A stretch of 64,000 bases of DNA, taken from the IMG/VR virus record IMGVR_UViG_3300021431_000075, positions 96,001 through 160,000 of that record; one strand, written 5' to 3'. Positions 1-64,000 of this stretch are shown piece by piece. The notes below the pieces were generated by a model. It ran no database searches, was not told the DNA's origin, and saw nothing but the letters and a program-made list of their open reading frames with translations. Within the stretch, counting starts at the first letter, position 1. The number at the start of each line of letters is the position of its first letter. Made by a program: the position numbers and the translations under genes. Source of the stretch: a virus. Lineage: Duplodnaviria; Caudoviricetes.

Positions 1-213
1 GTAGTTATGATAGAGCATGATGTTTCCTTCACAACCAAGATCGACATCTCTCCATTGCGCATCCGCAATCTTGAACTCATTGTTACCTTTTCCAATCTTG
101 ACGTTTCTACAAACAAGATATCTGCCATCATGAACAAACTCGTTAGCCAGTGACCAGCCATTTGTGCTTGAGCGGAAAAACAAACCGCTTCTTTCCAAAG
201 TTTTCTTTCTCAT
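1..213 (-). CDS. hypothetical protein, runs off window edge
   Basis: Open frame MRKKTLERSGLFF... from ATG at 213 to position 1. Confidence 0.6.
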   Translation of the reverse strand, partial: MRKKTLERSGLFFRSSTNGWSLANEFVHDGRYLVCRNVKIGKGNNEFKIADAQWRDVDLGCEGNIMLYHNY

Positions 214-231
214 TTCCTAACTATTTTAAAA

Positions 232-819
232 TTAAAACTCTTCTGCTATACTCTTATCCATCAACAAGTTCCAATACGCAGCCGTGTTGCAAATCTTACC
301 GGCAAAATCCAGCAACGATTTCTCCCGCTCACAATCAATAAGATTATCTGTTCTATTATATGCGGCATCTATCACGACTTTCTTAGCAAACACAGACTCT
401 TCAAGCAAGAACTTCGGATTGTCATCCACGATTGTATCACAAGGAAACAATGACTTGTTATCAGTGAAAATGATATCATCATAAACAAAGCCATACTTAT
501 CAAGCCAGTCGAGAACAATCTTCTTGTTCGACAAATCCGGTTGCCATGTACAAATAACAGTCCTGAAACCGTAAGACTTTAGAAGTTGCATCGCATGAAC
601 AGCACCGTCACACGGCTTGCTTTCCATAAAGACTTCTCTTGCATGCTTCTTGAAGAAGAACTCGTATGGTTTATCAACCTTGTCAAACATAATGTTCACA
701 TCATATTCAACAATGTCTTTCGGCTGATATGAAATACCAGTTTCTTTCTCATAAAGCCGGCACATAACCGGGATGATATCACGAAGAACGCCATCCACAT
801 CTATCTTGATTGTATTCAT
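232..819 (-). CDS. 5'(3')-deoxyribonucleotidase, NT5C/HAD family
   Basis: N-terminal IDVDGVL (DxD) and IVDDNPK motifs; 195 aa. Confidence 0.85.
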   Translation of the reverse strand: MNTIKIDVDGVLRDIIPVMCRLYEKETGISYQPKDIVEYDVNIMFDKVDKPYEFFFKKHAREVFMESKPCDGAVHAMQLLKSYGFRTVICTWQPDLSNKKIVLDWLDKYGFVYDDIIFTDNKSLFPCDTIVDDNPKFLLEESVFAKKVVIDAAYNRTDNLIDCEREKSLLDFAGKICNTAAYWNLLMDKSIAEEF

Positions 820-1256
820 TTGAGTTTGATTTCAATGTTGTGAAAATAATCAATACCGCACACCATCATCAACAACTGAAGTTCATGAACACTCTTGACC
901 GGTCTTATAAAACTGTTTATGAAAAGTTCCGGACTGTCTTCCGGATTGCTTTCTGCACTGCCGCTATATGCGACCTTGTCAACCACGGCAAAAGACTCGA
1001 CTTTTCCGTCTGTATCATATACCGGAACAATCATAAGACCGCTTCTCCTGAATACATAAGTCCCGACTCCGCGGAACTTGACAGGAGAGAAACCCATCAT
1101 TGAAACAATATCAACAGTCAATGGGATTGGTTCAAAAGAATCGTCGTTAGAATTAATCGAATATACAAAAAAATCCGGTTCCAACTTGACAACTTTGGGA
1201 AACCCGAGCCTTTTGCTAATAACTATCGCGTTTGGAAAAAAACTGTCTGCCATCAT
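816..1256 (-). CDS. hypothetical phage protein
   Basis: Coupled to next gene; C-terminal VKSVHELQ motif similar to 26228-26644. Confidence 0.7.
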   Translation of the reverse strand: MMADSFFPNAIVISKRLGFPKVVKLEPDFFVYSINSNDDSFEPIPLTVDIVSMMGFSPVKFRGVGTYVFRRSGLMIVPVYDTDGKVESFAVVDKVAYSGSAESNPEDSPELFINSFIRPVKSVHELQLLMMVCGIDYFHNIEIKLK

Positions 1257-1262
1257 AACTTA

Positions 1263-1433
1263 TTAATAAAAATAATCATCCTCATCATAAGGCTCGAAAC
1301 CTTCATTATAGAAAACCTGCATGCGCTGCCGCTGACGTTCCGTAAAACCCGTATTAACTTTCTTCTCATCAGACTGCTTATTTGCAGCCTGATTCTCAAC
1401 ATCAATCTCTGTATCAAAATCCTTATTTTCCAT
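1263..1433 (-). CDS. small acidic hypothetical protein (56 aa)
   Basis: MENKDFDTEIDV...EPYDEDDYFY read manually; more plausible than the 1253..1456 frame. Confidence 0.6.
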   Translation of the reverse strand: MENKDFDTEIDVENQAANKQSDEKKVNTGFTERQRQRMQVFYNEGFEPYDEDDYFY

Positions 1434-1518
1434 CTGTCTTGAAAATTTTCATTCAATAATTAAAGACGTATGACGCTTTTGAAAAGTATACAACAAAATA
1501 GCCATTTAGTTTAAAACA

Positions 1519-1553
1519 AAAAGAAGCGAAACTGCAAATTTCAGTTCCGCTCC
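1519..1553 (-). terminator. intrinsic terminator
   Basis: Imperfect hairpin followed by a T-run on the minus strand after the lipoprotein gene. Confidence 0.55.
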
Positions 1554-1582
1554 TATATCAACGAACAATAATCCAACTTTAA

Positions 1583-2182
1583 TCATCTTCTTCCAGCCGA
1601 ACCTCTACCGGCACCACGCAATGCACCGGAATGAGACTGAACAGTAGAACGACCAACATTTGGATTTCCGTTAGGTCTTGAAGGCACAGCAACATTAGGT
1701 CTCGCTTGCACAGAACCTGTGCCGAATCTGTTCATTCTTGAAGAAGAAGGTCCCTGCGGTCTCACATCCGGCTTTCCATAACTATTTCTGTTATGATGCT
1801 CAATAGAATTCCTGTGCGTGATTGTATATCCGTTTCCGCGATGCCTGAAAGCCATTCTTGGAGTTCCGTGATGACCGATGAACCTATGTTCAGGTCTGAA
1901 TCCATAATGCGGTCTAAATACGAAACCGCGAGGCTGAACTGTCACGAACGGCTGCAAGCACCACTGTCTTCCAAAGAGATAAGGATAGTAATAAACACCA
2001 AGATAAACATAATGACTCAACAAACCGTCATAATAGACAGGCTCGCCATATGTCACTACCGTTGTATAAGTAACTTCACCAAACTGGTCTGTTTCCTGCG
2101 TAGCCGCATAAGCAACTGTTCCACATCCCGAAAGACTGATAATGCCAAGAACCAGTGCAAAAATCAATAGAATCTTTTTCAT
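1583..2182 (-). CDS. predicted lipoprotein with R/G/S/N-rich disordered tail
   Basis: MKKILLIFALVLGIISLSGC lipobox; start revised to ATG at 2182. Confidence 0.75.
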   Translation of the reverse strand: MKKILLIFALVLGIISLSGCGTVAYAATQETDQFGEVTYTTVVTYGEPVYYDGLLSHYVYLGVYYYPYLFGRQWCLQPFVTVQPRGFVFRPHYGFRPEHRFIGHHGTPRMAFRHRGNGYTITHRNSIEHHNRNSYGKPDVRPQGPSSSRMNRFGTGSVQARPNVAVPSRPNGNPNVGRSTVQSHSGALRGAGRGSAGRR

Positions 2183-2328
2183 AGCAATTATATATGTTTT
2201 ATAATATCTATTGACCGCATATGTCCAAAATGCCATAGGCAAACCATAAAATAAAATAGGAAAAACCATAAACGAATTATAGTTTTTCCTACCACATCAA
2301 AAACAGTAATTAAAATCAAAAGCAATGA

Positions 2329-2512
2329 TTATTTCTTTCGAACACGATAGATTTCAAACCGCCACCATGTGAACTTAAAATAAAAATAAAGATCGTCGAT
2401 AACTTTTCTAAAATCAAACCTCGGCGTCAAACCATGTCCGTCATGTCTGACAAAATAGAAATGTAAGAAACTGTCACTTTTCTTAAAATGATGCTGTCTA
2501 TGAAAAAAACAT
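2329..2512 (-). pseudogene. small ORF with apparent +1 frameshift in a T7 run just after ATG
   Basis: Removing one T gives MFFHRQHHFKK...RVRKK filling the gap. Confidence 0.35.
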
Positions 2513-2517
2513 ATGTT

Positions 2518-3162
2518 TCAATCCTTTATTTTTTCCAAATCTTCACCAGAGAATGCGATTTTATCAACATCATCGCATTCGTCCGATGCTATGAAATACT
2601 CATCAATAACGCTACGGGCATGAATCACCTTACCTGTCTTTCCGATAAGTTCCGGATTCTTCTTGCATCTCACAACACGGACTTCATCATCAACATCAAA
2701 CTGCCGAACAGTTATCGTAACCTTTCCTTTAAACAAATGAGAGTTCCTTCCGGATTCACAAATCTCAACAGAATGCGTCATCCCGCCTGAAAGTTGCTTT
2801 TCATCAAGAATCTCATCAATCATATTCTTAATGTTATCCTTTTGCTTTATTTGAATCAAAGAGAAAGTAATAACAAAATTCTCGCCGTCAATCGTTGAAT
2901 GAACTCCATATGCAATAGACTTCAAAAAACGTTCAACTTTCCACACGCAATACGGAAGCAGCGGCTTCAATTTGCCATTCTCGCCATACTCATCAAGTTC
3001 GCAACATTTCGGACACCTGACTTTTCCATCGACAAACCATCCGTCTTCAGCAGCTTCCATTATCGCAGATTCCTCGTTGACAAAAAACTGTTGAGAACCG
3101 CATCTGTATATTGCACCACACCTATCACACTTGATCTGGTACATAACTTTCGTTTCGATCAT
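2518..3162 (-). CDS. hypothetical protein with CxxC...CxxC zinc ribbon
   Basis: IKCDRCG ... RCPKC. Confidence 0.7.
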   Translation of the reverse strand: MIETKVMYQIKCDRCGAIYRCGSQQFFVNEESAIMEAAEDGWFVDGKVRCPKCCELDEYGENGKLKPLLPYCVWKVERFLKSIAYGVHSTIDGENFVITFSLIQIKQKDNIKNMIDEILDEKQLSGGMTHSVEICESGRNSHLFKGKVTITVRQFDVDDEVRVVRCKKNPELIGKTGKVIHARSVIDEYFIASDECDDVDKIAFSGEDLEKIKD

Positions 3163-3433
3163 CGTCCTGTTCTCTTTTTGTTTTCTTGATTGTTTCTATC
3201 AAATTCTCTATCTGGTTCAGAATAGTCTCCGGCTGAAACCCTTGGCTTTCTATAAGAAGCTTCTCTATTCTTGCAGTAACTTCATACGCGCCTTCCATAT
3301 GCGCAAGCTTAAGTTCGCGGCGCAAGTCTTCCGAATCAACATCCAAGTTTCCGTTTTCAAGTTTACGGACTGCTTTGTATGCTTTGACCATCTTGTTTGA
3401 ATAGTCAGAAGCTGCTTGTTCAATCGTTATCAT
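3125..3433 (-). CDS. hypothetical protein
   Basis: Operon-like packing. Confidence 0.65.
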   Translation of the reverse strand: MITIEQAASDYSNKMVKAYKAVRKLENGNLDVDSEDLRRELKLAHMEGAYEVTARIEKLLIESQGFQPETILNQIENLIETIKKTKREQDDDRNESYVPDQV

Positions 3434-3446
3434 TGTTTTCTTGTTT

Positions 3447-3827
3447 TTATTCTGTTCTGTTTCCGAGTTCTATAATGAAAACTTCCTTATCAGGAGCTCC
3501 CCATTCAGGGTTCCCGATTCCAATACGAATATCCTTTATCTCAAATGTCATGGTCCTGCTTGTGTATCCGTAACTGAACCTCACATGCGTGTATGGATAA
3601 AACTTGAAGTCGCCATTGACACACCGACTGTCACGGAAGCATTCCTCACAAGAACAGTCCGTACCCGGACATATCGTCTCGCTCGGAATGCATTCAGCAA
3701 ACAAATGCCTGTGCCAGCAAAACCTGCGAAGCCAGTACTCCTTGATTTCACGGTACTCTTCAAGCTTGACTCCGCTCTCAATCAAATCGTACCATTTTGC
3801 TTTAAGAACCAGATTTAGAATCTTCAT
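3447..3827 (-). CDS. ASCH/PUA-like protein with Cys-rich insert
   Basis: WYDLIESGVKLEEYRE ... GYT ... GNPEWGAP. Confidence 0.75.
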   Translation of the reverse strand: MKILNLVLKAKWYDLIESGVKLEEYREIKEYWLRRFCWHRHLFAECIPSETICPGTDCSCEECFRDSRCVNGDFKFYPYTHVRFSYGYTSRTMTFEIKDIRIGIGNPEWGAPDKEVFIIELGNRTE

Positions 3828-3830
3828 TTC

Positions 3831-4448
3831 CTATCTTTTTTGACGGTAAAAGCCTCGATATGTAGTTTTCGGGTTCTTGCATAGACTCATATCCTTGCAT
3901 TTGCCGTTCTCGAACAAACAGCAGTCGTAGCAATGAGCCTCTCTTGTCTCCATGTCAATCCACGTAATGTCGGAGCCGTCATCATCTGTATCATCATCTT
4001 CATCATCTTCTTCATCATCTTCATCATCTTCTTTTTCATTACCCGCGATTCTGTTGATTTCATCGTAAATCCAACTTATCGGTTCCGAGAACCCGCTTGT
4101 ATCAATCAAGCAAATCTGACCGTCCGCATCTGTAATCTTCAGTGACCAGACTTCGATACTTCCGTCATCTTCAACAGTCAAAATATCGACAGACAACTTG
4201 TCAAACTCGATTTCTTTCTTATAGAGTTTAAGATTCAGAAGATTCAGAATATACGGACTCATTGTCTTGATGACTATATCCGAATCATCCTTGACAAAAT
4301 CGCCAAGATTATCGTTGAACCATGCGATTTGTTCCCAAGGAGACCTTTCGTTCTCTGGAAAGTCATAGAACCTTGTATTTTCAGAACCGGTAACTTCATA
4401 ATCTCGAAGTACGCTATAGTTCTCTCCAGTCGTATAAATCTTTATCAT
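3831..4448 (-). CDS. hypothetical protein resembling the C-terminal half of an AAA_21/ABC ATPase, with acidic tract and Cys cluster
   Basis: YDFPENERSPWEQ and IVIKTMSPYILN resemble degenerate Walker B/D-loop and H-loop; no Walker A. Confidence 0.5.
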   Translation of the reverse strand: MIKIYTTGENYSVLRDYEVTGSENTRFYDFPENERSPWEQIAWFNDNLGDFVKDDSDIVIKTMSPYILNLLNLKLYKKEIEFDKLSVDILTVEDDGSIEVWSLKITDADGQICLIDTSGFSEPISWIYDEINRIAGNEKEDDEDDEEDDEDDDTDDDGSDITWIDMETREAHCYDCCLFENGKCKDMSLCKNPKTTYRGFYRQKR

Positions 4449-5017
4449 TGCTTTTCTTCTTTAAAAACTGGTTTATTTTCTACTTCTTTGATGACAAAAT
4501 CACATTTCTCACAAACATTCAAACTCGTTAAACTATCATGAATTTTATCTCCCTCAGTATATGTGTTAAAACGCAAGCATTGCTCTCTCAACTTACAATA
4601 GATGTTCTGACATTTTCCGTAAGGAACCTGCTTCACATCCTTTATGAATTCACTTGCTATTCTACGAAACCAGTCAATGTAATAAAAACCATCCCACTTG
4701 TATGCTTCAACAGTTTTTGTTTTCTTGTGACCTTCTTTCACTTTAACCACATATCTGTTAGCAGGGTTATATCTTGCAAGAAGCTGCATAAAATACTTAT
4801 ACGGAGTATCATATATGAGTTCTTCGGGTTTCTTTCCTTCCCAATAGTTAAGATTCCGCTTTGCCATCATATAGACAAATTCACGTTCATTATCAGATAG
4901 TTGCGGATATAGATTAACAACACGCTCATAGACATCCCATCGCAAATGAGAACCACACATGCCACCTTGCAAGTACCAAAGAATCTCGAATTGATTAAGC
5001 GTTATTGTTGCTGACAT
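4445..5017 (-). CDS. hypothetical protein
   Basis: First gene after promoter; Cys-rich C-terminus. Confidence 0.7.
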   Translation of the reverse strand: MSATITLNQFEILWYLQGGMCGSHLRWDVYERVVNLYPQLSDNEREFVYMMAKRNLNYWEGKKPEELIYDTPYKYFMQLLARYNPANRYVVKVKEGHKKTKTVEAYKWDGFYYIDWFRRIASEFIKDVKQVPYGKCQNIYCKLREQCLRFNTYTEGDKIHDSLTSLNVCEKCDFVIKEVENKPVFKEEKQ

Positions 5018-5040
5018 AGAACTGTATTTTTAATAATTTC

Positions 5041-5073
5041 TGCAAATATAGAGTTTTCTCACCAAACTACAAA
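5041..5073 (-). promoter_or_regulatory. Bacteroidota primary-sigma promoter
   Basis: TTTG-19nt-TATATTTGCA. Confidence 0.8.
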
Positions 5074-5102
5074 ACTTCTATAGATAATTTTAGGTTTTAT
5101 TT

Positions 5103-5138
5103 AAAAAAGCAAGCGACAAATCAAAATGCCGCTTGCCT
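5103..5138 (-). terminator. intrinsic terminator
   Basis: GCAAGCG/CGCTTGC stem plus T6. Confidence 0.7.
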
Positions 5139-5141
5139 GAT

Positions 5142-7748
5142 TCAATCATTCAAAGATTTCTCAACAACATCACATAGCACCATAACCAACCTCTTGAATG
5201 CATCACGAGATTTATTAGCACTCTCATTCTGCGCATGCTGCTGATTGCAGTTGTTCCATCCGTCATAGTATGCCTTTCTATATTCTTCGGAATTACCGTC
5301 CAGATTAACATTGTGATGACAATAGTCCGGCTTCTTCATCCTTGCAAGTTCAACAAGTTTCGTGGCACGAACCTTAACATAATTCATCAAATCGTTTTCT
5401 TCAAAAAAACCGTCATTGTGTTTCTGGTTCCAGAACGCAATTACTCTACCGAGTTCCTGAAAGAACTCATCATCAACAGAATCAATCAGATTCTTGTCAA
5501 CTTCATCTTTACAATCATCCATCTTAACAAGCATATTTTTATCAGAATCGAACTTCCATCCGGTCTTTTCCATTACGAACTGCAAATAGTCTATCTGCTT
5601 CTTGTCGGCAGGAACCATGTCTTCCGCCTTATGAGAAATATAATCCGATTCAGAATGCATGATATTCCCATAACTGTCCAGAGAGAAATATGTCTTGCAT
5701 ATTCCGTCCGTTACTTCCTTGAATATTACCGTATATCCATTCTTGTCATACAGAACATCACCCGGCTCCGCATCTGTTATATTCCAGATGTGGAACAAGT
5801 CGTCAATGACCACACATTCTCTCTCAACCACCTCGCCATCTGTGTATTCTATCTCATACATATCATCCTTGACTTTGAGAATCCGGGAAACTTTCAAAAC
5901 CCTACGCAAGTTCGATGCAATCCAGTCGCCTTCCTTGAACTTCTTATGTCTGCACACCATCCCTTGTTGACAATCATAGAAGCAATTGTTTCTTGAAAGT
6001 TCTTCATTGAACTTGGCAATCTCAGAATCATTAGCAAACTCGTATTCGCCGTTGCCAAAACACAATGTACAACCGTCACTCTTGACATACGAGCCGTTCT
6101 CTTCCTTGATGCACAATTCCCCAGTTGACTTAATTTTCAATATGTCTCCTGCCTGCACTTGACGCTTCTTTATTCTTTTGTCCTGCTCATCCCAGACAAA
6201 ACCGGCAATCCACATCTTATGATAGAAAACCTTGCGCTGCTCATCTGTTGCAAGAACATACAACCCATCGTGAGATTCTTCAAGAGTTCCCATATATGAA
6301 TTGTCATCATTGTTCATATATTTTCCATTGCCATTAACACAACCGAGATACTCGACACAGTTACAAACTGTGTCATATGCACGCTTATTTATTCTATAGA
6401 ATATAAACGTCGTGTCTTTCCGTTCAGAACCGGGTTCCGATTTCATAATGACAACGTCTCCATATTGAGCATCTTGAATTTTCCATTCAGCTGCTGCGGT
6501 TTCATCTTGTTTCTTTCCAAAACGAACGCTCTTGAAGTTATCTAACAAGTTCTCATAATAACGAATTTCGGATGAAAAGAAGAAACCGTATCTGTTCATT
6601 TCTTTCAACGAATACATGAGCCTGCTCATATGACAATCGTCATCTTCAGTCCATTCATAACCGTCATTAGCCTTATTGCCAAGTGAACGTAACCAGTTGG
6701 TCAAGTCGCTTATCATGTCTTTAGTCAGACCAAACTTCATCAATTCTTCATCACTGTCACCAAGACGGCAAAAAACAGATTCAATCTGGTTTGATGCATT
6801 TTCTACCGCACGGTTCCACAACTCGTTACTCAATCTCACTTTCAATATCGTGAAATCAAACACAAAACCAGAATCTTTCATCTTCTTCAGCATCAACATC
6901 TGCATATTTCTTGATGCCGGGCATACTTCATCGACAGTCCATAAACTTTCATCAGGTTGTGGAAACAGTTCAACCTTGAACTGATTGTTGTCATCCAGAC
7001 CACAGAAAGCACAGATGCCATTACCGTTCTCAAGTGTGTTACTATATATGAACGGCTCTTGATTCTTGATATTCACAAGAATGTCACCCGGCAGCGCATC
7101 CTTGATATTCCATTTATGGTACAACGAATCAACATCAGAAACATCCATCAGCATCACATCTCCGCTTGTATCCTCCAATGAATACTTTCGGTTTTTAACA
7201 GAATTGACTTTAAAAATCTTTCTTCCGAAAGAAATCCAATCATCCGGAGAAAACTTAAAAGTTTCAATCTCGTATTCGTCTGGCTGTTCTAACGATTCAG
7301 AAGATTCTTCTTCTATTTTAACCAGTTGCTTCGTTTCGGCATTCCATTCATATCCAGCATTATGAATCCATTCAAACAGTTTCTTCTTCTGTTCTGATGT
7401 CGCTGGAACATATCCCTTGGTGTCGTCATGAAATCCTCGCAAATTTAGTTCTTGTTCAAGACCATGTCCTTCAAGACCACAGAAGCAAACAAAAGATGAA
7501 GTTATTTCATCAATTCCATCAAAATGACAGAATATACAAATGCTATTGCTGTCTTCATTGAACAGAATATCTCCATTCACAACATCCAAGAAGGTCCATT
7601 TACGATAATTTTTCTCACAAGCAATGCCAATAAAACCATTATCGCAAACATAACCTTCTGAAGTTACATCCATAATTTTCATAGGAGACCTTTCGGTTAA
7701 ATCCTTCTTGACAACAAAATCTCCAATCTTGAATTTCTTTTTCTTCAT
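5142..7748 (-). CDS. modular repeat protein (4 WxIxDAxxGD...PAT modules)
   Basis: KWTFLDVVNGD, KWNIKDALPGD, EWKIQDAQYGD, IWNITDAEPGD. Confidence 0.8.
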   Translation of the reverse strand: MKKKKFKIGDFVVKKDLTERSPMKIMDVTSEGYVCDNGFIGIACEKNYRKWTFLDVVNGDILFNEDSNSICIFCHFDGIDEITSSFVCFCGLEGHGLEQELNLRGFHDDTKGYVPATSEQKKKLFEWIHNAGYEWNAETKQLVKIEEESSESLEQPDEYEIETFKFSPDDWISFGRKIFKVNSVKNRKYSLEDTSGDVMLMDVSDVDSLYHKWNIKDALPGDILVNIKNQEPFIYSNTLENGNGICAFCGLDDNNQFKVELFPQPDESLWTVDEVCPASRNMQMLMLKKMKDSGFVFDFTILKVRLSNELWNRAVENASNQIESVFCRLGDSDEELMKFGLTKDMISDLTNWLRSLGNKANDGYEWTEDDDCHMSRLMYSLKEMNRYGFFFSSEIRYYENLLDNFKSVRFGKKQDETAAAEWKIQDAQYGDVVIMKSEPGSERKDTTFIFYRINKRAYDTVCNCVEYLGCVNGNGKYMNNDDNSYMGTLEESHDGLYVLATDEQRKVFYHKMWIAGFVWDEQDKRIKKRQVQAGDILKIKSTGELCIKEENGSYVKSDGCTLCFGNGEYEFANDSEIAKFNEELSRNNCFYDCQQGMVCRHKKFKEGDWIASNLRRVLKVSRILKVKDDMYEIEYTDGEVVERECVVIDDLFHIWNITDAEPGDVLYDKNGYTVIFKEVTDGICKTYFSLDSYGNIMHSESDYISHKAEDMVPADKKQIDYLQFVMEKTGWKFDSDKNMLVKMDDCKDEVDKNLIDSVDDEFFQELGRVIAFWNQKHNDGFFEENDLMNYVKVRATKLVELARMKKPDYCHHNVNLDGNSEEYRKAYYDGWNNCNQQHAQNESANKSRDAFKRLVMVLCDVVEKSLND

Positions 7749-9010
7749 TTTTCTTTTCTAATATTAATTAGTGTATCAATCTTTCTTAATGTGTCGTCAA
7801 CCCACTGTTTAACTTCAGCAGTTTCTTTGCCGAAATCATCTTCTCTGATGGTCTTATCAAAATCAAACAATTTGTTCTTTATTGACAACAGAATAGACGA
7901 ATCATCGTTTCTTTCCCACTTCTCTATCTTAAACTTGGCAAAAGTGCTGTTAAAATCGCTTCTTTCTTGTGCATTTGCAGGGATGACTCCATCTGTCGAG
8001 ACTTGCCGTGAATCATCAACAAACATTCCTGTACTTCTATCATAAAAACAATATGTTTCGCATCTATCGACTGTTATAAGTTTCTTGAACTTAAATAAAT
8101 TTCCACTCTTATCTGCAAGAATGTCTCCATCCACGGCATCTGAAATCTGCCATTTCCTGTTGAACTTTAAGAAGATACTTTTCTGAATTATGAAATCCAT
8201 CCCAGTTATCGTACAAACTTTGACTGTATTTGAAGTCATCTTTTTCAGATAGAACGGTTCATTTGTTCTCACATCAAGAAACCAATCTCCTATATGCAAA
8301 ATGCTTTCATCTTCTTGTTCTCCGTACTTGACCAAATCTTTCTTTTTCTCGCTCCATCTAAGATCATTCTTCGTCATAAAATCGTAGAATATGTTTCGTT
8401 CCGTTTTATCGGCCGGATGAAACTCACTGCTCATTTCTGCTGAGCATTCAACATAATAGAAGATATAATAGAAGCTATTGCGTTTTTCATCAATGACAAG
8501 TTCATCTTCTAAACCATGATACAATGTCAACTCATACCCACAAACACAATTCTCATTGTCAAGTTCTTTCAGCATGACAATGTGTGTTTCTTTATCATCA
8601 GGCAATGCATAAGTAACAGACAGCAAATCTCCGGGCTTTGAATCTTTGCTCAATTCCCATAAGCGGCACTGACTTTCCAACTCGCTTTCTTTACATATTC
8701 CAGTCAAACCGTCTTCGACATAATCAACAAGATAGTCTCCATCATCACGAACATCAACAACTTTGAATACGTTTCCGCAATAATGAACAAACCAGTCACC
8801 GACCTTGTAGTTTGGAAGAACTTCGCTTTTTGAAGATTCATCGCCATCTGAATTACAAATCTCGACTATTTCGCCGTTCTTGTACTCAAATCCCTGTTCT
8901 TCAAGCGCGTCATCAATCCAAGTTTTCATTATTTCCGAATCAATGTTGTGGACTCTATAATAATGTTTTATAGCGGACGCGATAAACTTAATATAATCAA
9001 ACTTTGCCAT
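7745..9010 (-). CDS. modular repeat protein (2 modules, N-terminal DF...ALxxQG domain)
   Basis: Start revised to MAKFDY; two GDW/DA-GD/PA units. Confidence 0.75.
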   Translation of the reverse strand: MAKFDYIKFIASAIKHYYRVHNIDSEIMKTWIDDALEEQGFEYKNGEIVEICNSDGDESSKSEVLPNYKVGDWFVHYCGNVFKVVDVRDDGDYLVDYVEDGLTGICKESELESQCRLWELSKDSKPGDLLSVTYALPDDKETHIVMLKELDNENCVCGYELTLYHGLEDELVIDEKRNSFYYIFYYVECSAEMSSEFHPADKTERNIFYDFMTKNDLRWSEKKKDLVKYGEQEDESILHIGDWFLDVRTNEPFYLKKMTSNTVKVCTITGMDFIIQKSIFLKFNRKWQISDAVDGDILADKSGNLFKFKKLITVDRCETYCFYDRSTGMFVDDSRQVSTDGVIPANAQERSDFNSTFAKFKIEKWERNDDSSILLSIKNKLFDFDKTIREDDFGKETAEVKQWVDDTLRKIDTLINIRKEK

Positions 9011-10370
9011 TTTCATCAGAATTATAAATTGTCTTAATCTTCTCAATCGAATCAAACACAATCTTCTGTTTTTCAAACAAATCGTATTTCTTGTGAATTA
9101 TATCACAAAATGCATCTTTCCGTTCAAACGACGCAGGAACCGTATCTACAACATTATGAATGCCGTTGCATTTCAAATCGAGCACCTTCTCATCACTGCT
9201 CAAATAAACGCACGAATGCCACTTGTTTATGTCTATCAATGATTCAAAAAATCCAATAACGCCGGAACCATCAATCAAGACATCTCCGGGCTTTGCATCA
9301 TTGATTGTCCACTTATGAAAATTGCAATCAACATAAGTAACGTATTTCTTATGACTACACTCATCACGTTGAGATTTCAATATATATTTAAACTTTGAAA
9401 TATCCTTTTTAATTACATCTTCAACAAAATAAACATTGCCGTCTGGATCGACAATCCAATCTCCGGGATGAAACTTCTGATCAACCTGTTCTTCTATATT
9501 TTTACTTTCACAATGGCAACCAATTTCTGAATTTGCAAAATCAGACTGTTCGTTGCCATCAATCTTCACAATTTTCTTATTGGCAAAATCAAAAGCATAA
9601 CCGTTTGAACGAAGCTCGTTAAGCAACATCATTTTCTGATTAAAGACAGCCGGAACGACATTTGTCATATAATGCGCCCTACCGCCAAGTGACAGTCCAT
9701 ATTCTTTCATCGGATTGTAATAAACAAAAGAATACCATTTAATGTTGGAAATCTTGTCAAAAATTCCAATATTTCCATGCATGTCCATGAGAACATCCCC
9801 TCTATTTGCATCATAGATTGTCCACCTACGAAACTCCGAATCTACATATTTCACATAATGAGTGAGCTTTGCGCCATTTGTACTTTCCAACACATAATAT
9901 GGCTTCAAATTTGCATTGTCAGTATCACAAACTTCAACAACTATATATGGTTCTTCTTTTCTGAAAATCCAATCTCCGGGTTGAAACTTCAGTGTTTCAG
10001 GTTTATTAGTTTCTTTCACCAAAGAAAAACAATCACAAAAAGAAGTAACATCGATAGACTTGGTATCTCTTATCAGATACGCGTTTCCTGTCAAATGATC
10101 ATCTTCTTCCGACAAGTATTTCTTGCCGACTTCAAACATAAATTCCGGTGTTCCCGTATATAAGACAGACTTTATACAGGTGTACCAGTTACCTGCCTTG
10201 ATTTCACAGTCTTTCTTCTGTTCAACAATCTCGTTGTTGACGATTTCAAAACCCTGCTCATTCAAGGCACCATTCAACCAGTCTCTCAACACCTTCCCGG
10301 CAGGAAACGAGTTCGTTCCCTTAACAAGAGACTTCAAAAGCAAACCAAAGTCAATATTTGGAGTTTTCAT
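8997..10370 (-). CDS. modular repeat protein (2 modules, N-terminal DF...ALxxQG domain)
   Basis: KFQPGDW...RWTIYDANRGD; KFHPGDW...KWTINDAKPGD. Confidence 0.8.
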   Translation of the reverse strand: MKTPNIDFGLLLKSLVKGTNSFPAGKVLRDWLNGALNEQGFEIVNNEIVEQKKDCEIKAGNWYTCIKSVLYTGTPEFMFEVGKKYLSEEDDHLTGNAYLIRDTKSIDVTSFCDCFSLVKETNKPETLKFQPGDWIFRKEEPYIVVEVCDTDNANLKPYYVLESTNGAKLTHYVKYVDSEFRRWTIYDANRGDVLMDMHGNIGIFDKISNIKWYSFVYYNPMKEYGLSLGGRAHYMTNVVPAVFNQKMMLLNELRSNGYAFDFANKKIVKIDGNEQSDFANSEIGCHCESKNIEEQVDQKFHPGDWIVDPDGNVYFVEDVIKKDISKFKYILKSQRDECSHKKYVTYVDCNFHKWTINDAKPGDVLIDGSGVIGFFESLIDINKWHSCVYLSSDEKVLDLKCNGIHNVVDTVPASFERKDAFCDIIHKKYDLFEKQKIVFDSIEKIKTIYNSDENGKV

Positions 10371-10381
10371 AACTGTATTTT

Positions 10382-11023
10382 TTAAATAATGTCTATATGT
10401 GTCAATGTGCGGTATTTAAGTCCGGGAGCCATAAGAATCTGAACCTTCTTATCTTCTGTTGTCAATAAAACAGGTTTCATAGAATCTTCAAGCGCATAGC
10501 GAATCACAAGACGTTCAATCTCCATCATGTTCATCGCCTGTATCAAAGTATCAACATAACCATAACTGAAAGCGTTTCCATGAATCATAAACTGAGCATA
10601 AGCAGACTCGTATCTGTCAATTTCTCCGATTCCGCTACATACAGGACACGTGTCATGCAAATGATAGACTGTTCCGTCAAGACCGGTATAACTCCAGTCA
10701 ACATAACCGCTTCCGCCACATTCAGAACAAAGATAATCATAGTCATCGACTGGAAACTTTCTGATTACATCTTTCAAATAATCCAGTGTCAGTTCTTCAT
10801 CAATCTGCATATCCGGCATCACTTTGCTGACATCCGGCGGAATCGAACCGTCAACAGTCTCTTCGTAACCGAGACTGGCGTCATGCATAGATTCATCTAT
10901 GCGAATAAGCATACGACCGTCTGTCGCGCATATAAAACCGTCCTGAAGAAACGGCTTGCTGATGTTATGTTGATTATTGTCTTCTCTATAGAAAAGTCTT
11001 AACAGTTGTTCTTCGTTCTTCAT
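10382..11023 (-). CDS. phage protein with DnaJ-like CxxCxGxG zinc finger
   Basis: CSECGGSG, CPVCSGIG; ATDG motif reminiscent of the sliding-clamp fold. Confidence 0.65.
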   Translation of the reverse strand: MKNEEQLLRLFYREDNNQHNISKPFLQDGFICATDGRMLIRIDESMHDASLGYEETVDGSIPPDVSKVMPDMQIDEELTLDYLKDVIRKFPVDDYDYLCSECGGSGYVDWSYTGLDGTVYHLHDTCPVCSGIGEIDRYESAYAQFMIHGNAFSYGYVDTLIQAMNMMEIERLVIRYALEDSMKPVLLTTEDKKVQILMAPGLKYRTLTHIDII

Positions 11024-11034
11024 AACACTCTAAA

Positions 11035-11508
11035 TTAAACATTCAATAATGTATGAGTTGATGCATTAAAAATATTCTGTATATATTCATCAGAGTCTAT
11101 TGCATCTATTGAAATTGCATCAATTAAGCCGCTTATGTTATCTGAAAATTCAGTACAGACGCGAACCTTTTGATTGTTGTTACTTATATTCTCTCTTACG
11201 AATTTTCCTCTGACTATTCTTTCAATCATATTGGCATCATTATAGTCATAGTCATTAACCAGCAATCGTGTAAGCGTTCTTCTTTTGTCAATTCCATTTT
11301 TAACATCAAGGAATTTCAAGCTGTCAATACAAGACTTTAATTCCGCAATCCAGTGAGCAAAGTTTTCACTTTCAGAATTGAACAATTGATACCATTTGCA
11401 AAGACACCAATTCTCTACCAGTTGAAACCGCAGTCCATCTACTCTTGCTTTGTATGCTTTCAATGACACAGTCGTTTTATTGATTATGTCTATTTTGTCA
11501 CAAATCAT
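11035..11508 (-). CDS. hypothetical protein
   Basis: AT-rich ORF, HWIAEL motif. Confidence 0.6.
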   Translation of the reverse strand: MICDKIDIINKTTVSLKAYKARVDGLRFQLVENWCLCKWYQLFNSESENFAHWIAELKSCIDSLKFLDVKNGIDKRRTLTRLLVNDYDYNDANMIERIVRGKFVRENISNNNQKVRVCTEFSDNISGLIDAISIDAIDSDEYIQNIFNASTHTLLNV

Positions 11509-11526
11509 AAAATTTTATTTGTTTCA

Positions 11527-11724
11527 TCATTTTGAATCATTAGCCGTGCAAAGCATTTGAAGAACTCCAACAAGCTGTTTCAAACGAGAACGTTCTATAT
11601 AGAAAAGTTCGCGTTCTACTTTTCCAGATTCGTACATTCCGATAAGAGTCCGCTCGCCGTTATCTTCAATATGACACCACTTCCACTCACCATCATGCAA
11701 GTCTATCTCAATCTTCTTTGCCAT
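11527..11724 (-). CDS. hypothetical protein
   Basis: Operon packing. Confidence 0.6.
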   Translation of the reverse strand: MAKKIEIDLHDGEWKWCHIEDNGERTLIGMYESGKVERELFYIERSRLKQLVGVLQMLCTANDSK

Positions 11725-11727
11725 TGT

Positions 11728-11943
11728 TCATTTCTTTGATTTTTTATTCAACATGTTAATAATTTTCAACAAGTTATCATGAAGATATTTTTCAGTTGAA
11801 ACAGAAATGGTTCTCATAAATTCATCGAGAACATCTTTAGCGCCCTCTATGTATGCATCACGACCTTCTTTATTATCGTCATAGCCATCTTGATCGATTA
11901 CTTGTGGGAACTTCTCTAATGCAGTTTCTTCGATTGATTTCAT
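11728..11943 (-). CDS. hypothetical protein
   Basis: Start revised to MKSIEETA; RDAYIEGA motif. Confidence 0.6.
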   Translation of the reverse strand: MKSIEETALEKFPQVIDQDGYDDNKEGRDAYIEGAKDVLDEFMRTISVSTEKYLHDNLLKIINMLNKKSKK

Positions 11944-12079
11944 TTTTAATTGTGTTTTAATGTTTTCAAAGTTTTCAAAGTGCAAATTTAGCATTTTATC
12001 TGAATATCTGCAAGAATTTATACAAAAATTAACAATAAAAATGCTTGCTGATTTCTCAACAAGCATTATAATTATAATT

Positions 12080-12496
12080 TCATTTCTTCTTTTTTGTCAA
12101 ATGACTCTTTATCCCTCCACATCGTCTACTACAACAAGGATTATTTTTAAAAGGCAAATCTTTCTTCCGTATCAAAAACTCTTTTCCACATATAGGACAT
12201 ATGACAGGAACCAATTCTCTATGTTTATGGTCTTTCACTAAATTATAATAACTGGATATAACTTGAAGATTCTCTATTCTATCATCCATTCTATTACCAT
12301 TTATATGATCTACATGAAAACCTACTGGAACATCTGTTTCATAATAACTTGTATACAAATATTTGGCATAACTCATACTTATCATATTACCTTCATTATC
12401 TCTTAATGTAGCAACTCTCCTTGGTTCTTTATTTGTATTGATGTATAGTCTTTTAAAGCCCTTATTCTTATAATATTCTGAAACCTCTCCAATCAT
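12080..12496 (-). CDS. HNH endonuclease with C-terminal zinc finger
   Basis: HVDHINGNRMDDRIENLQ; CPICGKEF...CCSRRC. Confidence 0.85.
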   Translation of the reverse strand: MIGEVSEYYKNKGFKRLYINTNKEPRRVATLRDNEGNMISMSYAKYLYTSYYETDVPVGFHVDHINGNRMDDRIENLQVISSYYNLVKDHKHRELVPVICPICGKEFLIRKKDLPFKNNPCCSRRCGGIKSHLTKKKK

Positions 12497-12515
12497 ATAT
12501 AAAATTAAAAAAATG

Positions 12516-12589
12516 TGGACCAGCCAGGGCTTGAACCTGGGACCTATGGCTTATGAGGCCATTGCTCTAACCGACTGAGCTACAAGTCC
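12516..12589 (-). tRNA. tRNA with CAT anticodon (Ile2-type likely, or elongator Met)
   Basis: Full cloverleaf; anticodon arm ATGGC-CTCATAA-GCCAT; T-loop TTCAAGC; no encoded CCA. Confidence 0.92.
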
Positions 12590-12598
12590 ATTATATTT

Positions 12599-12783
12599 AA
12601 GAGTCTCTGGCCTTATGTATGTCTGCAGTTTTATACTGTTTGTACTTCACAGTCCACAGAGTGCTGATCCCCTATTATGCCTTCAGGAAAACTACCAGAC
12701 CGTCCAGTCATTCAGAATCCGATTCAGGCGAGTAGCATCTCATGGTAGTGTCTTTTGATGCCGGCTCTTTTACGGAGACTCTT
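12599..12783 (-). ncRNA. candidate structured ncRNA, about 185 nt, family not recognised
   Basis: 9-bp closing stem AAGAGTCTC/GAGACTCTT, several internal helices, GC-richer than flanks, lies between a promoter and the tRNA. Confidence 0.65.
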
Positions 12784-12801
12784 TGTATTTCTAATTTCTG
12801 A

Positions 12802-12834
12802 TGCAAAGATAATGCTTTTTCGCCATCCGGCAAA
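12802..12834 (-). promoter_or_regulatory. Bacteroidota primary-sigma promoter driving ncRNA-tRNA-HNH
   Basis: TTTG-19nt-TATCTTTGCA. Confidence 0.8.
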
Positions 12835-12860
12835 AGAAAAATCCAAAAAAATTTTAGTTT

Positions 12861-14795
12861 TTAGACAAATAAAGCGATTTCCTTGCTTTTGCAATCCAGA
12901 AAAACATCATTCTCAACCTTTACCAAACCTCCCGGCTTCAACACCACATTTCCATCAATCCACTTATCAAACACCACACTTCCATCTTCACTAACGACAT
13001 TGCACAGCCCGTTCTTGTCCATGACAATATGATATGAATCAACACCGTAGCCGATTATTTCCTTTATCTTATCATATGAACGAGATGGAATCCATTCGTC
13101 AAGAATAAGCCCATTTCCAATCACATAATAGTTATACATGCTTTCCGCATTCCAAGAACCATTTATTTCAGAAGAAGATGACGCTTTAATCATCTTTGTA
13201 ATGTTCGGGCGCTTTGAAACAACAAGCAACTTTCCATATGCTCTTTCCAGACCATACCCGAGTTTCGAACTGTCGAAAAGAGCATGACCGTCTTTTTCAA
13301 TAACTCTCTTTGTATAAACTTTCTTGCTCTCTCCGCCGACTTTAATTTCATTCGTCGTCTCGACTATCGCTGTTCCATTATGAAAGTCACCGACTTCATC
13401 AAATCTCTCGTCAGATATAAAGTTCCCGTTCTTGTCCATAAAGGTCCAACCGTCTTCATCCTGAACCGATACAAGACCATCTTCAAATAAACTCGTATCC
13501 TGAAACATCTTGTCCGTTATAGGCAATCCGGTCCTATCGATAAAAGTGTAGTTTTCTTCATCAACCTGCACCCGCGCGATTCCGTCCGAAAAATAACTAC
13601 GGTACATATATTTGCCATCGGACACAAACTCACCTTTCTTGTTGATTACCATATAATCATAATTAATGTCACCTTCTTTGACAGCGAAAGCAAGACCTTC
13701 TGAAAAATCGGAACAGTCCCTGAACTTCTTTTTCATAAAGAACTTTCCGTTCGTATCAACATATGTCTTCTTCTTGTCACCAAGTTCAACCACAGCACAC
13801 CCGTCACTAAAGGCTCGACATGATCTAAACCACTTTGTGCTCATCAACTTGCCATCCCTATCTATGAAATTATAGCATTGCTCTTTTCTTTCCGCATCCT
13901 TGACGACAAACCAGCCCTCCGAATATTTTCCGATTTCTGCCATATTCTCAATAATGAACTCTTCCTTGTCTATGCTGTAAATGCTGTATCTTGAACTGTC
14001 CTCCGAATACACGACAAGTCCGAGTTCTTCATAAACCCTGCAATAATCTCCATCGTTATCAAACAAGAATTTCTTGTTCTTCATGTCATAAACATTGCAA
14101 CCGGAAACGCCACTTCCAAGTACCAGATAATCTCCATGCACAGCATTGACCATACATCCAGAATTACACAAATCTCTATCTGGCGTAATCTGGTTTCCTT
14201 TTGAGTCAACAACAACATATTTGGTATGAAACGGATAATTAATCAGGAATGCATAATAACCGTCACGACCCTTCAGTATATTGTTTTTAATCGCGCTGAC
14301 AGCAATATGCTTCATGACGTCTTTTTCAGAATACTTGGATTTAAATAAGTAAGTGGACAGAACTTGCAGATTTGAACACATCCCAGTTGTGATATGTGTA
14401 ATCAAATCACTTCCTCTAATAGTCCTTATTTCATATTTAACTTTGACCATCAGAAAAGTACTCACAATGCTCATCAATACATCACAAAAGACTCCTATAA
14501 ATGAATCGTTTTCTCTAAACTCAAAATCAATCTTGAAATGTTTGAAATTCGGCTTGTCATTTGAAGAATATGCTATACTGCTCCATATCCTGAACTTGTA
14601 ACTGCACAACTTGTCCAAATCCCGCTTGATTTTTTTAAACGCAACATCTTCACATGAGTAAATATCCACAACTACATGTAACTTGACAGTCTTGATTTCG
14701 TCATCCTCATCGTTATTGTCAGTGACTTCATCTGCTTCAACTTTATCAAGAAGATTTTCTGCCAAATATTTTCTATTAAAATAATCGTTATGCAT
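12861..14795 (-). CDS. WG-repeat protein
   Basis: Repeated FS(D/E)GxAxV...Y(N/T)FIDxxG units. Confidence 0.85.
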   Translation of the reverse strand: MHNDYFNRKYLAENLLDKVEADEVTDNNDEDDEIKTVKLHVVVDIYSCEDVAFKKIKRDLDKLCSYKFRIWSSIAYSSNDKPNFKHFKIDFEFRENDSFIGVFCDVLMSIVSTFLMVKVKYEIRTIRGSDLITHITTGMCSNLQVLSTYLFKSKYSEKDVMKHIAVSAIKNNILKGRDGYYAFLINYPFHTKYVVVDSKGNQITPDRDLCNSGCMVNAVHGDYLVLGSGVSGCNVYDMKNKKFLFDNDGDYCRVYEELGLVVYSEDSSRYSIYSIDKEEFIIENMAEIGKYSEGWFVVKDAERKEQCYNFIDRDGKLMSTKWFRSCRAFSDGCAVVELGDKKKTYVDTNGKFFMKKKFRDCSDFSEGLAFAVKEGDINYDYMVINKKGEFVSDGKYMYRSYFSDGIARVQVDEENYTFIDRTGLPITDKMFQDTSLFEDGLVSVQDEDGWTFMDKNGNFISDERFDEVGDFHNGTAIVETTNEIKVGGESKKVYTKRVIEKDGHALFDSSKLGYGLERAYGKLLVVSKRPNITKMIKASSSSEINGSWNAESMYNYYVIGNGLILDEWIPSRSYDKIKEIIGYGVDSYHIVMDKNGLCNVVSEDGSVVFDKWIDGNVVLKPGGLVKVENDVFLDCKSKEIALFV

Positions 14796-14827
14796 CTATT
14801 CGGACCGAACCGTTTTCTTTATTTTTA

Positions 14828-14842
14828 TTATAAGATATTTAT
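14828..14842 (-). promoter_or_regulatory. putative phage late-type promoter (ATAAATA core)
   Basis: ATAAATATCTTATAA, identical at 24348-24362. Confidence 0.5.
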
Positions 14843-14852
14843 TTTTCAAATC

Positions 14853-14886
14853 AAAAATGCTTGAGTTTCATTTCGAGACTCAAGCA
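14853..14886 (-). terminator. intrinsic terminator
   Basis: TGCTTGAGT/ACTCAAGCA stem plus T-run. Confidence 0.7.
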
Positions 14887-14934
14887 ATGACTACATAAGA
14901 AACATTATATTGAATAATAAAGAAAAATCAAAAA

Positions 14935-15231
14935 TCAATCATCAAACTCATCTGCAAGTTCTCTCAGCATTTGAGCAACGTCAGAGCTGCCAGCATAGAA
15001 CTTATTTGCAACAAGGATGTTCTTGACTTTCTCTTTCATTTCTTCAATAGAAATCCTGTCACAGTTGCAAGAACCACAATCGCTTCCTTTTGCTTCTTCA
15101 ACGTTATCGCTCAAATCTCCAAACAAAGAATTGGCGACATCATCTGCCTCTCCGGCATATTTCTCAGCTTCATATTCATCACAGAAATTGCAATTCCGAC
15201 TGCAGACTTTCCAAAATTTGCAAACAGACAT
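14935..15231 (-). CDS. small Cys-rich hypothetical protein
   Basis: ORF track; packing. Confidence 0.65.
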   Translation of the reverse strand: MSVCKFWKVCSRNCNFCDEYEAEKYAGEADDVANSLFGDLSDNVEEAKGSDCGSCNCDRISIEEMKEKVKNILVANKFYAGSSDVAQMLRELADEFDD

Positions 15232-15251
15232 AATCGTTATTTTATTTTAGT

Positions 15252-15464
15252 TCATTCTTCGGTTAATTTATCTTTAAACTTCAAATATTCTGAGCATAAA
15301 GACTTGCAATAATACTTTTCCATTTCAGTGCATCTTGAATCACAAAACGCTTTCAACGCCTTATCTATGCAAAAATCATAGCAATCATCGAACAGCGTTC
15401 TCGGATTTATAACTTCTACCGGTCTTCCATGACCGTCAAAAATCTTACTTCTTGAACTGCTCAT
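15252..15464 (-). CDS. hypothetical protein
   Basis: ORF track; packing. Confidence 0.6.
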   Translation of the reverse strand: MSSSRSKIFDGHGRPVEVINPRTLFDDCYDFCIDKALKAFCDSRCTEMEKYYCKSLCSEYLKFKDKLTEE

Positions 15465-15864
15465 TTGGTTTTATTTGTTTTAGTTCATAATCGGTGACAA
15501 GTTCTGCAAGTCCGTTCACTATCAAACCATGATGATCGAAACCGTTCTCGTTCAACCAGTCTATGCTTGACGACGTATCATAGTAACAAGCGAACTCGCC
15601 GTCATCTCTAAATATACATCGCTTATGATATTCAACAAGTTCAAGCTCTGTCATAGAATCTTTCCTGCGAAGGAAAGGTCTCAAGACATCAACAACTCCA
15701 TGTCTAAAATCATCAAGAAGTTCTCCTGTCAATGTAGCAATATGAAACTGATACCCATTAAAACTGCTCACACCGACATTAACTTTGATTTCATACGGCA
15801 ACCTGCCGCTCAAATCCTTATAAACAAGTTTTCTGTTCTCGTCAAGTTCAAATCCAAACATCAT
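15445..15864 (-). CDS. phage protein, paralog of 25252-25689
   Basis: KDLSGRLPY...PFLR...SMTE...IDWLN...FDHHGLI; start revised. Confidence 0.7.
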   Translation of the reverse strand: MMFGFELDENRKLVYKDLSGRLPYEIKVNVGVSSFNGYQFHIATLTGELLDDFRHGVVDVLRPFLRRKDSMTELELVEYHKRCIFRDDGEFACYYDTSSSIDWLNENGFDHHGLIVNGLAELVTDYELKQIKPNEQFKK

Positions 15865-15880
15865 TTTCTGCAACTTTGTT

Positions 15881-16465
15881 TCAATCTTCTTTTGCAAAAC
15901 CGTGTTCAACACACCAGTTGTACATTTCCTGCATTGACTCCTGCGGTGTCTTTCCGTAGCAAATCGCATTGTCATAAGGACCTGTCTCTGAATCCGGGTT
16001 CATACAAACCGCTACTTCGTCAGTTCCATAGCAAGCCTTCCAATCCTTTCCATCATTGTGCAACGTAAACCAGCCGATATCAAGACCATCCTTGTCATCA
16101 GATGCATAACCGACAACTTCGCCTTCATCATTGAGCAGCTTGTTTCTTCCAATATGCGACGGCAATCTCTTGAAAAGCTCATCAACTGACATAAGACCGG
16201 AAGAATCTTCCTTGATAACCGCATCTATCGGAACAAAATCGAATCTTGGAACATAACCACATTTCATTGCAAGTTCAACTAACTTGCTCAACTTTGGATT
16301 GTAGTCATAGTCCATCAGTTTCTTGATGCTGCTTTTAGACAAACCGAATTCTTCTATAGAAATCTTCTTGCCTTCTCCGGCATGCTCTACGATAAACCTA
16401 TTGAACTGCAAACACAATTTTGCAATCCAATATTCCGGAGCATTCAAAAGTTCTTCTCTTGTCAT
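15881..16465 (-). CDS. XRE-HTH/antitoxin-like domain fused to an unknown domain
   Basis: MTREELLNAPEYW...YNPKLSKLVELAMKCGYVP. Confidence 0.6.
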   Translation of the reverse strand: MTREELLNAPEYWIAKLCLQFNRFIVEHAGEGKKISIEEFGLSKSSIKKLMDYDYNPKLSKLVELAMKCGYVPRFDFVPIDAVIKEDSSGLMSVDELFKRLPSHIGRNKLLNDEGEVVGYASDDKDGLDIGWFTLHNDGKDWKACYGTDEVAVCMNPDSETGPYDNAICYGKTPQESMQEMYNWCVEHGFAKED

Positions 16466-16475
16466 TGCTTTATAA

Positions 16476-16856
16476 TTAAAAATTAGTTTTCATGAATTGT
16501 AGAAAATCAGCAACATCACGCATTTTCATTTTCATCAATAATAGAAAACAAGCATCAACTTCATTGTCTGTTCCATTTGTCGAATAAACCTTTCCTTCTT
16601 TTTGAACAGTCACCAACAGCAAACCACTTTCTTTATCTCGTGAAATCTGATAACTGTCGAACAAAGACAATAATGCAGCAAGAGACCAACATGGAGTCTT
16701 TTCTTTTGAAGAACACGGATGTTGACAATTTGTATGAATAATGTGGTAGCAATCATTATGTCGAACATAATAAGAATCTGCAGTTTTCTCATCCAAGATT
16801 AATCCAAGCAGCTCCGACTGTTTCAAGTCTGTATGAGTTTTAACTTTTATTTCCAT
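16476..16856 (-). CDS. TxxxQS...PCWSL family phage protein
   Basis: Motifs shared with 30355, 44805 and 53087 genes. Confidence 0.7.
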   Translation of the reverse strand: MEIKVKTHTDLKQSELLGLILDEKTADSYYVRHNDCYHIIHTNCQHPCSSKEKTPCWSLAALLSLFDSYQISRDKESGLLLVTVQKEGKVYSTNGTDNEVDACFLLLMKMKMRDVADFLQFMKTNF

Positions 16857-16966
16857 AATTAATCTTCTTTGTTCAAAATCTCATCTTTAAACTTACAAAA
16901 TCTTTCGCATCTGTTATTGCAACTACATTGCTGTTCATCTGTACATAACGAATTGCAGTATAACAG

Positions 16967-17230
16967 TCATGCATTCAAACCAAGAAACTCACGAACCTTG
17001 TCTTTTTGTATTCTTGGAATAGGACTCCAAGCAATGACCCTATTGTCTGCATAGTCACAGACATGGTTCTCACCATCAGGATCGTGTTCTTCTGTCATCT
17101 GGCTGCACCAATATTTGCTTATATCATCATAAACATAAACATAGAAACCAGACATATAACTATCATAGCAAAAACATCTTTGCATATGCTCAGGTCTCTT
17201 GACCTTTGTATCAATCCATTTAATTTCCAT
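16967..17230 (-). CDS. DUF551-like phage protein
   Basis: KWIDTKVKRPE ... VIAWSPIP. Confidence 0.6.
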   Translation of the reverse strand: MEIKWIDTKVKRPEHMQRCFCYDSYMSGFYVYVYDDISKYWCSQMTEEHDPDGENHVCDYADNRVIAWSPIPRIQKDKVREFLGLNA

Positions 17231-17269
17231 ACAGTTATCTCTCTTTTAGTCAACAAAAAAGTTCATCAT

Positions 17270-17554
17270 TCAAGCATCCGGTTCTTCCTTAATGACAGAA
17301 TCCATCGGGATGAAATCAATCACCGGGATATAACCGCATTTCATCACCAGTTCAACCATCTTGCTCAACTTGGGATCAAAAAACAGATTATTCAGTTTTT
17401 CCGTCATTTCTGGCGAACTGCATCCATCTTTTAAATCATCATCATCCTTGATTTCTTTAAAATGTTTTAGAATAAAATGGCTATATTTTGTACACAAGCC
17501 AACACTCCAATTTTCTGGAGATTTTTTTAAAAGTTCTACTTCTGCTTTTGTCAT
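17270..17554 (-). CDS. short paralog of the 15881-16465 HTH domain
   Basis: ELLKKSPENW...PKLSKMVELVMKCGYIPVIDF. Confidence 0.65.
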   Translation of the reverse strand: MTKAEVELLKKSPENWSVGLCTKYSHFILKHFKEIKDDDDLKDGCSSPEMTEKLNNLFFDPKLSKMVELVMKCGYIPVIDFIPMDSVIKEEPDA

Positions 17555-17570
17555 TGTTTCTTATTTTTAA

Positions 17571-18035
17571 CTAATTGCTTGTTTTTGAACCGTCAACAAG
17601 ACCTGCTTTCTTGTAATATTCGATTATATTTTGTATAAATGCCGCATCTAACCTTAAATTTCCAAGCAAAAAGAAATATTTCAACAACTTATAAACATCA
17701 CTTTCGTACTCAACTGGCACAAATGAAGTGAACAGTTGTCGAACGTTCATTTGAAACTGCTTACCAAGAGCATTGTCACTTCTGACATTATATAAGCCGT
17801 CTGAAACATATTCAAGCCAATATGTTTCTCCTTGCTTCATCCATGTCATAACCGGAATGATGCAACGAAGAAAACGACCAGTCACAAAATCCCTGATAAC
17901 ATCTTCGTCTATCACGTTTTGACTACCATCAGCACCAACGATCATGTGATTGTCATCACAATCCTGTTCCCATTCTTCGAACGATTCACCAAATATGGCT
18001 TTTATCCATCTTCTTGAAAATATTTGCTGTTTCAT
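17571..18035 (-). CDS. hypothetical protein
   Basis: C-terminus shared with 18060-18269. Confidence 0.65.
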   Translation of the reverse strand: MKQQIFSRRWIKAIFGESFEEWEQDCDDNHMIVGADGSQNVIDEDVIRDFVTGRFLRCIIPVMTWMKQGETYWLEYVSDGLYNVRSDNALGKQFQMNVRQLFTSFVPVEYESDVYKLLKYFFLLGNLRLDAAFIQNIIEYYKKAGLVDGSKTSN

Positions 18036-18104
18036 AATGTATCTATAAACCTTGCTTAATTATAGTGTTTTCGAACCGTCAACAAGACCTTCTTTCTTAT
18101 AATA
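17580..18104. repeat. 39-bp direct repeat (17580-17618 and 18066-18104)
   Basis: 36/39 identical; encodes YYKKxGLVDGSKT in both genes. Confidence 0.85.
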
Positions 18105-18269
18105 GTCAACATATTCTTGTGCATCCGGTCCTATTTCGTTCCATTGACTGATTTCATTCCATTCTCTTTCAAGAACATCTTTCGGAGTTTCTTTAAAATG
18201 TCTCTCCAACCCGTCTGAAATCAGACCGTTACTGCTCTCAACAGTTCTGTTTATTTCTAAATCTTCCAT
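18060..18269 (-). CDS. small hypothetical protein
   Basis: ETPKDVLEREWNEI...EIGPDA. Confidence 0.6.
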   Translation of the reverse strand: MEDLEINRTVESSNGLISDGLERHFKETPKDVLEREWNEISQWNEIGPDAQEYVDYYKKEGLVDGSKTL

Positions 18270-18272
18270 TTA

Positions 18273-18503
18273 TCAAACATTCTTAACAAACAAACTAATA
18301 TCTACCCTGTCAGCAAGACTGGACTCCAAGAATGTGATAGAAGTTATCTCATAGTTCCTGTATTTGCGACAACTTTCAACTCCGGCTCTATAATCACTCA
18401 ACCAGAATGTGACTTCATGCTCATCTTCTGTTTCAGATTCAACAATCAACTTGACTCTTGCTTCTTCGTCACAAATCAAATTAAAAAAATCATCAACAGT
18501 CAT
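18273..18503 (-). CDS. hypothetical protein
   Basis: ORF track; packing. Confidence 0.6.
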   Translation of the reverse strand: MTVDDFFNLICDEEARVKLIVESETEDEHEVTFWLSDYRAGVESCRKYRNYEITSITFLESSLADRVDISLFVKNV

Positions 18504-18506
18504 AAA

Positions 18507-19022
18507 TTATTCAACTTTAATGTATTCGACATCTACATCATTAGCGTCATCACCATCTTCCTTCACGAACTTGTCAAAACCGGCGAACTTCTCGACCCAT
18601 TTACGAGTCCTTGCATCATAGCATCCGAACCATTTTGCAATCATGGTTATGAAACCGGGCATCGCAAGATGCTTGCTCAAAAACTCTTCATATGCACTCT
18701 CGGCTTCTTCCCTGCTTGTAGCGAACTCGCATTTCTCGCCGTTAGTCTCATAGTTGAAATTGATGTTGTATTGCTCAGTCACTTTATCCATGATGTCTTT
18801 CAGTGTCGGTGCATAATCAACAACAGAAAGCGGTTCCGCAAGTCCGACATAGACAATGCTGTTCAGTTCTCCGTTTTCATCTTCGCCGAAGTAATCATCA
18901 TCTTCATTGTTCCAAGCGTCATCAACAAACTTGACAAGTTCTTCAACTGAACTAAACTTATCGGAAAAACACTCGTCTTCATTGGGTCCAAATATAAACT
19001 CGTTTCTTGTTTCTTCTTCCAT
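18507..19022 (-). CDS. acidic hypothetical protein
   Basis: Strongly D/E-rich. Confidence 0.7.
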   Translation of the reverse strand: MEEETRNEFIFGPNEDECFSDKFSSVEELVKFVDDAWNNEDDDYFGEDENGELNSIVYVGLAEPLSVVDYAPTLKDIMDKVTEQYNINFNYETNGEKCEFATSREEAESAYEEFLSKHLAMPGFITMIAKWFGCYDARTRKWVEKFAGFDKFVKEDGDDANDVDVEYIKVE

Positions 19023-19155
19023 CTTCTATCTTTTTAATGCATGTCTCTTGTCTCACAAAATGCAGGATAACCGTTGCACATAATCTTCCGGCATTTGATG
19101 ACTTTTTTCATCTTATTGTATGTCTCTTTCAACTTCTTTAATCTCATTTTGATTT

Positions 19156-20232
19156 CTATGCTTCATTAGAATATCTTGCTGAATTTTCAACAATCTCTTT
19201 CTCTGTAGCACGTCTGAAATAATTGTCGAAATCTCTCTTTGAAACATGGATGAAACTTCCGCTTCCGGGCCATGAGCACAGGTCTCCGTCTTTCGAACAA
19301 TAAAGAACCGAACCTTCCACGAGATGCATAAAATGTTTCTTGACTACATACCAGCAGCCTTCTGTCGGATATACAAAACTTCGGTCTGTAGCTGTACTGC
19401 TCACATCACAACCTTCATTTGCACGCACTTCAACAGACGCAAGCAAACTGAGAATCTTGTCAATATCCATCCCATACCAGACACAACGAGTCGGTTTCTC
19501 GTCTGTATTGTCTTGATTTCTCTTTAACGTATTGCTCTTCACTTCATTGAATTGCTTAACTACTTTGCCGAGCATCGAACTGTCATAATAGTTATTGACA
19601 GAATTCGAATCTTTCAATTTCTTAAAAAAGCAAATGAGTTCACCGATTTCAAGTCCATGCCATGATAATGGTTCTTCACTATCAATCTCATTATAAATGC
19701 CTTCGAAAACATCAATGATTCTCTGAATCAGAAAGTTCCTGTCGTTATATTCGACCGGTTTCTTCACATCTCTAACCACAGGACCTGTCGAACAACCAAC
19801 AGGTTTGCATCCAATACCGGCTTTGTTCTTATAGAACTTGACTGCATCAAGACAAGCATTGAGAACATAGTCAGAAACATCATTCGCGCCTATTGAATAA
19901 TTCTCAATTGTCTTGAACCTTTTCATCAGTTCATCCCAGACATTGCGAGAGTACTTGTCAGCAAAATCAACAATACTTATGTCTGTTTTTGATTTCTGCG
20001 ATTCAATCAATGCAATTGCATCACCAACGGTAACAAACCCCTTGATTGGCTCATCTTTGTCCTCAAAAGATTTCAATAATTCCAAGATACCGTCCAGAAT
20101 CATTCCATTGACAAGTTCTGCTGATTCCGGAAACATTCGTGCAAGCGTTCTTGCACAAATCGTTTCTCTTTTTTCTAAGGCATCTTGGACAATGCCGAGA
20201 GCATTTTCATAGTTGTTTTTGTCTGTATCCAT
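19156..20232 (-). CDS. multi-module hypothetical protein (YExAL...FPE N-terminus, GxWY...RATEKE C-terminus)
   Basis: Shares modules with the repeat family. Confidence 0.7.
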   Translation of the reverse strand: MDTDKNNYENALGIVQDALEKRETICARTLARMFPESAELVNGMILDGILELLKSFEDKDEPIKGFVTVGDAIALIESQKSKTDISIVDFADKYSRNVWDELMKRFKTIENYSIGANDVSDYVLNACLDAVKFYKNKAGIGCKPVGCSTGPVVRDVKKPVEYNDRNFLIQRIIDVFEGIYNEIDSEEPLSWHGLEIGELICFFKKLKDSNSVNNYYDSSMLGKVVKQFNEVKSNTLKRNQDNTDEKPTRCVWYGMDIDKILSLLASVEVRANEGCDVSSTATDRSFVYPTEGCWYVVKKHFMHLVEGSVLYCSKDGDLCSWPGSGSFIHVSKRDFDNYFRRATEKEIVENSARYSNEA

Positions 20233-20240
20233 ATCTTACA

Positions 20241-20945
20241 TCAATGAACAAGTTCAACAAATTTACCAAGTTCGAAATATTTTCTTGCCAAATCACGAAA
20301 ACCATCTCTGTTCAACGTAACAGCATCACCAAACTTGATTAAATCTTTCTCAAGCATATTCTCAAATTCATCATGAGTATCTTCAACAGGTTTCTTCTCG
20401 TCTTCTATAATGAAATTGTTTTTCTTCATCATATCAAAAAGAATCTGCCTCTCTGCTTTGGAAGCAGGAGTTATCATTTCTTTGTTTCCAGTCCAGTTGT
20501 CACATGCAGTTCTAAAATCTCCATATGAATCAATGCCGCAATAAGAACTGATATGGTTCACTTCATCAATCGACTTGAACATAAACGGTCTCATATCGCT
20601 TGTAAGAAGAACGTCCTTGTCTTTTGCTTCATATATGCTCCAAGGTTTCATGAACTTCTCTTTCTCGACTTCCATACCTGTACCGTCTGAAAACTGATAG
20701 ATTCCGTTACAGAACTTCTTGACTTGCAAAGTTTCAGGTTCTTCATCACTCAACCATTCATGATAAACAATCCAGTCTCCAGGGTTGAAACGATGTGCAA
20801 CATCCTTTTGCACAGAACCGTTCTCAAGATACGAAAGAGCAGAAACAAAATCCTGCAAAGTCACAGGTTTTCCGTATTCCTGTTTCTTGACTGCCGAAAG
20901 CGCATCGACAAACTCTGAAAACTTATCAAGATCTTTCTTGTCCAT
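20241..20945 (-). CDS. modular repeat protein (1 module)
   Basis: RFNPGDW...PWSIYEAKDKD...PASKAE. Confidence 0.75.
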   Translation of the reverse strand: MDKKDLDKFSEFVDALSAVKKQEYGKPVTLQDFVSALSYLENGSVQKDVAHRFNPGDWIVYHEWLSDEEPETLQVKKFCNGIYQFSDGTGMEVEKEKFMKPWSIYEAKDKDVLLTSDMRPFMFKSIDEVNHISSYCGIDSYGDFRTACDNWTGNKEMITPASKAERQILFDMMKKNNFIIEDEKKPVEDTHDEFENMLEKDLIKFGDAVTLNRDGFRDLARKYFELGKFVELVH

Positions 20946-21063
20946 TGTTCTGTTTCAATTAAAAAATGCAACATAAACCGGACCTGCATAATGCAATCGT
21001 CCAATGTGTGTTGCAAATTTAATAACTTTTTTCCATTCAGACAAAATTAAACCTGTTAAAAAA

Positions 21064-21387
21064 TTAAAAAACTTCTTCGGTGCTATCTTCTGGCGGCTCC
21101 GGACGCAAATCATCTTCTTCAATAAGTTTTCTGATTTCAACTACTGCAGTTGCAGAATCAAGATTTCCGAAATCATCTTTATGTCTTTCGATAAACTTAT
21201 GCAGAGCGTCATAAAATCTCTTGTTCAACTTGCTCTCTGTCCAAAATGCAGCTTTCAATGCAGACATTGTTGCAAATGTAGATAACGTCTCGGCTGTACT
21301 CCGGTCAATGCCATCACAAACAAGATTGTCACGAACATCGAGACCAATCCCTACGCATTTGTTCTCTATCTCTTTCTTAAATCCCAT
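21064..21387 (-). CDS. hypothetical protein
   Basis: ORF track. Confidence 0.6.
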   Translation of the reverse strand: MGFKKEIENKCVGIGLDVRDNLVCDGIDRSTAETLSTFATMSALKAAFWTESKLNKRFYDALHKFIERHKDDFGNLDSATAVVEIRKLIEEDDLRPEPPEDSTEEVF

Positions 21388-21397
21388 CTAAAAACAA

Positions 21398-21608
21398 ACG
21401 TTACTTGTCAAAACTCATCGAAGCAAAAACAGAATTCTCTTTCTCATAGTTCTGTAGAACATAGAAATTCATAGAATCTCGTATGTTTACTTTCTTTTGA
21501 CGATTCATCGGTGACTTGGTACTCACAAGACCGCTCATTAAATGAACGCGTTTTCCTATTGGTCATCTCCACGTCCCGTCTCCCTGAACTCAAGGGCAGC
21601 CAGTTTTT
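21398..21608 (-). ncRNA. putative omegaRNA (right-end RNA) of the IS607 TnpB
   Basis: Non-coding segment 3' of tnpB with GC-rich stems and short TTCTATG repeats; inferred from position. Confidence 0.5.
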
Positions 21609-23306
21609 TTAGAGTTCTGGTTCTCTATCTTTCATTTGTAGTTCATCAAGTTCTGCTCGATGCTTCTTGTTGTAGCCCTCAATTCCGAACGAAACTATAT
21701 TATCGCTTGCACCCTCGTCCCTGTTTATGACAGCACCACAGTTCTTGCAAGTCCACACACGCTCTGCAAGCGTAAGTTCCTTGTACTTGTGCCCGCATAC
21801 CGGGCAAGTCTTCGAAGATGCAGCGAACCTTCCAATCTTGTAGTAGATTCTTCCGTACCGTTCAGCCTTATATGACAGGAATTGAGTGAACTGGCTCCAG
21901 CCTGCATTCGATATGGCTTTTGACAGATGCTCATTCTTTACCATACCAGAAACATTAAGATCTTCTGTGACTATCATCTTGTTCTCTCTGACAAGCCTTG
22001 TCGTAATCTTATGGTTGTAGTTGCTTCTTCTATTCGCTATCTTCGCAGACCACTTCGCCGCGCGCTTCCTCATTCGCTCATGCCTGTTCGAAGAATACTG
22101 CCATGCGGGTCTGCTGCATTCAGATGCAACATTTGCATTTTGCTTGGATGTCTTCTTCTTGCGCTTCTTGCCGAACGGCTTGGTTGTCGCCCTCTTCGAC
22201 TTGTATTGCGCAAGATTCTTCAGTCTTCTCTTGTTTAGAAAACTATCCCTGTCATAGTTTCGCTCTTTATCATTGTCTTTGTTCCTTGATGTCGTTCTTT
22301 TACTTACATTATACTCTGTTCTTGAAAGGACTTTCTGCCAGTGCTTGTATTTCTTATTGTAGTGTTCAAGCCTTGTACATCCGTTCTTGTTGAACATTCG
22401 TTCTTTCTCGTTATCTTCCTTGTAGTCGTTCAAGTTCGGCATGTGAACATACTCGACTTCGCCGTCCACAAACGAGACGAAGCCATCATCATCAATGAAC
22501 ATCTTCTGATGATGCTCAATCGTATGCTCCTTGAGTCCCAGGTCAAGACCGCATATCATATCGCAATCTTTAATGTCTATATCACGAGAAGCAATAAGAA
22601 CAGAAGCGTACATCTTCCCGTCCGGAGCAACCGAAACGGTTATGCTTCGTATCTTCTTCTGGTTCCTGTTCAGATACTTCTCATCCCTTCTTGAACACTT
22701 GAATAGAACATCTGTCAGTTCAGAGCAAATCGATATCCTGTTTCCGTATATACATCGTATTCCTTTCTTGCTCTGGCTTCCGGGAATCGCATCCATAGGA
22801 ATGCGGAACGAATCATTGTGCCTGCTCTTCTTCTTGAACACTGGCTCATCAAAATCCTCAGGAAACTTTATATGGTTTGACAGAGCAGTTGAGAAGTTCA
22901 AGACTGCTTGACTAAGCATCTTCGAATGAACATCCTTAAGAAACGAGTAATCTTCATTGGATTTAAGCAAGTTCAGAACAGCATTTCCCTCTTTCATTCC
23001 GTATTTCGGATACTTATGCTCGGATTCACCGTTCTTCCATTCTCTTAAACTTTGCTCTTTCTTCGACTCATAGTCCGCAACTATCTTGTTGTAAACAAGA
23101 CGAGCGCATCCGCAAGAACGAAATATATAGTCTTCTTGTGCCTTGCTGTTCGGATAAATCCGAAGCATTATTCCCATAGCATCAAAAGTCCGCTTCTTGG
23201 GCTGTCTTTTCTTCTTGTTTTTAGATTTAGAGACAGAAGAACTTGAAGAAATATTTTTTGATGATTTCTTCTCTACTTTTCTTCTATGATGCTTGTGAAT
23301 AGACAC
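21609..23306 (-). CDS. tnpB: TnpB RNA-guided endonuclease, 565 aa
   Basis: HTH CGCARLVYN; RuvC GLDLG, TEDLNV, NRDEGA; zinc finger CPVC/CKNC. Confidence 0.92.
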   Translation of the reverse strand: MSIHKHHRRKVEKKSSKNISSSSSVSKSKNKKKRQPKKRTFDAMGIMLRIYPNSKAQEDYIFRSCGCARLVYNKIVADYESKKEQSLREWKNGESEHKYPKYGMKEGNAVLNLLKSNEDYSFLKDVHSKMLSQAVLNFSTALSNHIKFPEDFDEPVFKKKSRHNDSFRIPMDAIPGSQSKKGIRCIYGNRISICSELTDVLFKCSRRDEKYLNRNQKKIRSITVSVAPDGKMYASVLIASRDIDIKDCDMICGLDLGLKEHTIEHHQKMFIDDDGFVSFVDGEVEYVHMPNLNDYKEDNEKERMFNKNGCTRLEHYNKKYKHWQKVLSRTEYNVSKRTTSRNKDNDKERNYDRDSFLNKRRLKNLAQYKSKRATTKPFGKKRKKKTSKQNANVASECSRPAWQYSSNRHERMRKRAAKWSAKIANRRSNYNHKITTRLVRENKMIVTEDLNVSGMVKNEHLSKAISNAGWSQFTQFLSYKAERYGRIYYKIGRFAASSKTCPVCGHKYKELTLAERVWTCKNCGAVINRDEGASDNIVSFGIEGYNKKHRAELDELQMKDREPEL

Positions 23307-23341
23307 TATATTTTATATGAAGATTTCCAAATTGTTCTATA

Positions 23342-23932
23342 TTATTTATCTTCGCTCTGAAGTTCCCGAATCAACTTCTCTGTCCTTCTTCTGTTCTCAC
23401 GTAGTCCGTAAAGTTTTGCACAAAATGAAGACACTATAGAAACAAAGTCCTGCATCAAGTCTTCCTTGTCTTCACCGGACTCGTTGACTATCTCTATCTT
23501 CCTGCCATCCATACTCAATAGAGTCTGTATATAATTGAATCCGAATCTTGATAACTTGTCCTTATGTTCAACAACTATAATCTTTACACTTCTGTCCTTT
23601 AGAAGACTGTCAAGCTTCGGTCGCTCGTCATTCAGTCCGGAACCGACTTCCTTCACGACCTTTGAAACCTTGTAGCCGCGAGCCATGCAATAGCTTACAA
23701 GACGTTCCGCTTGGCTGTCAAGATTGCTCTTGTTCTCTGATGAAGACACACGAGCATATACTGCAACAGTGCTATCTTCATCACTTACAAAATGCTTGAT
23801 TGGTATGCAAATGTGATTCGTCTCGTCTATTATCGCATCGGGAAACTGACCTTTCTTATAGCGGTTCCATGCAGTCCTGTATGTCACTCCGAATCGTTTT
23901 GCATAATCAGATAACTTTATGTAGTAATCCAT
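23342..23932 (-). CDS. tnpA: IS607 transposase (MerR-like HTH + serine recombinase)
   Basis: YARVSS, EVGSGLN, EHKDKLSRFG, EDLMQDF. Confidence 0.92.
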   Translation of the reverse strand: MDYYIKLSDYAKRFGVTYRTAWNRYKKGQFPDAIIDETNHICIPIKHFVSDEDSTVAVYARVSSSENKSNLDSQAERLVSYCMARGYKVSKVVKEVGSGLNDERPKLDSLLKDRSVKIIVVEHKDKLSRFGFNYIQTLLSMDGRKIEIVNESGEDKEDLMQDFVSIVSSFCAKLYGLRENRRRTEKLIRELQSEDK

Positions 23933-24025
23933 AACATCCGTAATTAAAATTTATAACCTATTAATGTTACTGATTTTTACTACAATAGTTTAAAATTATT
24001 TACATATTTTTGATGGGTCTTTCTA

Positions 24026-24322
24026 TTAAATATGTGAACGATTACAATACTTATCAGTCACATGAATCAACTTCAAGAGATTATAATAATCTTCTTCCTC
24101 ATACATATAAAACATGCCATTAACATGTCCTTCGCCAGAAAACTGTCCCATAACAGTAAACCTGTCTTTATGCAAAGCATTTGTCACACTTGCATCAATA
24201 AACACACCATCAAATGAATTTGGAAGTTTAAGCGTGGCTTTCCAGACGCCTTCGCCATCAGTCATATTCAACCCTGTTTTCCAGCCATGATTCCTGAAAA
24301 ACTGTCTTGTTAATTTAGCCAT
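24026..24322 (-). CDS. hypothetical protein
   Basis: Preceded by the ATAAATA motif. Confidence 0.65.
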   Translation of the reverse strand: MAKLTRQFFRNHGWKTGLNMTDGEGVWKATLKLPNSFDGVFIDASVTNALHKDRFTVMGQFSGEGHVNGMFYMYEEEDYYNLLKLIHVTDKYCNRSHI

Positions 24323-24347
24323 TTATTTCTGATTATTTCTTTTTAAT

Positions 24348-24363
24348 TTATAAGATATTTATA
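24348..24363 (-). promoter_or_regulatory. putative phage late-type promoter TATAAATA
   Basis: TATAAATATCTTATAA; the core equals the T4 late consensus. Confidence 0.5.
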
Positions 24364-24364
24364 A

Positions 24365-24637
24365 TTATTTTTCAGAACTTCTATATCTACTCTCGAAATT
24401 CTCAACAACCTTCGGATCCGGATTCTTAACAGAAGCAAGATATTTCAAATATAGTTTCTTGCAGTTGAACGGATTTCCATGACAGCCACTTTCGTTAGGA
24501 TGTCCCCAAGGCAAGAAGCATTCTGGATAACCTCCATCCCACCATTCACAGAACTTGCCGAATTGAGCAAGTTTCTTATTGACTCTCCGATGAGTTGCAG
24601 TTCTCGGCTTTCGTTTAGTTTTCCATTTCGCTACCAT
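24365..24637 (-). CDS. hypothetical protein
   Basis: ORF track. Confidence 0.6.
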   Translation of the reverse strand: MVAKWKTKRKPRTATHRRVNKKLAQFGKFCEWWDGGYPECFLPWGHPNESGCHGNPFNCKKLYLKYLASVKNPDPKVVENFESRYRSSEK

Positions 24638-24697
24638 TTCGACTATAAATTGAAATTTATGAAAATGTTGTTAATTTATAAAGTATGGTTTTCAAAA

Positions 24698-25021
24698 TCA
24701 ATTATGAGTTCTCTCTATTTTTGATGCATCATTAGGATTCTCTATTATCGTTTTTGACTTTGGATCAAAAACATCCAGATAGTCTGCTTGTCTTTCTGTA
24801 CATCTTTTGTATTTCTTGCATGGACTCCAAACAGGCGATATAAACAATCTGTTTTCATCTGTTTCCGGCTTGTCATGTTCGAATAGACAACAAATTGCTG
24901 TTCCATCATAACCATGCGGTTCCGTACCATCATTATTCACGTCCAACGCATATTCGTCAATGTACATACAAGTCCGACAGCATTCTATGTTCTTATCGAA
25001 ATATATTCTCTTCAAACTCAT
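24698..25021 (-). CDS. Cys-rich hypothetical protein
   Basis: CCRTC...CC...C; start revised. Confidence 0.6.
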   Translation of the reverse strand: MSLKRIYFDKNIECCRTCMYIDEYALDVNNDGTEPHGYDGTAICCLFEHDKPETDENRLFISPVWSPCKKYKRCTERQADYLDVFDPKSKTIIENPNDASKIERTHN

Positions 25022-25251
25022 AATTTTTCTCACATCTTATAGATTAGTCTACTGCAAATCAAGCAAATAGTTTAAAAATAATGAAAGCAAAAACTATCCG
25101 AATGCATAAAAACATCCAGACAGTTATATATTTCAAAAACAACTTGTCAAATCTACAATTCAACCGGCTTTGTATGCATAATAACAAGGAAGTTGCAGAT
25201 TCGACCTTAAACAACTGCGGCAATTCTTCATAGTAACGATATACCTGTTGG

Positions 25252-25689
25252 CTATATCTCTTTAATATTGTTATTATACATTCCTTTTGGTGCTTCTAAC
25301 GCTAAACCCTTCTCAATCAACCCATGATAGTCAAAGTGATGTTTGTTGAGCCAATCAATATAACTATTTATATCATGTTCATAAACGAATTTGTACTCTA
25401 TCGGATATGCAGAAAAATCGCAGTCAAATGGTCTCACACCACCAATAAATGAGAAATATTCCCTCTTCTCTTCCTCGGTCATACTTGACATCGGACGGAG
25501 ATAAGGTATACAGCATTCTATTCTTGTAATATATTCTTTTGTTGAGAACAGACCACGTTCTTTTGTTACGACAAAGCCATTTTTAACTCCTACAACTTTT
25601 TTTACATCAGAGTTTATTTGCACTTTCACTCCATACAGTAGCCTTGCGCTTAAATCCTTTAAAAGAAGTTCTTTATCTTCTTGTGTCAT
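25252..25689 (-). CDS. phage protein, paralog of 15445-15864
   Basis: LLKDLSARL...PYLRPMSSMTEEE...GLALEAP. Confidence 0.75.
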   Translation of the reverse strand: MTQEDKELLLKDLSARLLYGVKVQINSDVKKVVGVKNGFVVTKERGLFSTKEYITRIECCIPYLRPMSSMTEEEKREYFSFIGGVRPFDCDFSAYPIEYKFVYEHDINSYIDWLNKHHFDYHGLIEKGLALEAPKGMYNNNIKEI

Positions 25690-25864
25690 TGTTATTTCTA
25701 TTTTTGTGCCATGAGATGGACTTGAACCATCACTCCTTTCGGAAACTCTGTTTGAGAGAGCCGTGTCTACCTATTTCCACCACCATGGCATTTCTATTTT
25801 TGAAATATCATTTTTAAATGTACATTCCTTTTGGGGCTTCTAACGCTAAACTCTTCTCAATCAA
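25277..25864. repeat. 44-bp direct repeat (25277-25320 and 25821-25864) flanking a gene plus tRNA-Leu
   Basis: 42/44 identical. Confidence 0.9.
25707..25789 (-). tRNA. tRNA-Leu(CAA)
   Basis: Acceptor GCCATGG/TCATGGC, anticodon arm GCTCT-CTCAAAC-AGAGT, long variable arm. Confidence 0.92.
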
Positions 25865-26204
25865 TAATGCCTTTTGTCTTAAGATATGAAATTACTGGCA
25901 CTAAGCACATAACTCCTATTGGTTCATCAGAGCAGTCAGGAGCATACTCTTCCATCAATGCAGTATCTTCAAATTCACCTCTTAACCAAGCATTGACATC
26001 ATGAACAAGATTTTCATTGAATTCCTTATATTCAGATTGATCTTCAAAACAATCACGATCAAAAAAATCAATTCCCAAAATGTTTTTCATAATGTGCTTG
26101 CATTCACGAACAGATACATCTCTTTTCAGAACAAATCCTTTCACGAAACCATTTGGCTGAAGTTCTATCTTAACAATACCTACATCAAATTTCTTTGTCT
26201 TCAT
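25857..26204 (-). CDS. hypothetical protein
   Basis: ORF track. Confidence 0.65.
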   Translation of the reverse strand: MKTKKFDVGIVKIELQPNGFVKGFVLKRDVSVRECKHIMKNILGIDFFDRDCFEDQSEYKEFNENLVHDVNAWLRGEFEDTALMEEYAPDCSDEPIGVMCLVPVISYLKTKGIID

Positions 26205-26227
26205 AACTTTCTTTTTTTAATAGATTA

Positions 26228-26644
26228 TCAAATCGAAACATTTTTAATCTTGCATGTCTTCAGTGCATGTCTGAACTGATGAAGATATTCACAATGCGGA
26301 TGCGAATAGTACTCTCCGTTTCTTATATAGACAGAAGGTTTTCCTTCTTTAATAAACTCGACAGTAATGTAATACAGATTGTCCGGAGTTCCGGCTCTAT
26401 AAGTCAGATCGTCTATCCTTGTCAAACCAATCTGAATGGCAACTTCCGGCGACATCTTGATAAACTCTATATTTGATTGTTCACAAGGAACAATCCTTCC
26501 GCTTAAGGTCTCAACAATAATGCTGTTTACTGTGCAAAATTTGACTTTTGCTCTTTCCTGCTGAAACTCAGAACCAACAATCGAGTTGTAATGAGCATTG
26601 ACCAAAACCGGATCGCCAACCATCAAATCAAATTCATCTTCCAT
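26228..26644 (-). CDS. hypothetical phage protein
   Basis: DLMVGD ... CEYLHQFRHAL. Confidence 0.7.
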   Translation of the reverse strand: MEDEFDLMVGDPVLVNAHYNSIVGSEFQQERAKVKFCTVNSIIVETLSGRIVPCEQSNIEFIKMSPEVAIQIGLTRIDDLTYRAGTPDNLYYITVEFIKEGKPSVYIRNGEYYSHPHCEYLHQFRHALKTCKIKNVSI

Positions 26645-26646
26645 AA

Positions 26647-27135
26647 CTACTTCAGTATAGTTTTCAATTCTGCTATTTGAATCTTCAGGCTATCATAAAG
26701 AGCAGCAACCCTGTTGTACTCTTCTTCTGTTATGACTTTCATAGTTCCGGTCTTTCCGCCTACTCTACATTCATCATCATAAGGACAATTCATCCAGAGT
26801 TTGTTGATTTCGCTATCAACTTCTTCCTCAACATGCAGGCAATTCGATTTCGAATCAGAATATTTCGCCCCGTCGTATATGTTAAAACGAACTGGAAATT
26901 TTGTGCATAGTTTTCCAAGCTCAAACGGTTTCGTCATCTTGAACACAGTGAAAGATGAACCGTTATGGTTGATTGAAATGCATTTTCCGACATAACTATC
27001 AAACCACTCCCTGATGTCTTGTTTCTTCTTGTCTTCTTTGCTCTTTGCATCATCCGCCTGTTTCCGAATATATTCTTTCAGTTCACCGACAGTCATTTTG
27101 CTGTCAAATTTTTCCAAATCTGCTGTAGTTATCAT
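26647..27135 (-). CDS. hypothetical protein
   Basis: ORF track. Confidence 0.65.
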   Translation of the reverse strand: MITTADLEKFDSKMTVGELKEYIRKQADDAKSKEDKKKQDIREWFDSYVGKCISINHNGSSFTVFKMTKPFELGKLCTKFPVRFNIYDGAKYSDSKSNCLHVEEEVDSEINKLWMNCPYDDECRVGGKTGTMKVITEEEYNRVAALYDSLKIQIAELKTILK

Positions 27136-27557
27136 AACTTTTTATTTTTTAGTTCTACAATCTGTTCTCTTAAACTCTCAATCTTTTCTTCAAGCTGATG
27201 CAGCTCAATCTCTTTTTTTCGCAACATCTTTTCTTTGCATTGATTGAATATCTTTTCTGGCGCATCTTCATCAAGCCATTCCAGCGGCATTTCAAGATAA
27301 TAGAAATCAAGCATATTGCCTTCCATTCCTTCAAAAGCGTCAATAGATCCGCGACTTGAAATATAATCATAAGGAAAGCCGAAATCTTCAGATAAATCAT
27401 CATCAAACTCTGTTATGATTTCATAAACTCTATTTATGATTGGCTCGCAAATCTTTAACAGTTCATTCTCTGCTTTTTTAGACTTTGATTTCAAGTCGCT
27501 ATTGAATTCCTCAACAAGCTGAAGAACTCTCTGTTTCATATCTTTGTCGGTACTCAT
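27132..27557 (-). CDS. tandem paralog 3 (12-aa internal deletion)
   Basis: Near-identical to 27511 and 28022 genes. Confidence 0.8.
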   Translation of the reverse strand: MSTDKDMKQRVLQLVEEFNSDLKSKSKKAENELLKICEPIINRVYEIITEFDDDLSEDFGFPYDYISSRGSIDAFEGMEGNMLDFYYLEMPLEWLDEDAPEKIFNQCKEKMLRKKEIELHQLEEKIESLREQIVELKNKKL

Positions 27558-28017
27558 GCAACTTTTTATTTTTTAATTCTACAATCTCTTCTCTTAAACT
27601 CTCAATCCTTTCTTCAGAATGATTCAATTCAATCTCTTTTTTATGCAACAAGATTTCTTTGCATTGCTTAAAAATCTTTTCCGGTGCATCTTCATCAAGC
27701 CAGTCAAGCGGCATTTCAAGACTGGCTTCAATGTATTCTCCAAGACAACCATCGGAATAATGAAATCCGAGCATATTGTCTTCAATGCCTTCAAAATTGT
27801 CAATGGTTCCGCGACTTGAAAGATAATCATAGGGAAATCCGAAATCTTCAGATAGAAAATCATCAAACTCTGTTACGATTTCATAAACTCTCTTTATGAT
27901 TGGCTCACAAATCTTTATCAGTTCTTTTTCTGCTTTTTTAGACTTCGATTTCGAGTCGCTATTGAATTCTTTGACAAGTTGAAGAACTCTCTGTTTTGTA
28001 TCTTTTTCAGTACTCAT
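27511..28017 (-). CDS. tandem paralog 2
   Basis: Near-identical; stop lost so it overlaps copy 3. Confidence 0.8.
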   Translation of the reverse strand: MSTEKDTKQRVLQLVKEFNSDSKSKSKKAEKELIKICEPIIKRVYEIVTEFDDFLSEDFGFPYDYLSSRGTIDNFEGIEDNMLGFHYSDGCLGEYIEASLEMPLDWLDEDAPEKIFKQCKEILLHKKEIELNHSEERIESLREEIVELKNKKLHEYRQRYETESSSAC

Positions 28018-28021
28018 GTAA

Positions 28022-28480
28022 CTATCTATTTTTAAGTTCTACAATATCTTCTCTTAAACTCTCAATCTTTTCTTCAAGCCGATTTATTTCAATCTCTTTT
28101 TTATTCAACAAGATTTCTTTGCATTTCTTAGAAATCTTTTCTGGAGCATCTTCATCAAGCCATTCAAGTGGCATTTTAAGACTGGCATCGACATAATTCC
28201 ACCAACAACCTTCGGAATAATGAAATCTGAGCAAATTCCCTTCAATACCATCAAAATTGTCAATGGTTCCGTGACTTGACAAGTAATCATAAGGAAAGCC
28301 GAAATCTTCAGGTAGATCATCATCGAACTCTTTTATGATTTCATAAACTCTCTTTATGATTGGCTCGCAAATCTTTATCAGTTCTTTTTTTTTGCTTTTT
28401 TTGGACTTTGATTTCGAGTCGCTATTGAATTCTTTAACAAGTTGAAGAACTCTCTGTTTTGTATCTTTTTCTGTATTCAT
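28022..28480 (-). CDS. tandem paralog 1
   Basis: Near-identical; coiled-coil C-terminus. Confidence 0.8.
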   Translation of the reverse strand: MNTEKDTKQRVLQLVKEFNSDSKSKSKKSKKKELIKICEPIIKRVYEIIKEFDDDLPEDFGFPYDYLSSHGTIDNFDGIEGNLLRFHYSEGCWWNYVDASLKMPLEWLDEDAPEKISKKCKEILLNKKEIEINRLEEKIESLREDIVELKNR

Positions 28481-28512
28481 ATAACTTTCAATTTCTATTA
28501 TTTCTCAATTCA

Positions 28513-28872
28513 TCAAATCATCCGTTCTTCAATGAACAAATTTTTACTTTTATCGGATATGTAATCTTCAAGATAATCCATAATCTCATCTTTTGTCATC
28601 TGTTCCAAAGCATGGATATCCAAATCGGCATTTTCTCCTTCATTGTTAAATGTGACGACACATTCTCCTCCGCCACAAAAACTACAAGAAAACTTGCTTA
28701 TCAAATAATTCGAGAACTTCTTGTCCATAAGCAATCGTTGAAGTGCCTTATTGAGACAAATCTCTGATTGAACTTGCATCTCACACGCCTTCTCGAAATA
28801 ATCATTCCAGTTCTCTTTCAAACTGTTTACATATTTAATAGACATTATGTTTGTTGGTTGCTCTATCATCAA
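28513..28872 (-). CDS. hypothetical protein
   Basis: First gene after promoter. Confidence 0.65.
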   Translation of the reverse strand: MMIEQPTNIMSIKYVNSLKENWNDYFEKACEMQVQSEICLNKALQRLLMDKKFSNYLISKFSCSFCGGGECVVTFNNEGENADLDIHALEQMTKDEIMDYLEDYISDKSKNLFIEERMI

Positions 28873-28898
28873 AATGTTTTTTAATTAACTTATTTGAG

Positions 28899-28932
28899 TG
28901 CAAATATAACGATTGTTTTATACAAATGCAAG
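28899..28932 (-). promoter_or_regulatory. Bacteroidota-type promoter
   Basis: CTTG-20nt-TATATTTGCA. Confidence 0.7.
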
Positions 28933-28987
28933 AATTGATTAGTTATTTAAAGTTAAAAAAGAACATAATGCAATTACAAACATTATG

Positions 28988-29260
28988 TCAAACACACAGC
29001 AAACGAATCTTCAAGACCTGCTCAATCTCTGTCAATTTATCAACAGTTAAGTTCACATCGCCGGACAACAGTTCTGCCAATTCCATTTCATTCATTTCCA
29101 TCATCGTTGCAAACTCATTTGGACTCATTCCATTCTTGCTAATTGCATCGGAAATCTTTGCAGCAAGTTTCATGCGATTGCGAGTCTTTGCCAATGACAG
29201 GTCATCCATGTTTGACAATAAATTTGCCAATGTTCCTTTCTTATCCATAACAATAAACAT
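28988..29260 (-). CDS. XRE-family HTH protein (HigA-like)
   Basis: LAAKISDAISKNGMSPNEFA...LLSGDVNLTVDKLTEIE. Confidence 0.75.
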   Translation of the reverse strand: MFIVMDKKGTLANLLSNMDDLSLAKTRNRMKLAAKISDAISKNGMSPNEFATMMEMNEMELAELLSGDVNLTVDKLTEIEQVLKIRLLCV

Positions 29261-29265
29261 TTATC

Positions 29266-29664
29266 TTAATTTGCTATCTCTCCTTCGACAATCGGAACTG
29301 TCAAACGTCTTCCTCCTTTCGTTTCATAAGAAAAAGTCCCTACTACTTTCGGACTCTCGATAACTACAACTTGGTCATTATAAAAACTCGTTCCGTACAA
29401 CAACACAGTGTTTCCGTCATAATACGCATTGTCGCCGATATATTCTGAAAACTCATTTGCCAATGAAAAATTTTCAAAAACTTGAAAAACTTTGAAAGAA
29501 GTTTTCGTCTTGTTCTCATAAATTGTTTCAACTTCAAACGTCTTAAAACTATCTTCATCTGTCACACTGCGTCTTCTCTGCTGACAAAAAGAAACAAAAA
29601 CCAAAATTACAATAGTTAAAGAAATTCCACAAATCACTCCAAAAATAAATGATTTCTTATCCAT
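29266..29664 (-). CDS. membrane-anchored hypothetical protein
   Basis: Start revised to MDKKSFIFGVICG; N-terminal TM helix. Confidence 0.7.
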   Translation of the reverse strand: MDKKSFIFGVICGISLTIVILVFVSFCQQRRRSVTDEDSFKTFEVETIYENKTKTSFKVFQVFENFSLANEFSEYIGDNAYYDGNTVLLYGTSFYNDQVVVIESPKVVGTFSYETKGGRRLTVPIVEGEIAN

Positions 29665-29692
29665 ATATTTTAATTTTTTAGTTTCAAAATTT

Positions 29693-30067
29693 CTACAAAT
29701 AACTTTTTCCGACCGCATCAAGATAGAACGGATAAAAATCACCTTTGTTTTTCCATACATCAATGATAGCATGTCGCAGCATTCTCCATCCGCCATTGAA
29801 GGAATATTGTGTCCTGTTCCAAGTCAAGCAAATGCTCTCGACAAACATATCTATCCCGACGTCTTGCATTTGATTGAAGAACATAGGTCTGACAAACATT
29901 TCAGAAGTATCCATCTTGTCAACAAGTTCCTTTGCAGTTTCTATGCTATTTGCACCAGCAAACAATTCTTCCGGCTTCAAGCCAAGCCCTATCAAATCTC
30001 GCTGCAAACGAACTTCAATGACACCGCCAGCATTGAGAAAGTTAAATAAAGTCATCTTGTTGTTCAT
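29693..30067 (-). CDS. hypothetical protein
   Basis: ORF track. Confidence 0.65.
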   Translation of the reverse strand: MNNKMTLFNFLNAGGVIEVRLQRDLIGLGLKPEELFAGANSIETAKELVDKMDTSEMFVRPMFFNQMQDVGIDMFVESICLTWNRTQYSFNGGWRMLRHAIIDVWKNKGDFYPFYLDAVGKSYL

Positions 30068-30073
30068 TATGTT

Positions 30074-30358
30074 CTACTCTTTTATTGTTTGCCAATCATA
30101 AAACTTCAACTCGCTTTCAAAAAAATCTTTCCAGTAACCGGATTCGTCATCTTCTTTTAGACTCTCTACATTGTAGTCTTGGTCAAGTTCTTCTTGGTTC
30201 CAGAACTCGGCATTACAAACATGATGATTGACTGAATAATGAAGCATCAACGACCAGTCAAGACCGACCATAGCGCAATAATAGACGGCATCATCGCCTC
30301 TTGAATACACTTGACCTGTTTTCAATCCTTCAATAGTATACTTCATTTTATCTCTCAA
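30074..30358 (-). CDS. hypothetical protein
   Basis: ORF track. Confidence 0.6.
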   Translation of the reverse strand: MRDKMKYTIEGLKTGQVYSRGDDAVYYCAMVGLDWSLMLHYSVNHHVCNAEFWNQEELDQDYNVESLKEDDESGYWKDFFESELKFYDWQTIKE

Positions 30359-31050
30359 TCTTTATTGCTTGAATCTTGTTCTTTCTCTCTTTCGTCAGAC
30401 AAAAATTCATTAACCTTCTTGATGATTTCGCAACAGCAATCCACATAATTGCTGCTTGTCACGTCAAGTTCCGGAACCGTATAAAACGTATCAACATCTT
30501 CATACCACATCGAGCAACCAGAATCGTCCTTGTCCATCCTGAACCTAAACATCTTTCCGCCACCTTCAATGTAAGTCGGAATCAACTCAAGTAGTCTTCC
30601 AAAAGACCAGCACGGCTCATAATGCTGAATCGTTTCTTTGAACTGCTTATATGCAATAACATCGAAACCGATTTTGGGAACCATGTGATCCTGTTCGACA
30701 TCGCCATCCATCCAAGAATAAAAATAATTCGCGGTCGCTGGATTTAAGAATCTTGTTTTCAATTCAACAGACTGCTCCAGACTCGTGTAGTCATTATTTG
30801 AACTGCCCATTGCATTGCGCTCGTTCTTTCCGCAAATCAGCAAATCCTTTTCAGGGAACATTTCCATGAAATCTGTCCAAATCTTCATCTCGACTTTCTT
30901 GTAGTTTTCATTGCCCCGCCTGATTTCTTCCGGTGCAACTACAATCACATGGTACTCCGAATCTGCGTCATATGAATAGGTCAACTCGATTCCAGGGAAC
31001 CAAGTTTTCAAATCCATGAATGTCTTATCTATAAACTCGCTTATCGTCAT
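30355..31050 (-). CDS. fusion: small alpha/beta domain + TxxEQS...PCWS domain
   Basis: YTSLEQS ... PCWSFGRLLEL in the C-terminal half. Confidence 0.7.
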   Translation of the reverse strand: MTISEFIDKTFMDLKTWFPGIELTYSYDADSEYHVIVVAPEEIRRGNENYKKVEMKIWTDFMEMFPEKDLLICGKNERNAMGSSNNDYTSLEQSVELKTRFLNPATANYFYSWMDGDVEQDHMVPKIGFDVIAYKQFKETIQHYEPCWSFGRLLELIPTYIEGGGKMFRFRMDKDDSGCSMWYEDVDTFYTVPELDVTSSNYVDCCCEIIKKVNEFLSDEREKEQDSSNKD

Positions 31051-31091
31051 AACTAAAAAATCTTACAATGAATTATAACTTTCAAACTCAA

Positions 31092-31442
31092 CTATTTTCT
31101 TTTCATCTCGACTATCAGTTTTTCCAAAACATATTCCATCATCTCGTCAAGACATTCCGATATAGTCTCAAAAGACTTGCAACTTGCCGGCGTTCCAATT
31201 GGTTGGCAGTTGTGTCTCATATCCAAAACTAACCCAACATACAAAATATTCTGTTCTTCTCCATGCATGTAGTCAATGCATTTTGCATAGATGAACAGAC
31301 CGAACTTCTCTGCTATCCAGTCAATAGCCATCTGCTGTGTAGCCGCTATCTGCATGCAGTCGCCTTTCGGATAATCGTCATTGAATCCGTTATTTGCAAG
31401 AAGTTCTGCAACCACACGAGAACAATATCTTTCTTTTCTCAT
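31092..31442 (-). CDS. hypothetical phage protein
   Basis: YCSRVVAELL...GF...ATQQMAIDW. Confidence 0.65.
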   Translation of the reverse strand: MRKERYCSRVVAELLANNGFNDDYPKGDCMQIAATQQMAIDWIAEKFGLFIYAKCIDYMHGEEQNILYVGLVLDMRHNCQPIGTPASCKSFETISECLDEMMEYVLEKLIVEMKRK

Positions 31443-31723
31443 TTTTGTATGCTATTATTAATGATTTTCTCAACTTCTCTACTGTGTCTTCTGTTGCAGT
31501 ACTCACAATTTCCACTATGAGAGAACTTGTCAAACAACTCGCAAGAATCAACATTTTCGATTTGTGTCGTATCATTATCGACAATGTATGACTTGTCTTC
31601 TATCTCTTTGAAATTATTCAATGTTCTCTCGCAACAAATAATAACAGATGCCAAAATAAAGCAGGCAATTGATCCAAAAACAATAGTCTTAAGAATCACT
31701 AAATTATACTCTTTCTTAGTCAT
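31439..31723 (-). CDS. small membrane protein
   Basis: N-terminal TM; HSGNCEYC. Confidence 0.6.
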   Translation of the reverse strand: MTKKEYNLVILKTIVFGSIACFILASVIICCERTLNNFKEIEDKSYIVDNDTTQIENVDSCELFDKFSHSGNCEYCNRRHSREVEKIINNSIQK

Positions 31724-31732
31724 TTTAATTCA

Positions 31733-32434
31733 TTATAAAATATTTAGAAAATCTTCCAATTTCTCAAAAGTCTCTTTTGAGATTTTCTTTGAAGAATTAT
31801 CATCAACTGTATAAATGAAAAACGAGCCATCACAAACATCAGGACATATCCTTGTTATCGCATTTATCGGAACAATAGAACCGCTTATTGTCTTGACACA
31901 ATCAATGCGTTTTCTATTATTCCTGTTCTTTCTAAGTTCTTTCATATGCGCTTTATTTAAAAGCGCATAATGCTTGCTCACGCATTCTTCGTTGCATTCG
32001 ACTTTCAAAAACAATTTAAACATCGCCTTCGGATCGAACCGGTGACAATCACCATCATCCCCAACAAGATAGCAATAGTTGTCAACTTCGACACATTCGT
32101 AAATCTTTCCGACCGTGAATGAATCAACTTTGCAATAACCTGTATCAAAAGGATTTTCTATGCAACCATATTTGCATCCAACTTCCGGCTTCAACAACCC
32201 GGATGACGCACAATCATTCGGCAAGCATCTGACAAACAGTTCATATGCTCCAACAGGAGAAAAATAAACACTCTGTCCGTTGTTTGCAACTATCTTGCAA
32301 CCATTTGAACAATAAACAGATTTATAAACACATCCGCGTGTCAAAAGGTCCGGTTCAAGATACGGTCTCCTGATGCAGAAGTATTCTTCTCCGTCTTTTA
32401 TAACAAGATTTCCCATATCATCAAATAACTTCAA
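31733..32434 (-). CDS. hypothetical protein with two GxxYxCI...FTxGxxY modules
   Basis: Paralog of 32421-32840. Confidence 0.7.
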   Translation of the reverse strand: MKLFDDMGNLVIKDGEEYFCIRRPYLEPDLLTRGCVYKSVYCSNGCKIVANNGQSVYFSPVGAYELFVRCLPNDCASSGLLKPEVGCKYGCIENPFDTGYCKVDSFTVGKIYECVEVDNYCYLVGDDGDCHRFDPKAMFKLFLKVECNEECVSKHYALLNKAHMKELRKNRNNRKRIDCVKTISGSIVPINAITRICPDVCDGSFFIYTVDDNSSKKISKETFEKLEDFLNIL

Positions 32435-32840
32435 AAATGTTCATCAACTTCTCATATGTATCTTTCGAAATGAGATGCCATGTCTCGCCAACCCATACCC
32501 GAGTGCTACTAAACTTGGTAATCTTGTCTATCGGAATTATTTCTCCGTCATTATTCATAATAGATTTGATAGTACCACGCCTTCTTAATTTCTTATTATT
32601 GGTTCTCACATTATTCATTGCAGGTTCAAGTCTGAAAAACTTTGCATTATAACTTGCATTTGTCATCGGAAACAGACTTCCATCTTCAGCTTTCAAACAT
32701 TTAACACCAATAGAATCTTTCATGCACTCATATGAGCCGCCTTCTTTGAACAATCGTGAAAGAATCTCCGGACTTTTTGTGCATATATATTTGCATCCCT
32801 CTTCAAAAACAAGTTCATTTATTTTATCTACAGAGTTCAT
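32421..32840 (-). CDS. hypothetical protein
   Basis: Shares IVPIxxIT...ISKxTxEKL C-terminus with the 31733 gene. Confidence 0.7.
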   Translation of the reverse strand: MNSVDKINELVFEEGCKYICTKSPEILSRLFKEGGSYECMKDSIGVKCLKAEDGSLFPMTNASYNAKFFRLEPAMNNVRTNNKKLRRRGTIKSIMNNDGEIIPIDKITKFSSTRVWVGETWHLISKDTYEKLMNIFEVI

Positions 32841-33670
32841 CAGTCAAAAATTTCTATCTTATAGTTATTCACACTAACAATATAAGTTACATTCTCCGTC
32901 TCTGTCGTGCGGCACCAGCCAGCATCGACATATCTTTCCTTCTTCTTCGACCAGAAATATCTCTTTCCAGTCTTGATTTGTTTCGGATGCGGCTCATGTT
33001 CCCAACAGTCTTCAAAAACCCGCATAAAGATTGTATTGTCTGTGCAATAGAAGTCATAGACAATCCGTTTTGCTTTAATTGTCAACAACCCGTAATCAGA
33101 CGACTTAACCTCGACATCTTGCAGAAAAACGGAAGTTAAAACACACGCTCTATGTTCTGTCTCGTTGAACAGAACTATCGTATTGTCATTTTTAATGATG
33201 CCGTACTTATAGAAATCGGCAATGACTGAGTTATTGACGTTATTCACCATGACCATAAGAAATGTATCTACTCTTGAAAATTCAACATCTGCATACTTCG
33301 CTTCGGAAATAGTCCGGTCGTTATCAGGAAGTTAAATTACTTCAGATTCTAATGTCTGTTCACACTCCGGTTCAGGAACATCACTTTCGACAGAGTCGTT
33401 ACAAACTACTGCAGCATCGTTCTTGTCATCCATGATAAAATTATCTGGAATTTCCTGCTGAATTACAGAATCATCCCGTGTTGCTTGCAACAAGTCTCCA
33501 TCTTCCGGATTATTCTCAATATCAACCAATGTTCCGAACTCGCACTTGAAACCCTGTTCCTTTAGTGCCAAGTCAACACACTGTGCAGAGACAACCAAAG
33601 TGCTCTGAACAAGTTGCTGTCTAAAATCAGCAACAAACTTATTAAAATCAATTTGTCTTTCGCTTTTCAT
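32840..33670 (-). pseudogene. single gene split by an in-frame TAA at 33332-33334
   Basis: ORFs 33332..33742 and 32840..33256 are in frame and joined by 25 open codons. Confidence 0.55.
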
Positions 33671-33689
33671 TGCTTTTGTATTTTTGCTT

Positions 33690-33911
33690 CTAACCGTTTT
33701 TCCTGTTTCCTTTAGTATCAAACTCTTGATTCTTTCCGTCATAAAGCGTCAAGTTTCCAACATCAACATCATGCCCGCCGTCTTCATAATGCCATTGGAA
33801 AAATGTATGCTCATTATGATTAAGCGGATAAAAGACACTGACATCAACAATCTTGTGCGGTCTCTTGTCACCGTCCAGTCGCATGACTATGTCACCAATC
33901 TTGAAACCCAT
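33690..33911 (-). CDS. single FKIGD-type small domain protein
   Basis: MGFKIGDIV... Confidence 0.6.
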   Translation of the reverse strand: MGFKIGDIVMRLDGDKRPHKIVDVSVFYPLNHNEHTFFQWHYEDGGHDVDVGNLTLYDGKNQEFDTKGNRKNG

Positions 33912-33944
33912 GATTTAAACTTCTTCAAAGACCTTTTGCAATAA

Positions 33945-34802
33945 CTATGATTGCAAGTTCTTGTTGTTTCCGTCGATTTGTCGATTTTTTATTGCAACGT
34001 CTCTGAGCCATTCTCGAAACTCTCTAACTATAGCATCAATGGGGAAATCTCTCGTGTTTTGATGTTTGTTATAAATTTCAAAGACCTTATCGCATGTCTC
34101 GTCAATGGGAATAGTTATTTCATTACCATCAGAATGACAAATCAACTTCATCCGAGATTCTGCATTGACGGATATATTTGATTTCGGCAATTCTTCTGGA
34201 AAATTACCAGCAATACGCGAAACATCATAAGAATATGCTCCGCTAATCTCATTATGAGCAATGCCAACAATCTTATAAACATCACCGTTGTACTCAATAT
34301 AGTCTCCTTCCTTATATGAAGGCAGTTTTGTTAGTTTCTTGATTTTTGGTTCAAATTCAAAACCAGATTCCATCAACAAATCATCAAGCATTCGCTTATC
34401 TCCGGGAGAAGCCGGGCTTGCTTTCGTTTCATCAAGAATCCAACCGCATTCATATACATTGTCTGTTATCTGAAGATAACCGGACGCATCAATTCCTGCA
34501 AATGCATATACCGAACCGGAAGTAAGTTTGTCGGTATGTGACTTGAATATGACGACAATATCACTGTCATCACCGCCACGTATATAATCTCCGAGTTTTG
34601 CATCTGCAAGAGTCCATAACCGCAAGTCCTTAATCTCATCTGCTGGCACAACATACTGATTGTTTGCAAACTTCTTGAAGTTGCAGCAATTCAAGACTAT
34701 CTTGTCATCGCTTGTTTCACATACGCGTCCGTATCTACCGGTGTCGCCGATACAAACCCAGTCTTTGTAGTTAAATTTTGTTGAATTTTTGTTTGTTTCC
34801 AT
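33945..34802 (-). CDS. modular repeat protein (1 module + YKEGD unit)
   Basis: KFNYKDW...LWTLADAKLGD...PASPGD. Confidence 0.75.
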   Translation of the reverse strand: METNKNSTKFNYKDWVCIGDTGRYGRVCETSDDKIVLNCCNFKKFANNQYVVPADEIKDLRLWTLADAKLGDYIRGGDDSDIVVIFKSHTDKLTSGSVYAFAGIDASGYLQITDNVYECGWILDETKASPASPGDKRMLDDLLMESGFEFEPKIKKLTKLPSYKEGDYIEYNGDVYKIVGIAHNEISGAYSYDVSRIAGNFPEELPKSNISVNAESRMKLICHSDGNEITIPIDETCDKVFEIYNKHQNTRDFPIDAIVREFREWLRDVAIKNRQIDGNNKNLQS

Positions 34803-34831
34803 AATTCATTGCACATCTTTTTTAATGCATT

Positions 34832-34864
34832 TGCAAATATAGATAATTATTTGTACCAAGCAAA
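34832..34864 (-). promoter_or_regulatory. Bacteroidota primary-sigma promoter
   Basis: TTTG-19nt-TATATTTGCA. Confidence 0.8.
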
Positions 34865-34962
34865 GAAAAAATAATATTTTTATAATTTTTTAACAATCAA
34901 ATCTAAACTTTTTTCATCTTCCATAGTATACATAATCGCACAATAATTCAAATTCTAACTTT

Positions 34963-35457
34963 ATGGAAGTAATTCAAAGTTTCACAATCGACCACACAAA
35001 CCTGAAACCGGGAATCTATGTTTCAAGACAAGACCGCGGTTTCACCACATTCGACCTGAGAATCACAGAACCGAACAAGGAACCCGCAGTGGCTCCTGCA
35101 GCAATGCACAGTATCGAGCATCTCATGGCGACATGGTTCCGCAACAGCACAGTTAAAGATGATGTTGTCTATGTCGGACCCATGGGATGCCTGACCGGAA
35201 TGTACATCATAATGACAGGGAACTATTCAGTAGAAGATATGCATTCATTGACAATGCAATGTCTTGAATGGATCCTAAAACAAGACAAAGTTCCTGCTAC
35301 GACTCCGCAAACATGCGGAAACTATCTGCTACATGACCTGCCGATGTGCAAATTCGAATGCCAGAGATATCTGAACAGACTGAAAAGCGATTTCCATTCA
35401 GAGTACACAAAACTGGAAATAACTCTTGATGATGGAAAGATGTTCGCAGACGCATAG
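34963..35457 (+). CDS. luxS: S-ribosylhomocysteine lyase (AI-2 synthase)
   Basis: SFTIDHT, FDLR..EPN, HSIEH, GPMGCLTG, CGNY..H all intact. Confidence 0.95.
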   Translation: MEVIQSFTIDHTNLKPGIYVSRQDRGFTTFDLRITEPNKEPAVAPAAMHSIEHLMATWFRNSTVKDDVVYVGPMGCLTGMYIIMTGNYSVEDMHSLTMQCLEWILKQDKVPATTPQTCGNYLLHDLPMCKFECQRYLNRLKSDFHSEYTKLEITLDDGKMFADA

Positions 35458-35460
35458 AAG

Positions 35461-35509
35461 AGAAAACCGCTTGAATGTCTCATTTGAAGATTTCAAGCGG
35501 TTTTTCTCT
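35461..35509. terminator. bidirectional terminator between convergent genes
   Basis: AAAACCGCTTGAA/TTCAAGCGGTTTT inverted repeat. Confidence 0.8.
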
Positions 35510-36528
35510 TATTCGAACTTTCCATTACGAATAATGTGCCAAACGCCGGCTTTTATCCTTTCTCCGTCAACAATCTCTGTCTTAATAGAAACCGGAGCAT
35601 TCTTCGCTTCAGACCATTCAACAAGAGTTATCTTCGACCCGATTGTTGCCTTGACCTTGCAGTGCCTTCCCAAGCAAACGATTTCTGCTCTCTCTCCGGC
35701 AACATTGACTTTTGTGCAACTGCCACTCACTCTAATTCTTGAACTATGACCGGCTACATAAATCATTGACTCATATCCAGTCGCTTCTATGAATGCATTA
35801 TGATCAAAAACTGCAATCTTTGCAAAATTTCCGCTCGAATGTATTTCTGGCTTATATCCGGCACTAATAATCTTTGCATTATCACCCGATGACTTTATTT
35901 TTGAATAGAACCCTGTAGAGCAAACCGTGACAAAACCGCCGCTTGTATTAACTTCCTGCCGTTCGAAGTCCATCACAATCTTTTGATAAGGACCCGTCGA
36001 TTCAACAAAGTCTCTAATGTTACGAAGATATGCAGTTGAAGCAAAACCGGATATATAAGCACTCGCGAAACTTGTTTTAAGAACTATATTAGTCCGTTCC
36101 TTTCCATCATCATTCAATATAGATGAAAACTTTTCTGTAGTTTCGTCATATTCAGAAATAAAAGACGTGGCATTGCTCAAATGTCTCTCATAAATATAAT
36201 TTGCACAACACTTAACAAATTGTTCTACTGTCATCTCTTCAAGAATGTGAATCTTTGATGATGCGGTTTTTATATTTCTTTCATCAACAGACATCATTCC
36301 GCTTTGCTCAACCTTGCAAAATCTTGAAATCTCACAAGATTGATTGATGAAATAGAACAACAAGACATCAAGAGGATTCTCACATGCGTGGAAACCGTAA
36401 TTGCATACCGATGGCTGCTTTCCGTCGGCAGGGAGCTCGTACTCTTTTCCGACTTCGTATTGAAACCCGTTGCATTTCAAGTCTTTGTCAAAACCTTTGA
36501 AAGCGATGACTGTTTTCTGTCCATCCAT
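35509..36528 (-). CDS. phage protein with KGFDKDLKCxGFQYEVG domain and beta-helix-like repeats
   Basis: GFHACENPLDV; SSGDNAKI-type repeats. Confidence 0.75.
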   Translation of the reverse strand: MDGQKTVIAFKGFDKDLKCNGFQYEVGKEYELPADGKQPSVCNYGFHACENPLDVLLFYFINQSCEISRFCKVEQSGMMSVDERNIKTASSKIHILEEMTVEQFVKCCANYIYERHLSNATSFISEYDETTEKFSSILNDDGKERTNIVLKTSFASAYISGFASTAYLRNIRDFVESTGPYQKIVMDFERQEVNTSGGFVTVCSTGFYSKIKSSGDNAKIISAGYKPEIHSSGNFAKIAVFDHNAFIEATGYESMIYVAGHSSRIRVSGSCTKVNVAGERAEIVCLGRHCKVKATIGSKITLVEWSEAKNAPVSIKTEIVDGERIKAGVWHIIRNGKFE

Positions 36529-36531
36529 ATG

Positions 36532-36846
36532 TCATTCAGTTTTCTTTATCAAATTGCTCATCTCGCAAACTCTGTCTTGCCATCCTGTTATGATGCTCGG
36601 AGAATGCGTTGTTACAATCAGCTGCATGTTAGGGTTCAACTCTAACATCTCTCTAATTAGGATTTCTTGCCAATCTATGTGCAAATTATATTCCGGCATA
36701 TCCAAAAAGAATATGCACGGCATGCAATTAGTATAGTCTGTTTTCAACAAAAGCAAAAGCAACTCTTTCTCGCCGTATGACAATTCATAATAATTGATTT
36801 TGCGTCCGAATTTTGTGAAAACGAAATCACTTCCAATATTGCTCTC
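36532..36846 (-). pseudogene. C-terminal fragment of an AAA_21/ABC ATPase, abutting the IS right end
   Basis: LSYGEK signature, FLDMPEYNLHIDWQ, IVTTHSPSII; frame open up to the IS end; no Walker A. Confidence 0.7.
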
Positions 36847-36884
36847 GTGACGCTCCCAGTCCTAAAGGACCTGGGCTTCGCGGT

Positions 36885-38297
36885 TCAACCTTCGATGGTC
36901 TCGTCAGAGAAGAATAGTTCCCTGACGCCTTCATCAAAGTCCCCGCGCGTGAATTCGGACCCGTCCAGTCCTATCTTTTGAGGCATGTTGAGGTACAGCC
37001 AGACCATATCCTTTGCGGAATGTACATCGCGGTCTCCGTCGTCATGCCCGCAATGCGGGCATACGAACTTCCGGTCGCTTTGCTTTATATCATCATGCAT
37101 CATTCCGCAGTGCGTGCAAAGTTTCGTGGTCGGCACCCATCTGTCTATGACATGGACTTGACTTGAGCAAGCCAGTCTCTTCTTCACAAGTCCAAGAATG
37201 CCGTGCTGCACTTTCCTTCCATGGTTGTTCTGTTGCCATCCGGACAGGTTCTCGTCTTGGATGACCAGAACGTGGCTCTCGTTAAGAACCTTGTTGCAAA
37301 ACTCTATTGCAGCATTCTTCTTGACATTGCACATCTTCTCATACTCGCGCTCGATTTGCACAAGTGTCTTGCACATCCTGTTAGAGTTCTTAATCTTCTT
37401 GCGGTTCTTCTTCTTTCCGTTCCAACCCTTGTCAACCAGCTGACGGTTGAACTTTCTCTGAAGACGCTTCAGACGCTCTGTTTCTTCAATCTGTGCATTA
37501 TACTTGTTGCCGTATGCATCCGTTGCCGTTGTCATGCAGCCCAAGTCAAGCGCGTTTATATTATACTCCGGAAGTTTGTCTTCCGGATTCTCTATGTTCC
37601 TGTTCTTGCTCCAGTTCTTCTTTGATTCCTTGTATGAAAGCCATTGCTCTTTGTCAACATACACTGTCTGCAATATGTAATACGACTCTCCGCGATGCGC
37701 AAGCTTCGCAACAGACATCTCGTACTCCATGCCAATCTTGTCAAGATGTCTGAGCTGACGCATTCCGGCAACCCGTATCTCAGAATCGAATCCCTGAACT
37801 CTGTAGCTGTTCGTGTCGCATACCTGATGTGTCAGACCGTATTGCTTCAGCTCTATGCTCGTGCAATCGGACTTGAACTTCAACCATCCGACCTTGTAAC
37901 CCGCTTTCTTCAGTCTGTTCAGTGTCTTCAGTTCCCGCTTTGTCTGCGTGATGACTGCGTCTCGCATGCTGCTCATCAGGCACTCGACTTCTGTCTCTAT
38001 GACATTTCCGCTCTTGTCGAGATGAGAAACCTTTGTGAATTCTTTCTGAGTGAAGCTTGAAACCTTTCTTGCAGAATCTCCATACTTTTTCTTGTTCATC
38101 TGGTCAATCATCGAGTTCTTGACCCACTTTGCTTCTGTGAAGCAGCATTTCAAGCGATCGAATGTTCCGTTCTTCCTGTTTCGCTTCTCGTTGCGGACCT
38201 TGAACTCGAAAACAAGAGGAACCTGATTCTTGCGCTTTTCAATCGTCGCAAGAATAGACTCTTTGATTCTCTGGTTTTTCTGTTCACGAAACGTCAT
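36885..38297 (-). CDS. tnpB: TnpB RNA-guided endonuclease, 470 aa
   Basis: ALDLG, IQDENL, CTHC/CPHC, DRDVHSA. Confidence 0.9.
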   Translation of the reverse strand: MTFREQKNQRIKESILATIEKRKNQVPLVFEFKVRNEKRNRKNGTFDRLKCCFTEAKWVKNSMIDQMNKKKYGDSARKVSSFTQKEFTKVSHLDKSGNVIETEVECLMSSMRDAVITQTKRELKTLNRLKKAGYKVGWLKFKSDCTSIELKQYGLTHQVCDTNSYRVQGFDSEIRVAGMRQLRHLDKIGMEYEMSVAKLAHRGESYYILQTVYVDKEQWLSYKESKKNWSKNRNIENPEDKLPEYNINALDLGCMTTATDAYGNKYNAQIEETERLKRLQRKFNRQLVDKGWNGKKKNRKKIKNSNRMCKTLVQIEREYEKMCNVKKNAAIEFCNKVLNESHVLVIQDENLSGWQQNNHGRKVQHGILGLVKKRLACSSQVHVIDRWVPTTKLCTHCGMMHDDIKQSDRKFVCPHCGHDDGDRDVHSAKDMVWLYLNMPQKIGLDGSEFTRGDFDEGVRELFFSDETIEG

Positions 38298-38418
38298 ATA
38301 AAAACAAGTATGCTTACTTAAATTATTTATCTAACAGTTTATTTGCTAAAATTCAATTTTCTATTTTTAAACTAAAATACAATTCATAAGTAATTAAAGG
38401 CATTATATATAGATTGTT

Positions 38419-38829
38419 ATGCAAAAGTTCTATGAAACATTCGGTCATACAAAGACAAGAATAAGTTATCATATGATATTCTCTACAAAATACAGAAGAA
38501 AATGCCTTGATGTGATTCGCGATGTAGTTATTGAATCATTCAGGATGGCTGAACAGAAATCAAAGTTAACTATTTACGAAATGGAACTGGACAATGACCA
38601 TATTCATTTTCTCATAAACATTCCGCCAAGCATTTCTGTCTCAGACAGCGTCAGACTATTGAAGCAATATAGCACTTATTATATCTACAAGAACACATAT
38701 GCTACCATTCACTTAAGAAAATTCTACTGGGACACCAAGCGATTGCTATGAACGAGCGGATACTTCTGTTCCACTATTGGGGAAGTGTCTGAAGAAACTC
38801 TCAGGTATTACATAGAGAACCAAGGCTGA
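38419..38829 (+). pseudogene. tnpA: IS200-type Y1 transposase with TGA at the conserved Trp
   Basis: YHMIFSTKYRR, DHIHFL, then L*TSGYFCSTIG...RYYIENQG. Confidence 0.9.
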
Positions 38830-38886
38830 ATTGTTATGCCGATTCATACGACGAACTTAAAAGTTCGCGTCTTTCTCGGCATTTTT

Positions 38887-39198
38887 GTAATGTACTTCAT
38901 AAAGTCGTTCCAGAACTTGCTACGTTCGTTCAATTCTTTCATCCATATCTGCTGTGCTTCGTTCTGCTGTTGCAGTGTTTGCAGGAAGTGTACGGTCATT
39001 CTCGCTTTTTTTTGCAGTCTGTGAGTCTGGTTGCACGGTCTCAACCTGTTCAAGCAGCCATCCGATGCAATCGTCTATCGTGTTGTCGCCGGCAATCTTC
39101 GTCTGCTTCTGATTGTATTCTCTCTCGACATGTGCATCTGCTGGCTGTTCCGCTTCACGCTTTCTTTTCATGGATTTAAAGAAATTGATAATGTTCAT
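38887..39198 (-). pseudogene. hypothetical gene, frameshifted at an A8 run and cut by the IS left end
   Basis: The two overlapping ORFs join if one A is removed at 39006-39013. Confidence 0.45.
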
Positions 39199-39200
39199 AG

Positions 39201-39923
39201 TTATACCTCATTGTATTTCGCAATTATCTGCTCACAAATCTCCAGCACCTTACGCACTTTCCCGATGTCGAACCAGTCGTCGGTACGCACGCCGCTCTCC
39301 ATGTCGATCCAGAACTCTCCGTCATGAACATTCTCAAAGAGATAAGTCAACTTGTCTGCTACGTTGTCAGGATTGATGCCTCCTGCATAACCTATCTTAT
39401 GGTTATAGACTGACGAGTAGATGCTGATTGGGCTATCAATACCCAGCCCACCGCTGTCATCTATCAACATCGAAACGAGTCGCGGAGATCCGTCTTCGTC
39501 TCCCCATAGACTACGCTCGAAAAACTCTGTATTGTCAGAGCGCTGCTGGATGATGACCTCTGTTTTTAGGGTTGGCAAACTGGCAAGTCTTTCTGGAGTG
39601 TCCAGTCGATTTGCCACGTTTAATTGCACACGCTGGAACAACTGCATCTCCAACATGGACAAAGTATGTTGATTGACACACTCCCACAACCCATTTGCAG
39701 CATCGCTTGCCATTGAGCCGCATATATGCAGGGCGAGGTTTAGTCCGCGCCCATAGAGATTGGGAAAAAACTGCGGATTAATATAGCGGTTGCCGTTCTC
39801 GTACCAATGGTAACTTGTCAGCACACCGAACTCCGCTATCGGATAGTGCTGCTGAATGTCTTGCAATTCCTGCAAGTCTGTACGAGCATCAACGCCCGTA
39901 AATGTAATATGTCTTAGTCTCAT
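39201..39923 (-). CDS. PRAI/TrpF-like TIM-barrel phage protein
   Basis: DDSGGLG, GYAGGINPDNV, WIDMESGVR. Confidence 0.75.
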   Translation of the reverse strand: MRLRHITFTGVDARTDLQELQDIQQHYPIAEFGVLTSYHWYENGNRYINPQFFPNLYGRGLNLALHICGSMASDAANGLWECVNQHTLSMLEMQLFQRVQLNVANRLDTPERLASLPTLKTEVIIQQRSDNTEFFERSLWGDEDGSPRLVSMLIDDSGGLGIDSPISIYSSVYNHKIGYAGGINPDNVADKLTYLFENVHDGEFWIDMESGVRTDDWFDIGKVRKVLEICEQIIAKYNEV

Positions 39924-39925
39924 TA

Positions 39926-40378
39926 TTAGCCCTCCTTTTCTAAATCATAATCATTATATATGTACGTATCATCCGGCTCGTCGTCGAATCTTATTTCCAC
40001 GTCTATTTTGCCAGTCCGATTGTTGCGGTATGCTCTTTCAACAACTGCCTTACGATTATTCATATCTGTGTCTGATTGGTTCACCAACCTTACCTCATCG
40101 CCCGGCTTGAACGGCATCTCTGGTCCGTTGTAGCCCATCTTCTTCAGATAACCCTGCCACTCGTCATAGGTTACATTATCGAAGCGGGTATCTTCCAACA
40201 CGCAATCGAAAGACTTGACAAAATGCTTATCCTCCAAATTACGCTTCGCTTCTTCTCTTGCTCTTTCGGCACACATTTCGATGTAGTCTTCTTCGCTCAT
40301 GTTGATATGCGTCACAGAATCCACCACCGTAGAGAACCGGCACAGCAGTCCATTAGGTTGTCTTGCAATATAACTCAT
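39926..40378 (-). CDS. hypothetical phage protein with C-terminal FKPGD unit
   Basis: Start revised to MSYIARQPNGLLCRFS. Confidence 0.7.
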   Translation of the reverse strand: MSYIARQPNGLLCRFSTVVDSVTHINMSEEDYIEMCAERAREEAKRNLEDKHFVKSFDCVLEDTRFDNVTYDEWQGYLKKMGYNGPEMPFKPGDEVRLVNQSDTDMNNRKAVVERAYRNNRTGKIDVEIRFDDEPDDTYIYNDYDLEKEG

Positions 40379-40380
40379 AG

Positions 40381-40506
40381 TCAGTCCTCCTTGCTCTTTT
40401 TCGATTTTCCTATCCATATCAATGGAGCGTTGAAAATTACGGCGAGATAAATCAAGCCGCCAACCCAGTGCCAAAAATTCCCGAAGAAGAATTCACAATA
40501 TTCCAT
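40381..40506 (-). CDS. 41-aa membrane peptide
   Basis: MEYCEFFFGNFWHWVGGLIYLAVIF... read manually. Confidence 0.55.
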   Translation of the reverse strand: MEYCEFFFGNFWHWVGGLIYLAVIFNAPLIWIGKSKKSKED

Positions 40507-40509
40507 ACA

Positions 40510-40716
40510 TTATTCCTCCAACTTTTTTATTTTGTCAATAGCGTCTGCCACCTCCAGCCAGCTACGGTTGAACGCCTGTTGCTTGTATCGGATGGCTTCA
40601 CGCTCTATCTCAAACTTATGCTCGTTCATGGATGCTATCTGTCTGAAGCACTCATTTTCATACTCCTGCAACGTCTTGACGAGGTTATTCAAGATAGTTT
40701 CTTCATCTTTGGTCAT
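40510..40716 (-). CDS. hypothetical protein
   Basis: Coupled ORF. Confidence 0.6.
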   Translation of the reverse strand: MTKDEETILNNLVKTLQEYENECFRQIASMNEHKFEIEREAIRYKQQAFNRSWLEVADAIDKIKKLEE

Positions 40717-41903
40717 GCATTTCCATCTCTTTTTATAATCCTTTTTGAAATCGAAATACCAAACTTTTCAAACTGCTCTCCGAACCGGTCGTTTATCAAT
40801 GCAATAGCGTCAAGAACGCCGCGTCTATATATGTCGCTGACTCTCTTGTCCTTGAAATTGTCAGAACTGTTCTTGAAATGACAAACAAGGTCATCAACAT
40901 CTTTTTGCGTCAACTTCTTGCGTTCGACTTTCTTATTGTCATTTGCACATGAATCTGTTTTGAGACTATTAAAGAACTCAATATCAGATTTTTCAGCAGG
41001 AGTAACAACATAGTCACATGTGGAAAAATCCATTACATTAGTAATCGCAAGCATTGCATCTTCAAGTTCAAACTTGTCTACAAAATATCTATAACCAAAC
41101 GAATAGAAATGAACTTGCTTAGTTTCTCTATCATAACTGCGGAACTTTCCGACAATAGAAATCATTGTTTCATGCTTTTCTCTCTGTCTGATTGAAACCC
41201 TCACAATGTCTCCGTCTTTCACGTCTTCGAAATCAAACAAATGAAATGTTCTATCCGCATATGCGATGCTCTTCGGTCCATTAACCGTTTCATAAACATA
41301 ATTTCCGACATTGATGATTCTCAGAATTTTCAAAACATCAGTTCCGTCAGTCACCACATCTCCGGGTTCGAACTTGTGCTTGACCACCTCTTTCGGCCAT
41401 ATCAGTTGCCTGCTATGTTCGTCAAAACAAATATTGTTATTTTCCATATCTGACCGCATCCGCTCTTTGTCTGAATCGCTCATCGGGAATACAAGAAGAT
41501 TTCCTTCTGACATCTGGATTGCATCTTTAGAAATCCATGTCACTGTACGGAACGGCATTGATGAAGTTTCATCATAAGTGAAAAACAAGCACAGTTTATC
41601 AGTATAAAATTTCGTCTTCTCAACATCCAGTCTGCCGTGGATAATCTTGTTCTCTGGTCCATTATAACCTTTATTAAGAACAATTGTCAAATAGTCTCCA
41701 TCAGATGCATCATCAAGAGTCCATTTGTGGCATCTTGACATATATTCAGAACTTATTGACTCAGGTCCATCTCCATTATCAGAAAGAATTGCACAATCTT
41801 CTCCATAAGGATCTCTTATGAACATCATAATCCGACCAACCAGTTTTCCAGTTTCATTGTTGACAATCCAGTCATTGCCTGAAAATTTTTCTTTCTTTTC
41901 CAT
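40713..41903 (-). CDS. modular repeat protein (2 modules)
   Basis: KWTLDDASDGD, LFDFEDVKDGD; start MEKKEKF. Confidence 0.8.
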   Translation of the reverse strand: MEKKEKFSGNDWIVNNETGKLVGRIMMFIRDPYGEDCAILSDNGDGPESISSEYMSRCHKWTLDDASDGDYLTIVLNKGYNGPENKIIHGRLDVEKTKFYTDKLCLFFTYDETSSMPFRTVTWISKDAIQMSEGNLLVFPMSDSDKERMRSDMENNNICFDEHSRQLIWPKEVVKHKFEPGDVVTDGTDVLKILRIINVGNYVYETVNGPKSIAYADRTFHLFDFEDVKDGDIVRVSIRQREKHETMISIVGKFRSYDRETKQVHFYSFGYRYFVDKFELEDAMLAITNVMDFSTCDYVVTPAEKSDIEFFNSLKTDSCANDNKKVERKKLTQKDVDDLVCHFKNSSDNFKDKRVSDIYRRGVLDAIALINDRFGEQFEKFGISISKRIIKRDGNA

Positions 41904-42088
41904 CAGCAAATATTTTTCTTTGAAATAGAAAATCCAAACTTTTCAAACTGCTCACAAAACCGCTCGTTTAACAATGCAATAGCATCAAGAACGCCGCGCC
42001 TATATATGTCACTGACTCTCTTGTCTTTGAAATTATCGGAACTGTTCTTGAAATGACAGACAAGATTATCAACATCTTTTTGCGTCAA
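40744..42088. repeat. 170-bp direct repeat (40744-40913 and 41919-42088)
   Basis: About 90% identical; shared C-terminal domain LTQKDVD...ISK. Confidence 0.9.
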
Positions 42089-44011
42089 ACTCTTGCAATC
42101 GACTTTCTCATTTGTCATACAAAAACCCGCATTCTGCTCCCAGTAGTTTGAGTCCGTTCCTTTGATAAGACGCTTGAGATCTTTGTCAAGTGCAAACCCG
42201 TGCTTGAACATATCATCAAACATCCTATTCTTTTGATGTTCATCCATCGGCACAACATCTCCGCAAATGTCAGTATACGGAATCGACTGACATGTCTTGA
42301 ATTCAACCTTTGCATCCTTGTTCATCGAATTATAAGACATGTACAAGCATAGATATTCATCATCAGATTTAGACTTGGCATATGTTCCGCATATAAAATG
42401 CATAAACTGAATTCCATCCACTCCGGGAGCGACAGGAACCGATACCATCATGCCATCATATGCATCATTGATAGTCCAGTTGTGATACAAGCCGAAACAC
42501 TCTTGCGATATAACCTCTGTATCTCCTGTCCTGTTGTCAAGAACAGCGCTTCCATATTTGTCAAATCTGGAAAAACGTCCAATCAAATTACCATTCTGGT
42601 CTGCAACCCAGCCACCAAAGCGAATTTCTCTCGTATCATAGAAATGCTTCTTGTCGCTACAAAGAGCATATCCTCTCTTGTTCAAGCATTCTTTGATTTT
42701 ATTGATAACTCTCTTCGGAACCGGTTCAACAAGAACATTGCCTTTTTCATCATGTAGCCGGAATCTGACATCCTTTACCAAGTTCACATAGTCGCTATCC
42801 AGATTGGAACATGAGAAATATAAAGAAATCGTATCTTTATCTGTTTCTTTCTTGTTCAATGGTCCATAAACAACTTTTGTGATTTTTGAATCAAGAACAA
42901 GAACATAGTCGCCGTCTTTTGCATCATCAAGACACCACTTATGACATTTGCTCATATATTCCATGTCAACAGCGCCAACTTCCACGTCACCATCACGAAC
43001 AACTGCATAAATGTTATTCAATCGGTCTCTTCCAACCAAATCGATCACACCGACAAGCTTCCCGTCATCATTCCGAACAAGCCAGTCATTGACTTCAAAC
43101 CTGCACTCTTCACCATTCTTTTCAACGCTTTCAATAGAGTCCGTTGCAACCAGTTTCCTTGAGTCGTCAGAAAGAGAATAACCGCATTTTTTCATAGCAT
43201 TCTTGAACTCGTCAAGAATGCAATTGCTAATCGGAGTTACATCTTCCACAAAATCAGAGGTATTGCGAACCCATGTTTCATTCTCGATAAATCTATCTCC
43301 ATGCTCTGAACCACAAACCAATGAGAAATACAAACAAATCTTGTCACTATTGCTCTTCTCCCTGTTCAATGGACCAATCAATAAATATTCAAAACTATTG
43401 ACAACAACAAAATCACAGTCATGCGCATCCGCTATTGTCCACTTATGGCAATTATTCAAAAATTCAATACCAACGAATGAATATTCGCTGTTGTCAAGAG
43501 CCACATATGGACATGCATTTATATTGACACCAGAACTTACAACCCTACCAACAATCTTCCCTTCGGCATTGACAATCCAGTCATAATATTCAAAATTCGG
43601 ACGCTTAACACCAGCACGGTCGAATTCCACCTGTCGATTCAACGGAGGATACTCATAGTCTTCCTGTTCAGTCAACGGAATCGTCTCATTATTGCAATGA
43701 TAATCGAAACAATCAACATAAACAACAACTGGCAATCCGCTTGTTATTCCGTTTTTTGCTTCCTCTTTTGTTCTCATAACATCGCCGATTATGAACTTCG
43801 GCGTGATGTGTCCGGTCTCTATCTCTTCCGCCGTTGCATAACGGAAGTATGCGGAAGCATCTTTCAGCCCCATCATGAACATTCCGCGCTTCGCCTTGAC
43901 AACCGACCCGCGCTTCGCCTGCAGATTTCCGCCGGCATAATAATCCTTGATACACACGTACCATCTGCCGTGCTCTATCTTCACGACATTTTCATTATTG
44001 ATTTCATTCAT
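41903..44011 (-). CDS. modular repeat protein (3 modules)
   Basis: KWTIADAHDCD, KWCLDDAKDGD, NWTINDAYDGM; start revised. Confidence 0.8.
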   Translation of the reverse strand: MNEINNENVVKIEHGRWYVCIKDYYAGGNLQAKRGSVVKAKRGMFMMGLKDASAYFRYATAEEIETGHITPKFIIGDVMRTKEEAKNGITSGLPVVVYVDCFDYHCNNETIPLTEQEDYEYPPLNRQVEFDRAGVKRPNFEYYDWIVNAEGKIVGRVVSSGVNINACPYVALDNSEYSFVGIEFLNNCHKWTIADAHDCDFVVVNSFEYLLIGPLNREKSNSDKICLYFSLVCGSEHGDRFIENETWVRNTSDFVEDVTPISNCILDEFKNAMKKCGYSLSDDSRKLVATDSIESVEKNGEECRFEVNDWLVRNDDGKLVGVIDLVGRDRLNNIYAVVRDGDVEVGAVDMEYMSKCHKWCLDDAKDGDYVLVLDSKITKVVYGPLNKKETDKDTISLYFSCSNLDSDYVNLVKDVRFRLHDEKGNVLVEPVPKRVINKIKECLNKRGYALCSDKKHFYDTREIRFGGWVADQNGNLIGRFSRFDKYGSAVLDNRTGDTEVISQECFGLYHNWTINDAYDGMMVSVPVAPGVDGIQFMHFICGTYAKSKSDDEYLCLYMSYNSMNKDAKVEFKTCQSIPYTDICGDVVPMDEHQKNRMFDDMFKHGFALDKDLKRLIKGTDSNYWEQNAGFCMTNEKVDCKSLTQKDVDNLVCHFKNSSDNFKDKRVSDIYRRGVLDAIALLNERFCEQFEKFGFSISKKNIC

Positions 44012-44019
44012 TGGTTCTT

Positions 44020-44388
44020 CTATTTTTCCCAAATATTAATAAACTTACTACGAATCTTCAGCATCGCGCTCAACTCACCCATGCTGAATGCATCCATGCT
44101 GTATGCATCAGAGCTGCTATCAGGAATGCTTTCAAGACGCTTTATCTCACTTAGCAAAAATGTTCCGAATTCCGAAATCTTTCTATCAAATTCAGCATCA
44201 ACATTCTCTGTTTCAGAGGGAACAGTTCCGCTAATCGTCAATACGCCGTCCTTGTACTTTATGCGGTCCGCATGACAAGTCACATCATGGTCGTGACTAT
44301 TTTCATCCATTCTGATGCAAATGGCGACCGGCGTCTCATCAACAGGACTCGATTCATTCAAATAATGCTTTAGATATTTTGCATCCAT
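44020..44388 (-). CDS. hypothetical protein
   Basis: ORF track. Confidence 0.65.
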   Translation of the reverse strand: MDAKYLKHYLNESSPVDETPVAICIRMDENSHDHDVTCHADRIKYKDGVLTISGTVPSETENVDAEFDRKISEFGTFLLSEIKRLESIPDSSSDAYSMDAFSMGELSAMLKIRSKFINIWEK

Positions 44389-44459
44389 AATCTAATGATT
44401 TTTTACATCCGACTATCGTTAAGAACACGTTTCTCATCATGTTGTGACATGTATTGCCG

Positions 44460-44792
44460 TTATGAGTTTTTCAATTTTCTTATGCGTTCTGCAATGTCTT
44501 CGATTTCTGATTCAGAAAGAACTTTGCAGAGAAAATTTTCGTTTCTTTTGATATAAAACAACTTGTTTTCCATCTCTTTACGTTTCACATATAATTCTCT
44601 GCTTTCTTCCAACTCATATATGCTCCAGTCAACACAAACCAATGTCCGTGTATCAAACCGATACTTGCGCCCATAGTCATCAGATACCGTAATATAAACT
44701 CTACCGACTGATGTTACGACTGCATCAAAACCTTCCTGCCGACTGTCTGATGACGATACATAGACCTTCTGACCTTTTGTAAAATCTGCCAT
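44460..44792 (-). CDS. small beta-barrel phage protein
   Basis: GQKVYV...VTSVGRVYITV. Confidence 0.65.
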   Translation of the reverse strand: MADFTKGQKVYVSSSDSRQEGFDAVVTSVGRVYITVSDDYGRKYRFDTRTLVCVDWSIYELEESRELYVKRKEMENKLFYIKRNENFLCKVLSESEIEDIAERIRKLKNS

Positions 44793-44804
44793 AATTCAAT
44801 TACT

Positions 44805-45200
44805 TTATATAGTTATTAAATCTTTTTTCAAAAGTTTCAAAACAATTTCAAATACCGAGTCAATAAACTCTACCGGAACCGATTTCTCATTACGGTATAC
44901 AAAATCCTCACCAAGCTTTCTACAAATAACACTTCCATCTGCGCAAAGCGTAGTAACGAAACCGTTATCTCGCAACAACGAACACAATGCCGAAAGACTC
45001 CATGCAGGCTTGTGTTTATATCTATTCAATGATGCTGGAACCAAATCCATCTTAAAATCAGACATCATATGATTTTCGTCATATATGCTTTTCCAAGACA
45101 TATCAGCGGTTCGTTCTGGCAAGTATTCAGAAAGCAAAACCGACTGCTCATAATCAGTGCATAGTTTTGGAATATTACTTTTATTTTCTTGCGAACTCAT
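44805..45200 (-). CDS. TxxEQS...PAWSL family phage protein
   Basis: CTDYEQS..TADM..PAWSLSAL. Confidence 0.7.
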   Translation of the reverse strand: MSSQENKSNIPKLCTDYEQSVLLSEYLPERTADMSWKSIYDENHMMSDFKMDLVPASLNRYKHKPAWSLSALCSLLRDNGFVTTLCADGSVICRKLGEDFVYRNEKSVPVEFIDSVFEIVLKLLKKDLITI

Positions 45201-45220
45201 AATTAAATAATTTTATCATG

Positions 45221-45679
45221 TTAAGAATCAAAAATGCTACAAACCTTATTCATCTGTACACAAAGCCTTTCAAATTCTTCAAAGAATATGTTTATTTCAT
45301 CATACGTTGCAAGTCTCATGTAATTATCTGAAGTATAGACTCTTCTAAATTCAAACTTGCCGTTGCGAAGTGAAACATAAGAATCTATCAAACCTCCAAG
45401 CTCATACTTGTCGAATACGAATATCTCTGTGTTATTGCACATGACAAAGTCACCTTTCTTGTAGAATGCATGTTCATCGTTCTCTTTCGCGTCACTTTGT
45501 TGTTTACTTCCCTTGCCAATCGGGACAATGCTTCCTCCGTAATACTCAAGATTCTGGTCTTTCAATGCATTCAAGACATTATTCCTGATACTTCTTCCGT
45601 CATCAGGAAATACACCCTGTGCAAACAAGCTACAGATGAACTTGTCAAAATCTATCAACCGGTTCTTCCTCTTGTTCAT
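45221..45679 (-). CDS. DF...ALxxQ domain + partial module
   Basis: IDFDKFI...ALKDQ; YKKGDF...RLATYDE. Confidence 0.7.
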   Translation of the reverse strand: MNKRKNRLIDFDKFICSLFAQGVFPDDGRSIRNNVLNALKDQNLEYYGGSIVPIGKGSKQQSDAKENDEHAFYKKGDFVMCNNTEIFVFDKYELGGLIDSYVSLRNGKFEFRRVYTSDNYMRLATYDEINIFFEEFERLCVQMNKVCSIFDS

Positions 45680-46181
45680 TGTCTTTTTTAGATTTTATTG
45701 TCGTCTCACATCCGCGATAATTATAAATGCCTTCCGGAAATCCTTCCCTGCGAAGTATGCTTGCCATGATGATTCCGTCCGCATGGTTCGAGACATGCTT
45801 CCGAACAGCATACACAGACCGCGTTATCTCTTTGCCGTCCCATTCCAGAAGTCCGACTCCATCCGGCAAATCTTTCTCTGAAAGAAGTCCTTTCGGAGTC
45901 AAGTAGTAGCGGTAGTTTCCGGCAAGACATTCTTCATGTCCGGGCTGTTTCCAGACCTTCTTCTTGTCATTGAGAAAATCAGAGCGACTCACTTTGACTT
46001 CAACCACGATAGTGCTCCAGCCGTTGAACGCCCAGACATCAGGATTCTCACATGCGTTCACACAAACTTCGACAGCAACATATTTCCATCGTCCATCGAA
46101 CTTCTCGCAGTTCTTTCTCCTGCGGAGCCATCTGGCGCATTCGCAACACAATTCATAGTGCAATGATTTCGTCTGACTCAT
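45645..46181 (-). CDS. PD-(D/E)XK nuclease-like protein (MmcB-like)
   Basis: PDVWAF...VEVKVSRSDFLND...RYYLTP...GVGLL. Confidence 0.75.
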   Translation of the reverse strand: MSQTKSLHYELCCECARWLRRRKNCEKFDGRWKYVAVEVCVNACENPDVWAFNGWSTIVVEVKVSRSDFLNDKKKVWKQPGHEECLAGNYRYYLTPKGLLSEKDLPDGVGLLEWDGKEITRSVYAVRKHVSNHADGIIMASILRREGFPEGIYNYRGCETTIKSKKDNEQEEEPVDRF

Positions 46182-46423
46182 AAACTCCTGACTTCTTTAT
46201 AGAAACCACAATTCCCCGCCGGAGTAAACTTGTTCACGCAATGCTTGACCTTCTTGCAGAAAGTGCCGCCATAATAATGCTCGCATTTTCCACAAAGCGG
46301 TCTCAACCACCAGTTCTTCTTTGCCGCTTTCTTGAGTTCTTCTTCTGAAGCCGGAATTCCGGGAGCAGCAGACGAGAACTTCTTATGAAGTTCTTCTGTT
46401 GTATGTAAATTATAGTACTCCAT
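46178..46423 (-). CDS. small Cys-rich protein
   Basis: CGKCEH...C...C. Confidence 0.6.
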   Translation of the reverse strand: MEYYNLHTTEELHKKFSSAAPGIPASEEELKKAAKKNWWLRPLCGKCEHYYGGTFCKKVKHCVNKFTPAGNCGFYKEVRSL

Positions 46424-46425
46424 AA

Positions 46426-46662
46426 TTATAAATCAATAGATTTCAACGCGTTAGTGAACGTTTTCTTGTTCGTGAAAGTCTTGCTTCCGATAGTCCAGTG
46501 CGTCCTGTCCATTCCATATCTACCATTTTTCAACTTACGGACAAAGACAATCATACCGAACCTACAATCTTCGCTCTTATAAAATGAAATGCATACGTTG
46601 TTCTTGTTTGTATGAGCAACATAATTCATGTTCACGTTCTTTTCAAATTGTTCAAAAGTCAT
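46426..46662 (-). CDS. hypothetical protein
   Basis: First gene of the leftward unit. Confidence 0.65.
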   Translation of the reverse strand: MTFEQFEKNVNMNYVAHTNKNNVCISFYKSEDCRFGMIVFVRKLKNGRYGMDRTHWTIGSKTFTNKKTFTNALKSIDL

Positions 46663-46682
46663 AAGATAAAAGTTTTTATATC

Positions 46683-46716
46683 TGCAAATATATTGACTTT
46701 TTTATTTTCTTGCAAC
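46683..46716 (-). promoter_or_regulatory. leftward Bacteroidota-type promoter at the strand switch
   Basis: TATATTTGCA -7 element. Confidence 0.7.
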
Positions 46717-46877
46717 AAAATCAAAAAAATTCTACACATTTTTGACATTCTTTAACATCATGGATGATTTCATCAGATTGTGTTCACATCATTTAACTAC
46801 TAAAAAACCAAAATATAAAAAAGCCTAAATTCAGAAACAAAACTATCAAAAAATTTTCTTAATAACAGGTTTATTAC

Positions 46878-46887
46878 TATTTTTGCA
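46878..46887 (+). promoter_or_regulatory. rightward Bacteroidota-type promoter
   Basis: TATTTTTGCA -7 element. Confidence 0.65.
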
Positions 46888-46913
46888 AAAAATTATATAA
46901 AAAGAAACATTAT

Positions 46914-47093
46914 ATGGCTAAAACAACTTCAACAAGAATGTGCATACAGGACACTATTATAAATGGTCTTAGTTTTATGCATGGACTCTTTTATAAAGTT
47001 GAATATAATCCGATAATACGCACGTTCATTATATACAATAAATTTGGTTATACTGACATATCCAAACAACAATTCGATTATTCATTCATATAA
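46914..47093 (+). CDS. 59-aa hypothetical protein
   Basis: MAKTTSTRMCIQD... read manually. Confidence 0.55.
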   Translation: MAKTTSTRMCIQDTIINGLSFMHGLFYKVEYNPIIRTFIIYNKFGYTDISKQQFDYSFI

Positions 47094-47106
47094 AACAATA
47101 GAACTT

Positions 47107-47502
47107 ATGAAACAGACAAAAGTTAAAAAAACAACAACGAACAAACCAACATTGACAGTACAGGAATTCATTGACAAATTTCCTGTCGGTTCAATAATCT
47201 CGTTCATTGAAAGCAAATCATTCATTGCATCCGGAGCAAGGTCTATCTTCAGAATAGACCGTTATGAGCAAACTTCAAGGGGTTATTTCTTTATGTACGG
47301 CATCTGGTGCGGCTTTGATTTCCAGACAACAAACTACAAAAAAGAATACAATCTGGATGTTTCAAACTGGCATTGTGTTGACTGTAATGAAGATTATATG
47401 GCAACATCAGTAGAAAACCTGCTGTTCGGTTTCAATGATGTCAGGCTTGCCAACAACACCGAAAAAGAAATTTTCATCACTTGTCTAAACAATCTGAAAT
47501 AA
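47107..47502 (+). CDS. hypothetical protein
   Basis: Start revised to MKQTK; RLANNTEKE motif. Confidence 0.7.
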   Translation: MKQTKVKKTTTNKPTLTVQEFIDKFPVGSIISFIESKSFIASGARSIFRIDRYEQTSRGYFFMYGIWCGFDFQTTNYKKEYNLDVSNWHCVDCNEDYMATSVENLLFGFNDVRLANNTEKEIFITCLNNLK

Positions 47503-47506
47503 AATT

Positions 47507-49534
47507 ATGGAACCGAACAAATACGAAAAAATCATATCTTTCCTTGAAAATAAGATGAAAGATTGCGATGGCAGCATTTTGGTCATCAACAAGAATGAAC
47601 TGAAAAATATGTTCGATGAGTTAAATGTCAATGCCAAGGATTATAAAGAATGGATTCTTGATTATCTTCAAGATGGTTTGCTCACTGCAGACGAACAAAC
47701 GATGACCGATATCAAAAATGCATTCAACTGGTTAAAAAGTCTTAACAGTCCAGCAGCGGTTCATGAAGATGAAACTCATAATGACTTTAGCCAGTTTAAG
47801 CCAAAATTCCAAGTTGGCGACAAAGTAAACTTGATAGACAGACCCGATGTCAAATATAACATATTGACAATTGATTCCGTCAATATGGATGAACACTGTT
47901 ATGTCTGCAACCAGGGTTCTGTGATTGATTTTTCTGAAGAAATCATATGGCGCAAAGTAGAGAATGACGACACAAAACCAACAAGATTTGATACAGGCGA
48001 TTTTGTGGTTGTCAGGGACGGAAAATGTACAAAAACCCTAAAAATCGAACAGGCTGACAACGCGGACTATACATGTATGAACATGTCGGACGGTTCGATA
48101 GAAACCATCCATGTAGAAAATCTTGATGATGCAGACTCTTGGATATGGTCAATAAAAGATGCAAAACCCGGAGACGTTCTCATCACAGATAGCAATGCAA
48201 TCACTTTCATTTTCAAAAGCCATGTCGAAAACAAACTGGTTTCTGGCTATTGCCGTTATCATACAGATGAAGGCGTATTATATAAACACTCTTTCGACTG
48301 CTACTGCGATACAGATGAAGAAGTTCATCCGGCAACCATACAGCAAGCAAATGAAATGTTCTCCGAGATGCACAGACTTAACTTCGATTGGGACAACAGC
48401 CGCAAGGAAATAATAGCACTTGCCAAAAACGACGTGAATGAGTCCGAACCGAAATTCAGAATTGATGACTGGATTATAGAGAATGACAACGAGGACGCAA
48501 GCGCTTGGCAAGTCGTCTCTATAGAAAACGGCAACTATAAGTTGTCAAATAGTCACGGTCCGCAAAATGTTCTGGAAATAGATTTTGTAGATAAAAATTA
48601 TCATATCTGGAGCATATATGACGCGAAAGACGGCGACATCCTTGTCGTCAAAGGCATAGAGATAATCATTTATCGCAGCCGTCCGGATCATATGATAGAC
48701 TCTTATTGCTCACTGATCCGAAATCAGTTCATCAGCACCCAAACTACATATTTCGGAAGAGTGACGCCGGCATCAGAAGAACAGTACAATATGCTGTTTG
48801 ATGCAATGGATGCAGCCGGTTATGAATGGATTCCAGAAACAAAAACGTTGAGACACGCTAACGCTGATGCGTGTTTCTTCAAGCAAGGCGAATGGTACCA
48901 GTGTGTTGAAGATGTAATGATTGATTTCATAAACTTCGATGCCGGAACCGCATATTTTTGTTCAGGAGAAGAAAGGCTGGAAGCAGAAGACGGAAACCAT
49001 GTCTGGATTCCCGAGAACTCGTACAGCAACTTCAAGCTCTGGAGCATTTCCGATGCAAAGGACGGAGATGTCCTCGCGTCAAGTTCTGAAATTTTCATTT
49101 ATAGTGCTCATCAGAATAACCGGATAGACTCATATTGCCATTTGGTTGGGAACCTTTTCATTGCCGGTCGATGCACACATGTTGGCAAAATAAAACCAGC
49201 GTCGAAAGAACAGAAAGCGTTGCTGTTTGACAAGATGAAGTTAAACGGTTATAAATGGAACGAAACTGACAAGACTTTGATAAAAAAGACAGATGATGAC
49301 GATTTCAGTAGAAAAAATTGTCGTGCATTTCAAGAACAAAGCAAAGAACTTTCAGGACCGGATTCAAACAAAGAAAAACTCATAGGAACAATAAAATCTA
49401 TGATTGCTGAATCTGTCAACAGAGCCAAATCGAATAATCCGCTTGATGAAAATACTTCAGTACAATTCGCATATGGCAGAGCATCTGGCTTAGAAGATGC
49501 TCTCGGCTTGATTGAAAACTTTTTCAACAACTAA
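47507..49534 (+). CDS. modular repeat protein (3 modules)
   Basis: IWSIKDAKPGD, IWSIYDAKDGD, LWSISDAKDGD. Confidence 0.85.
   Translation: MEPNKYEKIISFLENKMKDCDGSILVINKNELKNMFDELNVNAKDYKEWILDYLQDGLLTADEQTMTDIKNAFNWLKSLNSPAAVHEDETHNDFSQFKPKFQVGDKVNLIDRPDVKYNILTIDSVNMDEHCYVCNQGSVIDFSEEIIWRKVENDDTKPTRFDTGDFVVVRDGKCTKTLKIEQADNADYTCMNMSDGSIETIHVENLDDADSWIWSIKDAKPGDVLITDSNAITFIFKSHVENKLVSGYCRYHTDEGVLYKHSFDCYCDTDEEVHPATIQQANEMFSEMHRLNFDWDNSRKEIIALAKNDVNESEPKFRIDDWIIENDNEDASAWQVVSIENGNYKLSNSHGPQNVLEIDFVDKNYHIWSIYDAKDGDILVVKGIEIIIYRSRPDHMIDSYCSLIRNQFISTQTTYFGRVTPASEEQYNMLFDAMDAAGYEWIPETKTLRHANADACFFKQGEWYQCVEDVMIDFINFDAGTAYFCSGEERLEAEDGNHVWIPENSYSNFKLWSISDAKDGDVLASSSEIFIYSAHQNNRIDSYCHLVGNLFIAGRCTHVGKIKPASKEQKALLFDKMKLNGYKWNETDKTLIKKTDDDDFSRKNCRAFQEQSKELSGPDSNKEKLIGTIKSMIAESVNRAKSNNPLDENTSVQFAYGRASGLEDALGLIENFFNN
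48944..49060. repeat. 117-bp segment duplicated at 59062-59178
   Basis: 114/117 identical. Confidence 0.9.
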
Positions 49535-49558
49535 TTTATCAACCACAATCGTTTCTAC

Positions 49559-49592
49559 AAAAAGAGAGACTGCAAAACAGTCTCTCTTTTGT
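49559..49592 (+). terminator. intrinsic terminator
   Basis: AAAGAGAGACTG/CAGTCTCTCTTT. Confidence 0.8.
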
Positions 49593-49672
49593 TCATTTCT
49601 TTATGTTTGTTAAAAAAATTTAAAAGAAAAAAGAAAAACATCAAATCGTTTCCACATTATTGCAAATAATAT

Positions 49673-49682
49673 TATTTTTGCA
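49673..49682 (+). promoter_or_regulatory. Bacteroidota-type promoter -7 element
   Basis: TATTTTTGCA after a terminator. Confidence 0.65.
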
Positions 49683-49708
49683 AATCAATATCAAAAAATG
49701 CAAAACTT

Positions 49709-50755
49709 ATGGAAAAGATTGACTTTGAAAAAATCCTTGCCGAACTATTAACTACCGGCACTAAACAAAACAAAAACTACATCAAGAGTTTCTTGGAACA
49801 GCGCGGCATCGAGTTCAAGAACAACACGTTCTCGCTTATAAGCAATGAATCCATGAGTATAAAACCAGAATCAACAGACACAAAAGTCATTACCGGAAAG
49901 TACAAGCCCGGAATGACTGTGTTCAACACGATTCGAAGCAGAGCATACATCGTCAAAGATGTATATTTCGAGAATCGAAAAAAGATGCTGTTGCTTATAG
50001 ATGCGTTAAACGGAGAGAAGAACACGACAGCATCAACAAATCCGGCATTGAGAAGATGGAACATTTCAGATGCCAAGATTGGAGACTTCATCTGCACCGA
50101 GAACTTTGTATTCATATTCAATGGCTTCAGACTGGACAAGGATACGCTCAAATGGAACGTTCACTACAAATGCGCAGCTGAATTACACAATCATGAAGAT
50201 GACGATCCTTTCCACATCCCTGCTCCACAAGCGCATATGGGGACGAAGAAAGATACAGATTTCAGAATAGCGACCGAGCAGGAACGGCTGTATCTATTGG
50301 AAGAAATCGAACGTCACGGTTACACTTGGAATCATGAAACCATAGAACTTGAAAAACATCCGTATTTCAAATACAACATCGGAGACTGGGTTGTATATAG
50401 AGATAACGGAGAATTGTGGAAAATTGAAAACGTAGTCAACCACAAATACTCGATGACTATGCAAGACGGAACAGAGAAAGCATTTGATTGTGACTTCGTG
50501 AACTATTGTTCTGACAAATGGTCAATCAAGAATGCGCAACCGGGAGATGTCTTGTATTACACGATGCCGAACGGAGACGAAATATTGGCTGTGTTCGAAT
50601 CTTTCGGAAGCAAGTTCCACAAACTCAGCATCGCATTCTGCACAACTACGGATGAAATCACAACAAACGTTCTAATCGACCCGGAACTTGTCATAGAACC
50701 GGCAACAGACGAACAGAAGCAGTGGCTGAAAGATGTCATAACAAAAACGAAATAG
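49709..50755 (+). CDS. modular repeat protein (2 modules)
   Basis: IDFEK N-terminus; RWNISDAKIGD, KWSIKNAQPGD. Confidence 0.8.
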   Translation: MEKIDFEKILAELLTTGTKQNKNYIKSFLEQRGIEFKNNTFSLISNESMSIKPESTDTKVITGKYKPGMTVFNTIRSRAYIVKDVYFENRKKMLLLIDALNGEKNTTASTNPALRRWNISDAKIGDFICTENFVFIFNGFRLDKDTLKWNVHYKCAAELHNHEDDDPFHIPAPQAHMGTKKDTDFRIATEQERLYLLEEIERHGYTWNHETIELEKHPYFKYNIGDWVVYRDNGELWKIENVVNHKYSMTMQDGTEKAFDCDFVNYCSDKWSIKNAQPGDVLYYTMPNGDEILAVFESFGSKFHKLSIAFCTTTDEITTNVLIDPELVIEPATDEQKQWLKDVITKTK

Positions 50756-50903
50756 AAACTCTGAACAAAAATATTCATTATACAGAAATCATTATGGATT
50801 CAGAACTTAAAAATATATCATCGGATTTGAACACAGAGGAACCGTTTTCAACATTCAAGAATATCAAACATTTCATCACCAAAAACAAAAATAAAGAGTC
50901 ATA

Positions 50904-52502
50904 ATGAAAAAGACAGCGATAGACTTCGAGCGTTTGCTCATGGACTTCTTATCGACCAAGCCGAATGACGGTTCCATCATCGAAACTCTTCTTATGAACC
51001 AGGGAATCGTCATAAAGGATGGTGAATTTGTCCGTTCAAAGAAAAATGCCAAAAACATAAACATAGAAAAGACAAAACGCCAATTCAATCCGGGCGACGT
51101 CATCATAAACGTTTCTGATATAGCACAGATTCCATACCGAGTGACCGGCTATGACAGAGACATGATTCTTGCAAAAAACATCCGAACCGGAAAGAGTTGT
51201 TCATTTCCTGACACTGCTCCACTACGAAACTGGCTTATAACGGATGCAACAAGAGGCGACATCCTTGTATGCAAGAACACTGTGTTCATGTACAAGAATC
51301 TTGCATGGGATTTCAGGACAGACAAAACAAAAGTGATGTACATCTGCATGACACTTCTCACTGAAATAGAATATCATGACAACTTCCAGTTTCCATCCGA
51401 AGAATCACACATCGGATTCGTTGAACTGGACAAATTCAGATTCGCGACAGACGATGAATGCAATTTCCTTATCGAAGAAGCCAAGAAACACGGTTACGAA
51501 CTGACATCCGACCACCGCGGTTTCACACATACAAGCGTGAAATATCCAGCAGGAACATGGATTGTCGACGATAGCGGCAACAAAACAGTGTACAAGGTCA
51601 TCGACTTCTACAAAGACAACTACTTGCTTATGACTGTCGATGAAAAAATAGTCTGGAAAGAAAATGCTTACATCAGCAAACAACAAAACATACACAGATG
51701 GTCTATTGCGGATGCGAAACGCGGAGATGTCTTGCATATCAAAAAAGACAAAACAACGAATTATGAATATCTCGTAATTTTTGAAACGTATCTCAATCAA
51801 TTCTTTGCCAAATGCCCGGTCATATACTGCTTGAGCACAAATGACTTTAATTGTCTGCCGTCAAATCCGTTGTCATCAGACAACATCGAACCTGCAACAA
51901 CAAACCAGTCAAAATATTTGTTCTCTCTTATGGAACAGAAAGGAATCGATTTGAAAGACGTCCTGCAACCAGAGAAACAAGAAGCCGACAGCAAGCATTC
52001 CGTTGAAACAAATTCACAAGAATGGAATATTGAAAATGCCAATGAAAATGACATAATCCTGATTTCCGGATACAAACATTTTTATAATTCGGAACCATTG
52101 GACTGGATAGCAAGAATCAAAGAAATCAACAAAGGGATTCTGCGCACATCTGCTCTCAACAAGCAAAAGGGCAAGTTGTTCGATAACATTTCATTCGGAA
52201 TAACAGACAGAAATAGCTATGACTATATCAGGCTTGCTAATGCAGATGAAGTACTTATGTTCTATAATGCACAAAGGAAGAATGCAGTATCATCAAGACA
52301 AGAATACAATGAAAAGATTCTTGCGTTGATTAAGTCTTTTCTTGCTGAAAATCCAGACATAAGGTTCAATCAACTGATTGCAGATATGAATTCTGATGCA
52401 TCAGAAGATGTGTTTGCAGAAGAGCCAAAAACAACATACGAAAGATTCAAAAAATATATAGAAAAAACAAAAGAACAAAAACATCATTATGTCAACAACT
52501 GA
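50904..52502 (+). CDS. modular repeat protein (3 modules)
   Basis: NWLITDATRGD, RWSIADAKRGD, EWNIENANEND. Confidence 0.8.
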   Translation: MKKTAIDFERLLMDFLSTKPNDGSIIETLLMNQGIVIKDGEFVRSKKNAKNINIEKTKRQFNPGDVIINVSDIAQIPYRVTGYDRDMILAKNIRTGKSCSFPDTAPLRNWLITDATRGDILVCKNTVFMYKNLAWDFRTDKTKVMYICMTLLTEIEYHDNFQFPSEESHIGFVELDKFRFATDDECNFLIEEAKKHGYELTSDHRGFTHTSVKYPAGTWIVDDSGNKTVYKVIDFYKDNYLLMTVDEKIVWKENAYISKQQNIHRWSIADAKRGDVLHIKKDKTTNYEYLVIFETYLNQFFAKCPVIYCLSTNDFNCLPSNPLSSDNIEPATTNQSKYLFSLMEQKGIDLKDVLQPEKQEADSKHSVETNSQEWNIENANENDIILISGYKHFYNSEPLDWIARIKEINKGILRTSALNKQKGKLFDNISFGITDRNSYDYIRLANADEVLMFYNAQRKNAVSSRQEYNEKILALIKSFLAENPDIRFNQLIADMNSDASEDVFAEEPKTTYERFKKYIEKTKEQKHHYVNN

Positions 52503-52839
52503 AAATTTGCAAATATACGACCTTTTGGTCGAACACTTCGGTAGCAGACAGAATATAGTCTCATCATGCGACAGCAAAAGAGGCATGTGCTTCTATTATC
52601 CACCAATAATGGAAAAACTTGATTTCGTATGTGTGTTTCCATCTAACGAAAAAGACATCGACATTGAATTGCAGAAAGCAATCGATGAACTAAATGAAAT
52701 ATATCCAAACACGGAATGCGTCGAACTCTGTCACATCGGCGAAAACAGAATTGTCAATCTTCGTTCAGACTCTCCTGCAAACATTGAAGCATTAACAAAG
52801 TTCGTGGAAGACATGAAGTCAAAACAAGAAACAGCATAA
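52489..52839 (+). CDS. hypothetical protein
   Basis: ORF track. Confidence 0.65.
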   Translation: MSTTENLQIYDLLVEHFGSRQNIVSSCDSKRGMCFYYPPIMEKLDFVCVFPSNEKDIDIELQKAIDELNEIYPNTECVELCHIGENRIVNLRSDSPANIEALTKFVEDMKSKQETA

Positions 52840-52936
52840 CAGTTGGACCGGCGAAGTAATAAAAACTGAACCATATGAAGACTTCATCAACAATCTTGAA
52901 GAGAAAGAAATCGACTAAGTTGCACTAACAACATCA

Positions 52937-52969
52937 AAAAGAGACTGGAAACTACAGTCTCTTTTTTTT
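52937..52969 (+). terminator. intrinsic terminator
   Basis: AAAAGAGACTG/CAGTCTCTTTT. Confidence 0.8.
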
Positions 52970-53051
52970 ATTTAAATGATTTTGTTTGTTAAATATTCTT
53001 AAAATATAAAAGAAAAACATTCAAAATATTTTTCAAATAAGAAGATTTTTC

Positions 53052-53061
53052 TATATTTGCA
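53052..53061 (+). promoter_or_regulatory. Bacteroidota-type promoter -7 element
   Basis: TATATTTGCA. Confidence 0.65.
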
Positions 53062-53086
53062 AAATCAAATTAAAAAAGTTCAAAAA

Positions 53087-53527
53087 ATGATGAAACAGAC
53101 AAGAAACAAAAAACCATATACGACCCTGGAACAATCAAAATTACTTTCCGGAGTTCTTTCTGATGAATCAGCCGACAATTACTGGAGTCTTGTAGATGCT
53201 GACTCAAAACGGTGGGAAATCAAGAACTATCCGTATTCAAGAGTCAAAGTTCCAAAATTTTCATACAACAAAATTAGTGATGTAATCATTCCGTGCTGGT
53301 CAATCGTTCCATTGATGAACTCTCTGAAACCAGAAATAAAACTGGAAAACGGTCAAACAATCTTCTTACACTTCAACAAAGATATATCCAATGAAGGAAT
53401 CGAAATCTATGTTATCAGGTACACAAACAGTTGGACCGGCGAAGTAATAAAAACTGAACCATATGAAGACTTCATCAACAGTCTTGTTGAAATCATTTTG
53501 AAACTGCATGAAAAAAATTTAATTTAA
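53087..53527 (+). CDS. TxxEQS...PCWS family phage protein
   Basis: YTTLEQSKLL..SADNY..PCWSI; start revised. Confidence 0.75.
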   Translation: MMKQTRNKKPYTTLEQSKLLSGVLSDESADNYWSLVDADSKRWEIKNYPYSRVKVPKFSYNKISDVIIPCWSIVPLMNSLKPEIKLENGQTIFLHFNKDISNEGIEIYVIRYTNSWTGEVIKTEPYEDFINSLVEIILKLHEKNLI

Positions 53528-53560
53528 TTATTCAAATTATTCACATAAAAATTAAAAAAT

Positions 53561-53980
53561 ATGCCAAATCAATCAATAGAAAAAAGTGCATTAATCGCTA
53601 TCATAGAAAACAATATCAAGTACACACCAGTAGAGTACGGTTCCAAATGGAAAGAGGGATACAAGAGAGCATGCTCCGACATGCTTGCTTACATCCAGTC
53701 TGTTCAAACTACATCAACAGTGGAAGATGTTCCAAAGAACAGCAACATGCTTGATGAGGATGCGCTTGACATAGCAATCAGGCTTATTGAAAACAACGGA
53801 AACGACTGTGCCGGAATCCTTGACAAAGAAAGAGCACTCAACTGGCTTAAATCCCTGAATCCAAACTCGTGTTGCTGGAAACCATCACTGCAGCAAATAA
53901 ACAAATTGAATGAGATCAGTCAATCTTTAAACGAATCGAAAGAGTTAATAGATTCAATCATTAATCGAATTCCAAAATAA
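53561..53980 (+). CDS. hypothetical protein
   Basis: NWLKSL...WKPSLQQ module. Confidence 0.7.
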   Translation: MPNQSIEKSALIAIIENNIKYTPVEYGSKWKEGYKRACSDMLAYIQSVQTTSTVEDVPKNSNMLDEDALDIAIRLIENNGNDCAGILDKERALNWLKSLNPNSCCWKPSLQQINKLNEISQSLNESKELIDSIINRIPK

Positions 53981-53988
53981 CTGAAAAT

Positions 53989-54408
53989 ATGAGAATTATA
54001 AAGCATAGAGGAAAGAAACTATCAGGCATTGGATGGATTTATGGCAACCTTGTTACAAAAGTGGTTGACAACGAAACAAAAGCATTCATTTGCTTCTTCG
54101 GCTGGTTGACAGTCCCGAAAGATGAAATAACTTCAATCCCTGTCAATCCAGAGACAGTCGAACAGTTCATAGGCATCTATGATAAAAACGGAAAGGAGAT
54201 ATACGAAGGCGATATTCTTGCACGCGAAGGAATCAAGCAGACACATTATTACAAAGTCTGGTGGAACCCTGCAAGATACACTTTCTATATAGGAAACTCT
54301 CCAATCGACGCATATGGCATAAAAGACGACTGTCTGATTGACTACTATGTTTCAGGCTGCATCCATGAGAACCCGGAACTTCTTGGCATAAACAATAATG
54401 AATTATAA
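53989..54408 (+). CDS. YopX family protein
   Basis: WIYGNL, PETVEQFIG, DKNGKEIYEGDI, GCIHENPELL. Confidence 0.85.
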   Translation: MRIIKHRGKKLSGIGWIYGNLVTKVVDNETKAFICFFGWLTVPKDEITSIPVNPETVEQFIGIYDKNGKEIYEGDILAREGIKQTHYYKVWWNPARYTFYIGNSPIDAYGIKDDCLIDYYVSGCIHENPELLGINNNEL

Positions 54409-54419
54409 TAAAAAAAGCA

Positions 54420-54812
54420 ATGAACGCAATAGTTAAAATTAAAGACTTTCTGACACAAAGACTCGCAGTTTTAGAAAATAAAACGAACAAGAATTATGAC
54501 ATGCTTGGAACCATGTCACTCGGTTGTGTCATCGAAGAGCTCAAAAATGTACAAAAATTCGTTAACAGCATCGATGACAAGTCAGCTTATCTTTATGAAT
54601 GGCACAAGCAGAGCGAGAACGATGTCACAATGACAGCAGACTGGGAAATCCGTCGTTTTGTATGCATCATGAAAAACGGTTCTGTAAAGCAACTGGACGT
54701 TTATCTTGATGAATCATTCGACGGCTCAATCAGCATGCACTACGAATTCGAGAACGATGAATCGCTTGACACAGATGATATCGTTCTCTGGACAGAAAAA
54801 CCAAAGCAATGA
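54420..54812 (+). CDS. hypothetical protein
   Basis: ORF track. Confidence 0.65.
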   Translation: MNAIVKIKDFLTQRLAVLENKTNKNYDMLGTMSLGCVIEELKNVQKFVNSIDDKSAYLYEWHKQSENDVTMTADWEIRRFVCIMKNGSVKQLDVYLDESFDGSISMHYEFENDESLDTDDIVLWTEKPKQ

Positions 54813-54874
54813 AAGTGAAATCCAGTTATCAACATCAATGTCAATCCGAAACTAATTAAAAACAATAATGAACT

Positions 54875-55249
54875 ATGACATGCGAAGAAATCAATCTATA
54901 TAATGATCTTGATACCAAGTTCAATAAAGCTGCGGAAAGAGCAGTTCAAATTCTCAAGAAATCAAGAAAAAGAGAAAATGAAGGAATTGCAGAAGCCAGT
55001 GAATTCAAAATCTATGATGACGAAGTCTACTGGAAAGGAGTCATAAGCTGCCGAGGCGAACAAGAAAGCGTCGATGGTTTCTTTCCGATTGATTATCTCT
55101 CAATGACTGATAAAGAACTTGAAGAAGCAGTCAAAAAAGAAAATGAAGAATATGAGCGTTTTCTCAACAATAAAGAAAAGGAAAAACAAGAGAGAGAGAA
55201 AAACAAACGTCGTGAAATGTACGAAAAACTCAAAAAAGAGTTCGGTTAA
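54875..55249 (+). CDS. hypothetical protein with coiled-coil C-terminus
   Basis: FPIDYL...YEKLKKEF. Confidence 0.7.
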   Translation: MTCEEINLYNDLDTKFNKAAERAVQILKKSRKRENEGIAEASEFKIYDDEVYWKGVISCRGEQESVDGFFPIDYLSMTDKELEEAVKKENEEYERFLNNKEKEKQEREKNKRREMYEKLKKEFG

Positions 55250-55324
55250 TTGCCATTTAAGCTAAATAAAGTTAAAAACTAAAACTTTTATCTCAATGCA
55301 CTTTTATAGAAGAAAAAAATTCTC

Positions 55325-55332
55325 TATATTTG
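55325..55332 (+). promoter_or_regulatory. Bacteroidota-type promoter -7 element
   Basis: TATATTTG. Confidence 0.6.
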
Positions 55333-55366
55333 TGCATTGAATTTATTTTAAATAAAAATAACAACA

Positions 55367-58138
55367 ATGGAAACGAACTCGAACAACTCAAACAAAAACT
55401 CATTACAGAAACTGGAAGAGTGGATCAGCAATTTCAGAAAAACGGCAACCGGACCGAAGGTGCAGGTATTTGATGCAGCAGCTGACAAACTGCTCGACTT
55501 GATATACTTTCTCGACAAATCGTTTGCAAATAACAGCAATGAAACAGAAAACAACGGCTCGGAAAAACTGAAAAATATGGGAGAAGTATCCGACGGCTAC
55601 CATACGTTCAACGAACTGTACTATTACAGGATGCTCTACAATGCCGCTTTCTTCAACCTGCTTCCGAAGGACATGGTCCATAAGAGCAAGAGGCACCATA
55701 CAGGAGAAGAATGCTTCGGCGGCGGATGGTTCATCGTTATGGCAAATCTTCCGACTGGTCAGATAAGCAATCACTATGAACTCAAGGACTGGGACCTATT
55801 CCAGATTCCAGAAAAGGAATGCGCTGACGAATGGGACGGACACACTCCGCAGCAGGCGGCAGAAAAACTGCACGAGTACCTGCTCATGACACAGGATAAG
55901 AAATACAATCTTTCCTCCGAATCAACAGTTCAGGAAAATCAGACAGAATATAAAGTCGGGGACTGGGTCGTTTTCGATCACACCACAAATGTAATCACTG
56001 AGCTACCCAAGAACGGATACGTAAACGTCGAGATTAGAAGATATGCACATGCCGGTTCGAAAACTCTAATAACACAGCATGTACCGATTACGTACATTCA
56101 CAAATGGACTCTTGACGATGCCCGTCCCGGAGACGTGCTTACACTTGAAACAGAGAACCAGAAATGGACGTTCATCTACAACAAAATCGTAAAGAAATCG
56201 GCAGATCTTCCGTTCGACACGCTGAAATACTATGCACTATTAACGGAAGAAGAATTCCTTGATAATGGAGTGGCAAGTCTGTGTGAAGATTGCAGATCCG
56301 AAAATTTCCGCCCGGCAACACAGGTAGAACAGGACATATTCTTCTCTGAAATGAAAGAATCTGGATACGAGTGGGACTGGGTGAATCGTGAGGTGAAAAA
56401 GACTGTTGAAACATCCGCCGATGCAGTGAACACAAAAACAGAGAAGCATAAGCCATTGTTCGAAATCGGCGACTGGGTTGTTCATGACTTGACCACTGGT
56501 GTTCCTGCAATCCGCAAAATCATCGACATGACTAACAAGTCGTATGTTCTCGACGGCGATTGCTTCAACAGCTTCTATTTCAAAGACTTGGAAGAGTCGT
56601 TCCGTCTCTGGACTATTGAAGATGCGCGTCCGGGCGATATTCTTGCAGCACACGAATGCTATGTAATGTTCAAGGAAATCGACGGTCTGAACATAAGATG
56701 CTTCTGCACTTATCACTATATGAATCACCAGTCGTTCTACTTGAACACACTGCAGAACAAGACAGCATTCCATCCAGCAACAGAAGAAGAATGCAAGGAA
56801 ATGCTATCGAAAATGAAAGAAGAAGGATATGCATTTGATTCAGTGCATAATGACTTGATTAAAATTCAGAATGGCACTCCGGATGAAAGCAAAGAACCCG
56901 ATGACGAGACAATACGAAAAACTCTCATCAATCTTGTCAGATGCAATGAGAGAAGCGGTTATACACTGCTTGACAATGTCAAGACAAGTGCAATGATTGA
57001 ATGGCTTGAAAAGCAGAAAGAAACCAACACAAAATCATCTATTGCATTGTCCATTATGAACTTTCTGGACAAAAACACACAGAAAATGTGTCTGTCCAAT
57101 ATGGAATGCGAAGATTTGGAAAATGCAGTCAACAATTCAGACTGGGCTAAAGTCTATCGCTACATGAAGAAGAAACTTGAACCGAAAGACAGCAAGCCGG
57201 CAATGGAATCACAAAAAGAGTCCGCTGCCAATAACAGCAAGATAAAGCCAAAATTCAAGGAAGGCTCTTATGCAGTTTCCGATATAGACAAGAAAGCAAG
57301 ACTCGTTTCAGAAGTCCATTGCGATGAAACAAACTGCTACTATCTGATCAACGGATTAGTGTATGACATCGAAGCTTATGACAAACTGCATCACAACTGG
57401 TCTATTAATGATGCACACACTGGAGATATTCTTGTTGCATCCGATAACTCTGTTTTCATCTTCAACGGAATCAAAGACAACCATGCATTGTATTATGCTG
57501 CAATGACAATGGACGGCTTTGTTCAGATAAGCGACGGCATGCATGCATGGGAAGATGTTCAAGGCTGCCATCCGGCAACAAGAAAACAGTGTCAGTTATT
57601 ATTCGAGTTAATGTACCGAATCGGCTATACCTGGGATGAAACAGCAAAAATGCCGATAAAGTCATCAACAGATAACCGTTCTGCATGCAAAGCATTGTGC
57701 AACATCGGAGACTGGATTGCAACAAAGCAGCATTATGCACTGAAAATCATAGGCATCACAACAGACGAATATATCACATCAGAAAATTCGGATGGAGATG
57801 AAATCGAATCATCGGAAGAAATAGAATTTGTTGACAGAAACTACCACATCTGGACCATCGATGATGCAAGAAACGGAGATATCCTTGCAAACAAAGACAG
57901 GATATTCATTTTCAGGAAAAGCGATCATACCAAGCCGACCAAGGATATTCGCTCTTATTGTCACTATGATATAGAAACAGACTCATTTGAAGAAGATGAT
58001 GAATTCTTTACGCTTCCGCTTGGTATGAAAGTTCAACCGGCAACAGCAGAACAATATAATACATTCTTCAAGAAGATGAAAGAATCTGGTTACGATTGGG
58101 ACGAAACGATAAAAGAACTGAACAAACTCGAAGATTAG
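55367..58138 (+). CDS. modular repeat protein (4 modules) with N-terminal WDGH-motif domain
   Basis: SDGYHTFNELY...GQISNHY...WDGHT, then four modules. Confidence 0.85.
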   Translation: METNSNNSNKNSLQKLEEWISNFRKTATGPKVQVFDAAADKLLDLIYFLDKSFANNSNETENNGSEKLKNMGEVSDGYHTFNELYYYRMLYNAAFFNLLPKDMVHKSKRHHTGEECFGGGWFIVMANLPTGQISNHYELKDWDLFQIPEKECADEWDGHTPQQAAEKLHEYLLMTQDKKYNLSSESTVQENQTEYKVGDWVVFDHTTNVITELPKNGYVNVEIRRYAHAGSKTLITQHVPITYIHKWTLDDARPGDVLTLETENQKWTFIYNKIVKKSADLPFDTLKYYALLTEEEFLDNGVASLCEDCRSENFRPATQVEQDIFFSEMKESGYEWDWVNREVKKTVETSADAVNTKTEKHKPLFEIGDWVVHDLTTGVPAIRKIIDMTNKSYVLDGDCFNSFYFKDLEESFRLWTIEDARPGDILAAHECYVMFKEIDGLNIRCFCTYHYMNHQSFYLNTLQNKTAFHPATEEECKEMLSKMKEEGYAFDSVHNDLIKIQNGTPDESKEPDDETIRKTLINLVRCNERSGYTLLDNVKTSAMIEWLEKQKETNTKSSIALSIMNFLDKNTQKMCLSNMECEDLENAVNNSDWAKVYRYMKKKLEPKDSKPAMESQKESAANNSKIKPKFKEGSYAVSDIDKKARLVSEVHCDETNCYYLINGLVYDIEAYDKLHHNWSINDAHTGDILVASDNSVFIFNGIKDNHALYYAAMTMDGFVQISDGMHAWEDVQGCHPATRKQCQLLFELMYRIGYTWDETAKMPIKSSTDNRSACKALCNIGDWIATKQHYALKIIGITTDEYITSENSDGDEIESSEEIEFVDRNYHIWTIDDARNGDILANKDRIFIFRKSDHTKPTKDIRSYCHYDIETDSFEEDDEFFTLPLGMKVQPATAEQYNTFFKKMKESGYDWDETIKELNKLED

Positions 58139-58143
58139 CGATT

Positions 58144-60465
58144 ATGGACAATAAACTAAAATTCAATATCGGCGACTATATCGCAAATGACTATTGCTTC
58201 GGAAAAGTGATAGAAATCACAGATGATGCTTATCTGTTGGACACCGGACAGGGAATCCCGTTCTCTTGTGAGCATAATGCACATATCTGGACCATCACCG
58301 ATGCGAAAGATGGGGATGTGCTTGCAGATGAATACGGCACGATAATCATGTACCATTCTATGTGTTCGGTTGGCAATGCAAACGTACACTGCTGCATAGA
58401 GAACGGGAAATTCATTGCCAGAAACATCGGAGTGTTCGAAACCGAGAACTTCCATCCAGCGACAATAGAGCAGACAGAATTGATGTTATCCAAGATGAAA
58501 GAATCTGGATATGAGTGGAATGCCGAGAAGAAAGAACTGAAACCAATTAGCAAACCAAAATTCAATGCCGGAGACTGGGTTATAGACAACCTTGGTTTTG
58601 TCTGGAAAATCGAATCCATTGAACAAAATCTATATCACATTTGCGATTCCGAAGGCGTTGAGTCATTACCTGATATAGTTTGGGCAGACAATCATTTCCG
58701 TCTTTGGAGCATCACTGATGCAAAAGACGGTGATGTGCTTATTGAAGATTCTTGCATTTTTATTATTCAAAAATTGGGTGATAATAGTAATGCTGCGAAA
58801 ACATATTGTACATTACATGATGATGGCGATTTTGTTGACGGTTCAATATTATATTTTGATATAGATAGTACTAAACCAGCCACCAAAGAACAGCGTGACA
58901 TCTTAATCCAAAAGATGCATGAAGCCGGCTATGAGTGGGATGAAGAGAAAAAAGAGATTAAGAATGTAAAAATGGAAAGTGAGATTATTGAAAAGTTCAT
59001 AGTTGGAAAATGGTATACATGCGTAAAGGATTTCTTTGACAAGAGTGTCCATTTCGACAAAGGAACCGCATATTTTTGTTCAGGAGAAGAAAGGCTGGAA
59101 GCAGAAGACGGAAATCATGTCTGGATTCCTGAGAACTCGTACAGCAACTTCAAGCTCTGGAGCATTTCTGATGCAAAGAAAGGCGACATACTTGTACATA
59201 ATGATTGTACATTTATCTTTATGGGAATCAAGGACGGCATAGTACAAGCTATCGAGGAGAATATGCTTGAACCTATATCTTTTGGCGAACCGGACAAAGA
59301 CAATGATTATCATCCAGCCACCAAAGAGCAATGCGAATCGCTGTGCCGGAAAATTGCGGAAGCCGGTTACACTTGGAATCAGGAAAAGAAGAAAATAGAG
59401 AAGATTGGAGAAACTCCTGATGAAAACAAAGAGTTGAAACCGATTGACAAACCAAGATTCAATGTCGGAGACTGGGTTATAGACAACCTTGGTTTTGTCT
59501 GGAAAATCGAATCCATTGAACAAAGTTTATATCACATTTGCGATTCAGAAGGCGTTGAGTCGTTACCTGATATAGATTGGGTGAACAATCATTTCCGTCT
59601 TTGGAGCATCCAAGATGCAAAAAAAGGTGATATACTTTTTCAAGATTTAATGGGTGGATTTACATTTATTTTTGATGGATTCGACTCAGAAATGGCAATA
59701 TTGTATTCTTTTATTATAAGTAATGATGGCGAAGATGTTTTGCCATATCATATAGGGAAACCAAATACAGGTATAGGATATGTTGAAGAAGCAGGCATTA
59801 TCTACCCAGCCACCAAAGAACAACGTGCGTTGATATTTCAAAAAATTGCGGAAGCCGGTTACACTTGGAATCAGGAAAAGAAGAAAATAGAGAAGATTGG
59901 AGAAACTCCTGATGAAAACAAAATCCAGCCGAAGTTCAAGGCAGGGGATGTGATAGTCCATAAACTGTCGATGAAGATGGGTTCATCATCTTGGGTTTCT
60001 GGAAAAATCGAGAAAATAGAAGGTGATAGATACATCTTCACAGACGGTTCTTATTTCTTCATCAAGGAACAAGACGAATGGGCTTTCTTTGAACATATGC
60101 CGACAGAAAATACAATCAAGCCGAAGTTCAAGGCAGGGGACTGCATTGTTCATTCTACATGGAAAGACATATATCCACATTCATCTTGCGGAACAATCAA
60201 GGAAGTCAAGGATGACAGATATATCTTCGAAGACGGTAGTTATATCAAGATGTGTGACCAAGACTTATGGGAGTTGTCAAAACCAAAAGATGACGACTGC
60301 AGCAACAAATCATCCGACAACGGTCTGCGTTATGCATTGTCAATCCTTGAGCAGTCTCTCGGAATCGTTCCGGGCTATCAGACAAATGACGGCTTATTAA
60401 AGCACAAGCAGGCAATTGCCGCTGTGAAGAATGCATTGAAGCAGAAGTCATCACAATCTGACTGA
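58144..60465 (+). CDS. modular repeat protein (4 modules) with internal duplications
   Basis: Start revised to MDNKLKFNIGD. Confidence 0.85.
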   Translation: MDNKLKFNIGDYIANDYCFGKVIEITDDAYLLDTGQGIPFSCEHNAHIWTITDAKDGDVLADEYGTIIMYHSMCSVGNANVHCCIENGKFIARNIGVFETENFHPATIEQTELMLSKMKESGYEWNAEKKELKPISKPKFNAGDWVIDNLGFVWKIESIEQNLYHICDSEGVESLPDIVWADNHFRLWSITDAKDGDVLIEDSCIFIIQKLGDNSNAAKTYCTLHDDGDFVDGSILYFDIDSTKPATKEQRDILIQKMHEAGYEWDEEKKEIKNVKMESEIIEKFIVGKWYTCVKDFFDKSVHFDKGTAYFCSGEERLEAEDGNHVWIPENSYSNFKLWSISDAKKGDILVHNDCTFIFMGIKDGIVQAIEENMLEPISFGEPDKDNDYHPATKEQCESLCRKIAEAGYTWNQEKKKIEKIGETPDENKELKPIDKPRFNVGDWVIDNLGFVWKIESIEQSLYHICDSEGVESLPDIDWVNNHFRLWSIQDAKKGDILFQDLMGGFTFIFDGFDSEMAILYSFIISNDGEDVLPYHIGKPNTGIGYVEEAGIIYPATKEQRALIFQKIAEAGYTWNQEKKKIEKIGETPDENKIQPKFKAGDVIVHKLSMKMGSSSWVSGKIEKIEGDRYIFTDGSYFFIKEQDEWAFFEHMPTENTIKPKFKAGDCIVHSTWKDIYPHSSCGTIKEVKDDRYIFEDGSYIKMCDQDLWELSKPKDDDCSNKSSDNGLRYALSILEQSLGIVPGYQTNDGLLKHKQAIAAVKNALKQKSSQSD
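58531..59922. repeat. internal duplications: 58531-58725 ~ 59428-59622 and 59350-59430 = 59842-59922
   Basis: ~195 bp highly similar; 81 bp identical. Confidence 0.9.
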
Positions 60466-60523
60466 TAAAACTGTCTTTTGTCTATTATATTCAAAAAAAC
60501 CACAAACAAAATCAACAACAAAA

Positions 60524-61612
60524 ATGGAAAACTTTAATGTGAACCTCGAAGAATTAGTCTCAGACTATAATTCAAACACATCTTCAAAAGATGCAACAAT
60601 AAACGACATGCTTGAACACAATAACTTCATGTGCGAAAACCCGTATAATCCAACAGGTTCAATCACAAGAAAGTATGACATCAAGAAAAGCGACTACATA
60701 TTCAATGAAGATTTCAAGGAAACGTTTCTCGTGACTGATGAAAATAATATGTTCATCACTGCAAAAAACATCAAGACCGGAGAAGTCAGCAGGTTCCTGA
60801 AAACATGCAAGACAATTCAACAATGCCCGGTTATTCCGAACACAATACACACATGGTCAATCAAGGATGCGAAAGCATTTGATGTGATAGCAACAGACAA
60901 TTTCGTTTTCATGTTCAAGCAGATGAATGAGTATACCGGCGCAGTGTTTTGCTATTGTGCGGCTCTACTTTCCAGAATCAACCAGAATGACGAAAACGCT
61001 TTCATGATTCCTGCTAAGAATGCAGTCATCGGAACATCAGAACACACGTCTTATCGACCAGCTACGGAAGAAGAGACAAAATATCTCTTGGATGAACTCG
61101 ACATGCACGGTTTGGAAATGAACTATGACAAGAACTATTTAACATGGAATGATAAAAACCATGAGAATTCCTCGATAATACACAGATGGATTATCGATGC
61201 AAAAACAAACGAATTATTCAGAGTTGCCAGTTTCTACAAAGACGAATTCACGATTGAGCATAAAAACGGAAGCACATTCAAGAAAGACGCAGAACTTGTA
61301 AGAACTCTTCTGAAGAACAACGAGTACAGGCGCTGGGATTTTTTAAATGCAACTATAAATGTCGGAGATGTCTTTGTCCAAACACACGGCAATGACGAAT
61401 GGCTTTATATGGCGACAGAACTCGTTGGTTCGAAAATGACATTTGTTGAATTTTATGCAAATACAGGAAAATTTGCAAAGAAAGAATGGCATTTATCTCC
61501 GGAGAACTATAACAAATTAGGTTATGCAATCGATCCGGCTACAGACTTCCAAAAAGAACAGATGATTTCTCTGATGAAAGACAGCGGTTATAAAGTTCCA
61601 GAACAAATTTAA
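60524..61612 (+). CDS. modular repeat protein (2 modules)
   Basis: TWSIKDAKAFD...PATEEE; PATDFQ. Confidence 0.8.
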   Translation: MENFNVNLEELVSDYNSNTSSKDATINDMLEHNNFMCENPYNPTGSITRKYDIKKSDYIFNEDFKETFLVTDENNMFITAKNIKTGEVSRFLKTCKTIQQCPVIPNTIHTWSIKDAKAFDVIATDNFVFMFKQMNEYTGAVFCYCAALLSRINQNDENAFMIPAKNAVIGTSEHTSYRPATEEETKYLLDELDMHGLEMNYDKNYLTWNDKNHENSSIIHRWIIDAKTNELFRVASFYKDEFTIEHKNGSTFKKDAELVRTLLKNNEYRRWDFLNATINVGDVFVQTHGNDEWLYMATELVGSKMTFVEFYANTGKFAKKEWHLSPENYNKLGYAIDPATDFQKEQMISLMKDSGYKVPEQI

Positions 61613-61625
61613 ATCGATTTGATTT

Positions 61626-61949
61626 ATGATTGACAAATCAACGAAATATGATAAATTCATCTCTTTCTTCAAAGAGAAATTCAAGAAAGGTGACAACGTG
61701 ATTGTCAGCAGGATCGATATGGAGAAAAACTTTCCTGAACTCAAAACCGAACCAACCGAAGAAGATGAAAACAACATAAGGAATTCCATCATTTTCGCCA
61801 TTCAGCATATCGAAGCACATGGCTACGAAAGAATAAACAACGTGGAAATCTCTGACATTTACGACTGGCTTAACAAGAAACCGTCAATCATGAACTGCAA
61901 TACAAGCAGAAACGGTTACAAAAAGTCAAAAAGAAAAAATTCATGTTAA
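61626..61949 (+). CDS. FPEL...EDExIR...WL module protein
   Basis: Module shared with 19156, 47507, 61984 and 63415 genes. Confidence 0.65.
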   Translation: MIDKSTKYDKFISFFKEKFKKGDNVIVSRIDMEKNFPELKTEPTEEDENNIRNSIIFAIQHIEAHGYERINNVEISDIYDWLNKKPSIMNCNTSRNGYKKSKRKNSC

Positions 61950-61983
61950 AATCACAAAACGCCATTCAAAAACAATAATTAAA

Positions 61984-63291
61984 ATGAAAACCGATAACGA
62001 ATATCTTGAACGAGCAAGAGAAATCATTTCAACTGCCGACATAAGGGACAACAGCATTGCAATAATGGCAATCAAATATATATTCCCTGAACTCAATCAA
62101 GAGAATACAGGTGATGATGCAAAAAATCCGAAAAATGCAAGTGATGATGCAAAAAGCAGAAACCATAAAGACAACCGTGTTTTCCCAGTAATCGCAAGAG
62201 AGAACAAGACTGGAAAACTCATAATCATCAACGGCGGACAGCTTGACGACTGTTCAGACGAATATATCAAATATGTATCCGATGACGGTTATCATGTGTA
62301 CAATCCAGATGAAATCATATTCTATGACGAATGCGAGAACGATTCAGAGAAAAAGAAAGAAACCGGCGACTTCAATGTAGGAGACTGGATTGTAGAAGAA
62401 CTATCCGGAGAATGGCTTGTTGTGACTGATGAAAAGCAATTCACATACACAGCAGAGACCATCAGCGGAAAGCAATTCATCATCCAGAAAGACAGAACAA
62501 AACATAACGGTTATCACAGATGGACGCTGGATGACGCAAGCTCCGGAGATGTTCTTGCAGACTATGTTCAGAACTGTGACAATCCGCTCATCTTCATCTT
62601 AAAGGACTTCAAGCATATCAAGTACAATCTTGTCAAGGAATCTGACTACCACTCTTTCTGCTATCTCAAAGCCAATGAAAGACAGCAGTTCTGTACAGGC
62701 AGCTGGCATCACATCCATGACTTGAAACCCGCTACTGCAAAGCAGCAAGAACTTCTGTTCAACAAAATGAAAGAAGCTGGTTATTCTTGGAAACCTGACA
62801 CTCTCGAATTGACAAAAACAAAACTTGAAACGAAGTTTAAGATTGGCGACTGGATTACTGATAGACAAACTACTGTACAAATTTCCGAAATAGATAACAC
62901 TATTGATGGTTGTTACCGTTGCATTAACGGAAACCACGGATTTGGCACATTTGTTATTGAAATTGCAAAAGCAGACGAAACATTTCATATTTGGACAATA
63001 GAAGATGCCAAAACTGGAGATGTGCTTGCAACAAAATATGCTATTTTTATTTTTAAGCATATGGATATAGCAAGATTAAGTCTTTTTAGTGTATGCAGGT
63101 CATATTGCGAAGTGATAGGTGATTCTGAATTAAGCTTGGGATTTGATTTTCCTCTAAATGACATTCACCCAGCACCAGCAACTAAAGAACAGAAAAATCA
63201 GTTATTCAAAAAAATAAAAGATGCTGGTTATGAATGGAATCCGGTTACTCTCAAATTGACAAAAAATGAACTCTGGATAGTCTCGAATTGA
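61984..63291 (+). CDS. modular repeat protein (2 modules)
   Basis: RWTLDDASSGD, IWTIEDAKTGD. Confidence 0.8.
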   Translation: MKTDNEYLERAREIISTADIRDNSIAIMAIKYIFPELNQENTGDDAKNPKNASDDAKSRNHKDNRVFPVIARENKTGKLIIINGGQLDDCSDEYIKYVSDDGYHVYNPDEIIFYDECENDSEKKKETGDFNVGDWIVEELSGEWLVVTDEKQFTYTAETISGKQFIIQKDRTKHNGYHRWTLDDASSGDVLADYVQNCDNPLIFILKDFKHIKYNLVKESDYHSFCYLKANERQQFCTGSWHHIHDLKPATAKQQELLFNKMKEAGYSWKPDTLELTKTKLETKFKIGDWITDRQTTVQISEIDNTIDGCYRCINGNHGFGTFVIEIAKADETFHIWTIEDAKTGDVLATKYAIFIFKHMDIARLSLFSVCRSYCEVIGDSELSLGFDFPLNDIHPAPATKEQKNQLFKKIKDAGYEWNPVTLKLTKNELWIVSN

Positions 63292-63414
63292 CAAGAAATG
63301 AACAAAATCTCAACCACAAACAAATCTGTCAAAGATAGTTATTCAGAATAAATTCGATTAAAACGAGAACAAATATCAAAGATATAAAAATGAAATTAAA
63401 ATCAATTCATAACT

Positions 63415-64000
63415 ATGAGCAAAAAAGATGAAATCCCTTTTGGTACATTTGATAGCGGACTTCAAGAACAGGAATTTTGTATTCCGGATGGATTTGAGGC
63501 AAGCATTGAAAACGGAAAAATTGTCCTTCATAAAATAGAGAGTAAGGATGAAAAGATAAGGAAAGCAATAGTAGAGTTTTTTGAACTCCAAGATGACAAC
63601 ACTACTTATTCTTTTATCCCAAAGAAAGATATTCTTGCTTGGCTCGAAAAGCAAAACCATGATGGCAAAAAGTGGATTTATGAAGATGTATATCTAAAAG
63701 AAAAGGAGCAACTGATTCAAGATGGTATAGATGAAGTGTTGGAAAATCCACAAAAGTATGGTCTTGACAAGCAAGGTAAATACGAGACTATTTGGAAACC
63801 GACAATAGAGCAAATAAATGCTCTTACTCATTTTATCAGAAGTGTTGGAGAAAGTGGCTATGCTTCTCCATATGACCAAAATACAAAGTTGCTTTATTCT
63901 TTATTAACGGATTTACAAGTTCTTCAAAAGCAAGGTGAGCAAAAGGAAATAAACCTTGTTGAGATATTAAAAAATTATCCGAATGAAACAGAACTATATT
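63415..64000 (+). CDS. hypothetical multi-module protein, runs off window edge
   Basis: MSKKDEIPFG...ESKDEKIRKAI...AWLEKQ...WKPTIEQ read manually. Confidence 0.7.
   Translation, partial: MSKKDEIPFGTFDSGLQEQEFCIPDGFEASIENGKIVLHKIESKDEKIRKAIVEFFELQDDNTTYSFIPKKDILAWLEKQNHDGKKWIYEDVYLKEKEQLIQDGIDEVLENPQKYGLDKQGKYETIWKPTIEQINALTHFIRSVGESGYASPYDQNTKLLYSLLTDLQVLQKQGEQKEINLVEILKNYPNETELY

What the first reader, a model, noticed from the sequence alone, without database searches (positions are those of the whole stretch)
5142..63291. Large, unrecognised modular protein family: about 35 modules in 14 genes (about 22 kb)
Seen: a ~130-150 aa unit recurs with fixed anchors (KFxxGDW, WxIxDAxxGD, PATxEQ...GYxW) and highly divergent sequence between them. 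It occurs in 1-4 copies per gene, on both sides of the strand switch, often right behind a host-type promoter, and mixes freely with other small modules. No catalytic motif or signal peptide is visible. Inference: these are strings of small SH3/Tudor/KOW-like barrels forming a diversified early-expressed binding repertoire, for example anti-defence decoys or host-takeover adaptors. This is the best candidate for an undescribed system in the window.
Basis: partly seen in the sequence, partly recalled or inferred. Interest (0 to 1): 0.8.

Follow-up and report, generated by a model that had tools for sequence, protein, structure and literature searches.

The report
Uncatalogued double-barrel module family in megaphage
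A 673-kb gut or rumen phage carries about 51 copies of a 150-residue protein module that no curated protein-family library lists; the module is common in Bacteroidota phages, sits among non-structural genes, and probably forms a set of binding proteins whose targets are unknown.

Summary
A profile built from the WxIxDAxxGD anchors finds 35 modules in 15 genes (22.8 kb) of the window. It finds 51 modules in 24 genes across the 673-kb phage genome.

AlphaFold2 (pLDDT 95.7) shows each module as a Tudor/SH3-like barrel, then an Sm-like barrel, then a strongly conserved helix plus beta-hairpin.

- Pfam, PHROGs, NCBIfam and PDB sequences hold no matching family.
- The profile hits 7,577 protein clusters in metagenomes, almost all unnamed.
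- The family is phage-borne: 1-9 matches in 15 other phage records, Bacteroidaceae prophages (including cultured Prevotella sp. tc2-28), and one crAss-like phage. It always lies among non-structural genes.
- The proteins have no signal peptide or membrane segment and no recognisable enzyme domain.
- They sit behind host-type promoters and lack the phage-specific promoter motif.
- Orthologues are under purifying selection (dN/dS about 0.2). There is no reverse transcriptase, but modules and genes are gained, lost and recombined between relatives.

Function is untested. The most likely role is an early, cytoplasmic repertoire of binding or adaptor proteins.

The scan has reported similar SH3-like paralogue arrays in other phages, but not this family.

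The parts
5142..7748 (-). Family gene, 868 aa, 4 modules (7284-7748, 6798-7301, 6123-6737, 5490-6116) plus a C-terminal tail with no family match
   Evidence: HMM domains of 89-135 bits; no Pfam family
7745..9076 (-). Family gene, about 423-443 aa, N-terminal head (IDF..LL...EQGFE) plus 2 modules (8300-8887, 7850-8329)
8997..10370 (-). Family gene, 457 aa, N-terminal head, a GxWYxC-type barrel and 2 modules (9522-10073, 9009-9533)
20241..20945 (-). Family gene, 234 aa, 1 module (20346-20888)
   Evidence: 79 bits
21014..21045 (-). Host-type (Bacteroidota) promoter-like site, TTTG-N-TAnnTTTG, upstream of gene 20241-20945
   Evidence: a motif match only, no expression data
33945..34802 (-). Family gene, 285 aa, 1 module (34290-34802) plus a C-terminal extension
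   Evidence: 99 bits
34834..34864 (-). Host-type promoter-like site upstream of gene 33945-34802
40713..41909 (-). Family gene, about 396 aa, 2 modules (41388-41909; 40887-41399, weak at 30 bits). Its C-terminal tail is shared with the next gene (repeat D5).
41903..44032 (-). Family gene, about 702 aa, GxWYxC-type barrel plus 3 divergent modules (43118-43666, 42617-43147, 42131-42640)
   Evidence: 51-88 bits
45221..45679 (-). Small gene, 152 aa, N-terminal head plus a half module (second barrel region, 45230-45460). Weakest member.
   Evidence: 22.9 bits, HMM positions 77-143; head similar to that of gene 7745-9076
46685..46715 (-). Host-type promoter-like site heading the minus-strand arm at the strand switch
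46855..46885 (+). Host-type promoter-like site heading the plus-strand arm at the strand switch
47507..49534 (+). Family gene, 675 aa, 3 modules (47909-48448, 48398-48874, 48854-49318)
   Evidence: 131-153 bits
49649..49680 (+). Host-type promoter-like site upstream of gene 49709-50755
49709..50755 (+). Family gene, 348 aa, head plus 2 modules (49838-50371, 50351-50752)
50904..52502 (+). Family gene, 532 aa, head plus 2 modules (51030-51545, 51525-52001) plus a tail with no family match
55367..58138 (+). Family gene, 923 aa, N-terminal WDGH domain (about 55580-55876) plus 4 modules (55886-56434, 56402-56896, 57182-57694, 57650-58135). A TAnnTTTG box lies at about 55325-55332.
   Evidence: PF25311 at 127.7 bits; modules at 122-138 bits; promoter box
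58144..60465 (+). Family gene, 773 aa, 4 modules (58144-58557, 58543-58983, 58966-59436, 59416-59922) plus two first-barrel-only units (59902-60099, 60058-60279)
   Evidence: 114-157 bits. The module at 58543-58983 was modelled.
60524..61612 (+). Family gene, 362 aa, 2 divergent modules (60605-61180, 61142-61609)
   Evidence: 61 and 37 bits
61984..63291 (+). Family gene, 435 aa, 2 modules (62296-62829, 62812-63276)
   Evidence: 137 and 132 bits
63415..64000 (+). Start of a further family gene (585 aa, runs to 65172). Its module lies just beyond the window (64207-64725).
   Evidence: 153 bits
48935..49068 (+). Recombination tract shared with 59053-59186 in another family gene 10 kb away (124 of 134 nt identical). 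It ends at the WSISDAK hinge.

Best explanation
SHOWN. The window holds 35 copies, in 15 genes, of an uncatalogued phage-borne protein module of about 150 residues. Each module has three parts:
- a Tudor/SH3-like barrel that starts at KFxxGDW;
- a hinge, WxIxDAxxGD, leading into a second, Sm-like barrel;
- a very conserved PATxEQ helix followed by a GYxW beta-hairpin.

Modules are chained 1-4 per protein with short linkers. They are combined with other small barrels, a shared N-terminal head and, in one gene, a WDGH domain.

The proteins are mildly acidic (median pI about 5.2, close to the rest of the proteome). They have no signal peptide or membrane segment and no recognisable enzyme domain. 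Their genes lie in a part of the genome served by host-type (Bacteroidota TAnnTTTG) promoters and nearly free of the phage-specific [AG]ATAAATA motif. In prophages and a crAss-like phage, relatives lie between or next to replication genes, never among the virion genes annotated in those stretches.

INFERRED. These are non-enzymatic cytoplasmic proteins made before or apart from the virion genes. They act as a repertoire of target-specific binding or adaptor proteins. The hypervariable strands and loops of the two barrels would give each module its own ligand, probably host or phage proteins, for example in host takeover or counter-defence. The constant hinge and helix-hairpin would hold the module together or dock on a common partner.

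The repertoire grows and changes by duplication, loss and recombination at the conserved anchors, not by hypermutation. Each established copy is then kept by purifying selection.
For: - Family and counts.
- Fold: AF2 pLDDT 95.7 and pTM 0.87 for the whole module, 93.2 for the second half. The first barrel matches UvrD, PcrA, CarD and TraI Tudor-like barrels at Z 6.4-7.3 over about 50 residues. The second barrel matches Sm/LSm proteins at Z 6-7 over about 60 residues.
- No enzyme or known family.
- Soluble. Mild acidity.
- Promoters: the [AG]ATAAATA motif lies upstream of 124 of 609 genes genome-wide, of 2 of 84 window genes and of no family gene. Host-type boxes head the family operons.
- Context elsewhere: the Prevotella sp. 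tc2-28 prophage has the gene after an S24 repressor, helicase-loader-like, SMC-like, HNH and metallo-beta-lactamase genes. Three other Bacteroidaceae prophages place it between RecT or DnaD-loader genes and a terminase or helicase-methylase gene. In crAss-like phage cr116_1 it lies in the small-gene and tRNA cluster before the replication genes. Two metagenomic contigs place it beside DNA methyltransferases.
- Constant frame, variable surfaces: in 660 metagenomic modules only the three anchor blocks are conserved.
- Selection: dN/dS is 0.03-0.07 in anchors and 0.20-0.37 in variable parts.
- Turnover: 51 modules here against 1-9 matches in 15 other phage records of 87-410 kb, most of them at least 90% complete. 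A strain at 97% identity has an extra one-module gene. A relative at about 82% identity has 3 modules where this genome has 4, and 3 where it has 2.
Against: - Nothing shows binding to any partner, and the ligand class is unknown.
- The structural matches (Z about 7) are in the range that the tool itself calls a common arrangement. They identify a superfold, not a function.
- Timing rests on promoter-like motifs and gene order only. I could not show that [AG]ATAAATA is strictly 'late': it heads the operon holding the Gp23-like capsid gene, but also genes for an exonuclease-like and an ATPase-like protein.
- No site or segment shows dN/dS above 1. An arms-race reading is therefore supported only by turnover of copies.
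- The strong conservation of charged residues in the helix-hairpin could mean a single common function rather than many targets.
Confidence: 0.45

Rival explanations
1. The modules are RNA- or DNA-binding units. This would resemble Sm/Hfq, KOW or Tudor-like domains, or the LSm-like T4 early proteins GoF, MotB.1 and Frd.2. The proteins would tune RNA stability, translation or transcription during infection.
For: The second barrel is closest to Sm/LSm proteins. The first is closest to barrels found in nucleic-acid enzymes and RNA-polymerase partners (UvrD, PcrA, CarD, NusG/Spt5). T4 has early LSm-like proteins with a suspected RNA role (PMC12152347).
Against: The proteins and modules are acidic (median pI about 5.2, modules mostly 4.5-5.8). 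No Pfam match to LSM, KOW or CarD_TRCF_RID was returned. The conserved residues are hinge and helix positions, not barrel-loop positions such as those that bind RNA in Sm proteins (and general knowledge of Sm proteins). Chained modules cannot form the Sm ring in the usual way.
Confidence: 0.15
2. The proteins are multivalent scaffolds that self-assemble or condense. They might, for example, organise a replication or assembly compartment in the very large infected cell. The conserved helix-hairpin would be the shared contact.
For: There are many tandem modules per chain, short linkers and many paralogues. The helix-hairpin has conserved exposed-type charged residues. The expansion is largest in the largest genome.
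Against: One-module versions exist in ordinary temperate prophages and in a 101-kb crAss-like phage, where no such compartment is expected. There is no evidence of oligomerisation.
Confidence: 0.1
3. The proteins are carried in the virion as internal, ejected or decoration proteins.
For: Earlier, unchecked notes of this scan propose large virion-loaded protein families in the same genome (e1-5708085). Small barrels do occur in capsid decoration proteins.
Against: There is no shared N-terminal leader. The phage-specific motif that heads the capsid operon is absent from all family genes. In prophages the genes lie upstream of the terminase, next to recombination and replication genes.
Confidence: 0.08
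4. The expansion is largely neutral or selfish. A recombination-prone module would be multiplying in a genome with slack capacity, without a distinct function for each copy.
For: Sub-module recombination tracts and rapid gain and loss of copies.
Against: Orthologous copies are under purifying selection equal to their neighbours, with dN/dS about 0.2. All in-window ORFs are intact. The family is kept in 7,577 clusters across many phage lineages.
Confidence: 0.1

Closest known systems
T4 early 'LSm-like fold' proteins GoF, MotB.1 and Frd.2 (Kim et al. 2025, PMC12152347)
   Same: They are phage proteins of early or non-structural regions built on a small Sm/SH3-type barrel. They have no enzyme domain, are very divergent in sequence and were recognised only through structure prediction. 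Their function is still unclear.
   Different: Those are single small proteins of one barrel in T4-type coliphages. Here a fixed three-part unit (Tudor-like barrel, Sm-like barrel, helix-hairpin) is chained up to four times in proteins of 200-900 residues. No sequence similarity to them was tested or claimed.
Tandem Tudor, KOW or SH3-like barrel pairs (53BP1, UHRF1 and BAHCC1 tandem Tudor; Spt5 KOW6-7; kin17)
   Same: Two consecutive small five-stranded barrels act as one binding unit. These are the best Foldseek matches to the whole module.
   Different: TM-scores are only 0.25-0.35 with rmsd 6-12 Å, so the mutual arrangement of the barrels differs. No aromatic cage or KOW motif was identified. 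The helix-hairpin has no counterpart. No homology is shown.
Bacterial RNA-polymerase-binding Tudor-like domains (CarD and Mfd RID; UvrD and PcrA C-terminal domain)
   Same: These are among the best structural matches to the first barrel (7egs_B at Z 7.3, 2.2 Å over 51 residues; 4l5g_A at Z 6.9).
   Different: They are tied within 1 Z unit with many unrelated barrels (MscS, TraI, histone readers). No Pfam CarD_TRCF_RID match was returned. This is a lead for a binding test, not a family assignment.
Expanded SH3-like mini-protein arrays in other large phages, as noted earlier by this scan (e1-5710142, e1-5810647, e1-5771007, e1-267519)
   Same: They are lineage-specific expansions of small barrel proteins in early regions, kept by selection and of unknown function.
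   Different: Those are other families made of single-barrel mini-genes. This family is multi-domain, chained, and spread through Bacteroidota phages from prophages to a 673-kb genome. The notes are unchecked.
Pfam DUF4250 (PF14056) and PHROG 1945
   Same: The PATxEQ helix region gives repeated weak DUF4250 matches. Summed scores are 28.6 bits in gene 58096-60465 and 34.3 bits in P0307, against a cut-off of 27. The first barrel of 5 of 32 modules matches phrog_1945, with a best E-value of 6.4e-5.
   Different: No single stretch passes on its own. Each family covers only a fragment of the module, and both have unknown function.

Membership tests
Tudor / 'royal family' barrels | Five-stranded SH3-like barrel | tested here: met
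   AF2 model strands 12-54. VIA-align gives Z 5.8-6.9 to Tudor domains over about 50 residues at rmsd about 2-2.5 Å. This is in the range of a common fold.
Tudor / 'royal family' barrels | Aromatic cage that reads methyl-lysine or methyl-arginine | not tested
In the first barrel only F5, W10 and Y29 are conserved.
CarD/TRCF RNA-polymerase-interacting domain (PF02559) | Profile match above Pfam's threshold | tested here: not met
   No match was returned for 10 full proteins or 32 modules at E up to 1. Structural similarity of Z 6.7-6.9 is tied with unrelated barrels.
Sm/LSm (PF01423) | Profile match with Sm1/Sm2 motifs | tested here: not met
   No Pfam LSM match. The fold of the second barrel resembles Sm at Z 6-7, rmsd 2.3-2.8 Å over 57-63 residues.
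KOW (PF00467) | KOW motif / profile match | tested here: not met
   No Pfam match. Foldseek lists Spt5 KOW pairs only at E of 2e-3 or weaker, with TM about 0.3.
Bacterial SH3b cell-wall-binding domains (PF08239, PF06347 and others) | Profile match, and export or fusion to a lytic enzyme | tested here: not met
   The only hit was one SH3_2 match at E 0.11 in 1 of 32 modules. There is no signal peptide or membrane segment and no enzyme domain.
DUF4250 (PF14056) | Score above the curated cut-off (27 bits) | tested here: inconclusive
   Whole-protein sums are 28.6 and 34.3 bits, but no single stretch is significant. Only the helix region (profile positions 22-53 of 55) aligns.
PGDYG (PF14083) | Score above the curated cut-off (27 bits) | tested here: not met
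   12-14 bits, E 0.05-0.25.
Targets of diversity-generating retroelements | Reverse transcriptase in the genome and adenine-specific mismatches between template and variable repeats | tested here: not met
   No RVT_1 match in the 673-kb genome. Mismatches in the repeated tracts involve all bases.
New family proposed here (double-barrel + helix-hairpin module) | KFxxGDW barrel, WxIxDAxxGD hinge and PATxEQ...GYxW helix-hairpin in this order within about 150 residues | tested here: met
   32 aligned modules with W55 invariant and D59, A60, G63, D64 and P112 at 90% or more. The same blocks are conserved in 660 metagenomic modules.

The most novel reading that the evidence does not exclude
Bacteroidota phages keep a combinatorial library of intracellular binders, functionally comparable to an antibody or ankyrin-type repertoire. 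Each double-barrel module would recognise a different host protein, for example a defence sensor or effector or an RNA-polymerase or replisome part. All modules would share one constant docking element, the helix-hairpin, that hands the bound target to a common phage or host partner. The 673-kb phage would have expanded this library five- to fifty-fold, to cope with many hosts or many defence systems.
Probability: 0.15. Interest if true: 0.85.

Novelty: new variant of a known kind. Interest (0 to 1): 0.5.

Why it matters
The module is one of the larger uncatalogued protein families of gut and rumen Bacteroidota phages. It has 7,577 clusters at 50% identity, 1,818 of them at E of 1e-30 or better. 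It takes about 36% of this 64-kb window and is found from temperate Prevotella prophages and a human-gut crAss-like phage up to a 673-kb megaphage.

A confident structural model now exists. A cultured host strain, Prevotella sp. tc2-28, carries a one-module gene in a prophage. The family can therefore be named, added to domain libraries and tested directly.

If the modules prove to be target-specific binders, they would explain part of what very large phage genomes are used for. They would also give a new scaffold for studying phage-host conflict in Bacteroidota. If they are not, the finding is still a clean annotation of about 3.5-4% of this genome.

Tried and rejected
- **Curated libraries.** Pfam, PHROGs and NCBIfam scans of full proteins and of all 32 modules gave no family for the module. 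A PDB profile search gave only chance-level hits.
- **Structure searches.** Foldseek against PDB gave no hit at E of 1e-3 or better for the whole module or its second half. The VIA-align second look found no whole-module match, only single-barrel matches at Z of 7.2 or less. The ESM Atlas gave only unnamed clusters below the 0.9 score.
- **GenBank phages.** tblastn against 50,697 records found nothing at E 1e-3. At E 1 it found only cr116_1. Bacteroides phage crAss001 has no match to the profile.
- **Fused domains as functional clues.** The only fusions seen were WDGH, one GNAT and one DUF6098, and none is informative. PF26890, PF26820 and PF26707, seen on four relatives, are not in the local Pfam copy and could not be identified.
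- **Alternative genetic code.** Code 4 doubles the summed ORF length, but code 11 already gives 90% coding density. This is an artefact of removing a stop codon.
- **DGR-type hypermutation.** Rejected.
- **Strong acidity of a DNA-mimic type.** Rejected: pI is about 5, close to the proteome median of 5.4.
- **Labelling [AG]ATAAATA as strictly 'late'.** Not achieved. Genes behind it include exonuclease-like and ATPase-like genes as well as the capsid operon.
- **Database scans.** The search for related loci with alignment A1 failed because no stretch was conserved enough. A single-module query found no relative in species-representative genomes.
- **Literature.** Searches for 'WDGH' and for megaphage paralogue families found no description of this module.


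Full report
**Setting**

The window is bases 96,001-160,000 of a 673,114-bp virus record with direct terminal repeats, rated 100% complete. Under the standard code about 90% of the genome is coding. The apparent gain under code 4 is an artefact. The capsid gene is of the T4 Gp23 type. Earlier notes of this scan call the phage a relative of the Lak megaphages; I did not check this.

**Observation**

The hinge motif W.[IVL].DA..GD occurs 28 times in the translated window. As a DNA pattern it occurs 24 times in the genome, against 0 for the reversed control.

An HMM seeded on these sites finds 54 domains in 24 ORFs. After two more rounds it converges on 51 modules of at least 20 bits in 24 ORFs. 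Of these, 35 modules in 15 ORFs lie in the window, and a sixteenth gene starts at 63415 with its module just outside. The 15 genes add up to about 22.8 kb.

The other copies lie at genome positions 160-167, 187-196, 258 and 329-339 kb.

Alignment A1 of 32 modules has only 20% mean column identity. It has an invariant Trp and near-invariant D-A, G-D and P.

**Anatomy**

AlphaFold2, using only the 32 paralogues as its alignment, gives a very confident model (pLDDT 95.7, pTM 0.87). The elements, in order, are:
- a first barrel (strands 12-54, starting at KFxxGDW);
- a short helix at the DA(K) hinge;
- a second barrel (strands 65-104);
- a helix (115-127, PATxEQ...);
- a beta-hairpin (130-141, GYxW...K.L).

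The second half modelled alone is equally confident (93.2).

Structure searches give the following.
- Foldseek against PDB returns only weak hits to tandem Tudor, KOW and SH3-like pairs (E of 2e-3 or weaker, TM 0.25-0.35).
- VIA-align places the first barrel next to UvrD/PcrA Tudor domains, CarD, TraI and MscS barrels (Z 6.4-7.3, about 50 residues).
- VIA-align places the second barrel next to Sm/LSm proteins (Z 6-7, about 60 residues).
- By the tool's own notes these values mark a common superfold. They support 'small SH3-type barrels' and nothing more specific.
- No solved structure matches the whole unit or the helix-hairpin.
- In BFVD the best matches are uncharacterised phage proteins, including one from crAss-like phage cr116_1.

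Besides complete modules, the genes contain several other elements. These are first-barrel-only units, an alternative first barrel (GxWYxC...), a shared N-terminal head (IDF..LL...EQGFE) and a shared C-terminal tail in two neighbouring genes. One gene carries a WDGH domain (PF25311).

**Not catalogued**

Pfam-A, PHROGs and NCBIfam have no family for the module, whether whole proteins or all 32 modules are scanned. The only recurrent signals are fragments. DUF4250 matches the helix, with summed scores just over the cut-off and no single significant stretch. phrog_1945 matches the first barrel of 5 modules. A profile search of PDB sequences finds nothing.

**Distribution**

The profile hits 7,577 representatives of 50%-identity clusters at E of 1e-3 or better. 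Of these, 5,913 reach 1e-10 and 1,818 reach 1e-30. Among about 270 listed relatives almost all are unnamed metagenome proteins without precomputed Pfam domains. They carry 1-6 modules per protein.

IMG/VR holds at least 133 matching stretches. The 78 listed loci lie on contigs of 5-410 kb. In 15 other phage records of 87-410 kb, most of them at least 90% complete, I count 1-9 matches each, against 51 here. The expansion is therefore specific to this lineage.

In 401 genomes of the host family of Prevotella sp. tc2-28, only 5 have a match. The one full module is in a prophage of that cultured strain. Three of the other four were examined, and each has a half module (second barrel plus helix-hairpin) in a prophage.

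GenBank phages give a single relative. This is crAss-like phage cr116_1 protein QOR59347, confirmed with the profile at 43.6 bits. Phage crAss001 has none. A 410-kb contig filed under a 'Firmicutes' rumen MAG (RUG343) also carries five matches and is listed in IMG/VR as a virus.

**Context and timing**

None of the family proteins has a hydrophobic stretch that could be a signal peptide or membrane helix, whereas 68 of 609 genes in the genome do. Their charge is unremarkable (median pI 5.2 against 5.4).

A k-mer screen of upstream regions recovers a phage-specific motif, [AG]ATAAATA, often extended to ATAAATATCTTATAATA. It lies 30-50 nt before 124 of 609 genes. It heads the operon that contains the capsid gene. 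It also heads exonuclease-like and ATPase-like genes, so I call it phage-specific rather than strictly late.

In the window this motif precedes only 2 of 84 genes, and none of the family genes. Bacteroidota-type boxes (TTTG...TAnnTTTG) stand before four family genes. They also stand on both sides of the strand switch, heading the two arms.

In the tc2-28 prophage the gene follows the S24 repressor, helicase-loader-like, SMC-like, HNH and metallo-beta-lactamase genes. In three other prophages it lies between RecT or DnaD-loader genes and a terminase or helicase-methylase gene. In cr116_1 it lies in the cluster of small genes and tRNAs before the replication genes. Two metagenomic contigs place it beside DNA methyltransferases.

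All of this points to expression from host RNA polymerase, outside the virion programme. No transcript data were available.

**Evolution**

Compared with a 97%-identical strain (L109), family genes have dN/dS 0.197 and their neighbours 0.229.

| Comparison | Anchor positions | Variable parts of modules | Non-module parts |
|---|---|---|---|
| dN/dS range over L109 and L107 | 0.03-0.07 | 0.20-0.37 | 0.28-0.31 |

So the copies are conserved once established, and there is no diversifying signal at this resolution. The genome has no reverse transcriptase, and the repeated tracts lack adenine-specific changes. A diversity-generating retroelement is therefore excluded.

Change happens at the level of parts.
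- L109 has an extra one-module gene.
- In the relative at about 82% identity (L107), the orthologue of 58144-60465 has 3 modules instead of 4. The orthologue of 61984-63291 has 3 instead of 2. Gene order differs, and several additional family genes have no close counterpart here.
- Inside the window, tracts of 117-226 nt at 87-93% identity are shared between otherwise about 30%-identical modules. One such tract links genes 10 kb apart and ends at the hinge codons.
- Across 660 metagenomic modules only three blocks are conserved: EPKFKVGDW, HLWTIxDAKDGDVL and PATKEQRDLLFxKMKEAGYEWDxEKKELKKI. Most barrel strands and loops are free to vary.

**Interpretation**

The following is shown: a real, very large, phage-borne and uncatalogued module family. 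It is built from two small barrels and a constant helix-hairpin. It encodes soluble non-enzymatic proteins in the non-structural part of phage genomes. It is strongly expanded here, and it evolves by shuffling and by gain and loss of copies under purifying selection.

The following is inferred, at about 0.45: the family is a repertoire of specific binding or adaptor proteins acting in the infected cytoplasm. This could serve host takeover or counter-defence.

The rivals are:
- nucleic-acid binding in the manner of Sm/KOW proteins or the T4 LSm-like early proteins (PMC12152347), which the acidic charge and the lack of motifs argue against;
- multivalent scaffolding;
- virion cargo, which promoter class, lack of a leader and prophage position argue against;
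- a largely neutral expansion, which selection argues against.

**Relation to earlier notes**

Notes from the same window on module shuffling (e1-5708103, e1-5708115) agree. The scan has described expanded SH3-like mini-protein arrays in several other phages. By sequence look-up, this family was noted only in this genome.

**Verdict**

The fold inference and the 'undescribed' claim are supported, and the functional guess is untested. This is a new, widespread variant of a recurring but unexplained phage theme. It is of moderate interest and is experimentally reachable through Prevotella sp. tc2-28.

Noticed in passing
genome-wide; in the window only upstream of 12861-14795 (-) and 36885-38297 (-): A phage-specific promoter-like motif, [AG]ATAAATA (often ATAAATATCTTATAATA), lies 30-50 nt before 124 of 609 genes. 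It is almost absent from genome positions 100-160 kb. It heads the operon holding the Gp23-like capsid gene (genome 29,977-32,100), and also exonuclease-like and ATPase-like genes.
   Followed up: partly
window 27136-28516: Three tandem copies of a 460-nt unit (85-87% identical, the third copy 60% in part). They correspond to three adjacent small paralogous minus-strand genes of about 141-168 aa that are unrelated to the module family.
   Followed up: no
window 52838-52898 and 53426-53486: A 61-nt direct repeat, 98% identical, 588 nt apart, near or across the ends of genes 52489-52839 and 53087-53527. Its purpose is unknown.
   Followed up: no
window 12861-14795 (-): A 644-aa protein with WG_beta_rep repeats (PF14903, E 2e-26). 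It is one of only two window genes behind the phage-specific motif. Earlier notes describe a large WG-repeat family next door.
   Followed up: no
window 35509-36528 (-), 39201-39923 (-), 10382-11023 (-): A DUF7666 protein (E 2.7e-29), a weak PRAI-like match (23.5 bits, just over the cut-off) and a weak DnaJ zinc-finger-like match. All are accessory genes among the family genes.
   Followed up: no
window 53989-54408 (+): The orthologue of this gene in the close strain L109 carries a precomputed YopX (PF09643) match. A YopX gene also lies near the family gene in the Prevotella sp. tc2-28 prophage (L019 13811-14179).
   Followed up: no
L022/L023 (ONIZ01000001.1, 410,106 bp, 'uncultured Firmicutes bacterium RUG343'): This contig of a rumen MAG carries five matches to the module profile. 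It is the same length as IMG/VR record 2799112330_000002, so it is probably a huge-phage genome binned into a bacterial MAG.
   Followed up: partly
P0360 (L019 8357-10090), residues about 320-520; also the C-terminus of the genome gene at 164,796-167,453: A second recurrent short unit, '(K/N)PAWSEED...', is repeated several times downstream of the module. An 'ESEGERIR' N-terminal motif is shared by P0360 and P0344. These may be further uncatalogued modules travelling with this family.
   Followed up: no
L019 5915-6646: The tc2-28 prophage has a metallo-beta-lactamase-fold gene 1.7 kb upstream of the family gene. It has a faint precomputed Anti-Pycsar Apyc1 match.
   Followed up: no

Follow-up and report, generated by a model that had tools for sequence, protein, structure and literature searches.

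The stretch of DNA analysed here, hereafter the window (64,000 nt), comprises bases 96001–160000 of a virus record that is 673,114 bp long and carries direct terminal repeats. The large terminase (TerL) of this genome shared 46% identity with the TerL of the Prevotella Lak megaphages and was distant from any other. Moreover, TATCTTTGCA occurred 28 times in the genome compared with 2.3 expected, with a TTG approximately 20 nt upstream, and the −7 consensus of Bacteroides is TAnnTTTG (PMC4747536); judged by their sequence, the promoters of this genome are of the Bacteroidota pattern. Together, the TerL identity and the promoter pattern suggest a Lak-related megaphage of a Bacteroidota host as the source, and the 673-kb phage is a gut or rumen megaphage. 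Full promoters of the form TTTG-N19-21-TAnnTTTG numbered only ~40 in 673 kb, so most genes must use other signals, and only two were seen on the minus strand of window positions 1–20000 (12804–12834 and 5043–5073). These few host-type promoters may be markers of early units.

Layout and relatives of the transcription unit

The locus lies on the minus strand and reads, in order, promoter, structured RNA, tRNA(CAT), HNH gene, and terminator. The promoter (12804–12834) is of the Bacteroidota type, with a TTTG −33 box (12834–12831), a 19-nt spacer, and a TAtcTTTG −7 box (12811–12804). The −7 box plus the CAT 3' of it (TTATCTTTGCAT) was invariant in all eight aligned loci, including the distant relative L024, in which the promoter-to-RNA spacer was otherwise unalignable. 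Transcription probably starts near 12797, and the 5' leader (12784–12797), predicted to be unstructured, was placed by its distance from the −7 box and is not conserved in L024. The RNA core (12599–12783), closed by helix P1, starts 20 nt past the last G of the −7 box, and a 9-nt A/U spacer (AAAUAUAAU, 12590–12598) separates P1 from the 5' end of the tRNA, in agreement with the first-pass annotation of this DNA, which had put the RNA about 20 nt after a consensus promoter and about 10 nt before the tRNA. The RNase P site is expected at 12590/12589. The tRNA(CAT) (12515–12589) was called by ARAGORN and scored 70 bits in Rfam. A gene for an HNH homing endonuclease of 138 aa (12080–12496; PHROG HNH endonuclease, E = 4e-18) lies between the tRNA and an intrinsic terminator (12040–12067) composed of a 12-bp stem and a T run, and the next promoter (12013–11983) follows downstream of the terminator.

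No promoter or terminator was found between the RNA and the tRNA, and the order of promoter, RNA, tRNA, and terminator was identical in every relative. In the related loci L018 and L024, the same terminator hairpin and the next TTG-N-TAAATTTG promoter were located directly after the tRNA, suggesting that the self-contained unit of promoter, RNA, tRNA, and terminator is ancestral and that the HNH gene is a later insertion. From this layout, the RNA and the tRNA are likely co-transcribed from one host-type promoter.

The gene upstream of the unit encodes a 644-aa WG-repeat protein, for which orthologues at 97, 89, 87, 83, and 46% identity were found in a collection of 5.8 billion proteins. The contigs of all these orthologues carried the same intergenic element, including that of the distant relative, with its flanking protein of 46% identity. 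In addition, a two-motif pattern gave 12 matches in JGI metagenomes, only two of which (L028 and L037) were real. A covariance model of the RNA (R1) scored 221 bits at the window locus, where it found the single copy of the 673-kb genome, and matched 12 other metagenomic contigs at E ≤ 1e-41 (seven distinct sequences), in which the element follows orthologues of the 644-aa gene. Six sequences were 84–92% identical to the window, and L024 was 52% identical. The distribution is thus narrow, with seven distinct sequences in one clade.

Further searches for copies extended to phage and host collections. When the region was compared with 50,697 phage records by blastn, only the tRNA gave matches, scans of IMG/VR with an exact 41-mer and a tRNA 25-mer gave nothing, and neither the upstream 644-aa protein nor TerL had relatives in IMG/VR. 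Likewise, no significant match was obtained with blastn and R1 in Lak-A1, Lak-B1, Lak-C1, and the crAss-like phages cr273_1 and cr7_1, and a sample of 151 Bacteroidales genomes gave no match to R1. Two looser three-motif patterns run on IMG/VR and GTDB genomes yielded at least 296 matches, and none of the 261 loci scored with R1 reached E < 0.3. Querying the proteins again with P0005, the distant orthologue, provided no further orthologues, and the relatives of the downstream 213-aa protein (35–37% identity) were encoded on contigs without the RNA. In an exhaustive search of the representatives, WG repeats dominated the matches, and the one N-terminal match, P0140, is a paralogue of the 644-aa protein from a gene array without an intergenic gap. 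This array, on a related phage contig (L348:1-11878), is a tandem series of at least seven closely packed genes of 625–735 aa, P0140 among them, and faint WG-repeat matches were seen in at least two.

Covariation and fold of the RNA

Nested helices were obtained with RNAalifold and then refined by hand, and pairs were counted on a MAFFT alignment. RNAalifold on its own recovered the nested helices, with compensatory changes in 22 of 50 pairs. After refinement, compensatory changes were present in 23 of the 51 proposed pairs compared with 5.1 ± 2.0 in shuffles (0 of 500 reached the observed count), the structure being derived from the same sequences as were scored and L024 alone supplying most of the compensatory cells. 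Slid controls gave 1–6 pairs with changes on both sides, and paired cells amounted to 95.8% compared with 33–45% when the partners were slid by 1–3 columns. Independent double changes also occurred inside the close clade, namely in P2 of L018 (G-C to A-U and U-A to G-C), P3 of L028, P5a of L017 and L022, and P6 of L022 and L037. Moreover, 29 cells were G.U and only 3 were A.C, an excess which indicates that the RNA is read from the same strand as the tRNA.

These data bear on the reading that the element holds no functional RNA, being conserved as a spacer only because its carriers share a recent ancestor, or else encoding a small protein. Folded alone, the window sequence had an MFE of −44.7 kcal/mol with a z-score of −0.33 (76 of 200 shuffles folded at least as well), a non-significant value in keeping with a mere spacer, and the case for structure therefore rests on the relatives. 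The free MFE fold of L024 departed from the consensus around P3, P6, and P7. As for coding, each sense frame contained one to five stops and close relatives differed by 1-nt indels. The antisense frame was open across the element in five of the seven sequences, with an 80-codon ATG ORF in L028, as might be expected of a gene, but it was stopped in the window and in L017 and shifted by 1-nt and 2-nt indels; the purine-rich sense strand accounts for the open antisense frames, and the G.U excess fixes the sense strand. A small ORF was thus rejected on either strand by its stops and frame-shifting indels. Furthermore, the pairs were kept in L024 despite only 43% identity to the window in paired columns (62% in unpaired columns), so the reading as spacer or gene appears already contradicted by the covariation and retains a negligible probability. 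Compensatory changes, strand-specific G.U pairs, and the lack of a conserved reading frame, all generic marks of a structured ncRNA, were found together, and the element is almost certainly a real structured RNA. The phage ncRNA proposed on first reading is hence borne out as a conserved, covarying, and non-coding structured RNA on the tRNA strand.

The fold comprises seven helices, two three-way junctions, and a loop–loop pairing. P1, the closing stem recognized on first reading, pairs AAGAGUCUC (12783–12775) with GAGACUCUU (12607–12599); all of its cells were paired, and five of its nine pairs had changed on both sides. The P2 hairpin (12730–12767) consists of GAG/CUC and GGCAUC (12762–12757)/GAUGCU (12739–12734) and carries a 17-nt loop, L2 (12756–12740). 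All cells of P2 were paired and six of nine pairs showed changes on both sides, the counterparts of GGCAUC/GAUGCU being GACAGC/GCUGUC in L018 and UCCGAU/AUCGGA in L024. P3 (12610–12729) pairs GCCU (12729–12726) with AGGC (12613–12610), and three of its four pairs had changed on both sides (one of them from C-G to U-A in L028, a close relative), while its outermost pair was frequently mismatched. P3 encloses the second three-way junction, which holds P4–P5a–P5b with loop L5 and P6–P7 with loop L7.

P4 (12666–12719) pairs GAUUC (12719–12715) with GGAUC (12670–12666); all of its cells were paired and three of five pairs had changed on both sides. It encloses an internal loop, UGAAU/AUAAUAGG, both strands of which were invariant in all seven sequences, and the P5a/P5b hairpin with loop L5 (12699–12688). 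Within P5a, G-C was replaced by A-U in L017 and U.G by A-U in L022 and L037. P6 and P7 (12622–12660) correspond to UCUGUGG (12660–12654)/CUGCAGA (12628–12622) enclosing ACUGU/ACAGU, exactly as first drawn, and end in the loop L7 (GAAGUACAA). Two pairs of P6 had changed on both sides and three on one side, with U-A to C-G in L022 and L037. The core of L7 is AAG-NN-CAA; the window clade has AA-GUAC-AA and L024 has AA-GCGC-AA, and the centre is self-complementary in either form.

The long-range contact (12691–12749) joins ACUACCA in L2 (12749–12743) with UGGUAGU in L5 (12697–12691). This pairing had been noted before as an ordinary stem enclosing small hairpins; the pairing itself stood, and it proved to connect two hairpin loops. 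GGCAUC/GAUGCU had in turn been taken for a competing or pseudoknot pair; the pair is present as part of P2, and the two helices can co-exist because ACUACCA/UGGUAGU is a kissing or pseudoknot contact between hairpin loops. The L2–L5 pairing was 7 bp in the six close sequences, and in L024 the hand-registered CCUAUCC and GGAUAGU formed six contiguous base pairs, with two pairs changed on both sides. Since helices of this length arose in 18–22% of loop shuffles, the contact was rated as moderately supported. Besides the internal loop of P4 (UGAAU/AUAAUAGG) and the core of L7 (AAG-NN-CAA), the fixed junction and loop elements were UAAAA, GAAWCGG, and AUAYAUA. Given that the stems drift while the junctions and loops stay fixed, the RNA is expected to work through its tertiary structure.

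Comparison with known RNA families

Among the 4227 models of Rfam 15 run at gathering thresholds on the RNA–tRNA region, only the tRNA passed. With permissive filters and E up to 10, the window, L024, and L018 copies gave only non-recurring, unrelated chance matches, leaving the RNA as unrecognized as it had first appeared. It had also been said to lack hallmarks of tmRNA and RNase P RNA, and accordingly ARAGORN called no tmRNA in the window or the related loci, no Rfam tmRNA model matched, and no RNase P model matched at E up to 10, the long-range pairing being loop-to-loop and not P4-like. Rfam matches were likewise absent for 6S RNA, manA, and the ribozyme families. For HEARO/IscB omega RNA, there was no HEARO match, and the neighbouring gene encodes a 138-aa free-standing HNH_3 endonuclease that is absent from loci where the RNA stays. 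A TnpB guide RNA was rejected as well, the RNA being single-copy and adjoining no tnpB in a genome with several TnpB genes.

Y RNAs (YrlA type, RF02553) are of similar size and have 5' and 3' ends that form a closing stem, but the present RNA has no Rfam match and no tRNA-like module. YrlA and YrlB were rejected since RF02553 did not match and no Ro60/TROVE gene was found in the phage genome by a search that did match control genomes; a search for DUF2828 was empty in the phage, as was its control.

Another reading derives the RNA by strong divergence from a known family (tmRNA, RNase P RNA, 6S, Y RNA, a group I/GIR1-type ribozyme, or a HEARO/omega-type or TnpB guide), but no weak Rfam match recurred in three divergent copies at E up to 10. 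In its favour, the crAss-like phage cr273_1 (NC_055904.1) has an annotated 370-nt 'tmRNA' (L001:2518-2887) separated by 118 nt from a downstream tRNA-Met with 86% identity to the tRNA(CAT) of the window, an HNH gene is adjacent in the window, and IS607/TnpB elements are present in the genome. R1, however, matched neither cr273_1 nor cr7_1 nor the Lak phages, and L018, L024, and L028 lack the HNH gene and keep the RNA. With the results for tmRNA, TROVE, and tnpB given above, a diverged known family is very improbable. As a separate observation, the tRNA-Met of cr7_1 is preceded by an unannotated gap of 434 nt.

The position of the RNA directly after a promoter recalls the put RNAs of phage HK022 (putL and putR), which are structured RNAs of ~70 nt with two hairpins that head long operons. 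By analogy, the nascent RNA would modify the polymerase and allow it to read through downstream terminators, in keeping with its start ~20 nt after the promoter, as in the HK022 put RNAs, and with the window promoter being the only full host-type promoter on this strand for several kb upstream. The unit in L018 and L024, on the other hand, ends at a strong terminator after the tRNA and is followed by a fresh promoter, so no downstream operon depends on read-through, and an end-to-end closing stem with a 190-nt multi-junction fold is unlike a two-hairpin RNA. A put-type antiterminator was thus rejected for the unit, and processive antitermination has a very small probability.

A likeness was also found with the large phage RNAs ROOL (RF03087) and GOLLD (RF01998), which are 'often near tRNA islands' and form RNA-only cages (bioRxiv 10.1101/2024.12.08.627333). 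Like the present RNA, these are phage-encoded, highly structured, pseudoknotted, and typically neighbours of phage tRNA genes; a link to a tRNA is possible for GOLLD. In contrast, they are 3–4 times larger (~580 to over 800 nt), are unmatched in sequence or structure, occur mainly in Firmicutes, Actinobacteria, and other hosts, and have been shown to form multimers. Membership of either family was rejected, as neither model matched and the RNA has ~190 nt compared with at least 500 nt.

The T4 RNAs C and D are also stable RNAs of a tRNA region, with a biological role that is still unknown (PMC3014915). They are small, transcribed in the tRNA region, and cut from the tRNA precursor, as is proposed here, but they have no sequence relation to the present RNA and lie inside the multi-tRNA cluster of an enterobacterial phage, compared with a single RNA and a single tRNA in a dedicated promoter-to-terminator unit of a Bacteroidota megaphage. 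T4 RNA C/D, ROOL, and GOLLD are the nearest precedents, as functional analogues and not as relatives, from which the RNA differs by its unrelated sequence and fold, its different phage–host group, its unit of one RNA and one tRNA, and, relative to ROOL and GOLLD, its much smaller size.

In Escherichia coli, the 3'ETS-leuZ sponge is a functional RNA freed from a tRNA primary transcript by tRNA-processing nucleases. It is a short, little-structured base-pairing sponge, in contrast to the 190-nt covarying multi-junction fold with conserved loops described here.

The general kind, tRNA-linked structured phage RNAs, is already known, and the RNA is, as judged against Rfam 15, a new family within it, which may be listed among the 10,006 bulk-predicted candidate viral structured RNAs of a 2023 catalogue (PMC10690425). 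In the literature that was searched, no ncRNA was reported for Lak-related megaphages of gut and rumen Bacteroidota.

The RNA could also be a ribozyme, self-cleaving or of another new type, or assemble into RNA-only multimers in the manner of ROOL and GOLLD. Invariant junction nucleotides in a complex fold are typical of ribozymes and ornate RNAs, the change of the A-flanked, self-complementary centre of L7 from GUAC to GCGC in L024 fits a homodimer kissing loop, the L2–L5 pairing could equally be intermolecular, and the cage-forming phage RNAs share the neighbourhood of tRNAs (bioRxiv 10.1101/2024.12.08.627333). Conversely, no ribozyme family matched, a 4-nt palindrome kept in one comparison is expected in ~1 of 4 cases by chance, the 190 nt are far below the size of ROOL or GOLLD, and the release of the RNA from the tRNA would already be explained by RNase P. 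A ribozyme or multimer is, on balance, improbable.

The tRNA swap and the role of the RNA

The tRNA(CAT) is probably a tRNA-Ile2 that reads AUA and depends on lysidine. This assignment is suggested by four relatives (L017, L022, L023, and L037) in which this position is occupied by an unrelated tRNA-Ile(TAT) (L017:4550-4624, L022:6214-6288, L037:212-286), with acceptor, anticodon, and T stems that differ from those of tRNA(CAT). AUA accounted for 33% of the Ile codons of the phage (24 per 1000 codons), and no match to PF01171, i.e., no TilS-type gene, was found in the phage genome, so a phage-encoded TilS partner was rejected. Across the tRNA swap, the upstream RNA and the downstream HNH gene were unchanged. 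Because the RNA was kept while the tRNA was exchanged, it appears to be tied to the AUA decoder and not to a particular tRNA sequence. The slot itself looks like a cassette swapped between two ways of decoding AUA.

The window, L017, and L022 carried the HNH gene, L018, L019, L020, L024, and L028 lacked it, and the HNH proteins were 93–95% identical beside either type of tRNA; the RNA persisted with or without this gene. The pattern is reminiscent of the way in which SegB drives inheritance of the tRNA region in T4. An IS607-type element with a serine resolvase and TnpB (L018:7052-9156), restricted to the L018 lineage (L018, L019, and L020), lies ~0.8 kb downstream of the tRNA. A second tRNA in the window, tRNA-Leu(CAA) (25706–25789, minus strand), has a 67-nt gap upstream and no such leader, and the RNA was thus rejected as a generic tRNA leader. 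This tRNA-Leu was missed by the whole-window Rfam run at gathering thresholds and scored 46 bits when searched alone, which is a filter effect. Complementarity between the RNA and the anticodon was also rejected, as the AUGAG in L2 was not kept in the relatives.

The constant association with an AUA-decoding tRNA raises the question of whether the RNA acts in cis as a leader in the tRNA precursor, that is, as a riboswitch-like or RNase P-gating control of the amount of mature AUA-decoding tRNA with no role once it is cut off. The RNA was always fused upstream of the AUA decoder, whichever tRNA body was present, the 3' strand of P1 ends 9 nt from the expected RNase P site, and a complex fold with conserved junctions resembles an aptamer. 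However, no expression platform was seen, the stretch from P1 to the tRNA showing no conserved terminator, anti-terminator, or alternative pairing; the spacer of 9 nt becomes 22–23 nt in the relatives bearing the other tRNA, the RNA being unaltered; and no Rfam aptamer class matched. No riboswitch is known to occur upstream of a tRNA, which also counts against such a leader. A riboswitch was rejected for this locus, which leads into a tRNA in place of a coding gene, has neither a terminator nor a sequestering helix conserved in the P1–tRNA interval, and matches no aptamer class. Overall, cis-acting control of the tRNA is unlikely, though it keeps some weight.

The best explanation, to which we assign a probability of roughly 60%, is that the element is an unclassified structured RNA of ~190–205 nt that is stable, derived from a tRNA precursor, trans-acting, and carried by a small clade of Lak-related Bacteroidota megaphages. 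Host RNA polymerase would start at the consensus Bacteroidota promoter, transcribe the RNA and, 9 nt further on, the AUA-decoding tRNA, and stop at the intrinsic terminator, in the window version after reading through the inserted HNH gene. The RNA would fold compactly, with the 9-bp closing stem joining both ends, and a cut by RNase P at the 5' end of the tRNA would free an RNA of ~205 nt with a short 3' tail; both the release and the stability are predicted. The folded RNA may then act as a separate molecule that binds a partner, which could be a protein, a ligand, the tRNA, or the RNA itself, and base-pairing to mRNA would not be the expected mode.

A more specific and rather speculative proposal pairs the RNA functionally with the AUA-decoding tRNA. 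The RNA would then represent a new kind of functional RNA linked to a tRNA, namely a ribozyme, a sensor of tRNA or ligand, or a dimer or cage made of RNA only. If this were true, the AUA decoder would be acted on, protected, or delivered by the RNA while the phage infects Bacteroidota, a dimer or cage would form through the self-complementary L7 and the L2–L5 contact, and the RNA would stay fixed while the tRNA body and the anticodon strategy (CAU with lysidine versus UAU) change beneath it.

Pseudoknotted, complex RNAs with invariant junctions are often ribozymes, ligand sensors, or self-assembling particles, and the phage RNAs beside tRNA genes, i.e., T4 RNA C/D, ROOL, and GOLLD, have gone for years without a function. 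The present RNA offers a small case of ~190 nt with one promoter, one RNA, one tRNA, and one terminator, for which R1 provides a ready covariance model and the tRNA swap a natural experiment.
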